Shown here: positions 1 to 64,000 of the stretch, piece after piece
Position numbering within the stretch: position 1 is the stretch's first letter
How the letters are laid out: every line of letters begins with the position of its first letter
DNA from: Myxococcota bacterium
Lineage (GTDB): Bacteria; Myxococcota_A; UBA796; CAJQPC01
Assembly: GCA_036012755.1 (NCBI GenBank)
Contig: DASCPX010000016.1
Coordinates: forward strand, 1 to 64,000
DNA: 64,000 nt
Direction of reading: 5' to 3'
Position numbers and translations under genes: made by a program
The notes under the pieces: model-generated
What the model was told of the DNA's origin: nothing
The model's input: the letters and a program-made list of their open reading frames with translations, nothing else
Databases searched by the model: none

Positions 1-166
1 CGCAGGACTCGACTGGGTTGTTCTCGTCCCCGTGGCCGTCGCCGTCGGTGTCCATGTACCAGGTCGTCGACTCGCAGCCCGTGTCCTCGGGCACCGAGCT
101 GTCGATCGGCTCGGTCTCGTCAGGGAGATCGACCGATCCGCGGGTGCAGGAGAGGAGGAGGAGCAT
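1..166 (-). CDS. Lipoprotein with WYxDxDGDGxG putative metal-binding (MopE-like) repeat; runs off the left edge
   Basis: Hand translation from ATG 166: MLLLLSC-TRGSVDLPDETEP...TTWYMDTDGDGHGD; not in the ORF track. Confidence 0.75.
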   Translation of the reverse strand, partial: MLLLLSCTRGSVDLPDETEPIDSSVPEDTGCESTTWYMDTDGDGHGDENNPVESC

Positions 167-215
167 GCGAAGCCACACGATACAGGCTTCCAGGGCTCAT
201 CGGATAGACGGTCTC

Positions 216-1475
216 ATGTCCCGTTCTTCAGATCTCCTCGAAGCCAGCCGCCTCGTCATCCCTGGCGGCGTCAACTCGCCTGTGCGCGCCTTCTCCGCCG
301 TCGAGGGCGACCCACCCTTCATCGCTCGCGGCGAAGGAGTCCGCATCCACGACGAGGACGGCAACAGCTACTACGATCTCGTCGGCAGCTGGGGGCCGCT
401 GATCCTCGGCCATGCCCACCCGAAGGTGGTGGCCGCGGTGGCAGCCGCCCTCGCGAAGGGGGCCTCCTTCGGCGCCCCCACCAAGGGGGAGCTCCACTTC
501 GCCCAGGCCCTCGTCGAGCGCGTGCCCGGCATCGACATGGTCCGCCTCTGCTCCAGCGGGACGGAGGCGACCATGCACGCGCTCCGGTTGGCTCGGGGCT
601 TCACCGGCCGCGACGCCATCATCAAGATCGACGGCTGCTACCACGGGGCCCACGACACCGTGCTCGTCAGCGCCGGGAGCGGCGTCGCCACCTACGCGAA
701 GCCCGGCTCCCCCGGCATCATCGCTCCCGCCACCCTCACCGCTCCTTTCAACGACCTGCCCGCCATCGAGGCCCAGCTCTCGACGCACGCCCTCGCCGCC
801 GTCATCGTCGAGCCGGTCCCGGGCAACATGGGCTGCATCCCCCCCGACGAGGGCTACCTCCAGGGCCTCCGCGAGCTCTGCACATCTCACGGGGCCCTGT
901 TGATCTTCGACGAGGTCATGACCGGCTTTCGGCTGGCCCGCGGCGGCGCCCAGGAGCACTTCGGTGTCACCGCCGACGTCGTCTGCATGGGCAAGATCGT
1001 CGGCGGCGGCCTGCCCCTGGCGGCCTTCGGCGCCCGCCGGGAGATCATGGAGAACCTCAGCCCGCTGGGCCCGGTCTACCAGGCCGGAACGCTCTCCGGA
1101 AACCCCCTCGCAGTCGCGGCCGGCCTCGCCACGCTCGCGGAGCTCACGGACGAGGCCTACCAGCACCTCGACGACATCGCCCGCGGCCTCCACGAGCGCC
1201 TCCTCCCCCACATCGAGGAGCACAGCCTGTCCATGAGCCGGGTCGGCACGATGCTCACGGTCTTCTTCCGGTCAGAGGCCCCGAAGAACTTCGAGCAGGT
1301 GAAGGAGTGCGATCTCGCCGCCTTCGGCCGCTTCCATCGGGCCTGCCTCGATGCTGGCGTCTACCTACCGTGCAGCCAGTTCGAGGCGGTCTTTCTGCCC
1401 CTCGGACTTGGACAATCGGACCTCGACGAGATCGCTGGCGCCATGGGAGCCGCGATGGGTGTGGCGAGGGCCTGA
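216..1475 (+). CDS. hemL: Glutamate-1-semialdehyde 2,1-aminomutase
   Basis: IPGGVNSPVRAF, SGTEATM, FDEVMTGFR, GKIVGGGLP (PLP Lys), QAGTLSGNP; ATG 216 preferred over TTG 18. Confidence 0.97.
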   Translation: MSRSSDLLEASRLVIPGGVNSPVRAFSAVEGDPPFIARGEGVRIHDEDGNSYYDLVGSWGPLILGHAHPKVVAAVAAALAKGASFGAPTKGELHFAQALVERVPGIDMVRLCSSGTEATMHALRLARGFTGRDAIIKIDGCYHGAHDTVLVSAGSGVATYAKPGSPGIIAPATLTAPFNDLPAIEAQLSTHALAAVIVEPVPGNMGCIPPDEGYLQGLRELCTSHGALLIFDEVMTGFRLARGGAQEHFGVTADVVCMGKIVGGGLPLAAFGARREIMENLSPLGPVYQAGTLSGNPLAVAAGLATLAELTDEAYQHLDDIARGLHERLLPHIEEHSLSMSRVGTMLTVFFRSEAPKNFEQVKECDLAAFGRFHRACLDAGVYLPCSQFEAVFLPLGLGQSDLDEIAGAMGAAMGVARA

Positions 1476-1530
1476 GGATCCCGTTAGCTGGGGCGCCCTC
1501 GAAGGGGTCCCCCCGAAAGGCCACACGGTG

Positions 1531-1905
1531 ATGATCAGCACCCGCTCCCTGCTGAAGGACAGCCTGCTCGCAGCGGGACTGTTGGCAGGTGCGTGCGGGC
1601 TCTTCGGTGGCTGGATGTGGCTCCTGGCGGCCCTCGGCGGGGCAGCGCTGACCGTCGGAGGACTCGCCCTCACCGGCAAGGTCACCGAGCGAGCCCTGGA
1701 GAAGCAGGTCGACGGCGAGGGCGGCGGTGTCGCGCTCGTCTTCGGTCTGGTCCTCAAGATGATCGTCGCCGCCGGTCTGCTGCTGGCACTGCTCCAGGTG
1801 CTGCCGGCCCTCCCGCTGCTCGTCGGCGCTCTCTCAGTCGTGCTCGGCATTGCCGCGCGCAGCGTCGTGAGCAGCTTCTTCTCCCCCACCGGGGCTCGGA
1901 CCTGA
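1531..1905 (+). CDS. atpI: ATP synthase protein I-like membrane protein
   Basis: About 124 aa, roughly 4 TM segments with an LVLK motif, directly upstream of atpB. Confidence 0.7.
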   Translation: MISTRSLLKDSLLAAGLLAGACGLFGGWMWLLAALGGAALTVGGLALTGKVTERALEKQVDGEGGGVALVFGLVLKMIVAAGLLLALLQVLPALPLLVGALSVVLGIAARSVVSSFFSPTGART

Positions 1906-1906
1906 G

Positions 1907-2701
1907 ATGTACCACTACTCCTGGTTCTGGATGATTCCCGGCGTCGAGCACGGCGCCCCCCTCGACGGCGTGCACACCAGCCTCGAGGCCGCCGGTGCCC
2001 CCGCATGGACCATGAGCCACGGCGAGCTCGCCAACTTCCACGCCGTCCCCGCCGCCTGGGCGGTGGTCATCGGCGTGACGGTGCTGGCCTTCCTCGCCCG
2101 GCAGGGCATCGCCTCAGCCCGCGCCCAGGGCGGCACCGCCCAGTACGTGCCCGCCGCCAACCTCGGCCCGCGCAACCTCATGGAGCTCATCGTCGAGGCG
2201 CTCCTGAACTTCATGGAGCAGGTGCTCCACAGCCGCGCCGCCGCGGTGAAGTACCTGCCGCTGGTCGGCACGATCTTCATCTACATCCTGTTCTCGAACC
2301 TGATGGGCCTGATCCCCGGCTTCCTGCCGCCGACCGCCGCCATGTCCAACAACATGGCCATCGCGGTCGCCGTCTTCATCGTCTTCAACTGGGCCGGCCT
2401 CAAGGAGCACGGCCTCTGGGGCTACATCAAGACCCTCGGCGGCCCGGTGCCCTTCATGGCGCCCTTCATCTTCCTGGTCGAGACCTTCTCGCTCTTCATC
2501 CGGCCGCTGACCCTGTCGCTGCGGCTGGCGATCAACATGTTCGCGGACCACCTGCTGCTGGGTGTCTTCACCGACCTGATCGCTTTCATCGTCCCCTCCC
2601 TGTTGGTCGGGCTGGGCACTTTCGTCGCCTTCGTCCAGGCCTTCGTCTTCATGCTCCTGACTGTCGTCTACATCTCGCTGGCGACCAGTCACGACCACTA
2701 G
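1907..2701 (+). CDS. atpB: F0F1 ATP synthase subunit a
   Basis: NLMGLIPG, RPLTLSLRLAINMFADH (essential Arg), QAFVFMLL. Confidence 0.97.
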   Translation: MYHYSWFWMIPGVEHGAPLDGVHTSLEAAGAPAWTMSHGELANFHAVPAAWAVVIGVTVLAFLARQGIASARAQGGTAQYVPAANLGPRNLMELIVEALLNFMEQVLHSRAAAVKYLPLVGTIFIYILFSNLMGLIPGFLPPTAAMSNNMAIAVAVFIVFNWAGLKEHGLWGYIKTLGGPVPFMAPFIFLVETFSLFIRPLTLSLRLAINMFADHLLLGVFTDLIAFIVPSLLVGLGTFVAFVQAFVFMLLTVVYISLATSHDH

Positions 2702-2758
2702 TTGTTCAAGCTCTCATCTGTCTTTTCGCGTCTCGCTGACGTTGCCATGGAGTCCAAA

Positions 2759-3091
2759 ATGCAGTCCTGGGTCAAGTACCTGACTCTCGCCGCCTCGGCG
2801 GTCATCCTCTTCGCCATCCCCGACCTGTCCTGGGCACAGGATCACGCCGCCGCCGCTGGCGACGCTCGCTGGGGCATGGGTCTCGGCGCCGGCATGGCCA
2901 TGGGCTTCGCGGTCCTCGGCGCTGGCATCGGCCAGGGCAAGGCCGCGGCAGCAGCCCTCGAGGGCTCCGCACGCAACCCGCAGATGGCCGGCAAGCTCCA
3001 GACCATGATGATCATCGGCCTCGTCTTCATCGAGACCCTGGTGCTCTTCACCCTGGCCTTCCCCTTCGTCATCAACGGCGGTATCTCCTAG
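2759..3091 (+). CDS. atpE: F0F1 ATP synthase subunit c with N-terminal signal-like extension
   Basis: GAGIGQG, ARNP loop, FIET (ion-binding Glu); GGAG SD upstream of ATG 2759, alternative ATG 2747. Confidence 0.95.
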
Positions 3092-3117
3092 AGAACCCGC
3101 AGTCCGACGCAGCCCAT

Positions 3118-3156
3118 CGGGGCCCCCGGGGAAACCCGGCGGGCCCCGTCGTGTTT
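3118..3156 (+). terminator. Probable intrinsic terminator after atpE
   Basis: CGGGGCCC-CCGGG-GAAA-CCCGG-c-GGGCCCCG hairpin followed by TCGTGTTT. Confidence 0.7.
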
Positions 3157-3184
3157 GCACCGTTAGCCACACTTGGAGGTCCAG

Positions 3185-4003
3185 ATGCTCTTCCTGCTGC
3201 TGTCATGCGGTGACAAGAACGCCGAACCCGCCCCACCCCCGGTCGGCTGGCACATCGAGGAGGGCTGGACGGCCCCGTGCTGGCACCCACCGGACTTCGA
3301 CAAGCTCGAGTCCACAGACGGAATCAGCGGACGCCGCATGGCCCGCCAGGAGAGCCTGGAGGCGATGACCAGCCAGTGGCTCGGCAGCCGGGACGACGGC
3401 GTGAGCTTCGCCGCCGGCACCGTCGAGGACGTCGAGACCGTGCTCCTGGGCCGCCCGGCGCAGATCGAGGCGCTCTCTCGCAAGAACCTGGAGCTGTGCA
3501 AGCAGACGATGGGCGCTGCCGCCGGGACAGGGGCGTGGAACACCTGGCTCCGCAGCGTGCCGGATGCACTCACCGCCGGCGAGTGCATGCTGCCCTTCAC
3601 CTACACGATGTTCGACTACCTCGACAACGGCACCGGCTGGCACATGAACCTCCCGGTCTGTGCTGGCGACATCGTCATCATCGAGGCCACCACCATGGAC
3701 CGCTACCGGATCTCCGATGGCGGCGAGTGGATCAACGCAGAGGGCATCTCCGGGACCACCGGGGTCGCCACCGACCTCCCCTGTGACCTGGAGCTCTGCG
3801 CAGAGGGCATGCTCATCGGGCGCTTCGTCAGCGAGGACGGCTACGAGGACATCTTCCCGATCGGCACGAGCACCGCCTACAAGCCGACCGCTCACGGGAC
3901 GATCTCGGTCACGATCAACGACAACACCTACTACGACAACACCTGGTACACCTCCGGCGGCATCACGGACCGCACCGGCATCACCTTCTCCCCCGGCGAC
4001 TGA
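3185..4003 (+). CDS. Lipoprotein with C-terminal LecA/PA-IL-like beta-sandwich
   Basis: MLFLLLSC lipobox; GW...V.AGDIVIIEA...LIGRF...IG...GTISVTINDNTYYDN pattern. Confidence 0.6.
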   Translation: MLFLLLSCGDKNAEPAPPPVGWHIEEGWTAPCWHPPDFDKLESTDGISGRRMARQESLEAMTSQWLGSRDDGVSFAAGTVEDVETVLLGRPAQIEALSRKNLELCKQTMGAAAGTGAWNTWLRSVPDALTAGECMLPFTYTMFDYLDNGTGWHMNLPVCAGDIVIIEATTMDRYRISDGGEWINAEGISGTTGVATDLPCDLELCAEGMLIGRFVSEDGYEDIFPIGTSTAYKPTAHGTISVTINDNTYYDNTWYTSGGITDRTGITFSPGD

Positions 4004-4046
4004 GGCGCCTGCGGCCAGCGTGCCCCGGTTGAAGTAGAGTTCCGCG

Positions 4047-5048
4047 GTGGCCAGACGACGCGCCAGTATCGGACGGCGAATAGCCTTCGCGCTGATCGCG
4101 GTGGTCCTGTTCTTCGGGATCAGCGAGCTCAGCCTGCGCGCGCTCGGCATCCCAGAGATGGACGCCGGAGCCCCGTTCGCCCACGCCACGGTCTACTGGC
4201 AGTACACGCCAGAGTTGGTCGACGAGCCGACCTCCCATCGCGAGCTCAACGGCGCCTTTCCAGTCAGCAGCGACGAGAACGGACTGCGCCCACCACACCA
4301 CGGCGTCAAAAAGTCCCCGGACGTCCAGCGGATCATGGCGATGGGCTGCTCCACGACCTTCGGCTGGGGCGTGGACGACGAGTCGACCTATCCCTACCAG
4401 CTGGAGCAGATCCTCCACGACCGGGGCTACTCCAAGGTCGAGGTCATCAACGGCGGACAGCCCGGCTACACGACCTTCCAGGGCCTCTGGCTGTGGGACA
4501 AGGTGCTGAAGGACTACAAGCCCGACCTGGTGCTGCTGGGGTTCATCGTGCAGGACGCCCGCAAGGCGGCGTACTCGGATCTCTCGCAGGCCCTGATGCA
4601 GGGCGAGGCGGACTTCCTCAAGGCCAACGTCCTCTACTCGTGGAGCACCTACCTCCTCATGATGGAGATGACCGGGAAGGTGCGCGTCCGCACCAAGGAG
4701 CGCAGCCAGACCGAGCCGAGCGACGGCGTCTACCGCGTGGGGATCGAGGACTACCTCGACAACCTCCGAGCCCTCCGCGCGGGCATCGAGGCCGCCGGCG
4801 GGCAGGCTGCCCACATGGGCTACCCGCTCGAGGTCGTCGGCTACACCGAGACCCACCGCAACGTCCTGCGTCTCGAGGCGCAGGCCGCGGGCATCCCCCA
4901 CTTCGACCCCTCGGACACGCTGGCGGGTGAGTCCAAGAAGCGCGACCTCTACTTCCCCCAGGACAAGGGACACGCCAACGCCGACGGCAACCGCCTCGTC
5001 GCGGAGCTCATCGCGGACTGGCTGATCGACGAAGGACTCCTGAAATGA
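4047..5048 (+). CDS. Membrane-anchored SGNH/GDSL hydrolase
   Basis: N-terminal TM; GCSTTFGWG, NGGQPGY, DKGHAN blocks. Confidence 0.85.
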   Translation: MARRRASIGRRIAFALIAVVLFFGISELSLRALGIPEMDAGAPFAHATVYWQYTPELVDEPTSHRELNGAFPVSSDENGLRPPHHGVKKSPDVQRIMAMGCSTTFGWGVDDESTYPYQLEQILHDRGYSKVEVINGGQPGYTTFQGLWLWDKVLKDYKPDLVLLGFIVQDARKAAYSDLSQALMQGEADFLKANVLYSWSTYLLMMEMTGKVRVRTKERSQTEPSDGVYRVGIEDYLDNLRALRAGIEAAGGQAAHMGYPLEVVGYTETHRNVLRLEAQAAGIPHFDPSDTLAGESKKRDLYFPQDKGHANADGNRLVAELIADWLIDEGLLK

Positions 5049-5767
5049 GTGACAAGCGTGACTGCTGCCTGGTGCTGCTCGTCCTGAACGAGATCGATGG
5101 ACTCAGGGACTGCTGGGACGAGATCCCCGTGGACGACTTCCGCGAGGTCGTCGCCGTCGACGGAGGGAGCACCGACGGGACTCGGGAGTTCCTGTCCGAG
5201 CGGAACATCCCCATCCTCGACCAGAACATCCCCGGGCGCGGAGTCGCCTTCCGGGTCGCCGCGGACGCCAGTCAGGCCGAGCGCATGGTCTTCTACAGCC
5301 CGGACGGCAACGAAGACCCCGCCGACATCGCGCGGCTCGACGATCTGCTGCTGCAGGGCGCGCGCCTGGCCATCGCGAGCCGCTTCGCCAGGGACTCCGT
5401 GAACGAGGAGGACGTCGGGATCTTCCGTCCGCGCTCCTGGGTGAACCAAGCCCTGACCCGCATCGCGAATGTCTGCTTCAACGACAGCGGGCTCTTCGTC
5501 ACCGACACGATCAACGGCTTCCGCGCGATCCGGAGAGAGGACCTGTTGGAGCTGCAGACCACCGTGAAGCGCTTCCCGATCGAGTACCAGATGTCGATCC
5601 GGACGATGCAGCGGGGCTGGTCGATCGCAGAGCTGGCGACCATCGAGGGCCAACGCGCCGGCGGCGAGTCGAAGGCGCTCTCGTGGCCCGTCGGAAAGGA
5701 CCACCTGAAGGTCCTCTTCTCGGAGATCCACCGCTCTCGCTGGTTCAGGGGTGACGTTCGCGCCTAG
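5045..5767 (+). CDS. Glycosyltransferase family 2 (DPM1-like)
   Basis: LNE, VDGGSTDGT, PDG, ASRF, DTINGFRAIRR; ATGA overlap with the upstream gene. Confidence 0.9.
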   Translation: MSDKRDCCLVLLVLNEIDGLRDCWDEIPVDDFREVVAVDGGSTDGTREFLSERNIPILDQNIPGRGVAFRVAADASQAERMVFYSPDGNEDPADIARLDDLLLQGARLAIASRFARDSVNEEDVGIFRPRSWVNQALTRIANVCFNDSGLFVTDTINGFRAIRREDLLELQTTVKRFPIEYQMSIRTMQRGWSIAELATIEGQRAGGESKALSWPVGKDHLKVLFSEIHRSRWFRGDVRA

Positions 5768-5919
5768 CGAGCACTGTTCTGCGGCGCGGGTCGACAACGA
5801 TCGATTACCGTCGCCGAACCGCATGAACGGCGCGCCCGCGGGGTTGGTCGCTCGGCCCGGCCCCAGATCGACTGGATCCATGGGTCCTGGTGCGGGCGAA
5901 ACAACCCGGAGAGACCCCC

Positions 5920-6550
5920 ATGCGTCCCGTCGACCTGGTCGTCGGCATCGCCAGCTACGACAACCTCGCCATCGCGCTCGACAAGGAATGGGGACGACCT
6001 CGCCCTCCCCGGAGCTCCGAACGACGCCCATCGGATCGCGGCCTGCTGCGCTCGCCTCGGCGCCGCACCTGGGGACTTCCTCCTGCTCACCGAGCACGTG
6101 ACGGCGAACGCGCTCCGCGATGGACTGCGCTGGCTGGCGGATCGCATGGCCGAGGAGGGCACGACCGGGCTGTTCCACTTCTCCGGTCACGGCCTGCGGA
6201 GCGGTCGCAAGGGCTGGGCCCTGGTGCCCTCCGACGTGGGCAAGGACGGCCTCTGGAACGCCGTGACGCTGGCCGAGGTCAGGGTGCTGTTGGACGAGAT
6301 CGCGCCGCGTCGCGACCTCACGGTGCTGCTGGATGCCTGCGCGGACGACGATCTCGACCTGGCGGCGCTGCTCCCCGACGACGCGGTGCTGTACCTCGGC
6401 ACGAAGAAGACCCCCGAGCTGAACCTGGGCGGCACCCGCCACGGCGCCCTGTCCTGGGCGGTCTCGACCGTGCTCGAGCGCTGGACCTGGGAGCAGCAGG
6501 GGCCCTCTGCCCCGCGAGCGGCGATCGGCGCCGCCGGACTCCTCGAGGCG
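5920..6550 (+). pseudogene. Metacaspase (peptidase C14) pseudogene
   Basis: MRPVDLVVGIASY, then a frame change near 5995 to LPGAPNDA...FHFSGHG...LLDAC; the 3' end runs into a convergent kinase fragment; end approximate. Confidence 0.75.
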
Positions 6551-6956
6551 CAAGCGCCCATGACCCCGGAGTGGGCCTCGTCGATGAGTGCCCGCAGGGT
6601 GCGCCCCTCGATCAGCGGCATCGTGAACCAGGGACGACCGTCCTCCAGCGTGCCTATATCGATGATGCCGACGACAGCGGGGTGATCCAGGCGCGCCAGG
6701 GTCCGCGCCTCTCTCTCGAAGCGACCCTCGCCGACTCCAACGCGACCTCCCAACAGGATCTTGGCGGCGAGCACGCGCTCGAGCCGCTTGTCCCGAACCC
6801 TCCAGACCTCGCCCATGCCCCCGCCGCGATGAACCCGAGGGCCTCGTAGCGATCGGGGAAGATCGGCCATGTCCGGACCGGATCATCCGACGAGGCCGAA
6901 TCGATCGTGGCCCGAGTCTCCTCGAAGTCGTCCGGGGGTGTACGATTCGAGCCCAC
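6550..6956 (-). pseudogene. Ser/Thr protein kinase, N-lobe fragment
   Basis: DRYEALGFIAAG / GMGEVWRV split at C5 run 6818-6822; AAKIL, FEREAR, LDHP, FTMPLIEG; no HRD or DFG. Confidence 0.85.
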
Positions 6957-6962
6957 AGGGGA

Positions 6963-7656
6963 ATGGTAGCGGAGACCCCCATCGCCAGGCTGAAGCAAAG
7001 CGGGGACGGACGCCCCTTCGTCGACGGCAAGGCGGTACCCGAGAAGGAGAGCGTGCGCCACCGCGACCGGCCCGCAGGGGCGCATCGCTGCCCGCGCCGG
7101 GGTCCTCGTGATCGAGCACGGCGACGAGGCCGTCTCCATCTGGAACGACGCCGGAGCCTGGTGGCTCGAGGACCAGGACGCGGACCGTCGCAAGCTGAGC
7201 GACGAGGCGCTCGTAGTCGGCGGTCAGGAGTTCACGCTGGACCTGCCGCGCTTCATGGGCCGGACGGTGGACGCCCGCGTCGTGGCAGTGCAGGACGTCG
7301 TCTTCCGCTTCAAGGTCCCGGCCGCCGAGGAGGGCATCCAGCTCGACATCGTGCACGCCGGGCGCGTCCTGGCCGGAACGGATCGTCCCTTCACCGAGCT
7401 GGTCTACCGGCTGGCGGAGATCTGGCTGGCGGACACGGGGCTGGCCGAGCGCGAGCGCGGCTGGATCGTCACCGACGACGCCATTCGAATGCTCGGCTAC
7501 TCCGATCGGCAGCACCTGAACGTCGCGGTGCACCGCGTCCGCGCGCTTCTCGGCTAAGCCAACGTGCGGCGCGGCCAGGCGGTGATCGAGAGGGACATCC
7601 GGACCCGCTCGCTGCGCTTCGGAGGGCGGCGAATCGAAATCGTCCGGCTGCGATGA
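6963..7656 (+). pseudogene. Remnant of a myxobacterial-type FHA/winged-helix-like regulator
   Basis: ARL..G..|FVDG suggests a deleted FHA core; frame change before 7108; in-frame TAA 7555-7557 inside LNVAVHRVRALLG*ANV...IER...RSLRFG. Confidence 0.6.
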
Positions 7657-7669
7657 CTATGATCGGGCC

Positions 7670-8899
7670 ATGGCACGCTTGGATGAGATCCACCGCCTGG
7701 TAGAGGCCGAGATGGCCGGGCTCCCAGTCGAGACCCATGACTGCAGCGAGGGACTGCCCCTTCAGGCGGTCGGCTTCGGCGCGGCGGAGGTCAACGCGGC
7801 CATCGACTGCATGGTCACGACCTGGGTCACGATGGGCCGCCGAGTCCGGGCCTTCGAGGCCCAGTGGGCAGAGTACTGCCGCGCCTCACACGGCATCATG
7901 TGCAACTCGGGAAGCTCCGCGAACCTGCTGATGCTCGCGGCGCTGCTCGAGACCGGGCGGCTCCAGCGCGGTGACGAGGTCCTCGTCCCCGCGGTCGGCT
8001 GGTCGACCAGCCTGTTCCCGATCGCACAGGTGGGCCTTGTCCCCGTCCTCGTGGACATCGACGACACCTTGTGCATCGACGTCGCGGCGGCCGCCCGCGC
8101 CATGGGCCCCCGCACGAAAGCCGCCCTGCCGGTACACCTACTGGGCCAACCCGCCGACGTGGTCGGGCTGGAAGCGCTCGGCCTGCTCGTCGCCGAGGAC
8201 GCCTGCGCCGCTCCGGGCGCGGAGCGTGACGGCCGGCGAGCGGGCTCGATGGGCGTCGCGGGCACCTTCTCCTTCTTCTACAGCCACCACCTCACCACCG
8301 TGGAGGGCGGCATCGTCGTCTGCCGAGACGAGGAGCTCGCGAACGCCGCGCGCTCCTGTCGCGCCCATGGGTGGGTCCGGGAGCGCACCGACAAGGCCGA
8401 CCTCGTCGCAGCCAGCCCCGAGATCGACGAGCGCTTCCTCTTCGTCAGCGCGGGCTGGAACCTCCGCCCCACGGAGATGGCCGGCGCGATGGGTTCGGAG
8501 CAACTCAAGCGCCTCCCCGCATGGATCGAGCGCCGCCGGCAGAACCACGCCGACTGGTGCGAGCTGCTCGCCGAGACCAACGGCGTCAGGGTCTTCCCGG
8601 AGCCGGCCGGCCATGTCCACACGGCCTTCGCGTTCCCCCTGCTGCTCGAGGGGACCCTCGACCGCGCCAGCGTGATGGCGCACCTCGAGTCCCGGGGCAT
8701 CCAGACCCGTCCCATCTCCGGCTCCAACCTCGCTCGCCAGCCCGCATTCGAGCGGGTGCCCGGCGCCCGCGTAGCAGGCAGCCTGGAGATGGCAGATCGC
8801 ATCCACACCCACGGGCTGTTCGTCGGAAGCAGCCACGCCTTCGGTCGGGGGCACGGACTGCTCTTGCGCGAAGCCCTCGAGGAGGCCATCAATGGCTGA
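7670..8899 (+). CDS. colD: GDP-4-keto-6-deoxy-D-mannose 3-dehydratase-like (DegT family, His in place of the PLP Lys)
   Basis: NSGSSANLL, GTFSFFYSHHLTTVEGG, RAHGW, GWNLRPTEM. Confidence 0.8.
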   Translation: MARLDEIHRLVEAEMAGLPVETHDCSEGLPLQAVGFGAAEVNAAIDCMVTTWVTMGRRVRAFEAQWAEYCRASHGIMCNSGSSANLLMLAALLETGRLQRGDEVLVPAVGWSTSLFPIAQVGLVPVLVDIDDTLCIDVAAAARAMGPRTKAALPVHLLGQPADVVGLEALGLLVAEDACAAPGAERDGRRAGSMGVAGTFSFFYSHHLTTVEGGIVVCRDEELANAARSCRAHGWVRERTDKADLVAASPEIDERFLFVSAGWNLRPTEMAGAMGSEQLKRLPAWIERRRQNHADWCELLAETNGVRVFPEPAGHVHTAFAFPLLLEGTLDRASVMAHLESRGIQTRPISGSNLARQPAFERVPGARVAGSLEMADRIHTHGLFVGSSHAFGRGHGLLLREALEEAING

Positions 8900-9821
8900 C
8901 ATCCTGATCACCGGCGGAGCCGGTTTCTACGGCAGCATCGTGACCCGCAGGCTCCTCGCCTCTGGGCACAAGGTCCACGTGGTGGACAACCTGATGTACG
9001 GCCCGCTGCCGCTGATGGAGCTGTTCATCAACCCGAACTACACCTTCACCAAGGGTGACGTGCTCGATCGCGAGCTCATGAAGCGCCTCGCAGACGGCAA
9101 GGACTTCGTCGTCCACCTCGCGGCGCTGGTCGGCTACCCCCTGTGCAAGAAGCTCCCAGACCGGGCTCGCCTGGTCAACGTGGGCGGCGCCAGCTCGGTC
9201 ATCGCGGCCCTCGACCCGAAGACCCGGCTCATCTACGCCTCGACCGGCAGCAACTACGGCGAGGTCGAGGGCGTCTGCACCGAAGAGACGCCTCTGAACC
9301 CGCTGTCCCTCTACGGTGAGACCAAGACGGAAGCCGAGTACCTCTGCATGGGCCGGGGCAACTGCGTGTCCTACCGCTTCGCGACCGCTTTTGGCCTGTC
9401 ACCGCGCCTGCGCCTGGACCTGATGATCAACGACTTCACCAGCCAGGCCCTCGTGAACCGCTACCTCGTGGTCTACGAGAAGCACTTCCGCAGGACCTTC
9501 ATTCACATCCAGGACATGGCCCGCTGCGTCGAGCACACGGTCGACAACTGGGACGTGATGAAGAACAACGTCTACAACGTGGGCGACGACTCGATGAACT
9601 TCACGAAGGAGGACATCGTCATGAAGCTGCGGGAGAAGCTCGACTTCATGGTGCACTTCGCCGCCATCGGCGAGGACGCCGACAAGCGCGACTACGAGGT
9701 CAGCTACGAGAAGATCCGCACGGTCGGCTTCCGCACCGTCATCGACATGGAGCAGGGCATGGACGAGCTCATCGCCGGCCTGTCGCTGCTCGAGTTCCGC
9801 AAGCCCTACTCCAACGTCTAG
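8892..9821 (+). CDS. NAD-dependent NDP-sugar epimerase/dehydratase (extended SDR)
   Basis: TGGAGFYG, HLAALVG, YGETK (YxxxK). Confidence 0.92.
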   Translation: MADILITGGAGFYGSIVTRRLLASGHKVHVVDNLMYGPLPLMELFINPNYTFTKGDVLDRELMKRLADGKDFVVHLAALVGYPLCKKLPDRARLVNVGGASSVIAALDPKTRLIYASTGSNYGEVEGVCTEETPLNPLSLYGETKTEAEYLCMGRGNCVSYRFATAFGLSPRLRLDLMINDFTSQALVNRYLVVYEKHFRRTFIHIQDMARCVEHTVDNWDVMKNNVYNVGDDSMNFTKEDIVMKLREKLDFMVHFAAIGEDADKRDYEVSYEKIRTVGFRTVIDMEQGMDELIAGLSLLEFRKPYSNV

Positions 9822-9833
9822 CGAGGAGAGGCC

Positions 9834-10763
9834 GTGCGAGTCGTCGTCACCGGGGGCGCAGGCTTCCTGGGCTCCTTCGTCGTCGAGCGCCTCCGCGCAC
9901 GGGGTGAAGACGTCTTCGTCCCGCGCTCCGCAGACACCGACCTGAGACAGCCAGAGGCCTGCCATCGGCTCATCCAGCAGCAGCGACCGGACCTGGTGGT
10001 GCACTGCGCCGTCAACGGTGGCGGCATCGGGTACATGGGCACGCACCCCGGGAGCGTGCTCTTCGACAACGTGACGATGAGCACGCACCTGATGGAGGCC
10101 TGCCGCCTCGGCGGCGTCGACAAGTTCGTGGGTGTCTCCAGTGTCTGCGCCTACCCCCGCATAGTGCCGATGCCGATGACCGAGTCGGACCTGTTCGAGG
10201 GCTACCCGGAGCCGAACAACGCCGGCTACGGCCTCGCCAAGCGGATGATGATGGAGCAGGGTCGGGCCTACGCGAAGCAGTACGGCTTCAACGCGGTGTT
10301 CCCGATGCCAACGAACCTCTACGGGCCCCGCGACATCTTCGATCCGGCGCGCTCCCACGTGGTGCCGGCGCTGATTCGGAAGTGCATCGAGGCCCGCGAT
10401 CGGGGGGACGACCACATCATCGCGTGGGGGACGGGGACGGCCACGCGCGAGCTGCTCTACGTCGAGGACTGCGCGGACGCCATCGTCGCGATGGCTGAGC
10501 GCTATGACTCGTGGGAACCGGTGAACATCGGCAACGGGCAGGAGTTCACCATCCGCGAGCTCGTCGAGACGGTCGCGTCGGTCTGCGGCTTCACCGGCGA
10601 GGTGCGCTGGGACACGGACAAGCCCGACGGCCAGCCCCGCAAGTGCCTCGATGTGTCACGGGCCGCCGAACGCTTCGGCTGGCGCGCGCAAATCGACCTC
10701 GAACAAGGGCTCCGCCGAACCGTCGATTGGTTCGTGGCCAGCGGCCTTCAGGGCAGCAGGTAG
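9834..10763 (+). CDS. fcl: GDP-L-fucose synthase / ColC-like epimerase-reductase
   Basis: TGGAGFLG, GGIG, SSVCAYP, YGLAK, PTNLYGP, SHVVPAL, WGTG..TRE, KPDGQP. Confidence 0.9.
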   Translation: MRVVVTGGAGFLGSFVVERLRARGEDVFVPRSADTDLRQPEACHRLIQQQRPDLVVHCAVNGGGIGYMGTHPGSVLFDNVTMSTHLMEACRLGGVDKFVGVSSVCAYPRIVPMPMTESDLFEGYPEPNNAGYGLAKRMMMEQGRAYAKQYGFNAVFPMPTNLYGPRDIFDPARSHVVPALIRKCIEARDRGDDHIIAWGTGTATRELLYVEDCADAIVAMAERYDSWEPVNIGNGQEFTIRELVETVASVCGFTGEVRWDTDKPDGQPRKCLDVSRAAERFGWRAQIDLEQGLRRTVDWFVASGLQGSR

Positions 10764-11236
10764 AGCACTCCGGCGACCACCATCAGGCTGACCGCGGTCG
10801 CCCCGCAGAGCATCATCAGCGCAGCCGTGTGGCCACTGTCGAGGCCCTCTGCGCACGCCAGTGGGCTCATCGGGGACCAGTCCTTGGGGAGCTTGTTCTC
10901 CGGGGCCTCCGTCAGCCCTGCGAGCCGCTTGAGGAAGCGGTCGAGGAGATCCTGCTCCGCCTCGGGCGTGTCGATGAAGCGAAGCCCCGAGATCGTGCTG
11001 CCGGCGGCGGCCTCGCGACACCACACCAGTCGCGCGCGCAGGTGCACCTCGTCAGAGCGCATGCGCAGCCTGAGCGCGATGGGCCGGTCCGGTTCCGGTG
11101 GGGCGCCCTTCACCGAGATCCCGCCCTCCGACAGATCGAGGGTGCTCCAGTTTCCGCTGCTCTCGCCCTGGGTCCAACCTGCAAACACCAGGGCCAGGAG
11201 ACGATCGTGTGCACGAGTCTGCTCTGCGCGATGCAT
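10748..11236 (-). CDS. PilZ-domain protein with C-terminal TM
   Basis: RAHDR (RxxxR), DLSEGG (DxSxxG), ARLVW, GLRF. Confidence 0.8.
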   Translation of the reverse strand: MHRAEQTRAHDRLLALVFAGWTQGESSGNWSTLDLSEGGISVKGAPPEPDRPIALRLRMRSDEVHLRARLVWCREAAAGSTISGLRFIDTPEAEQDLLDRFLKRLAGLTEAPENKLPKDWSPMSPLACAEGLDSGHTAALMMLCGATAVSLMVVAGVLYLLP

Positions 11237-11281
11237 GCGATGAGTATGAAAGAAGTTCTGCGACGGCCGGCTTTCATGTCC

Positions 11282-12532
11282 ATGTCACGCTACGCTTTTG
11301 CCGTGATCCTGCTGCTCTGCATCGGCTGCTTGGAGCGCGTGACCGGGGAGGCGAAGTCCCTTCCCGAGGCGTTCACCGTGGGCGTGGAAGAGGGGGGCGT
11401 CGTCGTGGAGCACGGCGAGTTCGTCCACGATCCGAACGCCGACCCGTCCAGCGCGCTCTTCGGCGACTACGAAGGGGACACGGTGACCGTGACGGGCATC
11501 GTCACGAGCGAGGTCGACGCCGCAGTGGATGTCGACGTCCAGACCTCTGACCCCTCTTCTGCGGGGGGCATGACACAGCTCGGCAAGGTGCTCATGGAGG
11601 CCCCCGGAGAGATCACCTTCGCGGCCCCAGTCGACTTCGGCGACCTCACGCTCCAGGCCTTCCAGGACGCGACGGGGGACGGGCCCAGCGACGACGACCC
11701 CTTCGCCGCCGTCAGCCTGACCATCGGCGACACGGACGTCACGGGAGTCGAGATCGACCTCGTCGTAGGCGCACGCTCCGAGGCACAGCTCGCGGCAGGC
11801 AGCGGCACCGACATCTTCGGCGAACACGACGGTGAGTGGACGGTGCTCAAAGGCACCGTCACGAGCCCGCTGGAGGGCGGGGTGGACTTCGACGTGCGCG
11901 TACCCGCGTCCGATGGCGCCAGCGGCGATGCCTACCTCGGCAAGGTCCAGTTCCCTTCAGCCGGGGAGTACTCGTGGAAGGTGCCGCGGGACCACGGGAT
12001 CCTCCTCTTGCAGGTCTTCCAGGACACCAACACCAACGGCCCGGACGCCAGCGACCCCTTCGCCCAGGTCGAGGTGGAGATCGGCGACGTCGAGATCGTC
12101 GAGCTGGACATCGAGCTGTCGACGGGGGGCTACTCCGCGCCGAGCAGCGAGGGCGCCGCGCCACCAGTTGCCGCCGGCGCCGGAGGCATCGCCCAGGCGC
12201 TGTTCGACGACCTCGGGGACTCCCCGGTCACGGTGAGCGGCACCCTGTCCGCCCCGGGCATCGAGGGCGCCGTCATCGACGTCGACGTCTTCGCGGTCGA
12301 TCCCCAGGGTCACGGAGGTCGCCGCTACCTCGGCAAGCTCAAGTCGGAACCGGGGGCCTTCAGCCTCGAGGTGCCCCGCAACTTCGGGGCGATCGAGCTC
12401 GAGGCCATCATCGACGAAGCCAGCGATGGCCCCACCCCCGGCGACCCCCGCGGGGTCTACACCGGCAACCCTCTGCAGATCGGGACCGTCGATCTCGCCG
12501 GCGTAGACATCGTCGTCCTGACCTCCGGCTAG
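11282..12532 (+). CDS. Acidic lipoprotein with three tandem beta-sandwich repeats
   Basis: MSRYAFAVILLLCIGC; three copies of ..LGK...G.....VP..FG...L..FQD...GP...DP. Confidence 0.75.
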   Translation: MSRYAFAVILLLCIGCLERVTGEAKSLPEAFTVGVEEGGVVVEHGEFVHDPNADPSSALFGDYEGDTVTVTGIVTSEVDAAVDVDVQTSDPSSAGGMTQLGKVLMEAPGEITFAAPVDFGDLTLQAFQDATGDGPSDDDPFAAVSLTIGDTDVTGVEIDLVVGARSEAQLAAGSGTDIFGEHDGEWTVLKGTVTSPLEGGVDFDVRVPASDGASGDAYLGKVQFPSAGEYSWKVPRDHGILLLQVFQDTNTNGPDASDPFAQVEVEIGDVEIVELDIELSTGGYSAPSSEGAAPPVAAGAGGIAQALFDDLGDSPVTVSGTLSAPGIEGAVIDVDVFAVDPQGHGGRRYLGKLKSEPGAFSLEVPRNFGAIELEAIIDEASDGPTPGDPRGVYTGNPLQIGTVDLAGVDIVVLTSG

Positions 12533-12580
12533 CTCGATCGAGGCGTCGCGGGTTAGACTGCGCGGCCAGAGGAGCCCCAA

Positions 12581-14065
12581 ATGACACTCGTTCTCCTGGG
12601 AACCGCGTTCGCGCAGGATCTCACTCCCGACGAGCAGGGCGACCTGATCGTCTCGGAGTTCATGGCCGAGCCACAAAAAGTGCCCGACTACTACGGGGAG
12701 TGGTTCGAGATCACGAACGTCTCGGGCAAGCTCAAAGACCTCAACGGCCTGGTGGTGGAGGGCAGCTCCAGCGGAGAGCTCGTCGCCCTGTCGGGCTCGC
12801 TGTTGCTCGAACACGAGAGCTCGTTGGTGCTCGGCGTCCACTCGGACACGGGCGACAACGGCAACGTGGCGATCGACGTCGAGTACAGCTTCGCCGACTT
12901 CTCGATGAACCGAAGCGGCGACACGATCCGCCTGACCTACAACGGGAACACGGTCGACGAACTCATCTGGACCAGCGCCTGGAACGTGCCCTCGGTCTCG
13001 AGCTTCCAGGTCGGGCCCCAGGGCTACGGCGAGTGGGCGAACGACCTGAACAACAACTGGTGCAACTCGGACCGGTACATCGACGGTGGGGTCGGGCTCT
13101 TCGGCACCCCGGGCGAGGAGAACGACTACTGCAACGACGCCGGAGAGGACGCTGACGGCGACGGCTACTCCGAGCAGGAGGGGGACTGCGACGACAGCGA
13201 CCCATACGTCAACCCCGGTGCGGTCGATGGCACGGAGGATCCCTTCGGAGAGACGGACGACGACGCCGACTGCGACAACGAGCGGGACGACGGGCTCGTC
13301 GACAACGACGGTGACGGCTTCACCGGTGTCGACGGCGACTGCAACGACGACGACCTGAACATCAACCCCTCGAAGTCCGAGGGCAAGGACGCGGACGGGA
13401 TCGACAACGACTGCAACTGCTGGATCGACGACATCGACGCCGACGGGGACAGCTACCCGAACTTCGATGACGCCGACTATGTCGGCTACTCGGACCCCAA
13501 GGTGGAGGAGCTCTTCTGCGATCCAGAAGACGTCGGCGACTGCGTCGACGACGGCGTGATCGACGGGGTCTCCGCGGTGGACATCCACCCCGGAGCCACC
13601 GAGACGCCGTACAACGGAGTCGACGAAGACTGCGACGGCGTGGACCTCTGTGATGTCGACGGCGACGGCTATGACTCCATCGAGTGCGACGCCGGCGGGG
13701 ACTGCGACGACGACAACCCGGACATCCACCCCGGCGCCCCGGACGCCACCTCCGAGCCCGACGGTCTCGACAACGACTGCGACGGCATCATCGACAGCCC
13801 CGACCGGGACGGTGACAAGTACATGGTCGCGGACGGTGACTGCGACGACAACAACCCGGACGTGAACCCGGGCGTGGCCGAGCAGTGCGACGACTTCCTC
13901 GACAACAACTGTGACGGTTTCTACAACGAAGGCTGCGACTACCCGGCCTTCGAAGCGACAGTCCAGGGCGGCTCCCTCATCGGGTGCAGCGCGCTGTCCT
14001 CTTCGAGACCAGCCGGCCTGGTGCTGTTGTTCGGTGGTCTCCTCCTGATCCTCCGTCGCCGCTGA
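12581..14065 (+). CDS. Lamin-tail domain plus Cys/Asp-rich metal-binding repeats, MYXO-CTERM-like tail
   Basis: LIVSEFMAEP...GEWFEITN...GTPGEEN; repeated DCDD..P.I/V.PGA and DG.DNDC; ends GCSA...LVLLFGGLLLILRRR. Confidence 0.85.
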   Translation: MTLVLLGTAFAQDLTPDEQGDLIVSEFMAEPQKVPDYYGEWFEITNVSGKLKDLNGLVVEGSSSGELVALSGSLLLEHESSLVLGVHSDTGDNGNVAIDVEYSFADFSMNRSGDTIRLTYNGNTVDELIWTSAWNVPSVSSFQVGPQGYGEWANDLNNNWCNSDRYIDGGVGLFGTPGEENDYCNDAGEDADGDGYSEQEGDCDDSDPYVNPGAVDGTEDPFGETDDDADCDNERDDGLVDNDGDGFTGVDGDCNDDDLNINPSKSEGKDADGIDNDCNCWIDDIDADGDSYPNFDDADYVGYSDPKVEELFCDPEDVGDCVDDGVIDGVSAVDIHPGATETPYNGVDEDCDGVDLCDVDGDGYDSIECDAGGDCDDDNPDIHPGAPDATSEPDGLDNDCDGIIDSPDRDGDKYMVADGDCDDNNPDVNPGVAEQCDDFLDNNCDGFYNEGCDYPAFEATVQGGSLIGCSALSSSRPAGLVLLFGGLLLILRRR

Positions 14066-14075
14066 GAGGTTTGTC

Positions 14076-15767
14076 ATGCTGCAGCTGCTGATCGGCCTCG
14101 CCCAGGCCCAGTCGACACAGACGGTCGACATCGATCGCTTCAAGCCCCCCAGTGACCACTACGGCTACCTGGCCACCGAGTCGGCCGAGACCCTCGGCCA
14201 CCTCCAGGTCGGCGTGGGCGTCTGGGCCAACTACGCGGACGACCCGGTGGTGCTCGTCGACGGCGACGGCAACCGGGTCGGGGTCCTGCCAAACGGCGAA
14301 GGCGGCCCCGTCGAGAGTCGCATGGTGGCCAACGCCCACCTGGGAATGGGCCTGACCAACTTCTTCAGCGTCTCGGCCGACTTGCCCGTGGTGCTCCTGC
14401 AGCAGGGCTACCGCATCGACGGCCTCTCCCAGCTGGACGCACCCGCACCGATCGCCAGCGACGGCCTCGGCGATCTGAGGGTCACGCCGAAGGTGGCGCC
14501 CGTGTCTCGAGACGAGTTCCCCGTCGGAGTCGCGCTCTTGGTGCCCGTCACCTCCCCCACCGGCGGCGACCTCGGCTTCATGTCCGAGGACGCCTTCACC
14601 GTGAACCCGACCCTGGCGCTGGAGCTCTCGGACGCGAGCGTGTGGCGCCGGCAGTACAAGTGGCGCGCCGCCGTCAACCTCGGCTACCTCGTGCGGCCAG
14701 CGGATCGGGCCCGTGACGTCCAGACCGGCTCGGCTGTGACCTACCGCGCAGCCGCCGCCTTCCGGGTCGGCAAGCCCGCCGAGGTCGTCGTGGACGTCTT
14801 CGGCCAGACCTGGGGCGCCCAGAAGAACCAGGCCCCCCTGGAGGCCGCCCTCGGCATCAAGTTCCTCATCGGGCCCTGGCTCACAGCGAACATCGGCGGC
14901 GGCGCCGGCCTCATCCCGGGTCTCGGCACCCCCGACTACCGCGCCTTCGTCGGCCTCTCCGCGGCCCCCTCCTTCGACCCGAACGCCAGGGACACCGACA
15001 AGGACGGCGTGCCCGACGGCGAGGACCGCTGTCCCAAGCACCCAGAAGACCTCGACGGCTTCCGGGACACGGACGGCTGCCCCGACACCGACAACGACGG
15101 CGACGGCATCGAGGACGACATCGACAAGTGCCCGGACGACCCAGAGGACGACGACGGGTTCATGGACAACGACGGCTGTCCCGAGCCGGACAACGACAAC
15201 GACGGCATCAGCGATCTGCTGGACCGCTGCCCGAACGAGCCAGAGGATCTCAACGGCTTCGAGGACGACGACGGCTGTCCGGACGTGGCCGACAGTGACG
15301 GCGACGGCTTCCTGGACGACGTGGACCGGTGTCCCTACGACGCAGAGGACTTCGACGGCGTCGAGGACAACGACGGCTGTCCCGACGATGACCGGGTCGT
15401 GGTCAAGGAAGGCCGCATCCAGATCAACGAGAAGATCTACTTCGAGTCCGGAAAGGCGATCATCAAGCCGGAGTCCTACGACCTCTGCGACGAGATCGCC
15501 CAGGTGATCAACGCCAACCCGCAGCTGCTGCTGATCCGCGTGGAAGGCCACACAGACAGCGACGGCTCGGACGTGTCGAACCTCAAGCTGTCCAGCAACC
15601 GGGCAGCATCCGTGAAGACCTACCTGGTCTCCAACGGAGGCGTGGACGCCGGTCGCCTGACCAGCGTCGGGCTCGGAGAGAGCTCACCGATCGACACGAA
15701 CGACACCGACGCGGGCAAGGCCAACAACCGGCGCGTCGAGTTCATCATCGTGAAGGAATCCGACTGA
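14076..15767 (+). CDS. OmpA-family outer-membrane protein with TSP3 repeats (TraB-like architecture)
   Basis: N-terminal beta-barrel, D.D.DG..D..D.CP repeats, IYFESG, VEGHTD, LS..RA..V, NRRVEF. Confidence 0.92.
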   Translation: MLQLLIGLAQAQSTQTVDIDRFKPPSDHYGYLATESAETLGHLQVGVGVWANYADDPVVLVDGDGNRVGVLPNGEGGPVESRMVANAHLGMGLTNFFSVSADLPVVLLQQGYRIDGLSQLDAPAPIASDGLGDLRVTPKVAPVSRDEFPVGVALLVPVTSPTGGDLGFMSEDAFTVNPTLALELSDASVWRRQYKWRAAVNLGYLVRPADRARDVQTGSAVTYRAAAAFRVGKPAEVVVDVFGQTWGAQKNQAPLEAALGIKFLIGPWLTANIGGGAGLIPGLGTPDYRAFVGLSAAPSFDPNARDTDKDGVPDGEDRCPKHPEDLDGFRDTDGCPDTDNDGDGIEDDIDKCPDDPEDDDGFMDNDGCPEPDNDNDGISDLLDRCPNEPEDLNGFEDDDGCPDVADSDGDGFLDDVDRCPYDAEDFDGVEDNDGCPDDDRVVVKEGRIQINEKIYFESGKAIIKPESYDLCDEIAQVINANPQLLLIRVEGHTDSDGSDVSNLKLSSNRAASVKTYLVSNGGVDAGRLTSVGLGESSPIDTNDTDAGKANNRRVEFIIVKESD

Positions 15768-15871
15768 CGAGGAAGGGTGGGGGGCCAAGCGCAGGAACAG
15801 GCCGCACCCCCGAGGTGTCCATCGGCCTCGGGTGTGCGTGATATACGTTCGCCCGCCCTTTGGAGTCCGAC

Positions 15872-16804
15872 ATGAAGAAGCGCATCGCGCTCGCAGTCGC
15901 CGCACTGCTCGTTCCCAGCATCGCCTTCGCAGGAGCCACCGCGTCGTCGTTCAAGAAGGAGACGAAGAAGGGGACCAACTTCTGGGCCGCCAACGCGGCG
16001 ATCGACGGCAAGCTGGAGACCGCCTGGATGGTCCCCGGAGAGAGCCCCAACCGCGGGGAGTGGATCATGCTGGATGTGCCCAAGGGCGACATCGACAAGA
16101 TCGGCATCTTCCCCGGCTTCGGCAAGTCGGACGAGACCTACACCGACCACCCGCGGGTGAAGCGCCTGCAGGTCGAGGTGCTCTGCTGCGCCGGCGACCC
16201 GAGCATGGAGCTCGCCGGGACCACCCACCTCGACGTAGAGGACAAGGCCGAGTTCCAGGTCATCGACATCGACGATCTGCAGATCGGCAACGATCTCTTC
16301 GGCGGCGCCGTGAAGATCTCGGTGGTCGACATCTACGAAGGCGTCGACTTCCCGAACCTCGCGGTGAGCGAGGTCCTCGTCTACATGAAGGAGTTCGACG
16401 CCGCGGCGGCGATCCTGTCGACCTCGACCGAGTCAGAGGGCCACTCGGCCATGGACATGATCGACGACAACGCCCGGACCTTCTTCGCGACCCCGAGCGC
16501 GGGGGCGACCTTCACCTTCAACGCCGATGGCTTCGGGCTCTCCAGCCTCGATCTGACCCCGGCCCCCGGCTACGACCGACCCAAGAAGGTCAAGGTCATC
16601 GTCGATGGCACCCGCGAGCGCGACTACGAGCTCCCGGACAACGGCAAGGGCGACATCCACATCGAGATCCCGGCGACCTACGGCTACACGGGCACCGCGA
16701 GCTTCGACGGCGTCGAGGTGCGGATCCTCGAGGTCTACGGCGACAAGGGCGAGCTCGGCATCGCGGAGCTGAGGGCCAAGGCCACGCACTTCGAGGGTCT
16801 CTGA
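15872..16804 (+). CDS. Secreted discoidin/NADase-type glycan-binding domain protein (two domains)
   Basis: Classical signal MKKRIA...AFA; ASS...AIDGKLETAW...GEWI...PGFGKS...PRVK; second DDNARTFF unit. Confidence 0.7.
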   Translation: MKKRIALAVAALLVPSIAFAGATASSFKKETKKGTNFWAANAAIDGKLETAWMVPGESPNRGEWIMLDVPKGDIDKIGIFPGFGKSDETYTDHPRVKRLQVEVLCCAGDPSMELAGTTHLDVEDKAEFQVIDIDDLQIGNDLFGGAVKISVVDIYEGVDFPNLAVSEVLVYMKEFDAAAAILSTSTESEGHSAMDMIDDNARTFFATPSAGATFTFNADGFGLSSLDLTPAPGYDRPKKVKVIVDGTRERDYELPDNGKGDIHIEIPATYGYTGTASFDGVEVRILEVYGDKGELGIAELRAKATHFEGL

Positions 16805-16810
16805 TCCGCG

Positions 16811-17590
16811 CTACTCGCTGAGCAGCTGGAGATAGAACTCGAGGCGGTCGTTCTCCAGCGTCCCCTCGCCAAGGGGCGCCCACCCGTAGCCCTCGATGGG
16901 GGTGAACACGATGTTCTCGAGCGGGAAGTCCTTGTACTCGTACTCGGCGGCGAAGCCGATGCTGGTCTCCTCCAGCTCCGGCACGGCGGCGGCGAGGGTG
17001 CTGCAGTCACCTTCGAGGGTCTCACCTCCCGAGGCGGTGAAGGCCCAGGCGGCGTCGCAGGGCTCGCAGTCGGTCGGCTTCGAGACCAGGGTGGTCGAGG
17101 TCCAGAGCCAGATGCAGCTCGTGACGTCGTCCTCGAAGTAGAGCCCGACCTCGCCGTCGAAGCCGCTGGAGACGTCGACCTCGCCGAAGAGCAGCGCTCC
17201 GGGTTCGTCGCCAGGCTCCCCGGTGTCGTACTCCCAGGTCGCTCCGTCGACGACGAGCCTGACGTACATCACCTCGGTGGCGCCGTGCTCGTCCATGGCG
17301 ATGATCTCCAGCTCCGAGTACTCGAAGGTCTCCTCGGGGGGGCTGAAGGTGCCGCTGGTCCCGTTCCGGGGGAAGTCGAAGCCGACGGGGGCGTGGGGGA
17401 ACAACAGCTCGATGTCGTCACGCTCCCGGTCGACGACCTCGATCTCGATGTCGACGCTCCCCCCGGCGCTCACGATGATCGGGTCCGGCAGGAAGGGGAT
17501 GCCGAAGATCCGCTTCACGGCCAGCCCGTTGACCGTCATGAAGCGGGGCTCGGTGTTCGTCCCGATGCAGCCGAGCGCGAGCAGGATCAT
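16811..17590 (-). CDS. Lipoprotein, hypothetical (TBDR operon)
   Basis: MILLALGC; ATGA overlap with the upstream gene; CxW...CEPC motif. Confidence 0.75.
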   Translation of the reverse strand: MILLALGCIGTNTEPRFMTVNGLAVKRIFGIPFLPDPIIVSAGGSVDIEIEVVDRERDDIELLFPHAPVGFDFPRNGTSGTFSPPEETFEYSELEIIAMDEHGATEVMYVRLVVDGATWEYDTGEPGDEPGALLFGEVDVSSGFDGEVGLYFEDDVTSCIWLWTSTTLVSKPTDCEPCDAAWAFTASGGETLEGDCSTLAAAVPELEETSIGFAAEYEYKDFPLENIVFTPIEGYGWAPLGEGTLENDRLEFYLQLLSE

Positions 17591-18465
17591 CGGACCTCCA
17601 CGGTCTGGACGACCCAGTGGTTGTCAGGGGCGGAGACCCCTTCGCGGCCGTTGAAGACGACCACGACGGCGACGCGCGGCGTGCCCTGCTCCGGCAGGGT
17701 CCAGCGATTGGTCGTGCTCGTGAGGCCCTCTGGCCAGGCCGCGTCGTCCTCGACGTAGCCGTGGGCGATGGTCCAGCCGGTGTCCTCGAGCACCCCGTCG
17801 TCCACGTACCAGAGGAAGTCGGCTCCCCGGAGGTCACCCTCCACCGAGAGCGTGACCTCGATGGTCTCCCCAGCCCCCGCGCTCTCCGGCACGTCCAGGT
17901 CGATGCGGGAGCTCCGAAGAGACGTGGGGAACTCCGTGTCCACAGGCTTGGTGTTCCAGCTGACCCACCCGGCGGCGAAGACCGGCTGCTCGTCCACCGA
18001 GCCCTCCAGGACCAGCGGCAGCTCGTGGGCGCAGGTGTTGCCGCCCCTGTCGAGGCCAGTGTCCGCCGTTCCGGAAGACCCGCTGTCCCAACCCCCGCTG
18101 TCCCACCAGATGACCCCACACTCGTCGATCTCGGGAGTCGGCGGCGGAGTGAACTGCAAGGAGTTGCCTGTGCCTTCGGCGATGCGGACGATCTCGCCGG
18201 GGTCCTGGAAGCAGTTGAGATCACCGATGTAGGTCACGACGTCCCGCCCCAGGGCGCAGGTCTCCAGCGAGTAGCCGCCGAGGTCTCCCCCGCGAGGGGC
18301 CAGCAGGAGCCACTCCAGGGTGTACTGGTGATCGGGCTCCACCCGCGGGGGGTCCAGCGCCATCGCGACGATGCGCGGGTGCTCGATCCGGTACTCGGTG
18401 GCGAGGTAGACCGTGCGCGAGGCGAAGAGCTCGCCGAAGCAGCCGCTGAGGACGAAGACGAGCAT
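17587..18465 (-). CDS. TBDR-associated lipoprotein
   Basis: MLVFVLSGC; TGATG overlap with the TBDR stop; PRIVAMALDPP, FLWYVDDG. Confidence 0.8.
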   Translation of the reverse strand: MLVFVLSGCFGELFASRTVYLATEYRIEHPRIVAMALDPPRVEPDHQYTLEWLLLAPRGGDLGGYSLETCALGRDVVTYIGDLNCFQDPGEIVRIAEGTGNSLQFTPPPTPEIDECGVIWWDSGGWDSGSSGTADTGLDRGGNTCAHELPLVLEGSVDEQPVFAAGWVSWNTKPVDTEFPTSLRSSRIDLDVPESAGAGETIEVTLSVEGDLRGADFLWYVDDGVLEDTGWTIAHGYVEDDAAWPEGLTSTTNRWTLPEQGTPRVAVVVVFNGREGVSAPDNHWVVQTVEVR

Positions 18466-20747
18466 CAGAAGCGAGCCTCCACGCCGAGGGTGGGCAGGAT
18501 CGGCAGGTGCGCCATCGGCACCATCTCGCTGTAGTCGTAGTCGTAGACGGCGATGAAGGCGTTCTTCCGCCAGGTCAGGTTGTAGACGTCCAGCCTTCCG
18601 ACCCAGTCGACGCGGCGGGTGGACCAGGTCTTCTGGAGTCCTGCGTCGATGCGAAAGTAGACCGGGTAGCGCTCGCTGTTGATCTCGCCCCGGTACTCGG
18701 TGAACCAGGCGTCTTGGGGCACGTAGACACCATAGAGCGGCGTATAGGGCTGGCCGGAGGTGAACTGCATGCGGGCCGAGGCGCTCCACTCCCGCTGCAT
18801 GTCGAGGGCGCCGAGCACCGTGAGCGCGACTGGCTGGTCGTAGTCACCGGAGAAGGCCCCGAGGTCCTCGTCGATGCGGATCGCGCGACCGATGGTGAAG
18901 GCCACCCAACCCCACCAGGGAGCCTGCTCGGGCTGCATGCGGATGAGCCCCTCGAACCCGGCGGAGTAGCCCCGCACGTGCAGGAACTCCGGGCGGAGCG
19001 TGGAGTACGCGACGTCGTCCTCTGTGTAGACCTCTGAGACGAGGTTGCGCACGATGAGATCGTCCATGATCGCACCATAGACGGAGGCGTCGAAGGAGAG
19101 CCCGGCGACCAGCGGTCCTTCGGCGCCCACGCTCGCCTGCCACGCGGACATGATGGGGAGCTCCGGGTTGCCGATGCCCTGGGCGTAGCGCTCGACCGGC
19201 GGCATCTGGCTGTAGCGGCCGATCGCGGCCTTGCCGAGCCAGTCGTCTCCGACGTCGCGACGCAGGGACAGGCGAGGCTCGGCCTGGAGCGAGGTCTGGC
19301 CGTTCCAGGCGTAGGCGCTGCCTCGCAGGCCGGGGGCGACGTACCAGGCGCCGACCTTCAGCTGGGGCTCGAACCAGGCCGAGCCCGTGCTCTGGTCGTC
19401 GCGGCTCTCAGGCACCTCCGCCTCCGGGTCCTCCCAGACCCCGGAGAAGTCGTAGGCGACCACGGGCCGCAAGGTGACCTGGGCTCCGTGGACCAGGGTC
19501 ACGGAGTCGGAGAGCTCCCAGCCCTCGTCTCGCCGCACGATCAGGCTCATGCCCTCGGTCTTGCCCAGGTAGGGGCCCTGACGCGACATCTGGCCGGCTC
19601 CGAGCAGGTTCTGATCGGTCTCCTGGCCATAGGCGACCCAGGTCCCGTGCCGGTGGAAGCCGTCGTCGTGCACCCAGCGCAGCCGCACGCGCACGAACTG
19701 CTTGTCGATGTACTCCTCGGGGTCGTAGGGCAGGTCCCAGTCCTCCCACTCGGGGGCATCGGGCTCGCCGTCTCCGTCCTCGTCGTAGCGGCCCTCGCGC
19801 AGCACCAGCCGGTCGCGGCTCGCGAGGAGCAGCAAGGAGACCTCGTCGTCGTGGTTGGCCTGCCAGCGGACGTCGGCGAAGAGATCCGCGTACTTCGGAG
19901 AGAAGTAGCCAGCCTCGTAGGACTCACCGCCGGCGCGCTTCACCGCGATCATGCTGCCCCCCCAGATCAAGGCGTGCATCCAGGAGTACCGGCCCGCCGC
20001 TCGGACGACCAGGTGCTCGTTGAAGCGGTGCTCGAAGCTCGCGCTCCCGTCGAGGAAGTCCAGGCCGACGTGGGCTCGGGTGCGGCCCACGGGGTAGGCG
20101 TCGGTGACCACGTTGACCGTGGCCTGGGTCACCTCGCCATAGGCGCTGGGCATGCCGCCCGGGTAGAACTCGATCTGGTCGATGAAGCCGGGCGGAAGGA
20201 CGCTGCGACCGACGAGGCTGTGGAACATGTACGGCACGGGCATGCCGTCGACGGTGTAGGCGGTGTTGATGCCCTCTGCCCCTCGCACGACGAGGGCCCC
20301 CTCCGCGATGTTCGGCCGGGCCACGCCGGGCAGGGCCTGGAGAGCGCGCACCGGATCGCCGAAGGTCCCGGGCACTGCCCGCAGCTCGTCGGCGGTGACG
20401 ACGGTCTTGTGGACCTCTGGGCCGATGGCCTCGTCCACCACGGTGATCGTCATGCCAGGTGGGGCCTTCATCCGGATCTTGATGCGCGCAACCTCACCAG
20501 GGCCCAGGCGCTCGCGGTCGAGCTGGAGGCCGTAGGCGTCGTGCCGGATGACGATGTCGTAGGTGCCGGCGACCGTGGGGATCTCGAAGCGGCCGGAGAC
20601 ATCGGAGCGCCCGCTGGCGACTACCCGTCCGTCGACCTTCAGCGCGATCTCGGCACCCACGACCGGCTCGCCCGTGACGTCGTCGATGAGGATCCCGCCA
20701 AGGGTGGCTGGAGCAGCGGCGACAGCAGCAGCGACCAGGTTCAACAC
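18465..20747 (-). CDS. TonB-dependent receptor with N-terminal carboxypeptidase-regulatory-like domain
   Basis: Plug VPGTFGDPVRALQALPGV...VRG, EPRLS, LDVYN, C-terminal Phe. Confidence 0.92.
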   Translation of the reverse strand: MLNLVAAAVAAAPATLGGILIDDVTGEPVVGAEIALKVDGRVVASGRSDVSGRFEIPTVAGTYDIVIRHDAYGLQLDRERLGPGEVARIKIRMKAPPGMTITVVDEAIGPEVHKTVVTADELRAVPGTFGDPVRALQALPGVARPNIAEGALVVRGAEGINTAYTVDGMPVPYMFHSLVGRSVLPPGFIDQIEFYPGGMPSAYGEVTQATVNVVTDAYPVGRTRAHVGLDFLDGSASFEHRFNEHLVVRAAGRYSWMHALIWGGSMIAVKRAGGESYEAGYFSPKYADLFADVRWQANHDDEVSLLLLASRDRLVLREGRYDEDGDGEPDAPEWEDWDLPYDPEEYIDKQFVRVRLRWVHDDGFHRHGTWVAYGQETDQNLLGAGQMSRQGPYLGKTEGMSLIVRRDEGWELSDSVTLVHGAQVTLRPVVAYDFSGVWEDPEAEVPESRDDQSTGSAWFEPQLKVGAWYVAPGLRGSAYAWNGQTSLQAEPRLSLRRDVGDDWLGKAAIGRYSQMPPVERYAQGIGNPELPIMSAWQASVGAEGPLVAGLSFDASVYGAIMDDLIVRNLVSEVYTEDDVAYSTLRPEFLHVRGYSAGFEGLIRMQPEQAPWWGWVAFTIGRAIRIDEDLGAFSGDYDQPVALTVLGALDMQREWSASARMQFTSGQPYTPLYGVYVPQDAWFTEYRGEINSERYPVYFRIDAGLQKTWSTRRVDWVGRLDVYNLTWRKNAFIAVYDYDYSEMVPMAHLPILPTLGVEARF

Positions 20748-20828
20748 CCCGCAAGGATGCCCGAGGCCGCGGCTGGGCGCATCAACGACGAGGTGCTACC
20801 GTCCGCAGGTCGAAGACGGGAAGACAGG

Positions 20829-22098
20829 ATGTTCTTGGTGTGGCTCGGCTGAAACCCGGCGTTGGCCGAGACTCCAACGACGATCGCGGCCTGCACCGCC
20901 CCCCCCCCGGCGATGCCCGGGGCCACGAAGGAAGCGATGAAGGCGGCGGTGCGGATCGAGACCGTGCGGTCGAGCGGGAGCGGAGTCGTGGTGTCTCCGG
21001 ACGGCTTCGTGCTGACCGCGGCGCACGTGGTGGGCGGCGCCAAGACCGTCGACGTGGTCCTGGCGGACGGCTCCTCCATCTCGGGGACCGTGCTGCGGCG
21101 CAACCCCAGCGCGGACCTCGCCCTGATCCATCTCGGCGAGGAGGGTTTCCCGTGCCTGTCACTCGCTGGCGCACGGGCGGACCTGGGGACCGAGCTCTAC
21201 CTGATCGGCTCACCCGGAGGCGAGATCCTCACCCACACGCTGACCCGGGCTCGACGGTCACCGAGCGACCCGAAGATCCAGCCGATCGCCTCCCCACGAA
21301 GGAGGCCTGCCGAGACGTGACCGGCGGCACGGACCCGGTCAGCGGCCTCTACCGGATGACCGCCGAGGCCAGCGACATGTTCTGGCTGCAGTGGGAGGTG
21401 GGGGGCCAGGCCCACTACACGACCTCCCTGCGCAGCTACACCTTCGGCACGAAAGAGGCCATCTCGACCATCCCCGGCGCGGTGACCCTGGACTACGTGC
21501 TCGCCGACGGCACGAAGATCCGCCTGGTGAACAGCGGCGCCCGCGTCGAGGTCATCCCGCAGTACAACGTCGTCGTCATCTCGGTCGACTTCGTGCTCTC
21601 GGACGAGGCGGTCTCTGCCTTCGCGAGCTCGCCCCCGACCTTCCGCCGCTGGACGATCGCCGGGAAGACCTTCGACCAGGAGCGCAGCACCCGCCAGGGA
21701 GAGAAGTACTACCGGCCGATGTTCGGCTGCGTGATGGCCGGGATCGACAAGTACAGCGACGACGGGGGGGCAGACTCCGAGCCCGAGCCCGAGCCCGAGC
21801 CGGTGACAGAGGCCCTCGACCTGACCGCACCGCCTCCAACCGAGGTCGTGCCAGAGGCCGTGAAGCCGCGGGGCGGCCCGCTGATGATCGCTGGCGGTGC
21901 TGGGGTCGTGGTGTCCGGAACGTCGATGTTCATCGCCTCCCGGTACGCCGCAGCAGCCCGATCGGCCCAGGGGGCCGAGGTCTACGACAGCAGCGTCCAG
22001 GCAGCCAGGGCCGCCGAGACCGCCGGCTGGGTGACCGGAGCTGCCGGGCTGGCGCTAGTAGGCACCGGCGTGACCCTTCGCTTCGCGGGAGAGAGTGA
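20829..22098 (+). pseudogene. Trypsin-like (S1C) serine protease pseudogene
   Basis: In-frame TGA 20850-52 in the signal; GSGVVVSPDGFVLTAAHVV and DLAL present; GNSGG absent; frame switch near 21245; end approximate. Confidence 0.75.
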
Positions 22099-22512
22099 TC
22101 CTGCTCCTCGGCGCCTGCCTCTTCGACGTGTCGAACCCACGCTTCGACGGGACGGGTGACGACAGCGCAGGCGACTCCAGCGTGCCGGAGGTCGAGGACT
22201 GCAGCGACTGGGGTGATGGGCTCACCGGCAAGATCTACAGGAACGGGAACGTCTACGCGAGCATCGAGGATGCCGTGAACAACGCCGCAGAGGACTCCTT
22301 CGTGGAGCTCTGTCCCGGCACCTACCGCGAAAACATCGACCTGCGCTCCCGGATGACGCTGAGGCGCAGGCCAGGGGTCGAAGGCGAGGTCCTGCTCGAC
22401 GTCCTTCCCGGCCGACCTCGGCCTGGCCGGCGGGGGCTCGTTCGAGGGCATGGACGCGCCGGGGCCGTCCTTCTCCTGCGACACCACGGGCGATGAGCTC
22501 TACTGCGACTGA
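22095..22512 (+). pseudogene. Lipoprotein with beta-helix-type N-cap, core deleted
   Basis: MILLLGAC; YASIEDAV...LCPGTYRE; near 22398 jumps frame to a ...FSCDTTGDELYCD* tail. Confidence 0.6.
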
Positions 22513-22515
22513 TCG

Positions 22516-24114
22516 CTACTGCTCGAACCAGCGGATGTAGTAGGGCTTGACTGGTTGGGGGACGGGGTTCGGCGCGATGCCAGGCGTACCCCGCGGGTGG
22601 AGCTGCTCGGCTCGGGGGACCTGGGCGCGATCCAGGCGGCCGGTCGGTGGATCCGGGTCGAGCGCCCCGGGCGCCCAGGTCCACAGCTGGATGCCCGAGT
22701 CGTGGGCAAGGAGCTCCGCGCCGCTCATCGCCTCCACCCGGGCGATGACCTCGGTCGCCTCGTCGTGGATCAGGATGTGGCTGGCCGCACCCAGTCCCCG
22801 CTCGTCTCCCTTGTGGGCGAGGCTCTCGCCGATGGTGTAGGAGCGCGAGCGGCCGCTGGCTGCGAGGCACCACTCGACCGGCACGACCAACACGGCGTCG
22901 GGGGGGACCTGCTCCGCGAGCGCCCAGGCAGGGTGGGTCCATGAGGGTTCGACCGGTGTCCAGCCCGTCACCCAGTTCCGCTCCACCGCCCAGGCCTTCA
23001 TCTGGTGGCCACACCAGGCCGCCCCGACAGCCGCCGCCAGGATCGGCAGCACCCTGGCGGCCACGCCCAGCCGCGACCAGGCCAACAGGCGCAGGATGCG
23101 GGCGGCGCCGACGACGCTGGCCACGGCCGCGAAGGCCACCGCCGGTGCGACGTGATGAGCGTGGCTGGACCAGTGCCGATCGATGCCATGGCCCGATGGG
23201 ATCGTGGCGTGGACCAGGAGCGTGCCGATGCTCCCGAGGAGCGGGATCGGTGCGAAGAGCGTCAGGGCCGGGAGGGGGCCGAGGCAGCTGAGGTAGAAGT
23301 TCGTCGAGCCCGCCCCTTCGAGCTTGATGACGCCGCGGGCCGAGATGAAGTCGTGGGAGACGCCCTGCAGCGGCATCGCGTATTCGTCCTGGGGTACGAG
23401 CTCCGTCGACAGGACGACGTAGGCTCCGACCATCACCAGCGCGATGGCGACCCTCAGGAGACGACCCAGGGGACGGAGCCGTCCCCGCAGGGTGGGCGCC
23501 GCGCAGAGAGGCAGCGCGACCAGCGCGATGACCGGCGCGAGAACGAGGGTCTCCTCTCGCGGCAGGATGCAGGCGAGCGCACCGATGGGAGCGAGCCACC
23601 AGCGCTCGTGACCGAAGGCCCACCAGGCGAGCACCACTCCCGGGAGCGCGAAGACGAGGTCCTGGTAGTCCTGGAGGGCGAGCTCGAGGACCGGCGGACT
23701 GGCGAGATAGAGCGCAGCCAGCATCAGCCCCCAGTCGGAGCCGAGGTGGCGGCGTCCGATCAGGGCCGCCGGGATGACGCCGGCGAGCACCGCGAGGATC
23801 TGGATGTGCGAGAGGGTCTGGGCGCTGGGAGCGACCCCGTAGAGCCAGGCCACCGGCACCAGCACGGGCGCACGGTGGCCACCCCACGTCCAAGCGTCGG
23901 AGTAGCCGCTGTGGATGGTCTGGGAGAAGCCGTCGCCGAAGCGGAAGTTGAAGATCAGCTGCTCGAAGACCGCCAGCCCGTAGGGCTCGACCGTCTGCAT
24001 CGCCGCGATGCGCGCTGAGATCGTGCTGGAGGCCGTGCACCACCAGAGCCAGGCCAGGACCGCCAGGACGGCAATCGACACCCCTGGCGCCAGGAATCGG
24101 CGGTCCAGTCGCAT
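22516..24114 (-). CDS. DUF2079-like polytopic membrane protein (GT-C-like)
   Basis: LAVFEQLIFN, GGHRAP, LYLASP, REE; many TM segments. Confidence 0.7.
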   Translation of the reverse strand: MRLDRRFLAPGVSIAVLAVLAWLWWCTASSTISARIAAMQTVEPYGLAVFEQLIFNFRFGDGFSQTIHSGYSDAWTWGGHRAPVLVPVAWLYGVAPSAQTLSHIQILAVLAGVIPAALIGRRHLGSDWGLMLAALYLASPPVLELALQDYQDLVFALPGVVLAWWAFGHERWWLAPIGALACILPREETLVLAPVIALVALPLCAAPTLRGRLRPLGRLLRVAIALVMVGAYVVLSTELVPQDEYAMPLQGVSHDFISARGVIKLEGAGSTNFYLSCLGPLPALTLFAPIPLLGSIGTLLVHATIPSGHGIDRHWSSHAHHVAPAVAFAAVASVVGAARILRLLAWSRLGVAARVLPILAAAVGAAWCGHQMKAWAVERNWVTGWTPVEPSWTHPAWALAEQVPPDAVLVVPVEWCLAASGRSRSYTIGESLAHKGDERGLGAASHILIHDEATEVIARVEAMSGAELLAHDSGIQLWTWAPGALDPDPPTGRLDRAQVPRAEQLHPRGTPGIAPNPVPQPVKPYYIRWFEQ

Positions 24115-24124
24115 GGGGCCGGGC

Positions 24125-24840
24125 TTAACCCGTCCCCTCTCGCCCTCCGGGTGACTGGCGGCGCCTGCGCAACAGCAACAAGCCGGCGAGGTCCAGCAGG
24201 CCGACCGGCCCTCCTCCTCCGCAGCCGCAGCCCTCGTCGTCGAAGCTCGGGGCCTCCTCCGTGCAGACCTCGTCGACCTCGCCGTCCCCGTCGTCGTCGT
24301 AGCAGGTCGTCCCCTCGTCGACCGTGTCGTCACAGTCGGTGTCGGCGTCTGCTGGCTGATCGTCAGTCGGCGAGAAGCGCACGGTGATGAGGCGCTCTTC
24401 ACCCTGCGGCACGGGCAGCGGGTCGTCGAGGACCTCGTAGGAGGGCAGATCGATGTCCCACTCGCGCACCGTGGTGGGCATGTCTCCGGCGCCCGAGAGC
24501 GTGAACTCCAGCTCGGCGACCTCTCCGGGCTCGACGAAGCCGAAGTCCAGCGAGGCGGGCCAGCCTCGCAGCCGAGGCTCACCGCAGAAGCCCCGCACCT
24601 GGAGCTCGGGCAGCGTGTTGTCGGTGTCGCTGGTGATCTCGACCAGGGCCCGGTGGTAGCCGCGAGCCGGGGGCTCGAAGGTGAGGGTGGCGAAGCCGGT
24701 GCCACCAGCCGGGATGATCTCGTCCCAGGAGTCGACCCCGAAGCCCTCGCCCTCGACCGGGGTCAGGCTGATGTTTCGGATCGAGATGTCCCCGCCGCGG
24801 AGGTTGTCCAGCTGCAGGGTGAGCTCGAGGGCATCCAGCG
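24125..24840 (-). pseudogene. 5'-truncated Ig-like (choice-of-anchor D type) surface protein with collapsed Cys repeats and MYXO-CTERM-like tail
   Basis: Frame open upstream of 24598 (LTLQLDNLRGG...); LDFGFV, ITVRFSP; GCGC...LLLLRRRR; no signal peptide. Confidence 0.65.
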
Positions 24841-25363
24841 CATCCGCGGCTTCGACAGCCCCGTGCTGACCGGCGGCGGAGCGGGGACCATCGTCGAGGT
24901 CCGAGGAAGCAGCCAGGTCGAGCTCAGAGACCTGGTCTTCGAGGCTGGCGCGACCTGCGCCGGCGCCATTCGCCTGGGCGAGCTCGTCAGCTGTTCGGGA
25001 GACACAGCCGAGCTGAACACGACCACCACGGGGAGCCTCGCGCTGGACGGGGTCTCGATCACGGCGGTGGGCTCCAACGACAGCACCATGGCCGCCGTGG
25101 TGCTCACGGGCGGCTCCTTCGAGCTCGTCGACTCGACGATCGACCAGGCGGAGCCGAACGCGATCCTGGCCTATGACTCAGGGATCTCCTGCGTCGACAG
25201 CGACGTGATGTCCTACCCCGACGCCGGCGTGCAGGTCTACGGCACCGGCTGGAGCTTCGACAGCAGCGGCTGCACCTGGGGCGACGACGTCCTCGTCTAC
25301 GAGGGCAAGACCCTCTGGGACGGCGAGGGCGACGTCTCCTGCGACGCGAGCGGCTGTCAGTAG
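24841..25363 (+). pseudogene. 3' fragment of a beta-helix (pectin-lyase-like) protein
   Basis: PVLTGGGAGTIVEV...LRDLVFEAG...VSCDASGCQ*; no credible start. Confidence 0.55.
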
Positions 25364-25893
25364 TCGACGAGGAAGCCCCGGCGCCAGTGGAACGCGTCTT
25401 CGTCCTCGTCCGGGGTCTCGGGCTCGAGGTAGCCCCAGCAGAGCTCGCTCTCGCCGACGCCGTCACCGATGCGGACCAGAGCCTTGAGGCGACCGAAGCC
25501 ATAGAAGGCGGGCTCCTCTGTCTGGGCCGGGAAGATCCCGGCGACGCCGGTCACGTTGTCCTCGAAGGAGATGGTCGGCATGTCCTCGAGGTCCACGCCC
25601 TCGGGCAGGACGGCGTCCGGGGTGATGAACGCACCGGCGAAGAAGCGGATGGCTGTGCTGGAGCCCGTGCTGGTCGCGGTGAGCCTGTAGGCGAAGCCCC
25701 AGCCCTCCTCGTCCAGGTCGTCGAAGAAGTCGGTTCCCCAGCCCTCGCCCTCCTCGTCGACAGCGTCGTCGAGCACGTCCGCCCCTTCGTACTCCGCCTC
25801 GAGGTCAGGGGCCTGGTCCCAGTCCGTCAGGCCGAACGCAGCCTCGCCGCACACCCGGTTGCGGCATGCGGCGAGGGAGAGGCCAAGCAGCAT
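25357..25893 (-). CDS. Acidic lipoprotein, last gene of the FHA/SEDS-PBP operon
   Basis: MLLGLSLAAC; TGATG overlap with the SEDS-PBP stop. Confidence 0.7.
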   Translation of the reverse strand: MLLGLSLAACRNRVCGEAAFGLTDWDQAPDLEAEYEGADVLDDAVDEEGEGWGTDFFDDLDEEGWGFAYRLTATSTGSSTAIRFFAGAFITPDAVLPEGVDLEDMPTISFEDNVTGVAGIFPAQTEEPAFYGFGRLKALVRIGDGVGESELCWGYLEPETPDEDEDAFHWRRGFLVDY

Positions 25894-28877
25894 CAACGTG
25901 ATGCTTGCACGTCCGCCTCGAAGTAGCCGAGGTCCGCGGCAGCCTGGGCGACCTCCACCGCCGCGGGACCTGCCACCGAGGCGCCGAAGCCACCTCGGGG
26001 AACGAGCACCACGATGGCCAGCCTTCCGGGCGCCACCGCCTGCTCGGCGCGGAGCTCGTCGGACTCGGCGATCAGCGCGAACCATGCGTGCGGCGTCGCG
26101 TCCTCGCCGACCTCGAGTCCGTAGGGGATCTCGTCCGTGCGGCCCTTATCGTCGGCCGTGCCCGACTTCCCGTAGAGCCTCACGCCGTCGACGTCTGCGA
26201 GCCGCTTGCCCGTGCCGCCCGGTCCCATCACCTTGCGCATTCCCTTGAGGATCACGGACAGGGCGCGGTGGTCGGAGGTGAGGACCACCTCCTCACAGAC
26301 AGAGTCGACGGACAGATCGTCAGGACAGCGCCGATAGACCCCGCCTGCCGCGATGGCGGCGACGATGCGGGCGGCCTGCAGCGCGGAGAGCGCCGCGGCG
26401 CCCTGGCCGAAGCTCGTGCTGGCCAGCTGACGGCTGCCAGCCGGGCCCGGCTCGAAGTCGTCGGACCAGCCGATCTCGACACCCTCGGCCACGAGCCGGC
26501 GGAAGGGCTCCGGGCCCAGGTCCAGCCCGAGCTGACCGAAGAAGACGTTGCACGAGACCTTCAGCGCCGTGGACAAGCCGATGGTGCTGTGGGGCTCGTC
26601 CTTCCAGTAGTCGTGGACGCCGCGGGTCCAACCCCTGCGGATGAAGACGGGCCCGCTGGAGTCCTTCCTCACGCAGCCCTGGGTCGTGTTGACGTGCCCC
26701 TCGCGCACCGCGACCAGGGCGGTCACCAGCTTGAAGATCGAGCCGGCTTGCAGGACCAGCTGTGTCATGTCGGTCCAGGGGCCGTAGCTCCCCGTGAAGA
26801 CCTCGTCTCCCACGATGACCGGCTCCAGGGCAGCGGGGCCAGCGGCGTCGAAGGCCGGGGACTGGGCCCGCGCGATGACCCGCCCGGTGTCGACATCGAT
26901 GACGACGATGGCGCCGCCTTCTCCGAGGTCGATGCGGGCGAGGGCCTCTGCGGCCGCGCGCTGGAGCTCGTCGTCCAGGCTCAGCTGCACCTCTCGGGAC
27001 TGCACATCGGCCGCGATCTGCAGGAGACGCTCGGCTCGCTCGTCCCGATCGAGGCGCATGAGGGGGAGCAGAGGCGCGTAGTCGGGCACCGCGTAGGGGG
27101 TCTCGCTGCCGTCCGCGTGCGCGAAGACGTAGGGCTCGCGGGAGCCGAAACCCCGGAGCCGCTCCTCGTAGAAGCGCTCGAGGTGGTACTCGTGCCGCAG
27201 GACCCTGCTGCCACCGGCCGGCCCGAAGATGCTGCCGATGCCGAGCCCCGGGTCCAGCTCACGGCTCGAGTCGACGAGCACGTCGCGGTCGCGATCGAGG
27301 AAGGGCCCGCGGGGAATGGACGCCGCGATGCGGTCCAGCCGCGGGTTCATCTCGATGGTCACGGTGCGATCGGCCAGGGTCCGGACGAGGGGCTCCGTGG
27401 CGATCCGGTCCGCGGCGAAGAGGCTGATCTCAGCCAGCGTGAAGACGCCGACAGCCCCGATGAGCAGGGCGACGACCCCGAGCTCGCCGAAGCCGGTTCG
27501 CAGCTCCACGAGCTCACCGCCGAGGCTCCGGGCCTGGCCGTCCTCGGCGAGCCGCAGCACGACACAGACAAGCCCCACGAAGGCGATCATGGAGCTCTTG
27601 CCGTCCGAGAGGAAGGGGGCCACGACGCCAGTGAGCGGGATGATCCCGACGGTCCCACCGAAGATGACAGCGAACTGGATCGCCAGCAGCAGGGACAGCG
27701 AGCCGGCCATCATGCCGCGCCGCGGGGTGCGGTTGTGGACCGCCACCATCAGGCCCTGGAAGACGAGCGCGCCGATGACGGCGACGTAGAGCCCGAGACC
27801 GACCAGGCCCTGCTCCTCGGCCAGGTGGGCCATCACGAGGTCCGTGTGGCCGGCCTCGATGGCGCCGATGTAGGCCTCGCCGGTGCCCAGGCCGAAGAGG
27901 CCTCCAGAGGCGATCGCCCACAGGGAGTGGCCGAGCTGCGCGCCATAGGGCAGCGCGTTGTCGAAGGGGTGGAGCCACATCAGGATGCGCGTACGGACGG
28001 TGTCCCCGATGGCCTCTGGGTTGGCGATGACGAAGGCAGCCACGAGACCGACGACGACCACGACCAGCCCAGCCCAGAACTTCGAGCGCGAGGCTGCGTA
28101 GAACATCGTGATGAACATCGCGCCGAGGATCAGGGTGGGACCCAGGTCGCGCACGACCACCAGCCCGACGAGCAGGGCGAACAGCACCACCAGGGAGCCC
28201 GCCAGCAGGTCCGGGCGAGGGATGGTGAAGGGCCCGACGCGGACCCGGTGGGTGCGCAGCCGGGTGGCGACCTCTGCGAGGCTCAGGGCCAGGACGACGG
28301 CGAAGGCCATCTTCACGAGCTCGAGGGGCTGGAAGACGAACAGGCCGAGGTCGAAGTTGATGAAGGTGTCGGAGCCGTCGGGCCCGCTGCCGAAGAGGCG
28401 CAGGAGCACAGGCACGACCACCACGGAGGCAGCCAGCGGCCAGCGGAGCTTCCAGACCACGCCGTCCGGCTCCCAGGGGGAGGCCAGCACCAGTCCTCCC
28501 AGGATGCCAGCCATCAGCACGCCCGTAGCGAAGCCAGGACCGGGCCAGCCCGCGCCCCGAGTCGGGTCGCCGTAGCCGATCTGGATCATGAGGCCGAAGG
28601 CCATCGCCAGGACCAAGGCCGGCAGCATCAGCGGCACCAGGATGTGTCGCCCGCCGCGGCGGAGCCCGATGAGCCGTCCGCTGAGCAGGGCGAGGCCTCC
28701 AAAGACGAAGAACCAGGCGCTGCGCGAGGCGATGGCGAGGACCTCTGCGTCCGTCCGGAGCAGCTCCCCAGAGCGACCGGCGGCGTGCACCAGCGTCACC
28801 TCCGCCGCCTCCTGGGCACCGAAGAAACCCACCGCGATGGCCGCGATGGTCAACAAGATCTCGATGAACGTCCTCAT
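25893..28877 (-). CDS. FtsW/RodA (SEDS) - class B penicillin-binding transpeptidase fusion
   Basis: SEDS: QPLELVK, DLGP, GGLFGLG, HTD, EEQG, PLTGVVAPFLS.G.SS; PBP: RGPFLDR, SIFK, SCN, FGQG, KSGT. Confidence 0.93.
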   Translation of the reverse strand: MRTFIEILLTIAAIAVGFFGAQEAAEVTLVHAAGRSGELLRTDAEVLAIASRSAWFFVFGGLALLSGRLIGLRRGGRHILVPLMLPALVLAMAFGLMIQIGYGDPTRGAGWPGPGFATGVLMAGILGGLVLASPWEPDGVVWKLRWPLAASVVVVPVLLRLFGSGPDGSDTFINFDLGLFVFQPLELVKMAFAVVLALSLAEVATRLRTHRVRVGPFTIPRPDLLAGSLVVLFALLVGLVVVRDLGPTLILGAMFITMFYAASRSKFWAGLVVVVVGLVAAFVIANPEAIGDTVRTRILMWLHPFDNALPYGAQLGHSLWAIASGGLFGLGTGEAYIGAIEAGHTDLVMAHLAEEQGLVGLGLYVAVIGALVFQGLMVAVHNRTPRRGMMAGSLSLLLAIQFAVIFGGTVGIIPLTGVVAPFLSDGKSSMIAFVGLVCVVLRLAEDGQARSLGGELVELRTGFGELGVVALLIGAVGVFTLAEISLFAADRIATEPLVRTLADRTVTIEMNPRLDRIAASIPRGPFLDRDRDVLVDSSRELDPGLGIGSIFGPAGGSRVLRHEYHLERFYEERLRGFGSREPYVFAHADGSETPYAVPDYAPLLPLMRLDRDERAERLLQIAADVQSREVQLSLDDELQRAAAEALARIDLGEGGAIVVIDVDTGRVIARAQSPAFDAAGPAALEPVIVGDEVFTGSYGPWTDMTQLVLQAGSIFKLVTALVAVREGHVNTTQGCVRKDSSGPVFIRRGWTRGVHDYWKDEPHSTIGLSTALKVSCNVFFGQLGLDLGPEPFRRLVAEGVEIGWSDDFEPGPAGSRQLASTSFGQGAAALSALQAARIVAAIAAGGVYRRCPDDLSVDSVCEEVVLTSDHRALSVILKGMRKVMGPGGTGKRLADVDGVRLYGKSGTADDKGRTDEIPYGLEVGEDATPHAWFALIAESDELRAEQAVAPGRLAIVVLVPRGGFGASVAGPAAVEVAQAAADLGYFEADVQASR

Positions 28878-29590
28878 GCCTTGTCCTCCACTGGCCCGAC
28901 CCTTGCGACGAGCACCGTGACGTTGTCCCTGCCGCCTCTGTCCAGGGCGAGCCCGATGAAGCGATCGGCCAGCTCCGCGAGGTCCTGACCGAGCTCGCGT
29001 GCCGTACGGAGCTCGGCGTAGATCTCGCTGTTCAGCACGTGGTCGGAGAGGCCGTCGCTGCACAACAGCAGCAGATCTCCGGGCTCCACGTCGAGCTCGG
29101 CGAGGTCGACGACATCGGCCGCGAGCTCAGAGTCAGCGCCCAGATCACGGGTCACCTCGTTGCGACCGGGCGCCCGGTGGGCCTCTGATTCGCTCACGCA
29201 GAAGCGCTCCAGGCTGCGCTCACGGACCGTGTGGTCCCGCGTGAGCAGCATGCAGGCACCGCCAGCCTGGGCGGCAAAGACCCGACAGTCGCCGACGTGG
29301 GCGATGGTGGCTCGGCTCCCGTCGATCGCGACGCGCGCGGCGACACAGCCCATGCCTGCCAGATCGGGGTGTTCGAGGGTCCGCCCGAAGACCGCGGCGT
29401 TGGCGGCCACGAAGCGCTCGACCGGCTCCCCTTCACGGACGAGCTCGGTGACGGCCAGGGCCGCGGCCAGCTTGCCGGCCACGTGCCCGCCCATGCCGTC
29501 GACGACGACGAGCACGCCCTCGCCGATGGCGAAGACGTCTTCGTTTGCCCGGCGGACCAGGCCGCGATGAGTGCGCCCCTCTGCCGCCAT
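28874..29590 (-). CDS. PP2C-family Ser/Thr phosphatase
   Basis: RRANED, DGMGGH, HVGD.R, CSDGL, GGRDNVT. Confidence 0.95.
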   Translation of the reverse strand: MAAEGRTHRGLVRRANEDVFAIGEGVLVVVDGMGGHVAGKLAAALAVTELVREGEPVERFVAANAAVFGRTLEHPDLAGMGCVAARVAIDGSRATIAHVGDCRVFAAQAGGACMLLTRDHTVRERSLERFCVSESEAHRAPGRNEVTRDLGADSELAADVVDLAELDVEPGDLLLLCSDGLSDHVLNSEIYAELRTARELGQDLAELADRFIGLALDRGGRDNVTVLVARVGPVEDKA

Positions 29591-30450
29591 CACAGCTTCT
29601 CCACCGTCAGCGTGAGCAGACCGTTGGTGAGGTGGACGACGACGGCGTCGTCGAAGGGAACGCTGATCTCCTTGCCGCACATCAGCTGGGCTTCGCCGAC
29701 GGCGACCGGGTTGCCCAGCATGCGCTCGACCAGGACCTGGTCAGAGACGACCTCCAGGCGCAGGTGCTGGCGTGAGAACTCGCTGGAGCCCGTCGGCAGG
29801 GAGATGAAGTCGCTCCCACCGCCTCCACCGCGACGTCCGAGGGTGTAGCGGACACCCTCCTGCAGCCGACCGAAGGGCCTGTCGTGACAGCGCAGCTCGG
29901 CGACGACCCGCCCCTGGCGCTGCACCGGGCTGGCGTGCCGTCGCACGGTGAAGGGGGACCCGGCGCGCTCCGTCTCCACCATGTCCGGGTCGTCCTCGTC
30001 GATGGGGACGTGGCCACGGAGGGTCTCGGAGCCCTCGGCGCCCTTGTCCTCTGGGTCGATGACGAAGCGACCGTGACCTCGGTACAGCTCGGGGTTCTCC
30101 TCGAAGCGCAACGTGAAGCCCTCGGTCGATGCACCGCGCCTGCGAGCAGCCTCGGTCAGGCCGAACTCGATCGCCGGCCGGGCGCTGGCCGCGTAGGGAT
30201 CGAGGGAGCGGTGGTCCTCGGAGGAGAGCTCCAGGGTCCAGTCCGTCCCGATCAGCGGGTTGCCGGCAGCGTCCAGAGCAGTGTGCTCGTCGACGACCCC
30301 CTCGCAAGCGCGCACGACCAGGTGGGGGTCGACCTGCAGGTTGGCGGCGCCCAGCCAGCGGCTGAGGCTCCACCAGGGCTGACGCTCCTGCCAAAGCCGC
30401 TTGAAGTCGATGTCGAAGCGGCCATCGCCGCCATGGATGCTCTTGGACAT
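29590..30450 (-). CDS. FhaA-like protein (DUF3662-like N-domain plus FHA)
   Basis: L.LSSED...L.PY N-domain; FHA LGR...SRQH...GN; AAGGAG SD. Confidence 0.8.
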   Translation of the reverse strand: MSKSIHGGDGRFDIDFKRLWQERQPWWSLSRWLGAANLQVDPHLVVRACEGVVDEHTALDAAGNPLIGTDWTLELSSEDHRSLDPYAASARPAIEFGLTEAARRRGASTEGFTLRFEENPELYRGHGRFVIDPEDKGAEGSETLRGHVPIDEDDPDMVETERAGSPFTVRRHASPVQRQGRVVAELRCHDRPFGRLQEGVRYTLGRRGGGGGSDFISLPTGSSEFSRQHLRLEVVSDQVLVERMLGNPVAVGEAQLMCGKEISVPFDDAVVVHLTNGLLTLTVEKL

Positions 30451-30461
30451 GGGTGTCTCCT

Positions 30462-31175
30462 TCAGGCCTCGACGACGAGGGCGAGGCGGAACTGGGGGGC
30501 GGAGCCGAAGAGCAGCAGCCTGTCTCCCGCCCTCAGCACGAGGCGGCCAGCGGGGTCGGGCAGGACGCGACCGCCGTCGGCGCGCTCCGCGACCACGAAG
30601 CGACGCTGGCCGGACTCGGGGATCACGAGCAGGCGGCTCGCCAGGCGCTCGATGCGGACGGCCCGACGACTGACGAAGCGAGCGGACGAGGGCAACGCGA
30701 TGTCGTTCGCGCCGCCGCTGGGCGACTCCCGGCGCCACGCCCCACGGCCGAGGCTGAAGACCCGCTGGCTGCGAGGCAACGCGAACACCGCGCCCCGCCA
30801 CCGCCACGGACACTCCGCCGCCGGGGGCTCGAGCACGAAGCGGACGGGGGCGGGCTTGTCGACCTCGCGGCCGAAGCAACGGTTGCCCTCACCCTCCACG
30901 ACCTCGAAGTCCAGCGCTGGCAACACCTCCGGACCACTCCGGGCGAGTCGATTGACGACACGCTCCTGCACCTGCTGGGCGAAGCCCGGCTGGGCGACCC
31001 AGGCCTGCAGGGCCCCGCGCCCCGGTCCGGAGACCTCGTAGACGACCTCGATGGCTTCTGGGAAACACTCGCCGGAGTCATCCCGGCCGAGGTGTGCCAT
31101 GACCGCGTCCACCGCGGACTGCAGGGCCACCTCGCGGCTCACCTCGACCCTGTTCTCGAACAAACGGAAACGCAT
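30462..31175 (-). CDS. Protein with C-terminal degenerate FHA-like domain
   Basis: LGRG...NDIAL...FVSRRA; AGGAGG SD before ATG 31175. Confidence 0.7.
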   Translation of the reverse strand: MRFRLFENRVEVSREVALQSAVDAVMAHLGRDDSGECFPEAIEVVYEVSGPGRGALQAWVAQPGFAQQVQERVVNRLARSGPEVLPALDFEVVEGEGNRCFGREVDKPAPVRFVLEPPAAECPWRWRGAVFALPRSQRVFSLGRGAWRRESPSGGANDIALPSSARFVSRRAVRIERLASRLLVIPESGQRRFVVAERADGGRVLPDPAGRLVLRAGDRLLLFGSAPQFRLALVVEA

Positions 31176-31202
31176 GAGACCTCCTGTGGAGACCACCTAC
31201 GG

Positions 31203-31239
31203 AGCCCGCTGACACCACACCAGCGGCTGTCAGCGGGCT
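31203..31239. promoter_or_regulatory. Perfect 12-bp inverted repeat between divergent genes
   Basis: AGCCCGCTGACA-N13-TGTCAGCGGGCT. Confidence 0.6.
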
Positions 31240-31261
31240 GTCAGTGATCTACCCTCGGGCC

Positions 31262-31705
31262 ATGAGATGGCTGCTCCTGGTCCTGGGACTGACCACCCTG
31301 TCCGCCTGCTCCCAGCCTTGCGCCCGCGTGACGGGCAACTGGTCGGGCGAGTTCTGGGGTGACTCCCTCGAAGGCGAGATCGACATCGACTTCACGGCCA
31401 ACGGCGCGGACGCCACGCGCGGGAGCTTCCTCGGGACGTGGACGCCGAGCGAGACCGTCGTCGAGGAGCCCAACCTCAGCGGGCTCTACAGCTGCCCGGG
31501 CGAGGGTCAGCTCGAGGGCCTCTACATCGACTGGGAGAGCGAAGGCGACGGCGGCGTCGAGCAGGTCTACGGCCAGCTCTTCGGCTACATCTCGAGCAAG
31601 CTGGAGGCCGACGGAAACTGGGAAGCCGACTGGTGGACCGAGGGTGGGCTGCTCATCGGAATGTACGAAGGGGAGTGGTCCGCGTGGCACGAGTCCTCCT
31701 ACTGA
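31262..31705 (+). CDS. Small lipoprotein
   Basis: MRWLLLVLGLTTLSAC; G.W.G repeats. Confidence 0.7.
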   Translation: MRWLLLVLGLTTLSACSQPCARVTGNWSGEFWGDSLEGEIDIDFTANGADATRGSFLGTWTPSETVVEEPNLSGLYSCPGEGQLEGLYIDWESEGDGGVEQVYGQLFGYISSKLEADGNWEADWWTEGGLLIGMYEGEWSAWHESSY

Positions 31706-32112
31706 TCTGGGGCTGTGGGCCCTGCGCCAGCCTCGTCGGCTGGTACGACGGCACCATCAGCGGCGACCGCGAGGGCTTCACGGAGTTCGACGTCGCCACG
31801 ATCGACGAGACCCACGTGGAGCTCGTCGGCTTCTGGTCTCCTTCTGGCCTGCCACGCACGGGCGAGGTGAACTTCTCGACCACCCGGGCCTGTGACGCCG
31901 ACGATACGGTCACCCAGCTGGACTACGACGAGCTCTGGCATCACCTGCCCAACGACAGCTGGGAGCGCTGGGTGGGCCAGGTGACCTTCCAGATGGACAA
32001 GCAGGGCATCACCGGGGGCTGGTTCTTCGACATCGAGGCAGGCCCTACGGAGGCCGAGCTGGAGCAGCAGGAGCAGATCGCGGGGACCTGGGCCGCCGAC
32101 AACGACCCTTGA
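31684..32112 (+). CDS. Small lipoprotein, probable paralog of the preceding gene
   Basis: GTG start, LLLIWGC-GPCA..G.Y.G...GD. Confidence 0.6.
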   Translation: MARVLLLIWGCGPCASLVGWYDGTISGDREGFTEFDVATIDETHVELVGFWSPSGLPRTGEVNFSTTRACDADDTVTQLDYDELWHHLPNDSWERWVGQVTFQMDKQGITGGWFFDIEAGPTEAELEQQEQIAGTWAADNDP

Positions 32113-32157
32113 CGTCCGGCGTCGGAGCGCTACCTGCGGGTCCTCACGGAAGGACCC

Positions 32158-34068
32158 ATGGCCGATCCCCAGACCCCCGACATCATCGACGCTGACGAGA
32201 CCGACGACAACGAGTTTTCGGTCCACAACTTCGACGCAGAGGTCCGACAGCTCCTCGACCTCGTCATCCACAGCCTCTACAGCGACCGCGAGGTCTTCCT
32301 TCGCGAGCTGATCAGCAACGCCAGCGACGCCCTCGACCGTGCCCGCATGGCAGGCCTGGAGAACCCGGAGCTGCGACCCGCCGACGGCGAGGCAGCGATC
32401 GACATCCGCGTCGACCCCGTCGAGTCGACCATCACGGTCTCCGACAACGGCATCGGCTTGACCGAAGAGCAGGCAGTCACGGCCCTGGGCACCATCGCTC
32501 ACTCCGGCACGAAGGCCTTCGCCAAGGCGCTGGAGGAGGGGGTCGATCACAACCTCATCGGCCAGTTCGGGGTCGGCTTCTACGCCGCGCTGATGGTCGC
32601 CGAGCACCTCACGGTCCACTCGCTGTCTGGCGAGCCCGAGGCAGAGGCCATCACCTGGGCCTGCGACGGCTCCACCGAGTACACGCTCGGCAAGGGCAAG
32701 CGCGAGACCCGCGGGACCGACGTGATCCTGAAGCTGCGCGAGGACGCCTTCGACTTCCTCGATCCGGAGACGCTCGCAGCCGTCGTCAAGCGCTACTCGG
32801 AGTTCGTCGGCTACCCGATCCGCATCGCCGAGGAGCAGGTCAACGAGCCCAAGGCGCTCTGGACCCGAAAGGCCTCTGACATCTCAGAGGACGAGTACAC
32901 CGCGTTCTACAAGCAGACCTGCGGCGACTGGGCCGACCCGGCGACCCACATCCACGTCCACGCCGACGCGCCGGTGCAGTTCAAGGCGCTGCTGTTCGTC
33001 CCGGCCATGGTGCCGCAGGATCTGAACTACTCCGACGGGCGGCGCCCGCTGAAGCTCTACGCCAAGCGCGTGCTCATCCAGGAGGAGGCCCGAGAGCTCC
33101 TCCCCGACTACCTCCGCTTCGTGCGCGGGGTCGTGGACTCAGAGGACATCCAGCTCAACGTGAGCCGCGAGCTCATCCAGCAGGACCGAACCGTGCGAGA
33201 GCTCCGGGAGCAGCTCGTCAACCGGGTGCTCCGCCACCTCAAGAAGATGGCGAAGAAGGACCGCGATGAGTTCGAGCGCGTCTGGACCGACTACGGCGCG
33301 GTGTTGAAGGAGGGCTTCAGCCGCCGCCCGGGCGAGGTCCTCGACGTGACCGGCAAGCTCACGGAGCTGGCGCTCTTTCGCAGCACGGAGAGCGACTGGA
33401 CCTCGCTCGCCGAGTACAAGGAGCGCATGGCAGAGGGCCAGGACACCATCTGGTTCCTCACGGCCACGGATCCGCAGACCGCCGCGCGCAGCCCCCACCT
33501 CGAGGGCTTCGCGAAGAAGGGCTGGGAGGTGCTGCTGTTGACCGACCCGGTCGACGAGTGGGTCGTCCAGAGCCTCAAGGACTACGAAGGCAACGAGCTC
33601 AAGGCCGTGAGCCGCGGGGAGCTCGAGTTCGACGAAGAGGAGGTCGACCACGACGACGCCCTCGACGAAGACCTCGTCGGCTGGCTCAAGGAGACCCTGT
33701 CCGACACGGTCAAGGACGTGCGCGTCAGCTCACGACTCACGGACTCGCCCTCGGTCCTGGTGGACGACGAGCACGGCATGTCCGCGAACATGCAGCGCAT
33801 CATGACGGCGATGAACCCCGGCATGTCGATGGCAAAGCGCATCCTGGAGATCAACCCCACGCATCCATTGATCCGCTCCCTGGAGGCCTTGCACGGCACC
33901 GGGCGCAAGACAGAGGCGCGCCCGCTGGCCTTCCTCCTCGTCGACCAGGCCAAGCTCTCGGAGGGCTTCGTGGACGACCCGGGAGCCCTCGTCGAGCGTC
34001 TCCAGGCCCTCAGCAAGCTCGCGGCGGCCGGGCTCATGGGCCATGATGGGGGCGGCGCCGAGGAGTAG
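32158..34068 (+). CDS. htpG: Molecular chaperone HtpG (Hsp90)
   Basis: HSLYS.REVFLRELISNASDA, IGQFGVGFY, LNVSRE, LEINPTH. Confidence 0.98.
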   Translation: MADPQTPDIIDADETDDNEFSVHNFDAEVRQLLDLVIHSLYSDREVFLRELISNASDALDRARMAGLENPELRPADGEAAIDIRVDPVESTITVSDNGIGLTEEQAVTALGTIAHSGTKAFAKALEEGVDHNLIGQFGVGFYAALMVAEHLTVHSLSGEPEAEAITWACDGSTEYTLGKGKRETRGTDVILKLREDAFDFLDPETLAAVVKRYSEFVGYPIRIAEEQVNEPKALWTRKASDISEDEYTAFYKQTCGDWADPATHIHVHADAPVQFKALLFVPAMVPQDLNYSDGRRPLKLYAKRVLIQEEARELLPDYLRFVRGVVDSEDIQLNVSRELIQQDRTVRELREQLVNRVLRHLKKMAKKDRDEFERVWTDYGAVLKEGFSRRPGEVLDVTGKLTELALFRSTESDWTSLAEYKERMAEGQDTIWFLTATDPQTAARSPHLEGFAKKGWEVLLLTDPVDEWVVQSLKDYEGNELKAVSRGELEFDEEEVDHDDALDEDLVGWLKETLSDTVKDVRVSSRLTDSPSVLVDDEHGMSANMQRIMTAMNPGMSMAKRILEINPTHPLIRSLEALHGTGRKTEARPLAFLLVDQAKLSEGFVDDPGALVERLQALSKLAAAGLMGHDGGGAEE

Positions 34069-34071
34069 TAG

Positions 34072-34869
34072 ATGCTCGCGCTGCTGTCGTCCTGCTCCAT
34101 GCCCTTCGGCGGGCCCGAGGGCGCGACCCCCGGACAGGGAGACTGCGACGAGCTCGTGGTCGGCTGGCTCGACGAGGACGGAGACGGCTTCGGTCGCGAG
34201 CAGGAAGAGGCGTGCGAGGCCCAGTGGTACTGGGTGGACGCCGGCGGGGACTGCAATGACGAGGACCCCCTCATACACCCCGACGCCCTGGAGATCTGCG
34301 AGCCGTGGTCCCGCGGCGTGGACGAAGACTGCGACGGCACCCTGGACTGCGAGGACGCAGACTGCCGCGACGAGTGCCTCGAGGACGACTGCAACGACGG
34401 CTACGACCAGGACGACGACGGGCTGACCGACTGCGAGGACGACGACTGCCTGGGCACGGCCGACTGCGCCTCCTTCACCGCGTACATCACGGGCGGCGGC
34501 GCCTACACCCTGTCCCGCTACGCGGTCAGCCAGCAGCTCTGGGCGACCTCTGTGAAGGGCCACGTCATCTTCACAGAGGGCATCGTCGGCAGCTGCACCT
34601 TCACCCTCGGCCGGGTGGAGATCTGGACCTCCTACGGCATCACCACCGACGTGCGTCGCGAGGACATCTGGCCCAGCGACGGCTGCCCTTCGTCGCTGTC
34701 GACGGGTTTCCTACCCCGCACCTCGGAGCTCACCTTCTCAGGCTCTCGCATGCCCCGGCTGAACACCGGCGCCCCCTGGTACGGCTCCACCCTGACCAGC
34801 AGCAGCTGGGGCAGCTCGTCCACGTTCTACCGTGGCGCGATCACGGGCGGATCGACCTTCTCGAGGTAG
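34072..34869 (+). CDS. Lipoprotein with Cys/Asp-rich metal-binding repeats
   Basis: MLALLSSC; DEDGDGFG, DCND..P.IHP.A.EIC, DCED.DC. Confidence 0.8.
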   Translation: MLALLSSCSMPFGGPEGATPGQGDCDELVVGWLDEDGDGFGREQEEACEAQWYWVDAGGDCNDEDPLIHPDALEICEPWSRGVDEDCDGTLDCEDADCRDECLEDDCNDGYDQDDDGLTDCEDDDCLGTADCASFTAYITGGGAYTLSRYAVSQQLWATSVKGHVIFTEGIVGSCTFTLGRVEIWTSYGITTDVRREDIWPSDGCPSSLSTGFLPRTSELTFSGSRMPRLNTGAPWYGSTLTSSSWGSSSTFYRGAITGGSTFSR

Positions 34870-34878
34870 CCTGTGGAT

Positions 34879-35568
34879 ATGTTGATCACCCTGTGGATCA
34901 CTGCTTGTTCGACTGATCAGAGTCCGCCTCCGACGCGGATTCTGATCGAGGCGCCGGATCCGGTCGTCGTGCAGCTCGAGGTGCCCCCGGAGCCCGTGGC
35001 GAACACGCCGCCGGAGGGCTGGACAGAGCTGGTCGGCGCCCCCTCGCTGGACTTCGCCTTCGACTACCACGGCACGGACAACTTCACCGGCGCCCAGCTC
35101 CCTGGCTACGAGGCGAAGGGCGCCTGGCTCCGGGACGAGGCGGCGGCGGCGCTCCTGTTGGCGGCGGCCGACCTCGACGCGCAGGGCCTCCGACTCGTCG
35201 TGCGTGACGCCTACCGGCCGGTCCGGGCGACCCTGGCGATGTGCGACTGGGCGGAGCGCACCGACCAGGTCCACCTCCTCGACGATGGCTACATCGCTCG
35301 GAAGTCAGGCCACAACCACGGCAACACCATCGACGTGAGCCTGAGCCGAGATGGGGTCGCGCTCGATTTCGGCAGCCCCTACGACCACTTCGGCGTCGAG
35401 TCCCACACCGCCAACGCCTCGGACGGGGCCGCAGAGGCCCGCGTCCTGCTCGGTGGGGCCATGTCGAAGCACGGCTGGAAGAACTACTCCAAGGAGTGGT
35501 GGCACTTCTCCTACTCGATGCAGGGCACCGAGCCCCTCGACGTGCCCTACGGGGTGTCGGGGGACTGA
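34879..35568 (+). CDS. ddpX: D-Ala-D-Ala dipeptidase (M15, VanX/DdpX-like), lipoprotein
   Basis: DAYRP, SGHNHGNTID, EWWHF; N-terminal LWITAC. Confidence 0.88.
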   Translation: MLITLWITACSTDQSPPPTRILIEAPDPVVVQLEVPPEPVANTPPEGWTELVGAPSLDFAFDYHGTDNFTGAQLPGYEAKGAWLRDEAAAALLLAAADLDAQGLRLVVRDAYRPVRATLAMCDWAERTDQVHLLDDGYIARKSGHNHGNTIDVSLSRDGVALDFGSPYDHFGVESHTANASDGAAEARVLLGGAMSKHGWKNYSKEWWHFSYSMQGTEPLDVPYGVSGD

Positions 35569-35582
35569 GGTAGGGTCGCGCC

Positions 35583-36344
35583 GTGCTGCGACGTCTTCCG
35601 TTTTCGATCCGAGTAGGACTTCGCAGGGTCCCCGCCACGCTGAGATGGCTGGGCCGACCTCGTCTTGCTCGGGGCGACATCACCGACTTCCCGGCGCTAC
35701 ATGCCAGGCGCCGGAGCCCCCTCCGCCGCCAGTCCACGCTCTACGCAGGGGGCCTCCAGGCCGCCAAGGAACACAACGTGCGGCGAGCCGCGGCCTTGAT
35801 GGACGGAGTCGTCATCGACCCCGGCCAGAGCCTCTCCTGGCACGCCGTCATCGGCCCGCCGATCCGCGCTCGGGGCTTCGTCCCCGGCCCCGAGCTCCAC
35901 GCCGACCGCCTCGCCCAAGGAGGAGGTGGTGGGCTCTGCCAGGTTGCGAACCTCGCAGCCTGGCTGGCGGTGCATGCTGGACTCGAGCTCCCCGTGCGCC
36001 ACCGCCACGGCCTCGACCTGTTCCCAGACGAGGCCCGGACCGTGCCCTTCGGTCTGGGCGCGACCGTCTTCTTCCCGACCCGCGACCTGGTCATGAAGAA
36101 CCCGCACGAAGTGCCCCTGCGTCTGGGCTTCGGCGTCGAAGATGGCTTCCTGCTCGGCGAGCTCCGCTTCACGGAGCCCCTGGACGAGCGCTTTGTCGTC
36201 GAGGAGCGTGACGCCGGCTTCGAGCGCATCGATGGCGTCGTCTACCGCTTCAACCGCCTGGTCCGTGTGAGCGCGCACGGCGAGGAGCTGCTCTGGTCGA
36301 CCCGCGCCCGGGTCGCCTACTCCGTCTCCGAGGAGCTGCTGTGA
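35583..36344 (+). CDS. VanW-family protein
   Basis: GGGLCQV, RHRH, PFGLGATV, DL..KN. Confidence 0.88.
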   Translation: MLRRLPFSIRVGLRRVPATLRWLGRPRLARGDITDFPALHARRRSPLRRQSTLYAGGLQAAKEHNVRRAAALMDGVVIDPGQSLSWHAVIGPPIRARGFVPGPELHADRLAQGGGGGLCQVANLAAWLAVHAGLELPVRHRHGLDLFPDEARTVPFGLGATVFFPTRDLVMKNPHEVPLRLGFGVEDGFLLGELRFTEPLDERFVVEERDAGFERIDGVVYRFNRLVRVSAHGEELLWSTRARVAYSVSEELL

Positions 36345-37744
36345 TCCTGCTCTTGGCCTGTTCCGGAAACCCCGAACCCCAGAAGGTCGAGGAGAAGCCT
36401 GCCCTCGAGGTCCTCGCCGAGGCTCCGGACAAGGCGTCCACCAAAGTGGACTTCCACCTGGAGGCGGCCGTCCTGACATCCGAGGGACTAGCAGATGGCC
36501 TGCTGCGCGGGAACGACGCCTGGGTGCCCATCGGCAATCCCAACGGCGAAGGCCTGCTGTTGCGCTTCGCCGAGCCCTTCTACTTCAGCAAGCTCGAGGT
36601 CAGCGCCTGCTCCACCGGCCCCGCCTGGACCCCGACTGTCTTCGTGAACGGAGCCCGGGTCGACGACCGACGCCTGGAGCCCGGGGGGACCAAGGCCGTG
36701 CAGGTCGGCGAGGTCGTGAAGTCCGTCTTCGTGCGCATGAGCCACGCCGAGCCGGGGGCCTGCATGGGCGGTGTGCGCTTCCTGGACTCCAAGGGCGAAG
36801 ACCTGAACGTGCTGCCACCCCGCCACGTCGGGGCCGAGGTCCGGGCCAGCTCCACCCTGGAGCCCGCCGACGCCTACCACACGCTCTACCTCGTCGACAG
36901 CCGCACGGACTTCGGCTGGGTGGAGGGCGCCAAGGGCACCGGCGCGGGCGAGAGCCTGAGCATCACCCTGGACGAGGAGGTGGAGCTCCACGGCGTCCGG
37001 CTCTGGAACGGCTACCAGCGCAGCGAGGACCACTTCAAGAAGAACGCGCGCCTGAAGAAGGTGACCCTGTCCTTCGACACCGGGTCGGTGACCCTGGAGG
37101 TGCCGGACGCCATGGGGCCCTCCGAGCTGTCCTTCGATCCGGTCAAGACGCGCAGCCTGAAGCTGACCATCGACGAGGTCACCCCGGGCAGCCGCTACGA
37201 GGACCTCGTGATCTCCGAGCTGGAGCTGATCGACGAGGACGGCCCCCTCAGCCTCAGGACCTGGGACGACCGGGCCAAGGCCCTGCGCACCGCCCACGCT
37301 GGCACCGCGCTGGGGGCCCTGATGGACCAGCAGCTCGAGAGCGTCTGCAGCGACGAGTGGATCACCCAGGCCAAGCTGCGCAGCAACCACAGCTTCGTGG
37401 TCTACGGCGAGAGCATGGACACCTCGACCGTCTTCGACGGTGCCTGGGTCCCGCTGGGCAAGGAGGGGGCCTGGACCGCGGTCAAGCTCTACGGCCGACG
37501 CCACCGCATCCGCTCGACCTACCAGCCCTACGGCACCGACACGACGGACGAGGAGACCCGGATCGGCGGCGGCAAGCTGCTCCTGGCGCGAGCCTCCGAC
37601 CTCGACGAGGAGACCTGGATCGTCACCTCCGCCGAGCTGGCCTGGGGCCTGACCTGCTCGCCGAACCTGAGCCACGCAGAGGCCATCGAGATGGGCATCG
37701 TGCTCATGAAGGGGGCGGACATCGACGCGGTCGTCGCCTTCTGA
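36341..37744 (+). CDS. Lipoprotein with NADase-type glycan-binding/discoidin-like domain
   Basis: MILLLAC; ASSTL...WVEG..G.GAGE...NGYQRS...F.KNARLK...ISELE. Confidence 0.75.
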   Translation: MILLLACSGNPEPQKVEEKPALEVLAEAPDKASTKVDFHLEAAVLTSEGLADGLLRGNDAWVPIGNPNGEGLLLRFAEPFYFSKLEVSACSTGPAWTPTVFVNGARVDDRRLEPGGTKAVQVGEVVKSVFVRMSHAEPGACMGGVRFLDSKGEDLNVLPPRHVGAEVRASSTLEPADAYHTLYLVDSRTDFGWVEGAKGTGAGESLSITLDEEVELHGVRLWNGYQRSEDHFKKNARLKKVTLSFDTGSVTLEVPDAMGPSELSFDPVKTRSLKLTIDEVTPGSRYEDLVISELELIDEDGPLSLRTWDDRAKALRTAHAGTALGALMDQQLESVCSDEWITQAKLRSNHSFVVYGESMDTSTVFDGAWVPLGKEGAWTAVKLYGRRHRIRSTYQPYGTDTTDEETRIGGGKLLLARASDLDEETWIVTSAELAWGLTCSPNLSHAEAIEMGIVLMKGADIDAVVAF

Positions 37745-38222
37745 TGCTCCTGATGCTCGGGTGTGGCATGGAGCCAGCGCCGCAGCCGCCTCCGCCCCGG
37801 CTGCAGTCGATCCTCACGTCCAGCATCGGCCCAAACCCCTTCGACGCCACCGCCGGGATCGGGCCGATGGCGTCACCCAGACCCAGATCAAGCTCCGCTC
37901 CAACCAGACCTTCGACATCGTCGGCGAGGACCTCGTGGCGCACGGCGACTGGTTCCCGTCGGCGGCCTTCCGCGGCTGGACGAAGGTGACGCTCCATGGA
38001 ACGAGAACCCAGGGCGGCGAGACCACGGTCCTCGACAGCGAAAGCCTCACCCTGGCGACAGCCTCCGAGCTCGACGCTGCAGGCTGGATCGACACCGCCC
38101 GGCGCTACACCTCGGCGCTGGACTGCGAGGGCCAGATGAGCCACGAGCAGGCGGCCAGCGAGGGCATCGTGATGGTCGAGGGCGCAATAGAGGCCGTGGT
38201 CCGCCTCAACGCCGCCGAGTGA
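37744..38222 (+). pseudogene. Frameshifted lipoprotein, paralog of the C-terminal domain of the preceding gene
   Basis: MLLMLGC at a TGATG overlap; frame change near 37855; KLRSN, ASELD...W, L.C...SH..A...GIV shared with the upstream gene. Confidence 0.65.
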
Positions 38223-39489
38223 GGCCGGCCGGGCGGACTCGTCGCGGGTTGCGCCCATCCTCGATCCTGCCAGCCAGATCCTCGCTGATCGGTCCCTCGG
38301 ACAGCGCCTCCCAGGTGGCCTCCGAGACGTAGCTGTAGTCCCCGTCGAGCACGGTGAACTCACCGGTCCACTCATGCGGCCGCACCCCCCACACGATGCG
38401 GCCGATGCGCTGTCGGTCCAGCTCGGGCTCCGGGGCCCAGGCCATGGCCTCGCCGCCGGTCTCGTGGTCGTAGAGGAAGTTGATGCCCACGTGGGCGATG
38501 AGCAGCTCCGGGCGCTCGGGGAGTCCCTCGATGAGGCCTCGATAGCGCTCGTAGGGGGGGTGCTGGCGCGGGTCGAAGCCGACCGGGATCACCAGGAGCA
38601 GGGGCAGGCAGAAGGGGGCCGGGATGCGGGGGATCAGCCCCAAGGCCAACAGCGGTGTCATCAGCGCCAGCCGATACCCGAGGTCCAGCTCGTCCTGCTT
38701 CCAGGGAACGAGCAGACACACGGCCAATGGCAGCAGGAAGATCCAGCGTCGCTCGCGCAGGAGGCCGTAGATCAGCGCCGCCCAGCCCCCGAGCAGCTCG
38801 AGGACCTGGAGCGGATGGGTCGGTCGCAGCGACAGCCAGGACAAGGGCAGGCTCGGCTCGAGGTGCACCCGCTCGAGATCCGAGGGGTGCAGGAGCCCGG
38901 GGAGCACCCACGACAAGAGGCAAAACACTGCGATCAGCGAGACACCGCCAAGCAGGACGCGCCTCTCGACGCGCTCGGCCAACAGGCCCAACAGCCCCAG
39001 CACCACGAAGGCTGCGCCGATGCGGTGGGCGCTGGCGCAGAGCACGCCCCCGAGGACCGCCAGCCACCAGCGTCGCCCGATCAGCCCAGCCGCGAAGAGC
39101 AACCACGGCGCTGCCATGCCCAGGTTCTTGGGGAAGTCCCCGCCGAGGTGCGTCAGCGTCGGAGAGGCCGCCGCAAGGAGCGCCAGGGTCCAGGGGCGGC
39201 CCAGCTCCCGCCCCAGCAGCCAGGCAGCCGGGACCACCAACGCGGCCAACAGCGCGGCCCCCACCTTCATCGCCAGGATGGGCTCGAAGACCAGGCCCAG
39301 GATCCCGAGAAAGCGCAGCACCCAGCTGGCGTCCGGTACGTGGAGCCCCAGCCCAGAGGACCAGTCCGCGATCTGGACCACGTAGTAGTAGCCGTCGGTG
39401 CCCGGGGGCTCCGGGGTGCGCAGCGACCACGCCAGCCTCGCGGCGAAGACCCCTGCGGACAGCAGGAGCAGGAGGGAGCCCCGACGCAC
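38206..39489 (-). CDS. Polytopic membrane protein, GT-C-like
   Basis: TM followed by a GTDGYYY loop and about 10 TM segments. Confidence 0.6.
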   Translation of the reverse strand: MRRGSLLLLLSAGVFAARLAWSLRTPEPPGTDGYYYVVQIADWSSGLGLHVPDASWVLRFLGILGLVFEPILAMKVGAALLAALVVPAAWLLGRELGRPWTLALLAAASPTLTHLGGDFPKNLGMAAPWLLFAAGLIGRRWWLAVLGGVLCASAHRIGAAFVVLGLLGLLAERVERRVLLGGVSLIAVFCLLSWVLPGLLHPSDLERVHLEPSLPLSWLSLRPTHPLQVLELLGGWAALIYGLLRERRWIFLLPLAVCLLVPWKQDELDLGYRLALMTPLLALGLIPRIPAPFCLPLLLVIPVGFDPRQHPPYERYRGLIEGLPERPELLIAHVGINFLYDHETGGEAMAWAPEPELDRQRIGRIVWGVRPHEWTGEFTVLDGDYSYVSEATWEALSEGPISEDLAGRIEDGRNPRRVRPAGLTRRR

Positions 39490-40506
39490 TCAGTCGCGCA
39501 GGTGGCGGTTCAGGTACTCGAAGTCGGTGGTGTCCCCAGAGATGTGCACGTCCGAGGACCAGCTCTGGCCGTAGTGGCCGAAGTCGTCCAGCAGCCCGAG
39601 CCCATCCGACTCCAGCCGCGCCATCCCGCCCTGCTGCCGCACGACCCAGAGCTGCTCGTCATCGGCCGCGACGTTGGTCAGGTACTCGTCCATCGTGGTG
39701 GAGTCGACCAACCCCCCGGCGTCGAACTGGTAGAGCGAGGCCCCGTGCTTGTTCGCGAGGTAGACGTGGTCCCGATCCGAGGCCAGGGACCTGGGGCGGC
39801 TGGACGCGGCGTGGGTGTCGGTGACGCCGAAGGTGGACAGGTCGACCTGGAAGAGCAGGTCCTCGTTGGTGACCGCCACCCAGCGCGTGCTCCCCTCGAC
39901 GTGCACCGCCTGCGGGTAGTGCGCCATCGTGGTGTTGCCGGTGTAGACGTCCGGGTAGCCCTCGAAGGTGAGCGAGGCGACCTCCTCGAGGGTGGCCCGG
40001 TCCAAGACAGCGACACGACCTTCGTAGGGGTAGCTCGAGCCCAGGTCGAAGAGCGCCGCGTAGACGTGGTCCTCGTCTAGATCGAGGTCCAGCACCTGCA
40101 CATCGACGAGCGAGGTCATCTCGACCACCGAGCCGGTCTTGTCGAGCACGTAGAGGGTCTGGTCGTCGTTGGAGGCGACGAAGACCTCCTCGTCGTCCAG
40201 GGCGATGGCCAGGTGCGCGCTGCCGAGCTCGATCTCCTCGACCTCGAGCAGGAGCAGGTCGGCGTCGCCGCCGTTGTAGACCACGAGCGACTTGTCCTGG
40301 GCAGGGCACACATCGGCGAGGCTCGGCCAGCCATAGGAGCGCGGCGTGAGCACGATGTCGGGCTCGAGCACCGGCGCTTCGCTGTCCACGGGAGAGTCGG
40401 CGGGGGAGTCCACCGGGCTGTCCTCGACCTCCGAGTCATGGGTCGAGGGCTGCGACTCTCGAGGAACGACCTGGTTCTCCGTGCACGCGACGAGCAGCAG
40501 CAGCAT
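39490..40506 (-). CDS. Lipoprotein with partial Ig-like unit and beta-propeller repeats (possibly internally deleted)
   Basis: MLLLLVAC; PDIVLTP...N.GDADL; blade-like repeats. Confidence 0.65.
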   Translation of the reverse strand: MLLLLVACTENQVVPRESQPSTHDSEVEDSPVDSPADSPVDSEAPVLEPDIVLTPRSYGWPSLADVCPAQDKSLVVYNGGDADLLLLEVEEIELGSAHLAIALDDEEVFVASNDDQTLYVLDKTGSVVEMTSLVDVQVLDLDLDEDHVYAALFDLGSSYPYEGRVAVLDRATLEEVASLTFEGYPDVYTGNTTMAHYPQAVHVEGSTRWVAVTNEDLLFQVDLSTFGVTDTHAASSRPRSLASDRDHVYLANKHGASLYQFDAGGLVDSTTMDEYLTNVAADDEQLWVVRQQGGMARLESDGLGLLDDFGHYGQSWSSDVHISGDTTDFEYLNRHLRD

Positions 40507-40548
40507 GGGCCCTCCGGCGGGCAGGTTAGCGCGCCTCGGGAGGAAGTC

Positions 40549-41214
40549 GTGGTCTGGCTCATCTCATGCATCAGCGGCGAAGAGGTCGTCGTCGGTCCGG
40601 GCCTCGATCAGACAGACGACAGCTCGGTGATCGAGGGGCCGTGCGCTGACGACATGGTCGAGGTCGAGGACTTCTGCATCGACCGCTACGAGGCCTTCGT
40701 CACCGACGGGGTCGCCGAAAACGGCGAGGGCGAGACCCCCACCGGCTACCACTCGGGAGAGCAGGCCGAGCTGTACTGCGAAGCCGCCGACAAGCGCCTC
40801 TGCACAAGCGAGGAGTGGCTGCACGCCTGTCAGGGGGAGCCGCCGACCACCTGGCCATACGGCGACACCTACGATCCGACGGCCTGCAACGACAGCTACC
40901 CGGGAGGTCACCCGGTGGTGGACTACTTCGGCACCTCCGACGGGACCTGGAACACGGAGCACATGAACGATCCCGGCATCAACGAGCAGCCGGACACGGT
41001 CGATCCCAGCGGGGAAAACCTGTCCTGCGTCAGCATCGATGGGGTCTACGACCTTCACGGCAACCTCCACGAATGGGTCGCCGAGAGCGTGTTCCGGGGC
41101 GGGTTCTACGCGGACGCGGAGCTCAACGGACCCGGTTGCACCTAAGTCACGACCGCCCACGCAACGAGCTACCACGACTACTCGACGGGCTTCCGCTGCT
41201 GCGCGGACCCCTGA
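40549..41214 (+). pseudogene. FGE-sulfatase (SUMF1)-domain lipoprotein with a premature stop
   Basis: FCIDRYE, KRLCT.EEW..AC, YDLHGNLHEW; TAA 41143-45, then in-frame ...DYSTGFRCC. Confidence 0.8.
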
Positions 41215-41260
41215 GACTCGACGATATGCTGCGGCTGTCAGGGCCGCGAGTGGAGGAACC

Positions 41261-42295
41261 GTGATCCTGCTTCTGTCCGCCGAGGCCTTTGCCTGCGGCG
41301 CCTTCTTCGGCCCGGAACCCGTCATCTCGGACAGCCAGGTCGTAGCCTTCCGTCCGGGCTCCGGGTCCACAGAGGTCGAGTACCGCGTGGCCTACGCGGG
41401 CGACGCAGAGGACTTCGGCTGGGTCATCCCGGTGCCCGGTGACGTCGAAGAGGTCGAAGAGGGTGACCCCGACGCCCTCATGGACGCCGTCCAGGACAGC
41501 GAGCCGAGCATCGAGCACTACTACGACGAGCCCCGCTTCGGCTGCAGCGGAAAGGGGGACGACCTCACCGACTCGAGTGGCGGCATGGGGACCGACTCCG
41601 GCCTCGTCGAGGGCAGCGGGAGCGCGGGGATCTTCGAGTGGACCGCGCTCTCCGGCGAGGAGTCCGAGCCCCTGATCTCCTGGCTCGACGAGCGCGGCTT
41701 CGTCAACGGCGACACCAGCGCCATCGAGGACTACGTCGCAGAGGGCGGCTGGACCTTCATCGCCTTGTCGATGACCCAGACCCCGGACGGCGCCGGCGAC
41801 AGCGGCTGGGGCCACACCATGCCCCAGGCCGCGGTGCGCATCACCTACGCGGGTGACGACATCAGGTACCCGGCGCACATGACCAGCACCTCTGGCGCCG
41901 AGAGGCAGACCACCACCATCCTGGTCTTCGGTGATGAGCGCGCGACCGTCAGCGGCTGGTCCTCGGCAAAGGTCGGCGACCTCTTCGGCGACATCGACGA
42001 CGACCCGGCCGAGCTCTACGCGGACCGCCTCTGGGACCTCGGAGGCGACTCCCCCGGCTACGGTCTCGTCTACGCGCAGGCCTACCGCGGCGAGTGGCTC
42101 ACCCGCTTCGACGCCATGGCCCTGTCCACAGCCCACACAGAAGACGCCGTCTTTGCAATCGACGGGGGCACCGACCCGGTCTCGAGCTCGATCCAGCTCT
42201 ACGAGAAAGAGAGGGACCGTGACAAAGCCGAGAACGCCTTGTTCCTCCTGCCCCTGGGCCTGCTCGGACTGATCGGGCTGCGCCGTCGGCAATAG
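41261..42295 (+). CDS. DUF2330-like protein with C-terminal TM and RRR
   Basis: AFAC, G.AEDFGWVIPVP, WL...GF, YV..G..F.A, LTRF. Confidence 0.75.
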   Translation: MILLLSAEAFACGAFFGPEPVISDSQVVAFRPGSGSTEVEYRVAYAGDAEDFGWVIPVPGDVEEVEEGDPDALMDAVQDSEPSIEHYYDEPRFGCSGKGDDLTDSSGGMGTDSGLVEGSGSAGIFEWTALSGEESEPLISWLDERGFVNGDTSAIEDYVAEGGWTFIALSMTQTPDGAGDSGWGHTMPQAAVRITYAGDDIRYPAHMTSTSGAERQTTTILVFGDERATVSGWSSAKVGDLFGDIDDDPAELYADRLWDLGGDSPGYGLVYAQAYRGEWLTRFDAMALSTAHTEDAVFAIDGGTDPVSSSIQLYEKERDRDKAENALFLLPLGLLGLIGLRRRQ

Positions 42296-42326
42296 GCGAG
42301 GCCGACGCCACGTCTAAGATCCGGAC

Positions 42327-43244
42327 GTGACGGATCTCCTAGCTCCTACCGGGCCCCTCGTGATGTCCTCGGTCGACGTGGTCGCCGGGGACTATCGCAT
42401 CCTCGACGGGGTCACGCTGAAGCTGCATCCCGGTGAGCTCTGCGGGCTCATCGGGCCCTCCGGGGCCGGCAAGAGCACCCTGATCAAGGTGCTGCTCGGC
42501 CTGCGAGACCCGAGGTCCGGCGACGCAAAGCTCGGCGGCGGGCCGGTGACCGCGGTGCCCATCGGGTACGTGCCCCAGGACGACGCGCTCCATCGCACGC
42601 TCACGGTCCAGCAGGCCCTGTCGTTCTCCGCCGAGCTGAGGCTGCCGGAGCTCGGCCCCGAAGAGCGCGCGGCCCGGATCACGGAGGTGGTCCAGCAGGT
42701 GCAGCTCGACGAGCGCATGGACGTGCGCGTCAAGCGCCTGTCCGGCGGTCAGCGCAAGCGGGTGTCGGTGGCACTCGAGCTGCTGACCGAGCCGCCGATC
42801 CTCATCCTCGACGAGCCCACCAGCGGGCTGGATCCAGGTCTTGAGGCCACGATGATGGAGCTCTTCGAGGGTCTCGCGAAGTCCGGTCGCATCGTGCTGG
42901 TCGCCACCCACGCGATGCAGTCGTTGCTGCGCTGCCAGGCCCTGTGCGTGCTCGTGAAGGGTCGCGTCGCCTACTTCGGTCCTCCAGAGGACGCCCCGGC
43001 CCACTTCGGCGTGGGCACCTTCGCGGGCATCTTCGAGGCCCTGGCACGGAAGGCCCCCGCCGAGTGGGCGAAGGTCTGGAACGCCTCGTCGATGCGTCCG
43101 GCCTTCCTCGGCCGTGGAGCCCCCGCGATCGGCGGTTCGACGAGGAAGCAGCTGCCAGAGGTGACGGAAGCGCCCGCCGAGGAGCCCGAGCCGATGTCCG
43201 CAGCGGAGCAGCTCGCCGCGATGAAGGCGGAGCTGAAGAAGTGA
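42327..43244 (+). CDS. ABC transporter ATP-binding protein (ABCG-type)
   Basis: GPSGAGKST, YVPQDD, LSGGQRKRVS, LDEPTSGLD. Confidence 0.95.
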   Translation: MTDLLAPTGPLVMSSVDVVAGDYRILDGVTLKLHPGELCGLIGPSGAGKSTLIKVLLGLRDPRSGDAKLGGGPVTAVPIGYVPQDDALHRTLTVQQALSFSAELRLPELGPEERAARITEVVQQVQLDERMDVRVKRLSGGQRKRVSVALELLTEPPILILDEPTSGLDPGLEATMMELFEGLAKSGRIVLVATHAMQSLLRCQALCVLVKGRVAYFGPPEDAPAHFGVGTFAGIFEALARKAPAEWAKVWNASSMRPAFLGRGAPAIGGSTRKQLPEVTEAPAEEPEPMSAAEQLAAMKAELKK

Positions 43245-43972
43245 ACCTCGTCAAGCGCCAGCTCGGGGTGCTCACGCGCCGCTACGCCGCCTGCACCGTC
43301 GGGGACCCGCTGACGGTCTTCCTGCTGTTGGCCCAGGCCCCCTTCATCGGGTACCTCTGCACGCTCGTGTGGGGCGCAGCCGGCAGGGAGACCGAGTCGC
43401 TGTACTTCGTGATGGCGCTCTCCAGCGTGTGGTTCGGCTGCATCAACGCCTGCCGCGAGGTCGTCAAGGAGCGGGCCATCGTCGAGCGCGAGCGCTTCTT
43501 CGGTCTGTCACTCCCCGCCTACGTGGGCTCCAAGTTCGCCGTCCTCGCCGGCATCGGGCTGGTCCAGGTCGTGCTCATGCAGGCGGCCATCGAGTGGTCG
43601 ATGGCGCTGAAGGGGCCCTTCTTGGTCCAGACCATGGCGATGTTCGGCAGCATGCTCTGCGGCATGGGGCTCGGGTTGTTGGTCTCGGCCATCTCGAAGA
43701 GCCAGGAGCGCGCCGTCGGCGCGATCCCGCTGTTGATCCTCCCCCAGATCCTGTTCTCCGAGGTCGCCCTGCCCGAGCGCTACCACGGTGAGGCGATGTC
43801 CCTGTTGGAGAACCTCATGCCGGCCCACTGGGGCTTCCAGGCGATCCGGGAGCTGGCAGCTGCGGAAATCGAGTGGGCGACGGTGGTCGGGAGCCTCGGC
43901 GCCCTCGGCGTGCAGACCCTGGTGCTCGCCGTCCTGGCGATGCTGGCCCTGATCCCACGGAGGGACGTGTGA
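43241..43972 (+). CDS. ABC-2 type permease
   Basis: GTGA overlap; REVVKERAI..RER, GLLVSA, PQILFS. Confidence 0.9.
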   Translation: MNLVKRQLGVLTRRYAACTVGDPLTVFLLLAQAPFIGYLCTLVWGAAGRETESLYFVMALSSVWFGCINACREVVKERAIVERERFFGLSLPAYVGSKFAVLAGIGLVQVVLMQAAIEWSMALKGPFLVQTMAMFGSMLCGMGLGLLVSAISKSQERAVGAIPLLILPQILFSEVALPERYHGEAMSLLENLMPAHWGFQAIRELAAAEIEWATVVGSLGALGVQTLVLAVLAMLALIPRRDV

Positions 43973-44463
43973 AGAAGTACGCAATCGGCCTCGGCGTCCT
44001 GCTGGTCGCCGCCCTCGGCTACCTCGCCGCCGCGCACCTCTCGGGCGGCCAGTACCCGACCCTCGGCATCCCCGGCGTCGGAGGCCACGAGGCCATGCTG
44101 CGCAAGATGTCCCTCGACTTCTGGGAGGACATCCAGTTCAAGGACTTCGAGAAGGCCGCGACCTACCACGAGGAGTCGATGCAGGACGAGGTGGACATCC
44201 CCTTCCTCCTCGACCGGCTCTACGGCGTGCCCCCAGAGTCCATGGACATCCAGCACTACGAGGTGGTGTTCGTGGACATCGACAGCTCGGGCCTGCGCGC
44301 CCGGGTCAAGTGCCGCGTCAAGGCGCTGGAGCTGACCCGGGAGAAGGTCCGGGACCAGGAGATCATCCTCTACTACTACCGGGACTCAGTGGACGACCCC
44401 TGGCACATGAAGCTCGAGGACAGCCTGCGCAAGCCCGAGTCGGACAAGGACAAGAAGCACTAG
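43969..44463 (+). CDS. Membrane-anchored hypothetical protein (possibly NTF2-like)
   Basis: GTGA overlap; MKKYAIG plus TM; FWEDIQFKDFEKA. Confidence 0.75.
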   Translation: MKKYAIGLGVLLVAALGYLAAAHLSGGQYPTLGIPGVGGHEAMLRKMSLDFWEDIQFKDFEKAATYHEESMQDEVDIPFLLDRLYGVPPESMDIQHYEVVFVDIDSSGLRARVKCRVKALELTREKVRDQEIILYYYRDSVDDPWHMKLEDSLRKPESDKDKKH

Positions 44464-44472
44464 CGCCGAGCG

Positions 44473-45459
44473 CTATTCGAAGCCCTTCCTGCACGCCGCG
44501 TCGCAGCGGTGGGCGAGGCCGATCGCACCGGCGGCGAGATTGGTGGGGAGCCCGGTCTCGACAGTCGAGGGCAACAGCGACAGGGTCGGCTCGTAGTGCG
44601 CCGCGTGGCAGAGCCCCGCGACCTCGGCGGCGTCGACACCGACGCTGACCTTCAAGGTCCGGCTCGAGCCGGCACACCGAGAGGTCGTCTGGAAGCTCAG
44701 GTTCCGTCCCGGCGTGGCGCAGGTCAGCTTGGCGTACTCCGCGGCGAGGCTGTCCTCGACCAGCTCGATGGTGGGCAGGGGCGTCGAGTCCTGGGCCTCG
44801 ATCGCGGCGAGCACGGAGCCGAGGGTCTCCCGAGAGTGCCCGGCGACCTTCGCTCTCAGAGCGTCCTCTCGGGCCTCGTAGAGGGACACGCCACCGCCGA
44901 CCCAGCCCTCTTCGTGCACGCAGATGAAGCGCGGAGCGGTAGGGATCTCCTCCGTCAGGGGTCGCAGCGCAGGGGTGGGCGCCGTGGCCTTCTTCGAGAG
45001 GCAGACCTGGAGCGCATCCCGGGCCTCGGGGAGCCCCTTGCCCACCGCCACCTGGTAGTCCCCGAAGCACTTGCGCCTGCGAGCGGCCTCGAGCGCCACC
45101 CAGGGAAGGTCCGCGGTCACGTAGCCGTCGCCCCAGGTCGCGTCCCAGTCTCCGCTGTGGCGCTTGACCTGGACGAACTCACAGGCCCCTGGGCGGACCT
45201 CGTAGCCGGGCACCCGCGGCACATCGGGGGGCTCGATCGAGGCATAGCGCGCGACGAGCACCTCGACCTCGCCGAGGTAGATATCGACGTGCTGATCGAT
45301 GTCGGCGACCAGCCAGGCGTGCTCGATCACCCGAAGGGATCCGCTCTCGAAGTCAGCGGCAAAGGCCTGCACGGTGAGCGTCTCGTCGGGCGTCTTCAAG
45401 GTCGCCGTGCACCGGGCGATGCCGTCGCTGGCGAGAGCGGCCGCGATGAACAACATCAT
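44473..45459 (-). CDS. Secreted Cys-containing hypothetical protein
   Basis: GGAGG SD; MMLFIAAALA. Confidence 0.6.
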   Translation of the reverse strand: MMLFIAAALASDGIARCTATLKTPDETLTVQAFAADFESGSLRVIEHAWLVADIDQHVDIYLGEVEVLVARYASIEPPDVPRVPGYEVRPGACEFVQVKRHSGDWDATWGDGYVTADLPWVALEAARRRKCFGDYQVAVGKGLPEARDALQVCLSKKATAPTPALRPLTEEIPTAPRFICVHEEGWVGGGVSLYEAREDALRAKVAGHSRETLGSVLAAIEAQDSTPLPTIELVEDSLAAEYAKLTCATPGRNLSFQTTSRCAGSSRTLKVSVGVDAAEVAGLCHAAHYEPTLSLLPSTVETGLPTNLAAGAIGLAHRCDAACRKGFE

Positions 45460-45508
45460 CAGGCCTCCAACAGCGGCGACAGCGCCGCAAGAAACAGGGT
45501 GGGGGGCG

Positions 45509-46918
45509 TCACAGGCGCTCCAGGTACTGCTGGGCCCGGGCGTACTCTGGCGCATCGGGGGGAATCTGCAGCCAGGCACCTCTGGCCTGCTCGACCTTGC
45601 CCGCGTTCCCATAGGCGACGCCGAGCATGAAGATGGTCTGGGAGCGAGGAGGCCCCACCCTGAGCGCCTCCTCGAAGAGGGCGATGGCCTCGCCGTGCTC
45701 GCCGAGCTCCATGTGGGCCCGAGCCAGCTGGGCCATGACGATCTCGTTTTCGGGCTCGAGGTCCAAGGCGTGGGTCCACAAGCTCACCGAGTCTGTCCAG
45801 ACCTTGCACTGCTGCCAGGTGAGCACCCCCAGGCCGAGCACCGCGACCACGCCGATGCCCTGCGCCCAGCGACGTCCGACCAGCGTCGCGCAGACCAGCG
45901 CCGCCAGCGGAAGGCAGGAGAAGTAGCTGTAGCGATCAGCGACGAGCTGGGGCCCCGACTGGGCGACGCCCGAAACGGGCGAGAGCAGCACCAGGTACAG
46001 CACCCACGCCACCATCGGCGCTCGGGAGCGCTTCCAGAGGGCAGCACACAGGCCCGTGATCCCGAGCAGGACCAGGGCATTCGTCGCCGTCGGAAGCGCC
46101 GCGCCGTCCCACTCGTAGAGCGGAGAGAGCCCCTGCGGAACCAGCGTCTTGCCGGGGTAGAAGGCCGCGCCGTGGAGCGCCATCTCCAGCCGCTCCGCGA
46201 GGGTGAGCGAGCCGCCCACCAGCGCGCCGCCTTCGGCCTGGGCCCATATGGCGAGCCCACCGAAGAGCAGGGCGAGGCCAAGGAAGGGCAGCTTCTCGAG
46301 CAGGAGTCGGCCCCAGCCCCGACGCTCGAGCCAGACATCCAGCACCAACAGGACCACCGGCAGCGTGATGGCGTGCGCCTTGGCAGCCAGGGACAAGGCC
46401 TGCAATGCCAGCGCGACGAAGAACCAGTGGCGCCCTTCGTCCGCGGCATAGCGCAGCCAGGCGAGCACGCTGCCCGAAAACAGCAGCATGGAGAGCACGT
46501 CGCGCCGCTCGGTGACCCAGGCGACGGACTCGACCCTCAGCGGATGGACCGAGAACAACAGCGCCCCGAGCACCGCGGGGAGCCAGGCGCCCTCGGGCAA
46601 CAGCCTCTTGAGCACCAGGAAGAAGAGCCCCGCCGAGAGGCCGTGCAAGAGCACGTTGGTGAGGTGGTAGCCGAAGGGGTCCATGCCCCACACCACGTGG
46701 TCCAGCGCCAGCGTCATCCACGACAGGGGCGTGTAGTGGCCCATATGAGCGTGGGTCCACATCCAGGCGAGCTCGTCCGCGCCGAGCCCGCGCCAGGTGT
46801 CGTGCTCGAGCAGGGTCCCAGGGTCGTCCCAATTCACCCAGCCCGCCGAAAGCGCCGGGATGAACACGACGATCGTCACCGCCATCACCAGCATCAACGG
46901 GACGGTTGCAGAACGCAT
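45509..46918 (-). CDS. TMTC-like GT-C membrane protein with C-terminal TPRs
   Basis: NWDD, HYTPL, YHLTNVLLH, HPLRVESVAWVTER.D, ADRYSY, TPRs. Confidence 0.88.
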   Translation of the reverse strand: MRSATVPLMLVMAVTIVVFIPALSAGWVNWDDPGTLLEHDTWRGLGADELAWMWTHAHMGHYTPLSWMTLALDHVVWGMDPFGYHLTNVLLHGLSAGLFFLVLKRLLPEGAWLPAVLGALLFSVHPLRVESVAWVTERRDVLSMLLFSGSVLAWLRYAADEGRHWFFVALALQALSLAAKAHAITLPVVLLVLDVWLERRGWGRLLLEKLPFLGLALLFGGLAIWAQAEGGALVGGSLTLAERLEMALHGAAFYPGKTLVPQGLSPLYEWDGAALPTATNALVLLGITGLCAALWKRSRAPMVAWVLYLVLLSPVSGVAQSGPQLVADRYSYFSCLPLAALVCATLVGRRWAQGIGVVAVLGLGVLTWQQCKVWTDSVSLWTHALDLEPENEIVMAQLARAHMELGEHGEAIALFEEALRVGPPRSQTIFMLGVAYGNAGKVEQARGAWLQIPPDAPEYARAQQYLERL

Positions 46919-46940
46919 CGCGTGGCATTCTAGGGCGCGC

Positions 46941-48580
46941 ATGCCGGACGACCCGAAGAAGGCAGCCAACGATGTCCTCCTGGCCCTCGCACGTGCGGGC
47001 CGGAGCTTCCTGCTCTACGACCCCGGAAACGAGGCGATCCGCGGCTTCCTGGAGGACTACCAGGACAGCTGGACACGCTACTCGGAGGCCTTCGGCGACC
47101 TCGATCTCGCCGTTCGCCCTTTCGAGCTCCTGCGCAACGACGAGGTCGTCTACCTGGAGCGCGACCGCGAGCGCAGCCTGTCGTTCAAGATGTTCCGGGA
47201 CGGAGTGCGCACGCTCAGCATCGGCCAGCACGCCACCTGGGACGAGCTCTTGCGGCTCCTCGAGATCCTCTCGATCCGCTTCACGGGAATCCGGCAGCAG
47301 GAGGACGACCTCGTCACCCTGTTGTGGAAGGCGGGCTTCAAGAACATCGACGTCCACGCGGTCGAGGGCTTCATCCCCGACGAGGAGGACGACGAAGACG
47401 AAACCCTCGACGGGCAACGTGAGCACCTCTCCGCCCCGGAGGACCAGGATCTGCCGCACCCGGTCTTCCCTTCTCGCGGGATCGTCACCTACCAGGACAT
47501 CGACCTCGAGGCCCAGGTCGCGGCGCTGTCGGAGGCTGACTCCCGGAACCTGCCAGAGGACGCGCTCCACCTCGCCGGGCTCCTGCTCCAGCTGGTGCGA
47601 GACCCAGACGACCCGATGGAGGCCATCCACCTCCACTTCTACCTGGACGAGCTCCGCGACTTCCTCATGGCGGAGGAACAGATCGGACGCCTCGTGCGGC
47701 TGGTTCGCACGCTGCAGACCAACCTCGCCGACAACCCGCGCCAGCTCGACGAGACCCTCAAGCGCCTGGCAGGGACCGACGCGCTCCTGCGCATCGTGCG
47801 CTCGATCCAGAAGAACCACCAGTCGGCGCCCCCCGAGCTGCTCGAGCTCCTCCACATGCTGCCCGGGGATCACCTCCAGAACCTGCTCGAGGTGCTCTCG
47901 ACGGAGCGCGACCAGGGCAGCCGACGGATCCTGCGCCAGCTCGTCGAGCCCTTCGTGAAGGGCCGTGAGCGCTGGTTCATGGACCAGATCCTCGGCGCGG
48001 AGCCAGAGGTCGCGATCGACCTGGTCCGCAGCGCCGGGAACAGCTCTCCAGAGATGCTGGTCACCCTCGCCCCGGAGCTGGTCGCGCGGGCCGACGAGGG
48101 GGTGGTGAACGAGCTGCTCTGGCAGGCCGACCGCGTCGGCCGCAGCGCGGACCTCGATCGCACGCTCGTGCAGCTCTTGGACTCCGACTTCGAGCGGGTC
48201 CGCATCCGCACCATGCGTTGCCTCGCCGAGCGTCGCTACGAGCCCTGCTTCAGCACCATCTCCTCGCGGGCCGAAGGACGCCGCATCTCCAACCTGGAAG
48301 CCGAGGCCGTCGGCCGAGCCCTCGCCGAGCTGGATCCCGAGCAGGCGGGCGAGCTGTTCCGGAGGTGGATCCGACCGGGGGGGGGATGCTCGGGTTCTTC
48401 GGCGGCAAGGGCAACGACACCCTCTGCTGGACCGCGGCGGCTGGCTTCGAGCACCTCGACGATGCCAAGGACGACTCACTGTTGGAGTGGCTGGCCAAGC
48501 GCGCCGGCGAGGATCTCTACACCCGCTGTCGCAAGTCGTTGGTGAAGCGTCGCCAGCGCCGGGAGGGCCGCCGTGGATGA
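46941..48580 (+). CDS. HEAT-repeat-like protein, frameshifted at G9 (48377-48385)
   Basis: LYDPGN...FRDGVRTL; the natural C-terminus (MLGFFGG...RRG*) lies in another frame and overlaps the next start. Confidence 0.7.
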
Positions 48581-49910
48581 GCTGAGACTCGCCCAGATCC
48601 GGCTCGGCCAGGCTCTGGACGGGGCCCGTAGCGGCGACCAGCGGCTCGCCGAGATCGTGCGCGAAGAGGGCCTGCGCTTCGTCCAGGTCCTCACCAGCCT
48701 CCTACGCCTCACGCGCCTCCACCACCTCCAGAACCACGCCTTCGACGGCCCCGTCCGCGAGTTCCGCATCTGCATCGACCGCCTCTGGCAAGAGCTCGGC
48801 GCGGTCCACGTGGTCGCGGTCGAGGACCAGATCTACGTCAACGACATCCGGATGCGGCTGACCGCGAACGAGGAGAAGCGGGACCTGGCGACCCTGCTTC
48901 GCGAGCACAACGTCGGAGGACTCTCCTTCCACTCGACCATGGACGAGCGTGCCATCCGCAGCCTCGTCGGCTGCTTCGCCGCCCGACCGGAGCCTGGTCG
49001 GCGCCGGACCGCGCTGTTGCTCCGGATGCGCGCGGCGGGCCTGGACGGCATCGACGCCTCCGGTGTCTTCCTCTTCAAGGTCGGCGCTGACGCCGATCCG
49101 GATCAGAGCACCGTCCAGATGATGGAGCGGGCCACCGAAGCCGCCGCGGAGGCCTGGGACGCCGTCGCCAACCACCGCATCCCGAACCCGCTCCCGATGC
49201 GAAGATCCGTCACAGAGATGCTCGCAGAGGGGCTCAACGCAGAGGGCCTCTGGGAGGAGGACAAGAGACGCCTCCGCCCGGGTCGCCACAGCGTGCGCGT
49301 GGCTCGCCTCGCGCTGCTCCTCGGCCAGGAGCTCGGCCTGTCGGCGGCGGCGCTCCAGGACCTCGGCGTCGCCGCGATCTTCCACGACATCGGCTACGCG
49401 GCCAACCAGCCAAACGAGAGCCATGAGACCGCCGGCGCGCGCCTGCTGCTACGCCAGCGGGGCTTCCATGAAGCCAAGATCCAGCGCATCCGAGCAACCC
49501 TCGAGCACCACAGGAACCACGATCACAGCGGCGGGCGGCCAGGGCTGTTCAGCAGGATCCTCCGCATCGTCGAGGACTACGACAACCTGGCCCGCAGCAA
49601 GCAGGCCAGCTTCTCTCCGGCGCTCGCGCTGCAGCTCATGGTCAGCGAGAGCGGCTCCTTCTACGATCCCCTCCTGCTCCAGTTGCTCGTGAACCGGCTC
49701 GGCTGCTACCCGCCAGGCACGCTGCTCAGGCTCGAGGATGGCAGGATCGTCCGTAGCCGAAGCCTCGTTCGCGACCCCGACATCTTCGACCGGCCCGAGT
49801 GCTTCCTCGTAGTCGACGAGCACGGAAACCGACCTGAGATCGGGGCAATCATCGATCTGGCTTACGAGGGCGAGATCGTTGGGCTCGCCCACCCGGGGTC
49901 CGCCAGCTGA
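48573..49910 (+). CDS. HD-domain protein (HD-GYP-like, degenerate)
   Basis: HSVRV, FHDIG, EHH, LFSRIL, FYDP, YPPGT; GYP motif missing. Confidence 0.8.
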   Translation: MDELRLAQIRLGQALDGARSGDQRLAEIVREEGLRFVQVLTSLLRLTRLHHLQNHAFDGPVREFRICIDRLWQELGAVHVVAVEDQIYVNDIRMRLTANEEKRDLATLLREHNVGGLSFHSTMDERAIRSLVGCFAARPEPGRRRTALLLRMRAAGLDGIDASGVFLFKVGADADPDQSTVQMMERATEAAAEAWDAVANHRIPNPLPMRRSVTEMLAEGLNAEGLWEEDKRRLRPGRHSVRVARLALLLGQELGLSAAALQDLGVAAIFHDIGYAANQPNESHETAGARLLLRQRGFHEAKIQRIRATLEHHRNHDHSGGRPGLFSRILRIVEDYDNLARSKQASFSPALALQLMVSESGSFYDPLLLQLLVNRLGCYPPGTLLRLEDGRIVRSRSLVRDPDIFDRPECFLVVDEHGNRPEIGAIIDLAYEGEIVGLAHPGSAS

Positions 49911-49920
49911 TTCCCCGTAG

Positions 49921-49946
49921 ATGAAAATAACCCTCATTGTTTTCAT
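49921..49946. promoter_or_regulatory. AT-rich inverted repeat, Fur-box-like
   Basis: ATGAAAATAA-CCCTCA-TTGTTTTCAT. Confidence 0.5.
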
Positions 49947-49990
49947 TTTGCTGTGCTGTCGTTAGAATTGGTTCTTGGTCGGAGCACACC

Positions 49991-50350
49991 GTGACCGTCT
50001 TGTTCATGCTTGCCGCATGTGAGCACACGACGCCTGAAGACCCCGCCGGAAGCACCGAGCAGTCTCGCGCAGAGGCCATGCCCCACTGCAACGGAATAGT
50101 GCACGACGACACGTTCTACACGGACTGCGTCATCCGGGGCATCGTCGCGGCCCCGGACAGGGACAGCGCAGAGGAGCTCTGCTCTTCCCTGCCTCTCCGT
50201 CAGTCCGAGTGTCGCTCCCAGTGGGCCATGCGCATGATGAACCGGGCCGACGCAGAGGACGTCCGGATCATGTGCGGCGAGGACGGCGAGTGCCTGGCGG
50301 AGCTCGAAGAGGTGATCGCCTGGCGAGCCAAGGTGCAGCCCCCGGGCTGA
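49991..50350 (+). CDS. Small Cys-rich lipoprotein
   Basis: GGAG SD; MTVLFMLAAC; six further Cys. Confidence 0.65.
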   Translation: MTVLFMLAACEHTTPEDPAGSTEQSRAEAMPHCNGIVHDDTFYTDCVIRGIVAAPDRDSAEELCSSLPLRQSECRSQWAMRMMNRADAEDVRIMCGEDGECLAELEEVIAWRAKVQPPG

Positions 50351-50366
50351 GCCGGGCCCAGAGCCT

Positions 50367-51188
50367 TCAGTTCGTGACTGGCGGCTCGAAGAGGTAGAGC
50401 GCCAGGGGCTGATCGCCGGTGGCTTCGATCACCACGGGCGCGGGACGCAGGAAGACCAGCAGCGTGCCCGGCGTGATCGCGCGCTCGGTCCCGGCGCCGC
50501 GCAGCATGCCCTCTCCGGAGACGGCATAGAGCAGCCCATGGTCCTCTGAGGTGGCGGGCAGCTCGTACTGCTCGCCCACGAACAGCCGAGACATACGCCC
50601 TTCCATGATCGGCAGATCGAGGCGGTCGAAGGGCTGCCCGGAGGCGACGAAGTCCTCGACGTCGTCGTCGGGGTGGTAGCTGAAGGGTGCGGTGCCCTGG
50701 TCCATGCGCGGGTCGTCCGGCCGCAGGTACAGGTTGCCGTCGAAGGAGGGGTAGGCCAGCACGAGGTTGGCCTGGTGAGCTCCGGTGTTGTTGTCCCACT
50801 CGTGGCCGGTGAAGGGGGGCGAAGAGACCAGCGAGCCCGGCCCGAACTGCTCTTGGGTCTCCACGCGCTCCCCCTCTTCGGCGTAGACGTGAGCGACGTC
50901 CGGCGAGCCCGTGACGATGATGGTCGCCTCGTTGGCGGTGCGGTGGACGTGCAGCGGACAGAGCTGATCGACGCCGATGACGTGCATGTGCGCGGAGGCG
51001 ACCTCGGTCGTGTAGAAGGTCTCCGACCGGTCGGTGGAGTCGAAGTGGGCCTGGATGATCTCCTCGGCCTTGTCCGGGAGGTTGGTGCTGGCGAGGGCGA
51101 GGCCGCTGGGAGGCACCTCGACGACCAAGGGCGTGACGGCTTCCTCCTGGGCGCACGCCGCCAGGGCCCACAGCGCAAGTCCCGTCAC
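50367..51188 (-). CDS. Cupin-domain lipoprotein
   Basis: LAAC; PLHVH...E...G...PP..GH. Confidence 0.75.
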   Translation of the reverse strand: MTGLALWALAACAQEEAVTPLVVEVPPSGLALASTNLPDKAEEIIQAHFDSTDRSETFYTTEVASAHMHVIGVDQLCPLHVHRTANEATIIVTGSPDVAHVYAEEGERVETQEQFGPGSLVSSPPFTGHEWDNNTGAHQANLVLAYPSFDGNLYLRPDDPRMDQGTAPFSYHPDDDVEDFVASGQPFDRLDLPIMEGRMSRLFVGEQYELPATSEDHGLLYAVSGEGMLRGAGTERAITPGTLLVFLRPAPVVIEATGDQPLALYLFEPPVTN

Positions 51189-52585
51189 GGCTCATCCGGC
51201 TTCGCGGGATCGACATAGCCCATCGCCTCGAGCTGCCGGACGGTCGCCTCGTCGAACTCGACCTTGACCTCGCTCGCCGCGCTGGCCGCGACGTGCTCAC
51301 GCAGGGTCCTCTCCAGCTTCGGTGCGGGACGAGACAGCGCCGTCTTCTCCTTGGGGTCGGCCACCAGGTCGAAGAGCTCGGAGCGGCCCTCCTCGGGCAG
51401 CCAGTGGCGACCATGCTCGGCGACCTGGTGGTCCTCGACGTAGAGGATGAGCTTGCTCTGGCCGTCCTGCACGGCCTTGGCCTCGCCGCGCTGATTCAGG
51501 GCTTCGGAGATCGCCACCCGGTGGTCGGCGTCGGCGGTTGGCAGGGGGGCGCCGTCGATGTCCTCGGGCACGGGCAGCTCGAGGATCGACAGGATGGTCG
51601 GCATCACGTCGACGGTGGGCACCGTGGTCGTGACGTGGGTGCCAGCGTGCTCGCCCCCGGGCCACTTCACGAGCAGGGGCACGTGCACGAGCTCCTCGTA
51701 GAGCGTGTGTCCGTGGGCATCGTAGAAGTGGTTGCCGTGGTCCACGAACTCCTCGCCGTGATCGGAGGTGACGATGATGAGGGCGCGCTCGTAGAGCCCC
51801 TGCTCCTTCAGCTCGGAGACGAGGTCCGCGAAGTGACCGTCCATTGCACGGATGCCCCCGTCGTAGAGCGCCATGGTGACCTTGGGGTGGACGGCGTCGT
51901 GGGCCTTCAGGGTCGCGCTGTAGTCGGTGTGCGCCTGCTGCCGGGCCTCGTTGTCCGGCGGGCCGCTGCGCAGGATCCGGTCGAACTCGGCGAGCTCGGC
52001 GGCAAGCTCGGGCCGATCGATGAAGCGCGTGTCCGTATAGGGAGCGTGGACCTCGAAGCTGTGCCAGAAGAGCAGGAAGGGCTGCTCGGCGTGCCCGGCA
52101 GTCCAGCTCGACAGCTCCGCGACGTGGGCGTCCGTGAGCTTGTAGTGGTCCGTCTCGTAGGTCGCGAAGCCCTGGCCGAGCCCGACCTTGGGATCCATCG
52201 AGCCGCCGCCGGTGAACGCCGCGGTCGCGTAGCCTGCCGAGCCGAGGTGCTCCGCGAGGGTCTGCACGGCGGGGTCGAGCGAGCGCACACCGTCGCCGCG
52301 CTCCAGCGCGTCGATGAGGTCGAAGTAGTACTGGGTCACGCCGTGATGGCCCGGGTAGAGACCAGTCATCAGGCTGACGTGGGCCGGCGTCGTCCACGGC
52401 GCCGAGGAGACGGCGTGTTCGTAGAGGACCGCGTCCCTGGCGAAGGCATCCAGCGCGGGCGAGGTCTCGGAGATCGCGTAGCCGTAGCTGCCGAGGTGGT
52501 CGGCACGGAGCGTGTCGATGCTGACCAGCACGACCGGCGTGGGCGAAGGCTCCACCGGCGTCGAGCATGCGAGGAGCCAGGTCAC
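51185..52585 (-). CDS. Sulfatase-family lipoprotein
   Basis: MTWLLAC; SIDTLRADH, WTTPAHVSLMTG, SDHGEEF, HVPL. Confidence 0.9.
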   Translation of the reverse strand: MTWLLACSTPVEPSPTPVVLVSIDTLRADHLGSYGYAISETSPALDAFARDAVLYEHAVSSAPWTTPAHVSLMTGLYPGHHGVTQYYFDLIDALERGDGVRSLDPAVQTLAEHLGSAGYATAAFTGGGSMDPKVGLGQGFATYETDHYKLTDAHVAELSSWTAGHAEQPFLLFWHSFEVHAPYTDTRFIDRPELAAELAEFDRILRSGPPDNEARQQAHTDYSATLKAHDAVHPKVTMALYDGGIRAMDGHFADLVSELKEQGLYERALIIVTSDHGEEFVDHGNHFYDAHGHTLYEELVHVPLLVKWPGGEHAGTHVTTTVPTVDVMPTILSILELPVPEDIDGAPLPTADADHRVAISEALNQRGEAKAVQDGQSKLILYVEDHQVAEHGRHWLPEEGRSELFDLVADPKEKTALSRPAPKLERTLREHVAASAASEVKVEFDEATVRQLEAMGYVDPAKPDEP

Positions 52586-52739
52586 TTCGCTATCTCTACC
52601 ACGGTCTCAGCCCTCCGGATGGCCGTGCACCGTCGCCAGGAGGGCCGCCAGGCGCACCTCCGCGACACCGCGCCGACATCGGCGTGACGCTGCGCGTTCA
52701 CCACTCCAGGGAGCATCCTGGAGTCACGAGGAGGAAGAG

Positions 52740-53172
52740 ATGTGGCTTCTTGCACTGGCGCTCGCTACCGCGGATGAGTGCGCGATCACGGCACAGGTCG
52801 ATGAAGCGGGGAAGCTCGTCTACGTGGACCGGGGGACCTGCCCCCCCTGGTTCCAGATCCAGCTCCAGAACTCGGTCGGCCAGGACGAGCCCCTGCCGCT
52901 CCCGGAGCACACGTTGGTCCAGCTCCCGGTCACCATCGACGGTCGGGCCGCGTATCTCGGTCCGGCGACAGAGGGTCGTGTCGTCGGCCCCCACCGCGGC
53001 GAGGGCCCCGACGTCTCCCATCTCGCGGAGCGCGTCCCCGACCTCCCGCCGGACTGCGAGCTCCTGGCGACGGTGGATCCGGAGGGGCGGATCGACTCGA
53101 TCTCACCGGTGGACTGCGCGATCTCCGACTACCAGTCGGCCCAACGTCGAGCACGACGGGCACGCTTCGAGA
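52740..53172 (+). pseudogene. Secreted TonB-C-like protein, 3' truncated
   Basis: MWLLALALATA; VD.EG...RARFE, then reads antisense into the acyltransferase; end approximate. Confidence 0.5.
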
Positions 53173-53468
53173 GCGGGGCGGATGCCCGCCTCCCAGGCCC
53201 ACTCGCCGAGCATCGGGATCTTGAAGATGAGGTCGTCCCCGAGCCCCGCCGGGAGCCGATTGGTGGCATGGAAGACCTCGACCCCGAGTAGGAAGCCGTC
53301 GTAGGTGGCCAGGGAGTGGTGCATCGCGAAGAGCACGCCGCCGGTCCGCGGGACGTGCTCGAGACCCTGCACCGAGTGGCGGTGGTAGACCGACAGTGGG
53401 CGCGCCACGTTCTCGAAGAAACGCACAGCGCCAGGGGTGATGACGGGGTTCGTCCGTTGCTCTCCCAT
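53173..53468 (-). pseudogene. Lysophospholipid acyltransferase (PlsC-like), 3' truncated
   Basis: VQGLEHVP..G...HHSLATYD; breaks after AGIRPA with no PGG block. Confidence 0.75.
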
Positions 53469-53505
53469 CGCGCCGCGACTAACGCGTTAGCGGCGAGCAC
53501 TGCAG

Positions 53506-54771
<1,266 letters not shown>

Positions 54772-54783
<12 letters not shown>

Positions 54784-56280
54784 GGCCAGCCGGCGGGACA
54801 GCACCGTCGAGACCGTCATCGTGGACAGCTGCGGATTCACGCCCAGGGAGCTCGGGAAGACCGAGGCGTCGTGGATCGACAGCCCCTCGACGCCGCGCGC
54901 GTGGCCGCCACCGTCGATGGTCCTGCCCATGCGACAGGTCGCCATCGGGTGGCTCGAGTAGAGGACGAAGTCCCGGATGGAGGCGGCCCGCATGGCCCTG
55001 GAGAAGAGCTCGAGGTCACCGGTCGCCGGGACGCCGTGGGCGATGGCGTAGAGTTCGGTGGCGCCTGCCTCGAGCAGCACGCGAGCGCAGAGGATCATGC
55101 CCTCCAGGATCTGCTCGATGTCGTGGGGATCGAAGGTGTAGGAGATGTCGGCTCGACCGTCAGGGAAGGCCCCGACCCGCCCGTGACCGTGATCGCTGAC
55201 CAGGGCCAGCACGCCCCCTATGCGTCGGAGCACGCCGAAGGTCGCCTTGATGCTGCCGTAGTGAGGCGCCAGCAACATCGAGACCACCTCTGGCGGCGAG
55301 GTCCAGGTGTGGGGGAGCAGGCCGGGGAGCTCCGGATCGTGGAAGTAGCAGCCCTGGGTGGCGCCCTGGAAGACATCGACCTCTTCGTCGAAGAGCGCGA
55401 GCACGGCGCTGCCCGGGTGCACCAGGAGCCCCTCGCCGACCTCGACGAGCTCCTCGGCCAGCCCGCAGTGGTGGAGGAGCCGAGGGGTGCCCACAGCCCC
55501 TGCCGAGAGCACCGTGTGTCGGGCTCGGACCCTCACCCGCCCGCCGCTGGCGCCGGTGTCCGGGTGGTGCATGCGGCCACTGACCCCCACGACCCGCCGG
55601 CCCTCGACGTCGACGGACTGCACCCTCGTCTCGGCCTGGATGCGCGCGCCGGCCTGGACCGCGCGAGCCATCAGGTTGAGGTTCACCGTGGCCTTGCCGT
55701 TGACCGGACAGCCGAAGTTGCAGGCGCCGCAGCCGACGCAGCCCGGCGTGTTCCGCGGCGCCAGCCCTCCGGCATAGCCCAGCCGCTTCGCGGCCTCTGC
55801 GATGAGCACGTTGTGCTTGCCGGCGGCGTGGTCCGAGCTCGGAGGACCGACCCCGAGGAGCTCCTCCATCTCCTCGAAGACCGGCGACAGGGTCTCCGGC
55901 GACCAGTCCTCGTCCAGCAGCTCGTCCCAGTGGCGCAGGACCGCGTCGGGAGTCCGGAAGCAGAGCGCCGAGTTGATGAGCGAGCCTCCACCGATCCCGC
56001 GGCCCGCCGCGATGAGGAAGGGCGTGGGCCCGCGGGCCAGCATCGTGCCCGCCTCCTGCATGTGGTAGCGGGCCGTGTGGGCCTGGCTAGTCTTGAAGTT
56101 CGAGGCCTTCGGGCCCTCCTCGACCACGATCACCGACAGGCCGGCCTCGGAGAGCACGCGAGCGCTGGCAGAGCCCCCGGGTCCAGCCCCGACGATGCAG
56201 ACATCCGCTCGCAGATCGCGGTCCTCTGTCGAGAACCCGGCGGCCACCGGGGCCGGCAGGATCGGCTGGATCGGCCTCAT
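54772..56280 (-). CDS. GMC-family oxidoreductase
   Basis: GAGPGG, GRGIGGGSLIN, CVGCGACNFGC, SHPMATCRM, GVNP. Confidence 0.92.
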
Positions 56281-56771
56281 ACGCCGTAGCCGCAGCGGGT
56301 CATGGCGCTGAAGAAGTCCACCGCCTCCGGGTGGATCGTGTACCCCATGCCCAGCAGCAGCACGAGGGACTGGATGACACTGCGGACCTCTGCGATGGGA
56401 TGGACCATCCACTCGTGCACGAGGGCTCGCCTTGCAGCCAGGGGTTTCTCGGAGAAGCCGCCGCCAAGGGCCTCGAGGGCGTGGACGAGCAGGCGGATGC
56501 CCTTGGCCTGGAACTCCGGCATGTGGGTCAGCACCTCGTCGATGAAGCGATCGAGCTGCGCCTCGGCGCCGGACAGCGCCGGCTCTCCTCCTGGCGGGTA
56601 GAGGGCCTCTGCGAGAGCGGACACCACGAGCCCCTCCTCCGCGGAGAGCCTCGCGTAGGGCGCCTCCGGCGGCTGATCCCACCAGCGCAAGCCGAGCCCT
56701 CCGACCCCCACCGCGGACGCGGCGGCGACCGCAGCCCCTGCGGCGAGCACGTGCCGGCGGGTGATCCGCAT
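56277..56771 (-). CDS. Tat-exported GMC partner (gluconate 2-dehydrogenase subunit 3-like)
   Basis: MRITRRHVL Tat motif; ALAEALYP; ATGA overlap with the GMC gene. Confidence 0.75.
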   Translation of the reverse strand: MRITRRHVLAAGAAVAAASAVGVGGLGLRWWDQPPEAPYARLSAEEGLVVSALAEALYPPGGEPALSGAEAQLDRFIDEVLTHMPEFQAKGIRLLVHALEALGGGFSEKPLAARRALVHEWMVHPIAEVRSVIQSLVLLLGMGYTIHPEAVDFFSAMTRCGYGV

Positions 56772-56815
56772 GAACAGTACGGCGGTAACCGACGTACACA
56801 ACGGGGGTTAGGGTC

Positions 56816-57802
56816 TTGTCCGTGCCTCTTCTTCCGTTCTTCGGTGCCGTCGCGCTCGTTGGTCTCGCCATCGCGGCGTGGGCCTACTTCGACGGCCAAT
56901 GGGGTGGCGGAGAGAGGCTCACGGACGAGGAGGGCAGCCGCCGCAACCAGCGCCTGGATCGCAGCTGGCGACGGGGCGAGGACCTCAGGCAGTACCCCCG
57001 CCGCCTCAAAGAGCTCGAGGACCAGCTTATAGGCTCGCACCGCGCCGCACAGCAGCAGCTCCAGCACCTCGGCCTGAAGGCCTCCGAGATGGACGAAAAG
57101 GGCCGCGGGGATCTCGCCGAGCGCTACCAGGCCGACCTCGACGTGCTCGAGCGTCGGGCCGCAGCCACCCGCAGGGTGATGGCCACCGTCTGGAAGACCA
57201 GAGCCATCCTGCATCTGCGGGTCCACCTGGCGGTCGCCGCTCGCCAGCGCCCCGATCTCGCCCACCTCCCCCAGCCCCTGGACGTGGACCCCAGCGAGCT
57301 CGAAGCAGCAGCAGAGAACTACTTCCTCTCCAAGAACGAGGTCCGCACCTTCGTCGAGGTCCTCGACGGCCTCTGCGGGCACGTGTCCGAGATCGTCCCG
57401 CCCAAGCCGCTGTCCGCGGAGGTCGACCCCAAGGACGAGCTCACCGTGCAGAAGGAGGTCGACGCCATCGAGCGCACCCTGGAGCAGCTGCGAGAGCGCA
57501 TGGACAAGCTCGGCGACACGCTCGACTACCTCTCGGATCGCTTCAAGACCCAGCGCGTCGTCGAGGGAGCCGATCTGTCCGTCGACTTCGGGCCAGAGGC
57601 CAGCAAGCTGCTGGTCGAGGTCAGCGGGGCCGTGAGCCAGCTCGAGGCGCTCTCGGCGGTCGGGGACAAGGGCCTGGCCGACGCAGCGGTCGACTCGCTC
57701 TGCGAGGACATCGGCCGCCTCGAGCAGGCCGGCATGGAGGCCAGCGCGGAGGAGGAGGCAAACCAGGAGGTCCAGCGCCTGCTGGAGCAGTTCGCTCGAT
57801 GA
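56816..57802 (+). CDS. Membrane-anchored coiled-coil hypothetical protein
   Basis: N-terminal TM and heptad-rich body. Confidence 0.7.
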   Translation: MSVPLLPFFGAVALVGLAIAAWAYFDGQWGGGERLTDEEGSRRNQRLDRSWRRGEDLRQYPRRLKELEDQLIGSHRAAQQQLQHLGLKASEMDEKGRGDLAERYQADLDVLERRAAATRRVMATVWKTRAILHLRVHLAVAARQRPDLAHLPQPLDVDPSELEAAAENYFLSKNEVRTFVEVLDGLCGHVSEIVPPKPLSAEVDPKDELTVQKEVDAIERTLEQLRERMDKLGDTLDYLSDRFKTQRVVEGADLSVDFGPEASKLLVEVSGAVSQLEALSAVGDKGLADAAVDSLCEDIGRLEQAGMEASAEEEANQEVQRLLEQFAR

Positions 57803-58230
57803 TCCTGCTGCTGAGCGCGGTGCTCGCGAGCGAGCCGACGATCGCCCTCGACAAGCAGCCGACCACCGAAGAGGCCGCGCGCGAGGCCCAGGATGCCTGG
57901 CTGCGCTACGCCACCGCCGCCACCGCCGCCGTCTGGCCCACCTTCGAGGCCGAGCTGAAGGACATGAAGTTGCCAGGCGCCAGCTATGCGTGGAATGCAC
58001 GCCTGGTCGTCGACCCGGAGGGCAAGCTCGTCATCGTCACGCTCTCGGAGGGCTCCGGCCACGCGGCCGCTGACGCCGCGCTCATCGCTGCCTTCCAGCA
58101 GGTCGGCCTGTTCGGGCCGCCGCCGAAGGTCTGGATCCAGACGACGGACGAGGCGGTCTTCGACGGGCTCGTCTTCACCTACGAGCGCCAGGCCGACCCC
58201 GGCGCCCTCAAGGTGCCCTACGAGCGGTAG
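57799..58230 (+). CDS. TonB C-terminal-like domain protein
   Basis: MILLLSAVLA; VDPEG...SEGSG...D.A...A...FGPPP. Confidence 0.7.
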   Translation: MILLLSAVLASEPTIALDKQPTTEEAAREAQDAWLRYATAATAAVWPTFEAELKDMKLPGASYAWNARLVVDPEGKLVIVTLSEGSGHAAADAALIAAFQQVGLFGPPPKVWIQTTDEAVFDGLVFTYERQADPGALKVPYER

Positions 58231-58235
58231 GGGCC

Positions 58236-59246
58236 CTACAGCCCCGTGTCGCGCTGATAGGTGATGTCCGGGTAGTGCCAGTCCCGCACGCCGCCGGTGG
58301 TGAAGGACCAGGTCTCCTCGTAGCTGCCCGACTGGTTCGTCACCGCGATGGTCGCCGTGTAGGTCGTGTGCTCTGAGAGCGGTGAGGTCGGCACCATCGC
58401 GACGGTGTACTGCAGCTTCTCGATGTCGTTCGGATCGACGACGATGACCTCGACCTCGCCGTCGGGCCCCACGAGCTTCGTCCGGTCCACGATGAGATCG
58501 TAGGGGTTCGAGTTCCTCGAGCCGGCGTCACCCGTCGTCAGCATCGTGATGGGGAGCCCGAGCTCGTCGTCGAAGCCCACCGGGTCGGTCTCGATCGAGG
58601 AGCCCTCCGGGTAGTGCTGGTAGTTCGGGGGCACGCCGATCTGTCCGTCCGCCGGGTAGACGACCGGGCGCCCGACCCGGTGCTTGTCCGGCTCCTCGCG
58701 CAGCAAGACGAACTGCCCGAAGGGCTCGGCCTTCCCGAAGCCGGCCTCGTACCAGCCCGGGGACATGAGCGCCTCTCGGAACTGGAAGTGGGCCATCAGC
58801 CGGTCGACCCAGAGCTCCACGTCGCCGACGTCGTCATAGCTGAAGTAGAGCTGCCACTTGCCCCAGTCGACGTTGGTCTCGGTGTAGCCAGCCGCGTCGA
58901 GGCGCTTGTTGAGCTTCTCTCCGGTGAACCGATCCCGGTCCGAGTCCTCTGCATCCCAGTCCCGCACGGGCTCGCCGGTCTCGGAGTCCAGGAGGGTGTA
59001 GAGGGCCGTGTCGGATACGTACCAGCCGTACTCGTAGTGCTCCTGGAAGTAGCGGGCGTGGGACTGCGCCGCCTCGGAGACCGCCGGATCCATGCGCCCC
59101 ATGGAGACCCCCGTGAGCCGTCGATAGCAGTTCACGCGCCCGACGAACTGCTCCGTGGCGGCGCTGCCACCTCCGGGGAGTCGATTTGAACAAGCCTGTT
59201 GGACCGTGTCGTAGGAGCATCCGGCCAGAAGCAACCAGATGTTCAT
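58236..59246 (-). CDS. CAP/SCP-domain lipoprotein with Ig-like C-terminus
   Basis: LLLAGC; VNCYRR..G...AAQSHARY; VVYP..GQ..VP; WSFTT. Confidence 0.8.
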   Translation of the reverse strand: MNIWLLLAGCSYDTVQQACSNRLPGGGSAATEQFVGRVNCYRRLTGVSMGRMDPAVSEAAQSHARYFQEHYEYGWYVSDTALYTLLDSETGEPVRDWDAEDSDRDRFTGEKLNKRLDAAGYTETNVDWGKWQLYFSYDDVGDVELWVDRLMAHFQFREALMSPGWYEAGFGKAEPFGQFVLLREEPDKHRVGRPVVYPADGQIGVPPNYQHYPEGSSIETDPVGFDDELGLPITMLTTGDAGSRNSNPYDLIVDRTKLVGPDGEVEVIVVDPNDIEKLQYTVAMVPTSPLSEHTTYTATIAVTNQSGSYEETWSFTTGGVRDWHYPDITYQRDTGL

Positions 59247-59286
59247 GAGCTTAGCCGCCCCACGAGCAGGCCCCATCTCTCGTGGC

Positions 59287-60825
59287 TCACGCGAGGTGCC
59301 CGAACAACAGGGCGCAGACGATGGCCGCGGCCAGGAAGCCAGCGAGGTCGGCCGACAGCCCGGCCAGCACCGCGTGGCGGGTCTTGCTCACGCCCACGGC
59401 GCCGAAGTAGACGGCGAGCACGTAGAAGGTCGTGTCCGTCGAGCCCTGCATGGTGCTGGCGAGGTAGCCGATGTAGCTGTCAGGCCCGTGGGTCTGGAGC
59501 AGCTCCACCATGAGCCCGAAGGCACCGGATCCAGAGAGCGGGCGCACGAGCGCCATCGGGAGGACCTCTGGCGGCACCCCAAGGGGCTCGGTGACGATGC
59601 CCATCCAGCCGGTGAGCCAGGTCATCGCGCCGGACCCGCGGAACATGCCGACCGCCACGAGGATCGCCACCAGGTAGGGGATGATCATCACCCCGGTCGT
59701 GAAGCCCTCCTTCGCGCCCTTGACGAAGCTCTCGTAGACCTTCACCCCCCGAGCCCAGCCGAAGAGCACCAGCGAGAGGATCAGGACGGGGATCACCCAG
59801 TCTCCGATGATCTCGGAGGCATGTCGCAGGGCGTAGGGGAGGGAGGGCTCGACCCTCAGGGCCTTCGTGGCGCAGGGCTCGTCCTCGCAGCTCTCCTCGA
59901 GGCGGTAGTCGCCCGTGGCGTCCGGCTCGAAGGTGTCCTCGAAGGCGCTCACCTCCGAGCTCGGTGGGGCCTCGACGACCTCCCAGCTGCCCTTGATCGG
60001 GGCCTTCTCCCACTGCCAGAGCACGGAGGTGTCCGGGCGCTCGTCTTCTCCGATCGCGACCGCGACCAGCGGTGGGCCAGCCAGGACGGCGAGCATCGCG
60101 AGCAGCACGATCCGCAGCACCCAGACTCCCCAGGTCGTGCTGGTCTGTTTCTCCTCCTTCATGAGCCCCTGCACGAGTTCGGAGACGGCGACGGCGTCGG
60201 AGCGCTCGACCTCCTTGGCGGGGCCGGTGTGGTCCGGCTCCTTCATGGCGAAGATCGGCAGGCGCTGGAGGCCCTTCGCCGCGAGGATGCCGACCACGGT
60301 CGCGCAGCCCGTCGCGGCGAGGGTGGAGGCCATGATCCCCCAGGGATCCGTCGAGCCGAAGGCGGCCCGGAGGCCCACCACCCCCGTTGGCAGGAGCGCC
60401 AACCCGGAGGTGTTGATGGCCAGGAACAGGACCATCGCGTTGCTGGCCACGCCGGGGCGCTTGTTGATCTTGTTCAGCTCCATCATCGCCTTGATGCCCA
60501 GCGGCGTCGCGGCGTTGGTGAGCCCGAGCATGTTGGCGGCGATGTTCATGATCATCGCGCCCATCGCAGGGTGCTCGGGCGGCACGTCGGGGAACAACCG
60601 GACCATGATCGGTCGGATCGCCCGCGCGAGGATGCGCAACAGGCCCCCGTCCTCCGCGACCTTCATCAAGCCGAGGAACAGCGCCATGTAGCCGATGAGG
60701 GAGATCGCGAGCGTGACGGAGTTCGCGGCACCGTCCAGGGCCGACTGCGAGACCGTCTCCATGCTCGAGGTGAGCGCGGCCACCACGAAGGCGATCACGA
60801 CGATGGCGATGAAGACCGCGTTCAC
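59287..60825 (-). CDS. SpmA-SpmB fusion (Gate/nucleoside-recognition domains) with an inserted soluble domain
   Basis: LFPDVP.EHPA, ANMLGL.NAATPLG, YESFVKGAKEG, RPLSGSG, GSTDTTFY. Confidence 0.9.
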   Translation of the reverse strand: MNAVFIAIVVIAFVVAALTSSMETVSQSALDGAANSVTLAISLIGYMALFLGLMKVAEDGGLLRILARAIRPIMVRLFPDVPPEHPAMGAMIMNIAANMLGLTNAATPLGIKAMMELNKINKRPGVASNAMVLFLAINTSGLALLPTGVVGLRAAFGSTDPWGIMASTLAATGCATVVGILAAKGLQRLPIFAMKEPDHTGPAKEVERSDAVAVSELVQGLMKEEKQTSTTWGVWVLRIVLLAMLAVLAGPPLVAVAIGEDERPDTSVLWQWEKAPIKGSWEVVEAPPSSEVSAFEDTFEPDATGDYRLEESCEDEPCATKALRVEPSLPYALRHASEIIGDWVIPVLILSLVLFGWARGVKVYESFVKGAKEGFTTGVMIIPYLVAILVAVGMFRGSGAMTWLTGWMGIVTEPLGVPPEVLPMALVRPLSGSGAFGLMVELLQTHGPDSYIGYLASTMQGSTDTTFYVLAVYFGAVGVSKTRHAVLAGLSADLAGFLAAAIVCALLFGHLA

Positions 60826-60878
60826 GAGTCCATCATTGGCCTCACCGGGCTTGACCTGTCAAGGTCGGAGCGCCCGAT

Positions 60879-61346
60879 TCAGCCCGTGGATTCCTCCGAG
60901 CAGTCCTCGAGATCGCGCAAGCTCCGCAGCAGGGCGCGCCTCAGCACTTCCCGCACCGCGAGATCCGTCACGCCGACGAGCCAGTCCCCGACGGCCTTGT
61001 CGACGATCTCCGAGTCGCTGTGACCGCTCTCGCGCAGTCGCACGCCCTTCACCTCGAGCCAGTCCCCGAGCGGGCCGAGCCGGATCACGTAGCTGAGCGC
61101 CTCCTCGACGGCCCCGTTGCGATCGGTCGGTGTCTGGACCTGAGCGAAGGGCGAGTCGAACTCGCGCACGTGCAGCGGCAGCCTGCCAGCGGACAGCTCG
61201 GCCACTGTGTGATCGGCGGGCGCGCGCTCGGACTCGGCGCGGATGAAGTGCTCGAGCTGCACCTCGTAGACCTTCAAGGGGCGCCTCCGGACGGGGGGGG
61301 GGCGCGCATCCAGCGGGGTAGGCGAAGCTATCTCAGCGAAAAACAA
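60879..61346 (-). CDS. Hypothetical protein; start uncertain (G10 tract at 61293-61302)
   Basis: Plausible codon use in the body; ATG 61309 is out of frame by one base. Confidence 0.5.
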   Translation of the reverse strand: MFFAEIASPTPLDARPPPVRRRPLKVYEVQLEHFIRAESERAPADHTVAELSAGRLPLHVREFDSPFAQVQTPTDRNGAVEEALSYVIRLGPLGDWLEVKGVRLRESGHSDSEIVDKAVGDWLVGVTDLAVREVLRRALLRSLRDLEDCSEESTG

Positions 61347-61592
61347 CAGTTCTTACAGGTCTCTCGCAATGCACTTGCCCGATCGAACCTTGCTCTGGTT
61401 TGAAAAACTTCCTCCCAACGGACTGGGACGTAATCTCCGTTTCGCCGCGTATGACGCGGGACTCCTCCGACAGGACGCGCACAGAGGACGCCCACCGCGG
61501 CTGGAAGGGAGTGGAGAGTCCATGTACATGACGCGCGAAGACGCCGACCCGCGGGGTGCCGCCACCCGCTGGAGAAGCCAGTCCTGTCCTCC

Positions 61593-62559
61593 TTGCGAGC
61601 CGTGACGATGGCCTGGGCATCGGGCAAGAGCGGAACCCTTTGCCTCGGCGAGCAGCGACTCCACCTCCTCCACGGTGAGCCCACGACGCCCGAGCAGCTC
61701 CAGTTGATCATCGAAGCGCTCTACGCCGAGGACGCCCCGAGCTTCCTCGAAGGGGCGATCCCGGGACGACCGACGCCGCCGCGCCTGGCGACGGAGCTCT
61801 GGGAGGCCGCGACCCGACTCGCGGAGCGCGCGTCGCTGAAGGGCCGTGCCCGCTGGCGTGTGCTGCCCGAGGAGAACTTCCACCGCCTCAACGCCTTCCC
61901 CGTCCGTCCGCTGACCGCCCGCTTCCTCAGCCGCGCCGACTCAAAGAAGGTGAGGCTGGGCGACACGGTGCGAATGGACAAGAGCGCGCGGATGGAGGTC
62001 CTCGACGATTTCGTCGCCCTCGAGGTCCTTGGGGTGGTGACGCTCGAGGCCCCCGCCGACGGTGCGGTCCGGGAGGACCCTGTGCGGCCACGCCCCAACG
62101 TCGACGCGAAGACGGAGCGGAGGCTGCAGCGCGAGTGGGGGCTCCTCCGCGACGCGGACGACTGGACAGTGCTGGGCTGCACGCCCGGCATGGCCCCGGA
62201 GACCGTGGAGGCGGCGGCCCGACGGATGGCCTCCCGCTATCGCCAGCTCTTGCGAGAGCCCCGCATCACCGAGAAGGGACAGGAGACCGCGCGCCGCATC
62301 CTGGCTCGGCTACGCGCTCTACCACGACTTCACCCGGGACCTGATGCGCCAGCGCCAGGGCATGCGGATGATCGAGAAGGCGCTGGAGATGGGCAACGAC
62401 AATGGAGATCCCGGCTTCCTGATGGCAAAGATCCTCCACGGCGATGGCGAACTCGTGCGGGCCTGGAATCACCTGGACAAGGTCCTCGCCAAGCACCCGG
62501 CCCACGCCGACGCGAGCGCGCTGCGAGACCAGATCCAGAAGGAGATCCGGCGGGACTAA
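61593..62559 (+). pseudogene. J-domain-like/TPR protein with an internal deletion
   Basis: W.SGKSGTL; WTVLG...EAAARR; frame switch at 62300-62311 to LGYALY...TPR...*. Confidence 0.65.
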
Positions 62560-62979
62560 CTCCGACCTGACGGGAGCTTCCGCCAGTCCACGAAGCCCCG
62601 CCCGGAGGTGTCGGGCTGGCAGCTCGGACAGAAGAAGGCATCGTGTCCGCGCACGTAGCGAAGCTGGCGCCCGTCGGACAAGCCGATCACCAGCGCACAG
62701 CGCCTTGCGCCTCCGCACCCTCGGCGCAACCAGGCGGAAGCGCCCGGCCAGCATCGGTGAGACCAGGAGATCGTTGTCCCCCGACAGGGTGAAGACGACC
62801 ATGTGCGCCCGGCGCGCGACCGCCTCGATCGTGCAGCCAGCGACGTGCTCGTCGAAGGACCCGGCGAGGCCGAGTCGCATGACGACGGGGTTGTGGATGG
62901 TCGCCCTCTCGACGCGCAGACCGACCACGCCCTCCTCGAGCAGCGGGACTACGTACTCGAGGTCGGGGCGCTCCGGCAT
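62556..62979 (-). pseudogene. Fpg/Nei DNA glycosylase pseudogene
   Basis: MPERPD, MLAGRF; frameshift near 62695; LRY joined directly to the half zinc finger FFCPSCQP, with H2TH absent. Confidence 0.85.
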
Positions 62980-63239
62980 CAGTCGGGGCGACGGTTCAGG
63001 GCGGTCCAGTAGCGACCGAGCTGGCCCACGACGTCCTGGACCGCCTGGAAGCCGTCCAGGCGAGGGAGGCGCAGATCCAGCAGCACGACGGCAGGGAGCT
63101 CGGCGTCCTGCAGCTGCTCGAGGGCCTCGACCCCGTCGCGAGCGGAGCGCAGCTCGGCGCCTATCTCCGCCCGGCGCAGGGCCAGACGCATCAGGTCGAG
63201 GTCGTCGATGCTGTCTTCGACGATGAGGATGTGGCTCAT
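62979..63239 (-). pseudogene. Response regulator with an in-frame internal deletion
   Basis: ILIVED, LLDLRLP.LDGF joined to ...LGRYW; the T/S and KP region is missing. Confidence 0.8.
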
Positions 63240-64000
63240 TCGGGTCTCGCTTCCAGCGACAGCGTGAAGGCGGCGCCCTTGTTGGGCTGCCCCCTGGCGG
63301 AGATGCGCCCGCCGTGGCGCTTGACGATACGATCGACGATGGCGAGCCCGATGCGGGTGACCCGCCGCTGTCGACAGAACTTCCAGGAGTTTCCCAGCAG
63401 GTTGGTGAGCAGCGCCCGCGTGAGGGTCGGGTCGGCGAGGATCTCGCGGGAGAGCACGACGACGTCGACGGGCTGCCGCTCCAGGCTCTGGCGGGTCAGG
63501 CGGGAGAGCTGGAGCAGCGCGTCGATGAGCTCGCTCATGCGAACTGCCCCGGACTGGATGCGGCCCAGCAGGTAGCGAGCCTCGCCCTCGAAGGAGTCGC
63601 CGTAGGTCTCGACGAGGTACTGGGAGAAGCCGGTCATCGCCCGCAGCGGTGCCCGCAGGTCATGGGAGACGGAGTAGGAGAAGGACTCCAGCTCCTGGTT
63701 GGCGGCCCGAACGTCGGCCGTGGCTTCGACGATGCGCAGCTCGAGGTCTCGATTGAGGAGCTGCAGCGCCGCCTGGGCCCGCCGCTGCGCCGTGCGGCTG
63801 CGCACGACCGAAGCGACCACGTCCTCTGACAACGGCACCGCCTGGATCTGGTAGACGTGCTCGGGGAATCGGCTGTCCCCGAGGCTCATCTCCGGGAGAC
63901 CTATGGCGGTCTGGCTCTGGAGCGCGCCGACATAGGCATCCAGGATCGCGGTTCCGGCTACGTCCGGGAAGACGTCGACGAGGCGCTTCCCGATGATCGC
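63236..64000 (-). pseudogene. PAS sensor histidine kinase with two in-frame deletions; runs off the right edge
   Basis: SYSVSHDLRAPLR, NLLGNSWKF; G1/F boxes absent (RI|GLAIV); segment between SREI and LADP shortened. Confidence 0.8.

Follow-up and report, generated by a model that had tools for sequence, protein, structure and literature searches.

The window analysed here is the whole stretch of 64,000 nucleotides from a Myxococcota bacterium, in which the original prediction had listed sixteen N-termini with a lipobox Cys at residue 7-12 and no K or R before it. All 16 were found where they had been listed, with the Cys at residue 7-12 and K/R before it in 0 of the 16, and the occurrence of ultrashort uncharged lipobox N-termini in the window is confirmed as real. 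The lipobox (Cys at +1, a small residue at -1 and a hydrophobic one at -3) fits every one of them. Ten start with ATG and six with GTG, and the starts at 166, 17590, 18465, 25893, 40506, 51188, 52585 and 59246 lie on the reverse strand and the other 8 on the forward strand. Coding composition agrees with the claimed frame in 15 of the 16 ORFs (GC3 0.83-0.96, positive codon log-odds). Several starts had also been described as constrained, and for 13 of the 16 this is well backed by close upstream stops, Shine-Dalgarno sites, stop/start overlaps and coding signal. An in-frame stop lies immediately upstream (0 codons) of the gene for a 265-aa protein with a MopE-type metal-binding motif (34072..34869, forward; MLALLSSC), which begins directly 3′ of TAG TAG and has GAGGAG upstream. 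The stop is 1 codon away for a 273-aa bicupin (50367..51188, reverse; GTG start, MTGLALWALAAC), whose start also forms a GTGA overlap with the sulfatase gene, and 3 codons away for a 229-aa peptidase M15 of the D-Ala-D-Ala dipeptidase family (34879..35568, forward; MLITLWITAC), whose same-genus orthologue has the N-terminus MLLIALALAQD with a stop 1 codon upstream. It is 6 codons away in a 272-aa gene with GGAGG 6 nt before its ATG (3185..4003, forward; MLFLLLSC) and 7 codons away in both a 133-aa gene that has no alternative start (22095..22496, forward; GTG, MILLLGAC) and the 466-aa sulfatase (51185..52585, reverse; GTG, MTWLLAC), where the conserved first strand of the domain begins at residue 18.

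Six of the starts share bases with the stop codon of a real upstream gene. Besides the bicupin, overlaps of the ATGA/GTGA kind are seen in a 259-aa gene with GGAGG and no other upstream start (16811..17590, reverse; MILLALGC; ATGA) and in the gene of a 467-aa F5/8-type-C / NADase_transloc domain protein preceded by GAGGAG (36341..37744, forward; GTG, MILLLAC; GTGA). TGATG overlaps are formed by a 292-aa gene with the stop of a 760-aa gene (17587..18465, reverse; MLVFVLSGC), by a 178-aa gene with the stop of a 994-aa gene (25357..25893, reverse; MLLGLSLAAC), and at 37744. Shine-Dalgarno sites of the GGAGG type precede the starts at 3185, 17590, 18465, 34072, 36341, 40506 and 40549, the last two belonging to a 338-aa gene with GGAGGG 3 nt before its ATG and no canonical upstream start (39490..40506, reverse; MLLLLVAC) and to a 198-aa FGE-sulfatase-domain protein with GGGAGG upstream (40549..41145, forward; GTG, MVWLISC). 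A 119-aa gene (49991..50350, forward; GTG, MTVLFMLAAC) has GGAG 7 nt upstream, a weaker coding score and a TTG 18 codons upstream as a possible alternative start. The starts at 34072 (unchanged there), 34879, 36341 and 40506/40549 are spanned by independent contigs of other studies, without insertions or deletions.

The remaining three starts are doubtful. The first (1..166, reverse; MLLLLSC) belongs to a gene of which the contig end leaves only the 5′ part; starting instead at a GTG 4 codons upstream would yield the leader MWLRMLLLLSC, whose 11 residues include one R. In the 81-aa ORF at 37744..37989 (forward; MLLMLGC), the coding signal stays in this frame only to about 37830-37834 and then moves to the +2 frame. 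The 336-aa Big_5-domain protein (58236..59246, reverse; MNIWLLLAGC) has an ATG at 59276, 10 codons upstream and 10 nt past the stop of the upstream gene, from which a canonical signal of 20 residues containing both R and K would result, MGPARGAAKLMNIWLLLAGC. For contrast, a canonical lipoprotein signal of 16 residues with R at 2, MRWLLLVLGLTTLSAC, is present in the same window (31262..31705, forward).

The genome of the window was called with a custom, crude gene caller, which gave 4474 genes in 6.7 Mb and under-calls in 100-kb samples. A short class was defined as M, uncharged residues and [GAS]C, with Cys at residue 6-12 and K/R/D/E excluded before it; 577 of the 4474 genes belong to it. A second classifier gave 564 short, 131 canonical and 65 other leaders. 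When the motif is loosened, 587 of the 4474 called gene starts match it (13.1%), as against 524 of 70658 internal in-frame start codons over the genome (0.74%), an enrichment of about 18-fold; over all six frames of the window it is matched by 82 of 4126 start codons (2.0%). The search pattern forbids K/R/D/E, and the absence of charge in the short class is therefore partly by construction. Better evidence for the missing charge is the genome-wide histogram of Cys position, in which charge was allowed. It is bimodal, with the main peak at residue 8 (188 genes) lacking K/R and a minor peak at residues 16-19 where 71 of 78 leaders have K/R, and among the 548 leaders with Cys at 7-12 only 5 contain K/R. 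In the 577 leaders, position -1 holds A (403), G (97) or S (77), one of these being required by the pattern; L stands at -3 in 353, and Leu occupies -2 in about 60%. Of the residues before the Cys, 47% are Leu, and the uncharged Leu-rich stretch from Met to lipobox is only about 3-8 residues long. After the Cys come linkers rich in P/D/G/T/S, as is typical of mature lipoproteins. Short leaders, that is Met and about 6-10 hydrophobic residues with no positive charge, are carried by most lipoproteins of this genome; Tat-type leaders that retain an RR n-region were also found (14 cases).

On dividing the short class by upstream context, 352 of the 577 genes have no in-frame ATG/GTG/TTG before the upstream in-frame stop, and 123 have at most 3 open codons upstream. 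Some upstream start exists in the other 225, giving a plausible basic extension of at most 15 residues in 44. A Shine-Dalgarno 4-mer or better precedes 145 of the 352 constrained starts (41%) and 1891 of all 4474 genes (42%). All three stop codons (TAA, TAG and TGA) occur upstream, so a recoded stop codon of one kind is no explanation.

The shortening is also not confined to lipoproteins, as the original prediction had framed it; lipoproteins do carry the minimal signals, but about 430 further proteins have 10-14-residue uncharged leaders of the signal-peptidase-I type, with a hydrophobic start, a candidate A-x-A-like site, a polar mature start and no n-region. The framing was too narrow, since shortening common to these leaders makes it a general trait of Sec signals. 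BamA, for which MIHLLLAFWIALA followed by QSG is the N-terminus of the sole start candidate, and SurA, with MIALFGLLSVAEA followed by E, are among them, and about 19 of 41 sulfatase paralogues have a short leader directly before the conserved first strand. In the window, leaders of this type begin a 494-aa gene (12581..14065, forward; MTLVLLGTAFA, then QD) and a 563-aa gene (14076..15767, forward; MLQLLIGLAQA, then QS). Both genes are absent from the first list of 16.

The usual length of an SPII signal is 15-25 residues or more, and a rule of the PROSITE PS51257 type asks for Cys at 15-35 and K/R near the start; such a rule would reject the short leaders. Like canonical Sec/SPase II signals (E. 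coli Lpp/Pal type), these leaders end in a lipobox with its invariant Cys, preceded by residues that are hydrophobic, though few for an h-region, in a genome that encodes Lgt, LspA and Lnt. They differ in having no K/R n-region and a total of 7-12 residues. According to the review PMC9360617, the canonical signal consists of an n-region with positive charge, followed by an h-region and then a Leu-Ala/Ser-Gly/Ala-Cys lipobox. The frequent Leu at position -2 of the short leaders departs from the Ala/Ser of this canonical lipobox. The about 430 other leaders resemble canonical Sec/SPase I signals in their hydrophobic start, A-x-A-like site and polar mature start but are uncharged and 10-14 residues long, whereas the signal of E. 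coli BamA has 20 residues followed by AEG. Hikita and Mizushima reportedly found in 1992 that E. coli signals engineered to lack N-terminal positive charge are rescued when the core is made longer or more hydrophobic. The present leaders are similar in that the basic n-region is lost and a Leu-rich core would compensate; unlike those constructs, in which the core was lengthened, here the core is shortened too, and the trait is natural and proteome-wide. Our literature searches found no description of such an ultrashort uncharged leader trait.

Orthologue pairs were taken as best hits with at least 70% of the length covered. Canonical lipoprotein signals are present in relatives, and their Cys and mature N-terminus align with the short forms of the window genome (G000), which indicates that the short forms are truncated SPII signals. 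Two pairs with a canonical form in the relative, a short form in G000 and conserved sequence after the Cys were found for each of G004, G012 and G003. Thus MLSRSLPLVLALALVAC followed by GEKEP in G004 corresponds to MTLLFALTMAC followed by GEKED, MRSVSRLAPGLLIALAATAC followed by TPHDAE in G012 to MSPILLLATAC followed by TPKDAE, and MRPTASILVLFALGC followed by TEYDL in G003 to MLLALTFAC followed by SDYDL, the latter gene having a stop 3 codons upstream inside its TAGGAGG Shine-Dalgarno site. The trait is graded: strong within the genus and in some parts of the family, it is weak at the level of the order and falls to baseline beyond it, an estimate that uses small counts per relative (3-22 lipobox leaders) from kin that are not independent. 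Equally GC-rich relatives run through the same pipeline gave 0-2 short leaders per sample, so the pattern is not created by the pipeline.

These are real starts, and we consider it probable that they encode truncated Sec-type signals, for which we infer export, cleavage and lipidation. The basic n-region and the greater part of the h-region would be gone from the leaders, so that what remains is Met, then about 3-8 residues rich in Leu, then the cleavage motif, which would be a lipobox (usually L-L-A-C) for lipoproteins and an A-x-A-type site for other exported proteins. Start codons would have moved into the former h-region within one family-level clade of uncultured marine Myxococcota, and the short leaders would now be used by the bulk of the exported proteome, with canonical and Tat signals in the minority. 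A very hydrophobic core, probably with a free or formylated N-terminal Met, may be enough to engage SRP/SecA-SecYEG, after which Lgt, LspA and Lnt would process the lipobox as usual. The Met amino group as a substitute for the n-region is a plausible candidate idea. It counts against the proposal that a hydrophobic stretch of 6-8 residues is below the working minimum of E. coli model signals and may thus be too short for an unaltered Sec system to use. The further claim, that the clade rewrote Sec targeting such that an uncharged, Leu-rich N-terminus of 6-10 residues, having no n-region other than the initiator Met, suffices for export and, with a lipobox, for lipidation of hundreds of proteins, is put forward tentatively.

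A changed or extra component may instead be what the leaders need, such as specialised Lgt/LspA paralogues, altered SecA/SRP recognition or unusual membrane lipids. The genome encodes SecY, SecA, Ffh, FtsY, LepB, one Lnt, two Def, Fmt, two LspA, five Lgt-family genes and SRP RNA. Its lspA-lspA-lgt-lgt operon and five Lgt-family genes, together with a 13-residue insertion relative to E. coli in both LspA copies, would agree with such a component, and the coexistence of short and canonical signals would fit two routes. But LspA duplication and 3-6 Lgt paralogues occur across the order, including relatives that lack short leaders (G040 has 5 Lgt and a short:canonical ratio of 0:8), and both LspA copies keep the catalytic Asp pair. 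At the pore-ring and prlA4 positions of SecY in 11 genomes we found no trait-correlated change, trait-high and trait-low genomes being near-identical; SecY was the one Sec component compared in this way. By the items compared, the export machinery appears ordinary, and we regard a changed component as unlikely. Of the original reading, the use of a minimal signal is upheld by the constrained starts and by the canonical signals of the orthologues. Its proposal of altered Sec/SRP/Lgt/LspA recognition finds no support in the items compared, with SecY free of trait-correlated change at the positions named, the LspA catalytic pair intact and Ffh, FtsY and SRP RNA present.

The short N-termini could also be real and yet neither cleaved nor lipidated, acting as uncleaved tethers or belonging to cytoplasmic proteins with an incidental Cys. 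Processing is deduced here from sequence, which leaves room for this, and in its favour the hydrophobic stretch is too short for a bilayer-spanning helix; against it stand the orthologues with canonical SPII signals and Cys at the aligned position, the small residue at -1 (pattern-required) and the prevailing L at -3, the linkers after the Cys, and the need of BamA, SurA and the sulfatases to cross the inner membrane. We consider it improbable.

A placement of the true starts further upstream, with normal n-regions and at codons canonical or non-canonical, draws on the 225 genes with an upstream start and on the alternatives at 59246 and 166 but is largely refuted as a general explanation by the 352 constrained genes, a Shine-Dalgarno rate equal to the genome average and the indel-free contigs at five window starts, and we hold it to be very improbable.

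If truncated Sec-type leaders work as we propose, they are about half the textbook signal length and have none of the positive charge to which signal orientation and targeting are ascribed. They would mark, in a natural system, the least that the Sec, SRP, Lgt and LspA machinery requires. On the tentative reading of rewritten Sec targeting, the tripartite signal peptide would not be a universal requirement, and some feature of the targeting machinery or membrane of this lineage would make the minimal form work. The graded relatives, which run from canonical to minimal, could be used to find the changes that permit the minimal form, and very short secretion or lipidation tags could serve protein engineering. 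Also, signal predictors that work by rules, and probably trained ones too, would overlook the greater part of the envelope proteome in these abundant uncultured marine bacteria, which in this genome would be roughly 1000 of the 4474 proteins.

The original prediction had read sixteen N-termini in the window as short lipoprotein signals without a basic n-region, and all sixteen were found, with start codons (10 ATG, 6 GTG; 8 on the minus strand) at 166, 3185, 17590, 18465, 22095, 25893, 34072, 34879, 36341, 37744, 40506, 40549, 49991, 51188, 52585 and 59246. As had been claimed, none of the 16 carries a Lys or Arg before the lipobox Cys, which falls at residue 7-12, and several starts are tightly constrained. 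TAG TAG lies directly before the start at 34072, leaving no open codon upstream, and at six sites the start codon and the stop codon of a real upstream gene overlap, as ATGA or GTGA (17590, 36341 and 51188) or as TGATG (18465, 25893 and 37744). The upstream in-frame stop is one codon away at 51188, three at 34879, six at 3185 and seven at 22095 and 52585, and a GGAGG-type Shine-Dalgarno sequence precedes 3185, 17590, 18465, 34072, 36341, 40506 and 40549. Coding composition was seen in the claimed frame for 15 of the 16 ORFs (GC3 of 0.83-0.96 and positive codon log-odds in this 68% GC genome). Stop-codon recoding upstream of these starts is ruled out, as the upstream stops include all three codons. 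Contigs from other studies' marine metagenome runs span 34072 (X7), 34879 (X9, X11), 36341 (X9) and 40506/40549 (X7) with no indels and with few substitutions, which lie downstream of 34879; this rules out an assembly error at these five starts.

Of the sixteen examples, 13 were thus confirmed and three are doubtful. In the ORF at 37744 (MLLMLGC) the coding signal is kept to about 37830-37834 and then passes to the +2 frame through the stop at 38222; independent contig cover around 37744 is too thin to judge a frameshift, and the stretch 37744-38222 may represent chance or unrelated ORFs, or the N-terminus of a frameshifted lipoprotein gene (pseudogene or assembly error). For 59246, an ATG at 59276, 10 nt past the stop of the upstream gene, gives a canonical 20-residue signal, MGPARGAAKLMNIWLLLAGC. 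For 166, a GTG four codons upstream gives MWLRMLLLLSC, the gene being truncated by the contig end. It may be noted that the motif in a loose form is common in GC-rich DNA (82 of 4126 start codons over all six frames of the window), so that a reader without tools could pick some cases by chance.

The whole source genome (G000; 6.73 Mb in 250 contigs, the window being C16:1-64000) was compared with its own chance level. Genes were called with our own caller, which used codon log-odds, removed overlaps greedily and modelled starts iteratively (Shine-Dalgarno, start codon, coding score); it gave 4474 genes, below the expected yield of a standard tool. The loose motif was found at 587 of the 4474 called starts (13.1%) versus 524 of 70658 internal in-frame start codons (0.74%). 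The position of the Cys in lipobox-like N-termini, with charge allowed, is bimodal: the large peak is at residue 8 (188 genes), and Cys at 7-12 occurs in 548 genes, 5 of them with K/R, while the smaller peak at 16-19 holds 78 genes, 71 of them with K/R. With a strict definition (M, 2-8 residues other than K, R, D, E or C, then G, A or S followed by C, with the Cys at 6-12) the short class comprises 577 of the 4474 genes. In 352 of these 577 the stretch from the upstream stop down to the start holds no in-frame ATG, GTG or TTG, at most 3 codons are open upstream in 123, and in 44 an upstream start would add a plausible basic extension. A Shine-Dalgarno match of at least 4 nt is present at 145 of the 352 constrained starts (41%) as against 1891 of all 4474 genes (42%). 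A second classifier gave 564 short, 131 canonical (14 Tat-like) and 65 other leaders. Leu makes up 47% of the pre-Cys residues, L-L-A-C is the commonest lipobox in the short class, and P, D, G, T, S and E are frequent among the ten residues that follow the Cys.

The shortening extends beyond lipoproteins. Strongly hydrophobic residues 2-7 (mean Kyte-Doolittle of at least 2) are present in 1021 of the 4474 proteins, of which 513 have short lipobox leaders and about 430 others resemble uncharged signal-peptidase-I (SPI) leaders of 10-14 residues, such as MLLIALAHA/EVP and MIQLLVALALA/QEPP (the slash separates the leader from what follows) and, in the window, MTLVLLGTAFA/QD at 12581 and MLQLLIGLAQA/QS at 14076. 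The predicted use of a minimal signal by this lineage stands, but its restriction to lipoproteins was too narrow. In a search for envelope orthologues with E. coli K-12 queries, we found BamA to begin MIHLLLAFWIALA/QSGTVKDLRVEGN, at the sole start candidate and with GGAG upstream, SurA to begin MIALFGLLSVAEA/E and a CpoB-like protein MMLLLLSAC; canonical signals are kept in Pal (MRITTLLFLTLTMAATC) and TolB (MKRFAALLLG...). The public records in which BamA relatives occur are without exception MAGs of uncultured organisms, for the most part under the label Myxococcota or Deltaproteobacteria, and some of their BamA leaders are uncharged too. Tat-type leaders of G000 keep the RR n-region, and basic residues are retained in the membrane anchors predicted in the window, such as 4047 and 38206-39489. 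The minus-strand gene 56277-56771, with the Tat-like N-terminus MRITRRHVLAAGAAVAAASAVG, adjoins a gene for a 502-aa FAD-type oxidoreductase.

By Pfam, several of the sixteen proteins belong to families acting outside the cytoplasm, namely sulfatase, FGE-sulfatase, peptidase M15, F5/8 type C, Big_5 and the MopE-type metal-binding motif. In the minus-strand chain 16811-20747, the genes 20747-18465 (760 aa), 18465-17587 (292 aa) and 17590-16811 (259 aa) are joined by stop/start overlaps; the products of the second and third begin with short lipobox leaders and matched nothing in Pfam. The M15 peptidase (34879-35568) carries a lipobox leader, MLITLWITAC, whereas its same-genus orthologue (genome G001, locus L143) begins with the non-lipobox MLLIALALAQD, one codon after a stop; judged from these two leaders, the peptidase may have switched between soluble and lipid-anchored forms. 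A synteny search around HtpG in 22 family genomes gave one usable orthologue N-terminus only (G001), the gene order downstream of htpG being not conserved. Sulfatase-related genes of the window lie at 51185-52585 (sulfatase) and 40549-41145 (a predicted lipoprotein with the FGE-sulfatase domain). Genome search gave 57 sulfatase matches in G000, with 41 paralogues among the gene calls, in about 19 of which the short lipobox leader immediately precedes the domain's conserved first strand; a search in 41 relatives was a first look only, with paralogues too many for orthologue calls. This sulfatase expansion suggests a lifestyle on sulfated polysaccharides.

To place the trait among relatives, short and canonical lipobox leaders were counted with the same pipeline in 53-200 kb per genome; the counts are small, the samples under-called (29-154 genes) and the kin non-independent. 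The short:canonical ratio was 19:3 in G000 (C16, 200 kb), 11:5 in the same genus (G002), and in the same family 10:1 (G007), 11:9 (G014), 6:5 (G012), 6:12 (G003), 1:3 (G006) and 0:7 (G004). In the same order it was 2:5 (G024), 2:8 (G033) and 0:8 (G040), in other orders of the class 0:5 (G063), 0:4 (G080) and 0:3 (G047), and in other classes 0:17 (G051) and 1:21 (G052). Since near-zero counts occur in equally GC-rich relatives, the pattern is not made by the pipeline. The proportion of proteins whose residues 2-7 are hydrophobic parallels this gradient, being 0.23, 0.20, 0.23 and 0.27 in the trait-rich G000, G002, G007 and G014, 0.16, 0.13, 0.09 and 0.02 in G012, G003, G004 and G006 from the rest of the family, 0.04-0.11 in the order's other families and 0.03-0.05 outside the order.

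In best-hit pairs between the relatives' sampled regions and G000 proteins (length cover of at least 70%), conservation extends over the Cys and the mature N-terminus, while the leader differs. Thus G004 has MLSRSLPLVLALALVAC/GEKEP and MSRAPVFMLLLAAAAC/TDKAD where G000 has MTLLFALTMAC/GEKED and MTLLLTLLAC/GDKDG; G003 has MRPTASILVLFALGC/TEYDL for MLLALTFAC/SDYDL, with the G000 stop 3 codons upstream within a TAGGAGG site, and MRDLRHGPRLLPGVIAALLLAAVAC for MLLSLFAC, with the G000 stop directly upstream; and G012 has MRSVSRLAPGLLIALAATAC/TPHDAE for MSPILLLATAC/TPKDAE. With trait-rich relatives the pairs were short against short (4 in G002, 4 in G007, 6 in G014). Because of this conservation against canonical relatives, the short leaders are descendants of canonical SPII signals by truncation. 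The canonical SPII signal is the closest known system for the lipobox leaders, which differ from it in length, charge and residue -2, and the canonical SPI signal that for the non-lipobox leaders, which differ in length and charge. Literature on short, minimal or n-region-free signals, the lipobox and Myxococcota yielded, among the entries listed, no lineage-wide ultrashort uncharged Sec/lipoprotein signals.

The export and lipoprotein-processing gene set of G000 looks ordinary, with one SecY, one SecA, Ffh, FtsY, LepB, Lnt, two Def, Fmt and an SRP RNA (52.6 bits). An lspA-lspA-lgt-lgt operon lies at C59:99943-102645 (locus L180), and three further Lgt-family genes are on contigs C40, C127 and C203. 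The tandem LspA paralogues (198 and 173 aa) both carry 13 inserted residues when compared with E. coli, and both keep the two catalytic Asp residues (E. coli numbering). Three members of the order that lie outside the leader counts, G025, G029 and G035, likewise have tandem LspA, and in G040, which lacks short leaders, there are two LspA genes that are not linked. Lgt-family matches number 3-6 in all 41 order genomes searched, high for a normally single-copy enzyme. Lgt or LspA copy number does not track with the trait. In SecY of 3 trait-high, 3 intermediate and 5 trait-low genomes, no trait-correlated substitution was found at the pore-ring or prlA4 positions, and at position 187 trait-high and trait-low genomes alike have A or S. 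Within this analysis of SecY, LspA and Lgt, the altered machinery proposed originally is unsupported: SecY shows no trait-linked change at the positions compared, the LspA Asp pair is kept and Lgt/LspA number is unlinked to the trait.

In the proposed mechanism, a Leu-rich core would be enough to engage SRP/SecA-SecYEG; in E. coli model studies a more hydrophobic core can reportedly offset the loss of N-terminal positive charge. Any N-terminal polarity needed would be supplied by the N-terminal Met, whose amino group is free when deformylated and which is neutral when formylated. With L, I, F or W as the second residue in about 74% of the short leaders, this Met would mostly be retained. Lgt, LspA and Lnt would process the lipobox as usual; LspA is described as recognising chiefly the lipobox, the stretch beyond the Leu being extended (PMC9360617). 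From the observed starts, distribution and descent from canonical signals, beside an ordinary-looking gene set, we conclude that this is a real, genome-wide and lineage-graded shortening of Sec-type signal peptides.

Follow-up and report, generated by a model that had tools for sequence, protein, structure and literature searches.

Natural proteins in which a SEDS glycosyltransferase and a class-B penicillin-binding protein (bPBP) form one chain have been published as bifunctional bPBPs by Garcia-del Portillo et al. (2025), who tabulated 117 such chimeras (PMC12516126), while a SEDS-bPBP fusion of R. jostii RHA1 is cited, and an engineered RodA-PBP2 fusion is reported as active, in PMC10449877. 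In mycobacteria RodA can be dispensed with, works independently of MreB and protects the cell after damage to its wall (10.1101/2021.10.26.465981). Here we analyse a locus on a 64,000-nucleotide stretch of DNA (the window) of a Myxococcota bacterium that encodes such a fusion. Novelty of the fusion as such does not survive the 117 known chimeras, and to specialists aware of the 2025 survey it is unsurprising. We establish the anatomy, conservation, phylogeny and patchy distribution of the locus, and we read it, with modest confidence, as a five-gene module in reduced form, the diderm counterpart of an actinobacterial gene cluster, with an accessory, phospho-gated one-chain synthase for wall reinforcement or repair.

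The operon and its regulatory genes

All five of the co-oriented genes described in the initial annotation are present on the minus strand with a GC3 of 0.85-0.91, and the stop/start overlaps said to link the last four were confirmed at 29590, 28877-28874 and 25893. The first gene, with an AGGAGG site upstream of its ATG at 31175, ends 11 nt before the start of the second, whose stop lies over the phosphatase ATG at 29590 (TGATG, 29592-29588); the phosphatase stop overlaps the start of the fusion gene (ATGA, 28877-28874), and the fusion stop lies over the ATG at 25893 of a lipoprotein-like ORF (TGATG, 25895-25891). A promoter and terminator scan of the locus gave nothing above chance. Two further statements about the setting hold as well: no mre genes neighbour the locus, and the host is a diderm, with BamA-type genes in the genome and a TonB receptor in the window.

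The fusion gene (25893..28877, minus strand) is a single ORF of 994 aa that carries the SEDS and transpeptidase domains in frame, both above their Pfam cut-offs (PF01098 and PF00905), and no stop codon lies between the two halves. An assembly artefact is ruled out by relatives with both domains, by identical assemblies, by read-contig coverage and by the invariant catalytic residues. In fact an identical protein (100%) occurs in two other assemblies (L126, L127); a single gap-free contig from run X6 covers 24600-31135 and differs by one substitution (Val to Phe at codon 744), a support that is not fully independent because other samples of the X6 study may be the source of the window DNA; and in run X9, from a separate study, two contigs cover the SEDS/PBP junction unchanged. 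Both Pfam domains are carried by 69 of the 72 other matches and both active sites are spanned in 134/150 distant representatives, while the fusion is split into two ORFs at 5/159 loci; three loci were flagged with one TGA, and the two that were excised and re-examined are single ORFs. In genome contigs an alignment-based scan gave matches where a single-protein query gave none.

The first gene (30462..31175, minus strand, 237 aa) had been annotated simply as FHA. It does contain an FHA domain, but by profile, HHalign and AF2 it is a second FhaA-type two-domain protein (type a), with an N-terminal alpha/beta domain and a C-terminal FHA domain. Its family profile matches the FHA domains of EmbR, OdhI and GarA, its AF2 model (pLDDT 87.7) finds FHA folds as the top Foldseek matches, and HHalign against family b gives 97% with both domains covered; the G-R and S-R motifs are kept, the FHA His is replaced by Ala and Asn-Gly is absent. 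The second gene (29590..30450, minus strand, 286 aa) encodes FhaA-type b, of FhaA_N plus FHA architecture, in which G-R, S-R-Q-H and N are present. It matches PF12401 at E=0.008, below the cut-off that its relatives pass, and its family profile matches both domains of M. tuberculosis FhaA/TB39.8 (2lc1, E=4e-5; 2lc0, E=0.006). Neither window FHA gene alone reaches the Pfam FHA model; in clade A of the family, type a is found in 39 and type b in all of the 40 clusters.

The third gene (28874..29590, minus strand) encodes a soluble PP2C/PPM Ser/Thr phosphatase of 238 aa counted from its ATG (PF00481, 42.5 bits; NF033484, 155 bits, below the cut-off of 230 of that model). The window copy has no transmembrane segment (TM), and the six order relatives checked all carry a TM with a periplasmic extension; among 44 clade-A loci, 21 have a short form like the window copy and 20 the TM form, and the gene is missing from 13/40 clusters.

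The absence of a kinase from the operon, noted in the initial annotation, is true of the window copy but is not the design of the module: the fifth gene of the family is a Ser/Thr kinase, which in clade A directly follows the fusion in 35 of the 53 locus clusters (18 have no same-strand downstream kinase) and in clade B precedes it in 49/50 clusters, by which a kinase-less design is ruled out. In the assembly of the window genome the HMM of the kinase periplasmic domain finds no match for this cognate kinase, and 63 kinase-like ORFs lie elsewhere in the genome. The kinases of the relatives that were scanned gave no PASTA match. In the order the cognate kinase looks pseudokinase-like, the beta-3 Lys being replaced by Arg and the Gly-rich loop missing in 28/28 aligned copies; because of these changes, and because the FHA motifs are partly degenerate, the case for a simple phospho-switch is weakened.

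The last ORF (25357..25893, minus strand) is an acidic orphan of 178 aa with a short lipobox-like leader (LAAC). The initial annotation suggested that it could be an activator, and it might act on the fused synthase in the manner of the outer-membrane activators LpoA and LpoB, with its leader and its translational coupling to the fusion gene in favour. However, such leaders are common in the window genome (about 50 ORFs), a homologue is found in 0/60 relatives and the ORF in 1/53 clusters, and the closest relative (66% identity) carries an unrelated gene at that position, so that an activator role appears extremely improbable. The Pfam/NCBIfam scan gave no match, and the ESM Atlas leads are feature matches at 0.90 only, in unnamed clusters. 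The ORF is not conserved with the module and would be a passenger.

The single-chain synthase

The fusion protein has 13 hydrophobic segments in residues 1-484, a short pedestal region and then the transpeptidase domain, and its AF2 model is of high quality (pLDDT 93.6, pTM 0.87); the SEDS half has two additional N-terminal helices, in agreement with C. glutamicum RodA, for which 12 TMs are predicted. The catalytic motifs reported earlier are all intact, namely HTD344-346, SIFK713, SCN775 and KSG904. The SEDS domain (residues 150-445; 27543..28430, minus strand) scores 159 bits against a PF01098 cut-off of 26.4. By alignment Asp346 (27840-27842) is the counterpart of catalytic Asp262 of E. coli RodA, and Q111, E114, K117, D159, R210 and S344 of that enzyme correspond to Q183, E186, K189, D244, R297 and S428 here. 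Among family clusters below 50% identity, Asp346 is invariant in 146/146 and Arg297 in 143/143. From these residues the SEDS half is predicted to polymerise lipid II through Asp346.

Such activity is not assured, since the column of the conserved Trp (E. coli W102) is mostly Asn in the family and a Pro is replaced by Glu in the window copy. In the multiple alignment the window copy has Asn174 at a position that is Trp in all 30 canonical SEDS; in the fusion family Trp is outside the five commonest letters, and the canonical R-W becomes I/V/L-N (Ile/Val/Leu in 136/136, Asn in 105/136). Moreover the Gly343 column holds Lys or Arg in 106/148 members, and the Gln column of TM2 holds Phe in 82/134. 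At the Pro257 column of E. coli RodA, where mutation abolishes activity (PMC10449877), the window copy has Glu341, and Pro is retained in 134/146 of the family. These replacements of the Trp "finger" and the adjacent Arg, together with the Lys/Arg added in the C-terminal signature and the invariance of the donor-side Arg and the catalytic Asp, could mean that the SEDS half is non-processive and either produces short glycans or adds to another acceptor, such as broken strand ends in need of patching; Trp102 has in fact been described as invariant with a proposed role in processivity (PMC10449877). Against this, the loop register is uncertain, with Phe172 opposite Trp102 when E. coli RodA is aligned pairwise, W102F is active in vitro (PMC10449877), and in the actinobacterial-type sister clade the conserved Arg is missing as well, with the Trp absent from 4/21 members. 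We regard such an altered chemistry as improbable.

The D,D-transpeptidase domain (26058..26915, minus strand; PF00905 over residues 655-940, 84.5 bits against a cut-off of 22) has a bPBP fold behind a membrane anchor (structural alignment, Z 37-40). Its motifs SxxK (713-716; 26730-26741), SxN (775-777; 26547-26555) and KSG (904-906; 26160-26168) are invariant in the family, with Ser713 and Lys716 in 138/138, SxN in 135/135 and KxG in 130/130, and the tethered domain is predicted to cross-link the new strand into existing peptidoglycan through Ser713. None of the 28 clade-A members matches the Pfam pedestal PF03717 or PBPA_dimer PF21922 at E<=0.05; a reduced pedestal nevertheless exists, because structural alignment to bPBPs already begins at residue ~518. 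M. tuberculosis PbpA is the top phmmer and Foldseek match of the PBP half by a small margin, VIA-align puts PBP3 first, and the transpeptidase tree (in which the row L146_FUS is a different PBP of locus L146, not the fusion) resolves no PbpA affinity.

Phylogeny, distribution and the Rod machinery

The neighbourhood survey found the gene order conserved elsewhere, as FHAa-FHAb-(PP2C)-fusion-kinase in clade A, with a variant order FHA-PP2C-kinase-fusion-FHA in Acidobacteriota and PP2C-fusion-kinase at locus L188. In the SEDS tree the fusions (100/99) group with the actinobacterial-type RodA (100/100; two rows of this sister clade are named, Blastococcus and Chloroflexota), apart from Rod-system RodA and FtsW; orthology with either of the latter is ruled out by AU tests (p=0.0003 for RodA, p=0.00008 for FtsW). 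Because the SEDS half is sister to the actinobacterial type, we regard the module as the fused counterpart, in a diderm, of the fhaA-pstP-rodA-pbpA-pkn cluster, and what had been called an analogy becomes homology.

The family comprises more than a hundred 50%-identity clusters in Myxococcota-labelled and Acidobacteriota diderms. Within the own order of the window genome the fusion occurs in 33/86 genomes, a patchy distribution that fits the term accessory used in the initial annotation, and five of five carriers outside the order also have the two canonical SEDS, FtsW and RodA. The patchiness and this coexistence make an accessory, signal-gated synthase probable.

It could be supposed that the window genus acquired the module and that it is now decaying with little present function. 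The lost kinase, the truncated phosphatase and the Pro to Glu change near the active site agree with such erosion, as do the absence of the kinase periplasmic-domain match, the absence of the fusion from the congener G002, whose genome is 100% complete, and from 16/16 other family genomes (at >=90% completeness), and the downstream slot that differs between the window genome (G000) and L128. On the other side, G001 and L128 have four intact, coupled genes in unchanged order, with protein identities of 52-66%, the catalytic residues are all intact, Glu341 is common to L054, a relative which keeps its kinase, and short PP2Cs are frequent in the family; a relic thus seems very unlikely.

A different question is raised by the Rod machinery. 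In the 96%-complete window genome no canonical RodA, PBP2 (PBP2-type pedestal), MreC or MreD was found, and two MreB are present. A dcw cluster with FtsI, FtsW and FtsZ (C211) is present, as are four class-A PBPs and one more, divergent SEDS/PBP pair; a profile comparison of the fusion with the C196 ORF matched only the transpeptidase part of that ORF. Across the order MreC is retained in only 5/86 genomes and MreB persists in 61/61, which suggests that the Rod system has been mostly lost with MreB kept. The fusion might then have taken over sidewall elongation after the loss of mreC, mreD, pbp2 and rodA, possibly guided by the orphan MreB paralogues. Besides the gene content of the window genome, this agrees with the fusion being found in 0/5 MreC-bearing order genomes and with the argument that chimeras are elongation-linked (PMC12516126). 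However, 48/86 order genomes show neither system, including the single-contig genome G187 with one SEDS and no MreC; the mutual exclusion reaches p=0.08 even when kinship is ignored; Acidobacteriota and other carriers retain FtsW and RodA; and in the window genome the class-A PBPs and the other SEDS/PBP pair could serve. We consider such a replacement distinctly unlikely. The initial annotation named, as a finding that would refute it, that the protein is simply the only RodA/PBP2 of its genome; half of this holds, since no canonical pair was found, but the fusion is not their orthologue and 48/86 genomes of the order show neither system.

Returning to the accessory synthase, the full module would consist of two FhaA-type adaptors, PP2C, the single-chain SEDS/bPBP and a membrane Ser/Thr kinase, of which the window holds a reduced copy. 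Lipid II would be polymerised through Asp346 and the strand cross-linked into old peptidoglycan by the tethered transpeptidase (Ser713); the fusion would lock a 1:1 pairing and make activation of the MreC/MreD or FtsQLB type through a large pedestal unneeded. Cytoplasmic Thr phosphorylation may gate activity or placement, with the FHA adaptors as its readers and PP2C as its eraser, and the likely task would be on-demand wall reinforcement or repair rather than core elongation or division. The window genus appears to have lost both its cognate kinase and the periplasmic domain of PP2C, and because of this any gating must use other kinases, for which the 63 kinase-like ORFs are candidates, or there is little control.

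A bolder and rather doubtful reading would take the family as phylum-spanning diderm one-chain synthases whose SEDS acceptor site was rebuilt into a non-processive patching enzyme, with a transmembrane pseudokinase and the FhaA pair as its gate in the order; with further giant divergent SEDS/PBP systems it would supply sidewall outside the Rod paradigm, MreC/MreD/PBP2/RodA being lost and two orphan MreBs kept.

Comparison with known systems

Compared with the known fusions, what appears new here is a large Gram-negative family with a remodelled SEDS active site, found in a lineage mostly without the usual rod-shape machinery. In the literature outside subscription papers we found no report on the FHA-linked fusion family in Myxococcota or Acidobacteriota, on order-wide Rod loss with MreB kept, or on family-wide loss of the invariant SEDS Trp or a pseudokinase-like partner. 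Such a natural one-chain SEDS/bPBP is a ready subject for structure and enzymology, for which others had to engineer fusions, and in this family nature itself has varied the "invariant" tryptophan to which a role in driving processivity has been ascribed. Moreover, an order that keeps MreB without a Rod synthase makes the role of MreB without RodA-PBP2 testable.

With the RodA-PBP2 and FtsW-FtsI pairs the fusion shares the two catalytic folds and their residues, while it differs in its separate SEDS clade, the lack of mre/dcw context and of a Pfam pedestal, and the changed Trp102 and Arg101 columns. The tabulated chimeras likewise join SEDS and transpeptidase in one ORF of ~950-1000 aa in hosts with intact FtsW/FtsI, and two of them, from Pedobacter ginsengisoli (a diderm; the chimera has no pedestal) and Senegalimassilia faecalis, have genes for a Ser/Thr kinase and a phosphatase on their flanks (PMC12516126), as does the fusion at L188. 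However, Table S11 of that survey lists mostly Actinomycetota with a Pfam pedestal, whereas 28/28 clade-A members lack PBP_dimer/PBPA_dimer; it holds no Myxococcota and one Acidobacteriota entry with reversed domain order, and "FHA" is absent from its main text, whereas the window fusion belongs to an FHA-linked module. Among the top matches at ~25% identity are also transpeptidase domains of Coriobacteriia (Atopobium parvulum 4JBF/4N1X/4R3J, solved with beta-lactams bound, and Eggerthella lenta 4MNR), from monoderm hosts and with the transpeptidase half alone solved; the Atopobium chain numbering 523-950 would imply the C-terminal half of a ~950 aa protein.

A further likeness is to the actinobacterial cluster fhaA-fhaB-pstP-rodA-pbpA-pknA-pknB (PMC6554272), with which clade A shares the order of two FHA genes, phosphatase, SEDS, bPBP and kinase, and the window module the FhaA_N+FHA architecture and a SEDS half sister to the actinobacterial RodA type. 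In contrast to that cluster, the synthase is fused, the host is a diderm and the second FHA gene encodes another soluble FhaA type; PstP is transmembrane there while the window PP2C is soluble; and there is one kinase, with no PASTA match in those scanned, pseudokinase-like in the order and absent in the window copy. An FHA/PP2C/kinase-linked wall module known from actinobacteria extends to Myxococcota-labelled and Acidobacteriota diderms.

The fusion gene and its operon

The fusion family is real and well conserved. The five minus-strand genes claimed by the initial annotation are borne out (GC3 0.85-0.91, with the overlaps it gave), and one of them (25893..28877) does encode SEDS and class-B PBP in a single 994-aa chain, with PF01098 at 150-445 and PF00905 at 655-940, both far above the cut-off, and with the HTD, SIFK, SCN and KSG motifs intact. 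Its AlphaFold2 model from a 66-row alignment reaches pLDDT 93.6 and pTM 0.87, and a hydropathy scan gives 13 hydrophobic segments within residues 1-484, which we infer to be two additional helices at the N-terminus, ten of the SEDS domain and the anchor of the PBP. An assembly error is ruled out by other assemblies, read contigs and distant representatives: the fusion is found at 100% in two other assemblies; a single contig of the sequencing run X6 crosses the four junctions from the upstream genes to the lipoprotein gene and differs by one missense change; the point where the two halves meet is covered by contigs of a separate study; both domains occur in 69 of 72 other word-index matches; and of the 150 best representatives at the 50% identity level, 134 extend over both active sites. 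At position 26648 the window has C and all four read runs have A (Val744 to Phe), which is either a variant or a base error of the window assembly.

Both upstream operon genes, FhaA-a (30462..31175) and FhaA-b (29590..30450), encode two-domain FhaA-type proteins. Taken singly, neither window gene matches the Pfam FHA model; the family b profile matches M. tuberculosis FhaA across both domains, the family a profile matches EmbR/OdhI/GarA, the two families align to each other at 97% probability, the predicted structure of gene a retrieves FHA folds, and acidobacterial members pass the Pfam cut-off. The phosphothreonine-binding FHA motifs are G-R, S-x-x-H and N-G; gene b has them complete, but in gene a, as in much of clade A (fusion loci with at least 35% identity to the window protein), they are in part degenerate. 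The window PP2C (28874..29590) is soluble, and a membrane helix with a periplasmic domain is added in all six relatives checked from the host's order and in 20 of 44 clade A loci. The module's sensor domains are swapped freely between loci. In two operon PP2Cs (L074:3673-5337 and L084:3800-5365) the catalytic domain is followed by a right-handed beta-helix, and the operon kinase of L057, L142 and L146 bears an FGE-sulfatase domain.

The last operon gene (25357..25893) encodes a lipoprotein that had been proposed as an added activator of the fusion. Despite its place beside the synthase such a role is highly improbable, since the gene is an orphan with homologues in 0/60 relatives and occurs in 1/53 clade A clusters, and since the closest relative, L128 (66%), has the same four genes and upstream neighbours followed by an unrelated downstream gene. 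That L128 gene, which follows the synthase, lies at 9968-10783 (plus strand), encodes 271 aa and has no Pfam match; inspection by eye suggests an FHA-like motif close to its beginning. Elsewhere in the window, about 4 kb from the operon, a D-Ala-D-Ala dipeptidase gene (Peptidase_M15/VanX-like) adjoins a VanW-like gene (34873-36344, plus strand) downstream of htpG (32158-34068), and by eye dipeptidase and htpG lie on the same side in L128; a TonB-dependent receptor-like gene (18465-20747) and a DUF2079 membrane protein gene (22516-24705) lie on the minus strand.

Gene order and the operon kinase

With HMMs built from about ten loci of the order, which are included in the counts, 164 loci were scanned; the fusion was found in 159, and clustering at 90% identity gave 129 clusters. 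An operon designed without a kinase, as initially supposed, is not what the family displays. A same-strand kinase lies directly downstream of the fusion in at least 35 of the 53 clade A clusters with enough flank, and an upstream kinase is present in at least 49 of 50 clusters of clade B; these are lower bounds, as at least one kinase, that of L128 on the opposite strand, escaped the kinase HMM. At four further loci a kinase gene is found in convergent orientation. Clade A clusters have FhaA-a in 39/40, FhaA-b in 40/40 and PP2C in 27/40, while clade B, almost wholly labelled Acidobacteriota, has PP2C in 47/50 and, in the sampled loci, the order FHA-PP2C-kinase-fusion-FHA. L188 reads PP2C-fusion (1444 aa)-kinase, and among eight more loci of the class, hand-picked from 36 matching genomes, seven have the five-gene order and one the clade B order. 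Most of the closest carriers with a name bear the label Myxococcota or Deltaproteobacteria, and some labels look unreliable, as do those of L054, L055, L061 and L065, whose records are labelled Rickettsiales, Enterobacteriaceae or Klebsiella and whose fusions are nested among Myxococcota-labelled ones.

The operon kinase of the order is membrane-bound, and its periplasmic part is helical. The reference motifs for kinases are the beta-3 Lys, the Gly-rich loop and D-x-K-x-x-N. In all 28 aligned copies, duplicates included (loci L026, L029-L031, L033-L037, L044 and others), Arg stands at the beta-3 position, the Gly-rich loop is absent, D-x-K-x-x-N is kept and D-x-D-T replaces DFG, a pattern pointing to a conserved, pseudokinase-like membrane sensor. 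Outside the order, canonical-looking kinases are found in 27/31 cases in clade A and 46/54 in clade B. Among the 63 kinase-like ORFs of the window's genome, no orthologue of the order kinase was found.

Phylogeny, active sites and proposed function

In unrooted LG+G4 trees of 125 SEDS rows and of a careful 46-row subset (group names were given once the first tree was made, and most sister rows are without names), the fusions group in a single clade (100/99), whose sister group consists of stand-alone SEDS, a Blastococcus and a Chloroflexota protein among them, and both together split from Rod-system RodA and division-cluster FtsW at 100/100. Grouping the fusion with RodA (AU p=0.0003) or with FtsW (p=0.00008) is rejected. 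The PBP half best matches M. tuberculosis PbpA by phmmer and Foldseek and PBP3 by VIA-align; the PBP tree gave no resolution, and in 28/28 members no Pfam pedestal or PBPA_dimer domain was detected.

The equivalents of E. coli RodA D262, D159, R210, Q111, E114 and K117, whose roles are taken from parts of PMC10449877, are retained. The R101-W102 column pair becomes I/V/L-N in the fusion family; the second column is Trp in 30/30 canonical SEDS and 17/21 sister-clade rows and Asn in 105/136 fusion representatives, with an uncertain loop register, as pairwise alignment places Phe172 opposite W102. The G343 position is mostly Lys/Arg. Such remodelling could mean an altered, non-processive SEDS chemistry, which we consider rather unlikely; in the same source E. 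coli RodA W102F is still active in vitro. The window copy also has Glu at the P257 position; the transpeptidase motifs are all invariant. An eroding relic is more doubtful still. Our somewhat preferred reading is an accessory, MreCD-independent synthase which would polymerise and cross-link peptidoglycan on demand, its activity gated by a cytoplasmic kinase/PP2C/FHA circuit whose own kinase the window copy would have lost. The enzymatic steps are proposed because the catalytic residues are conserved; regulation and a repair role are suggested by gene linkage and by analogy with mycobacterial RodA, which protects against damage according to parts of 10.1101/2021.10.26.465981.

The Rod system in the order and known relatives of the fusion

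The host is a diderm found in marine runs. Its 96%-complete genome has FtsW/FtsI in the division cluster, two MreB genes (C105:37260-38234 and C174:35229-36215) without mre neighbours, and four class-A PBPs; searches of it for MreC, MreD, a second pedestal PBP and a canonical RodA gave nothing. The loss of mreC, pbp2 and rodA with MreB kept is order-wide: MreB is in 61/61 order genomes, mostly in two copies, and the same 3/61 have, side by side, MreC above cut-off together with a second PBP with a pedestal and a second SEDS of canonical type. This is possibly more surprising than the fusion itself. Among 86 order genomes of at least 90% completeness, MreC is present in 5 and the fusion in 33; no genome combines the two, and 48 show neither one. 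Replacement of the Rod system by the fusion, to which the lack of overlap might point, is nevertheless improbable: the fusion is not a required RodA substitute, because 48/86 show neither system and because, in 5/5 carriers from outside the order, two canonical SEDS accompany the fusion. Outside the order, 126/130 phylum genomes have at least two SEDS matches, counted by eye.

Nor is the fusion this genome's only non-division SEDS, since contig C59 encodes a giant divergent SEDS (171490-175257, minus strand), followed by a giant PBP gene reaching to 167519 (L016). Such SEDS, also at L039, L040, L041, L042 and L043, have 1100-1500 aa, an H-N/S-D-L Asp motif and, by eye, an FHA-like stretch near the N-terminus; the PBP (about 1330 aa, SxxK/SxN/KTG) was overlooked by the Pfam search of the window's genome, and the pair is adjacent in it and in G002, G014, G018 and G051. 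On C196 (1928-6448, minus strand; L020) a 1506-codon frame has about 12 hydrophobic segments and then a transpeptidase (STVK, SEN, KTG); its membrane half has SEDS-like words by eye and no match to either SEDS HMM, and it is possibly a second, very divergent fusion.

Searches of open-access papers turned up no account of the five-gene diderm family, the remodelled SEDS loop, the pseudokinase-like partner or a Rod-less, MreB-positive order. Fusion and kinase/phosphatase context have both been published before: sections of PMC12516126 record 117 SEDS-pedestal-transpeptidase chimeras, two examples having kinase and phosphatase genes alongside, one in a diderm, and passages of PMC10449877 note natural fusions and an active engineered one. 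Portions of PMC6554272 and PMC4285798 describe, respectively, the actinobacterial cluster and a RodA with 12 TM, and PDB entries of Atopobium and Eggerthella are, judging from their numbering, probably transpeptidase halves of similar fusions.
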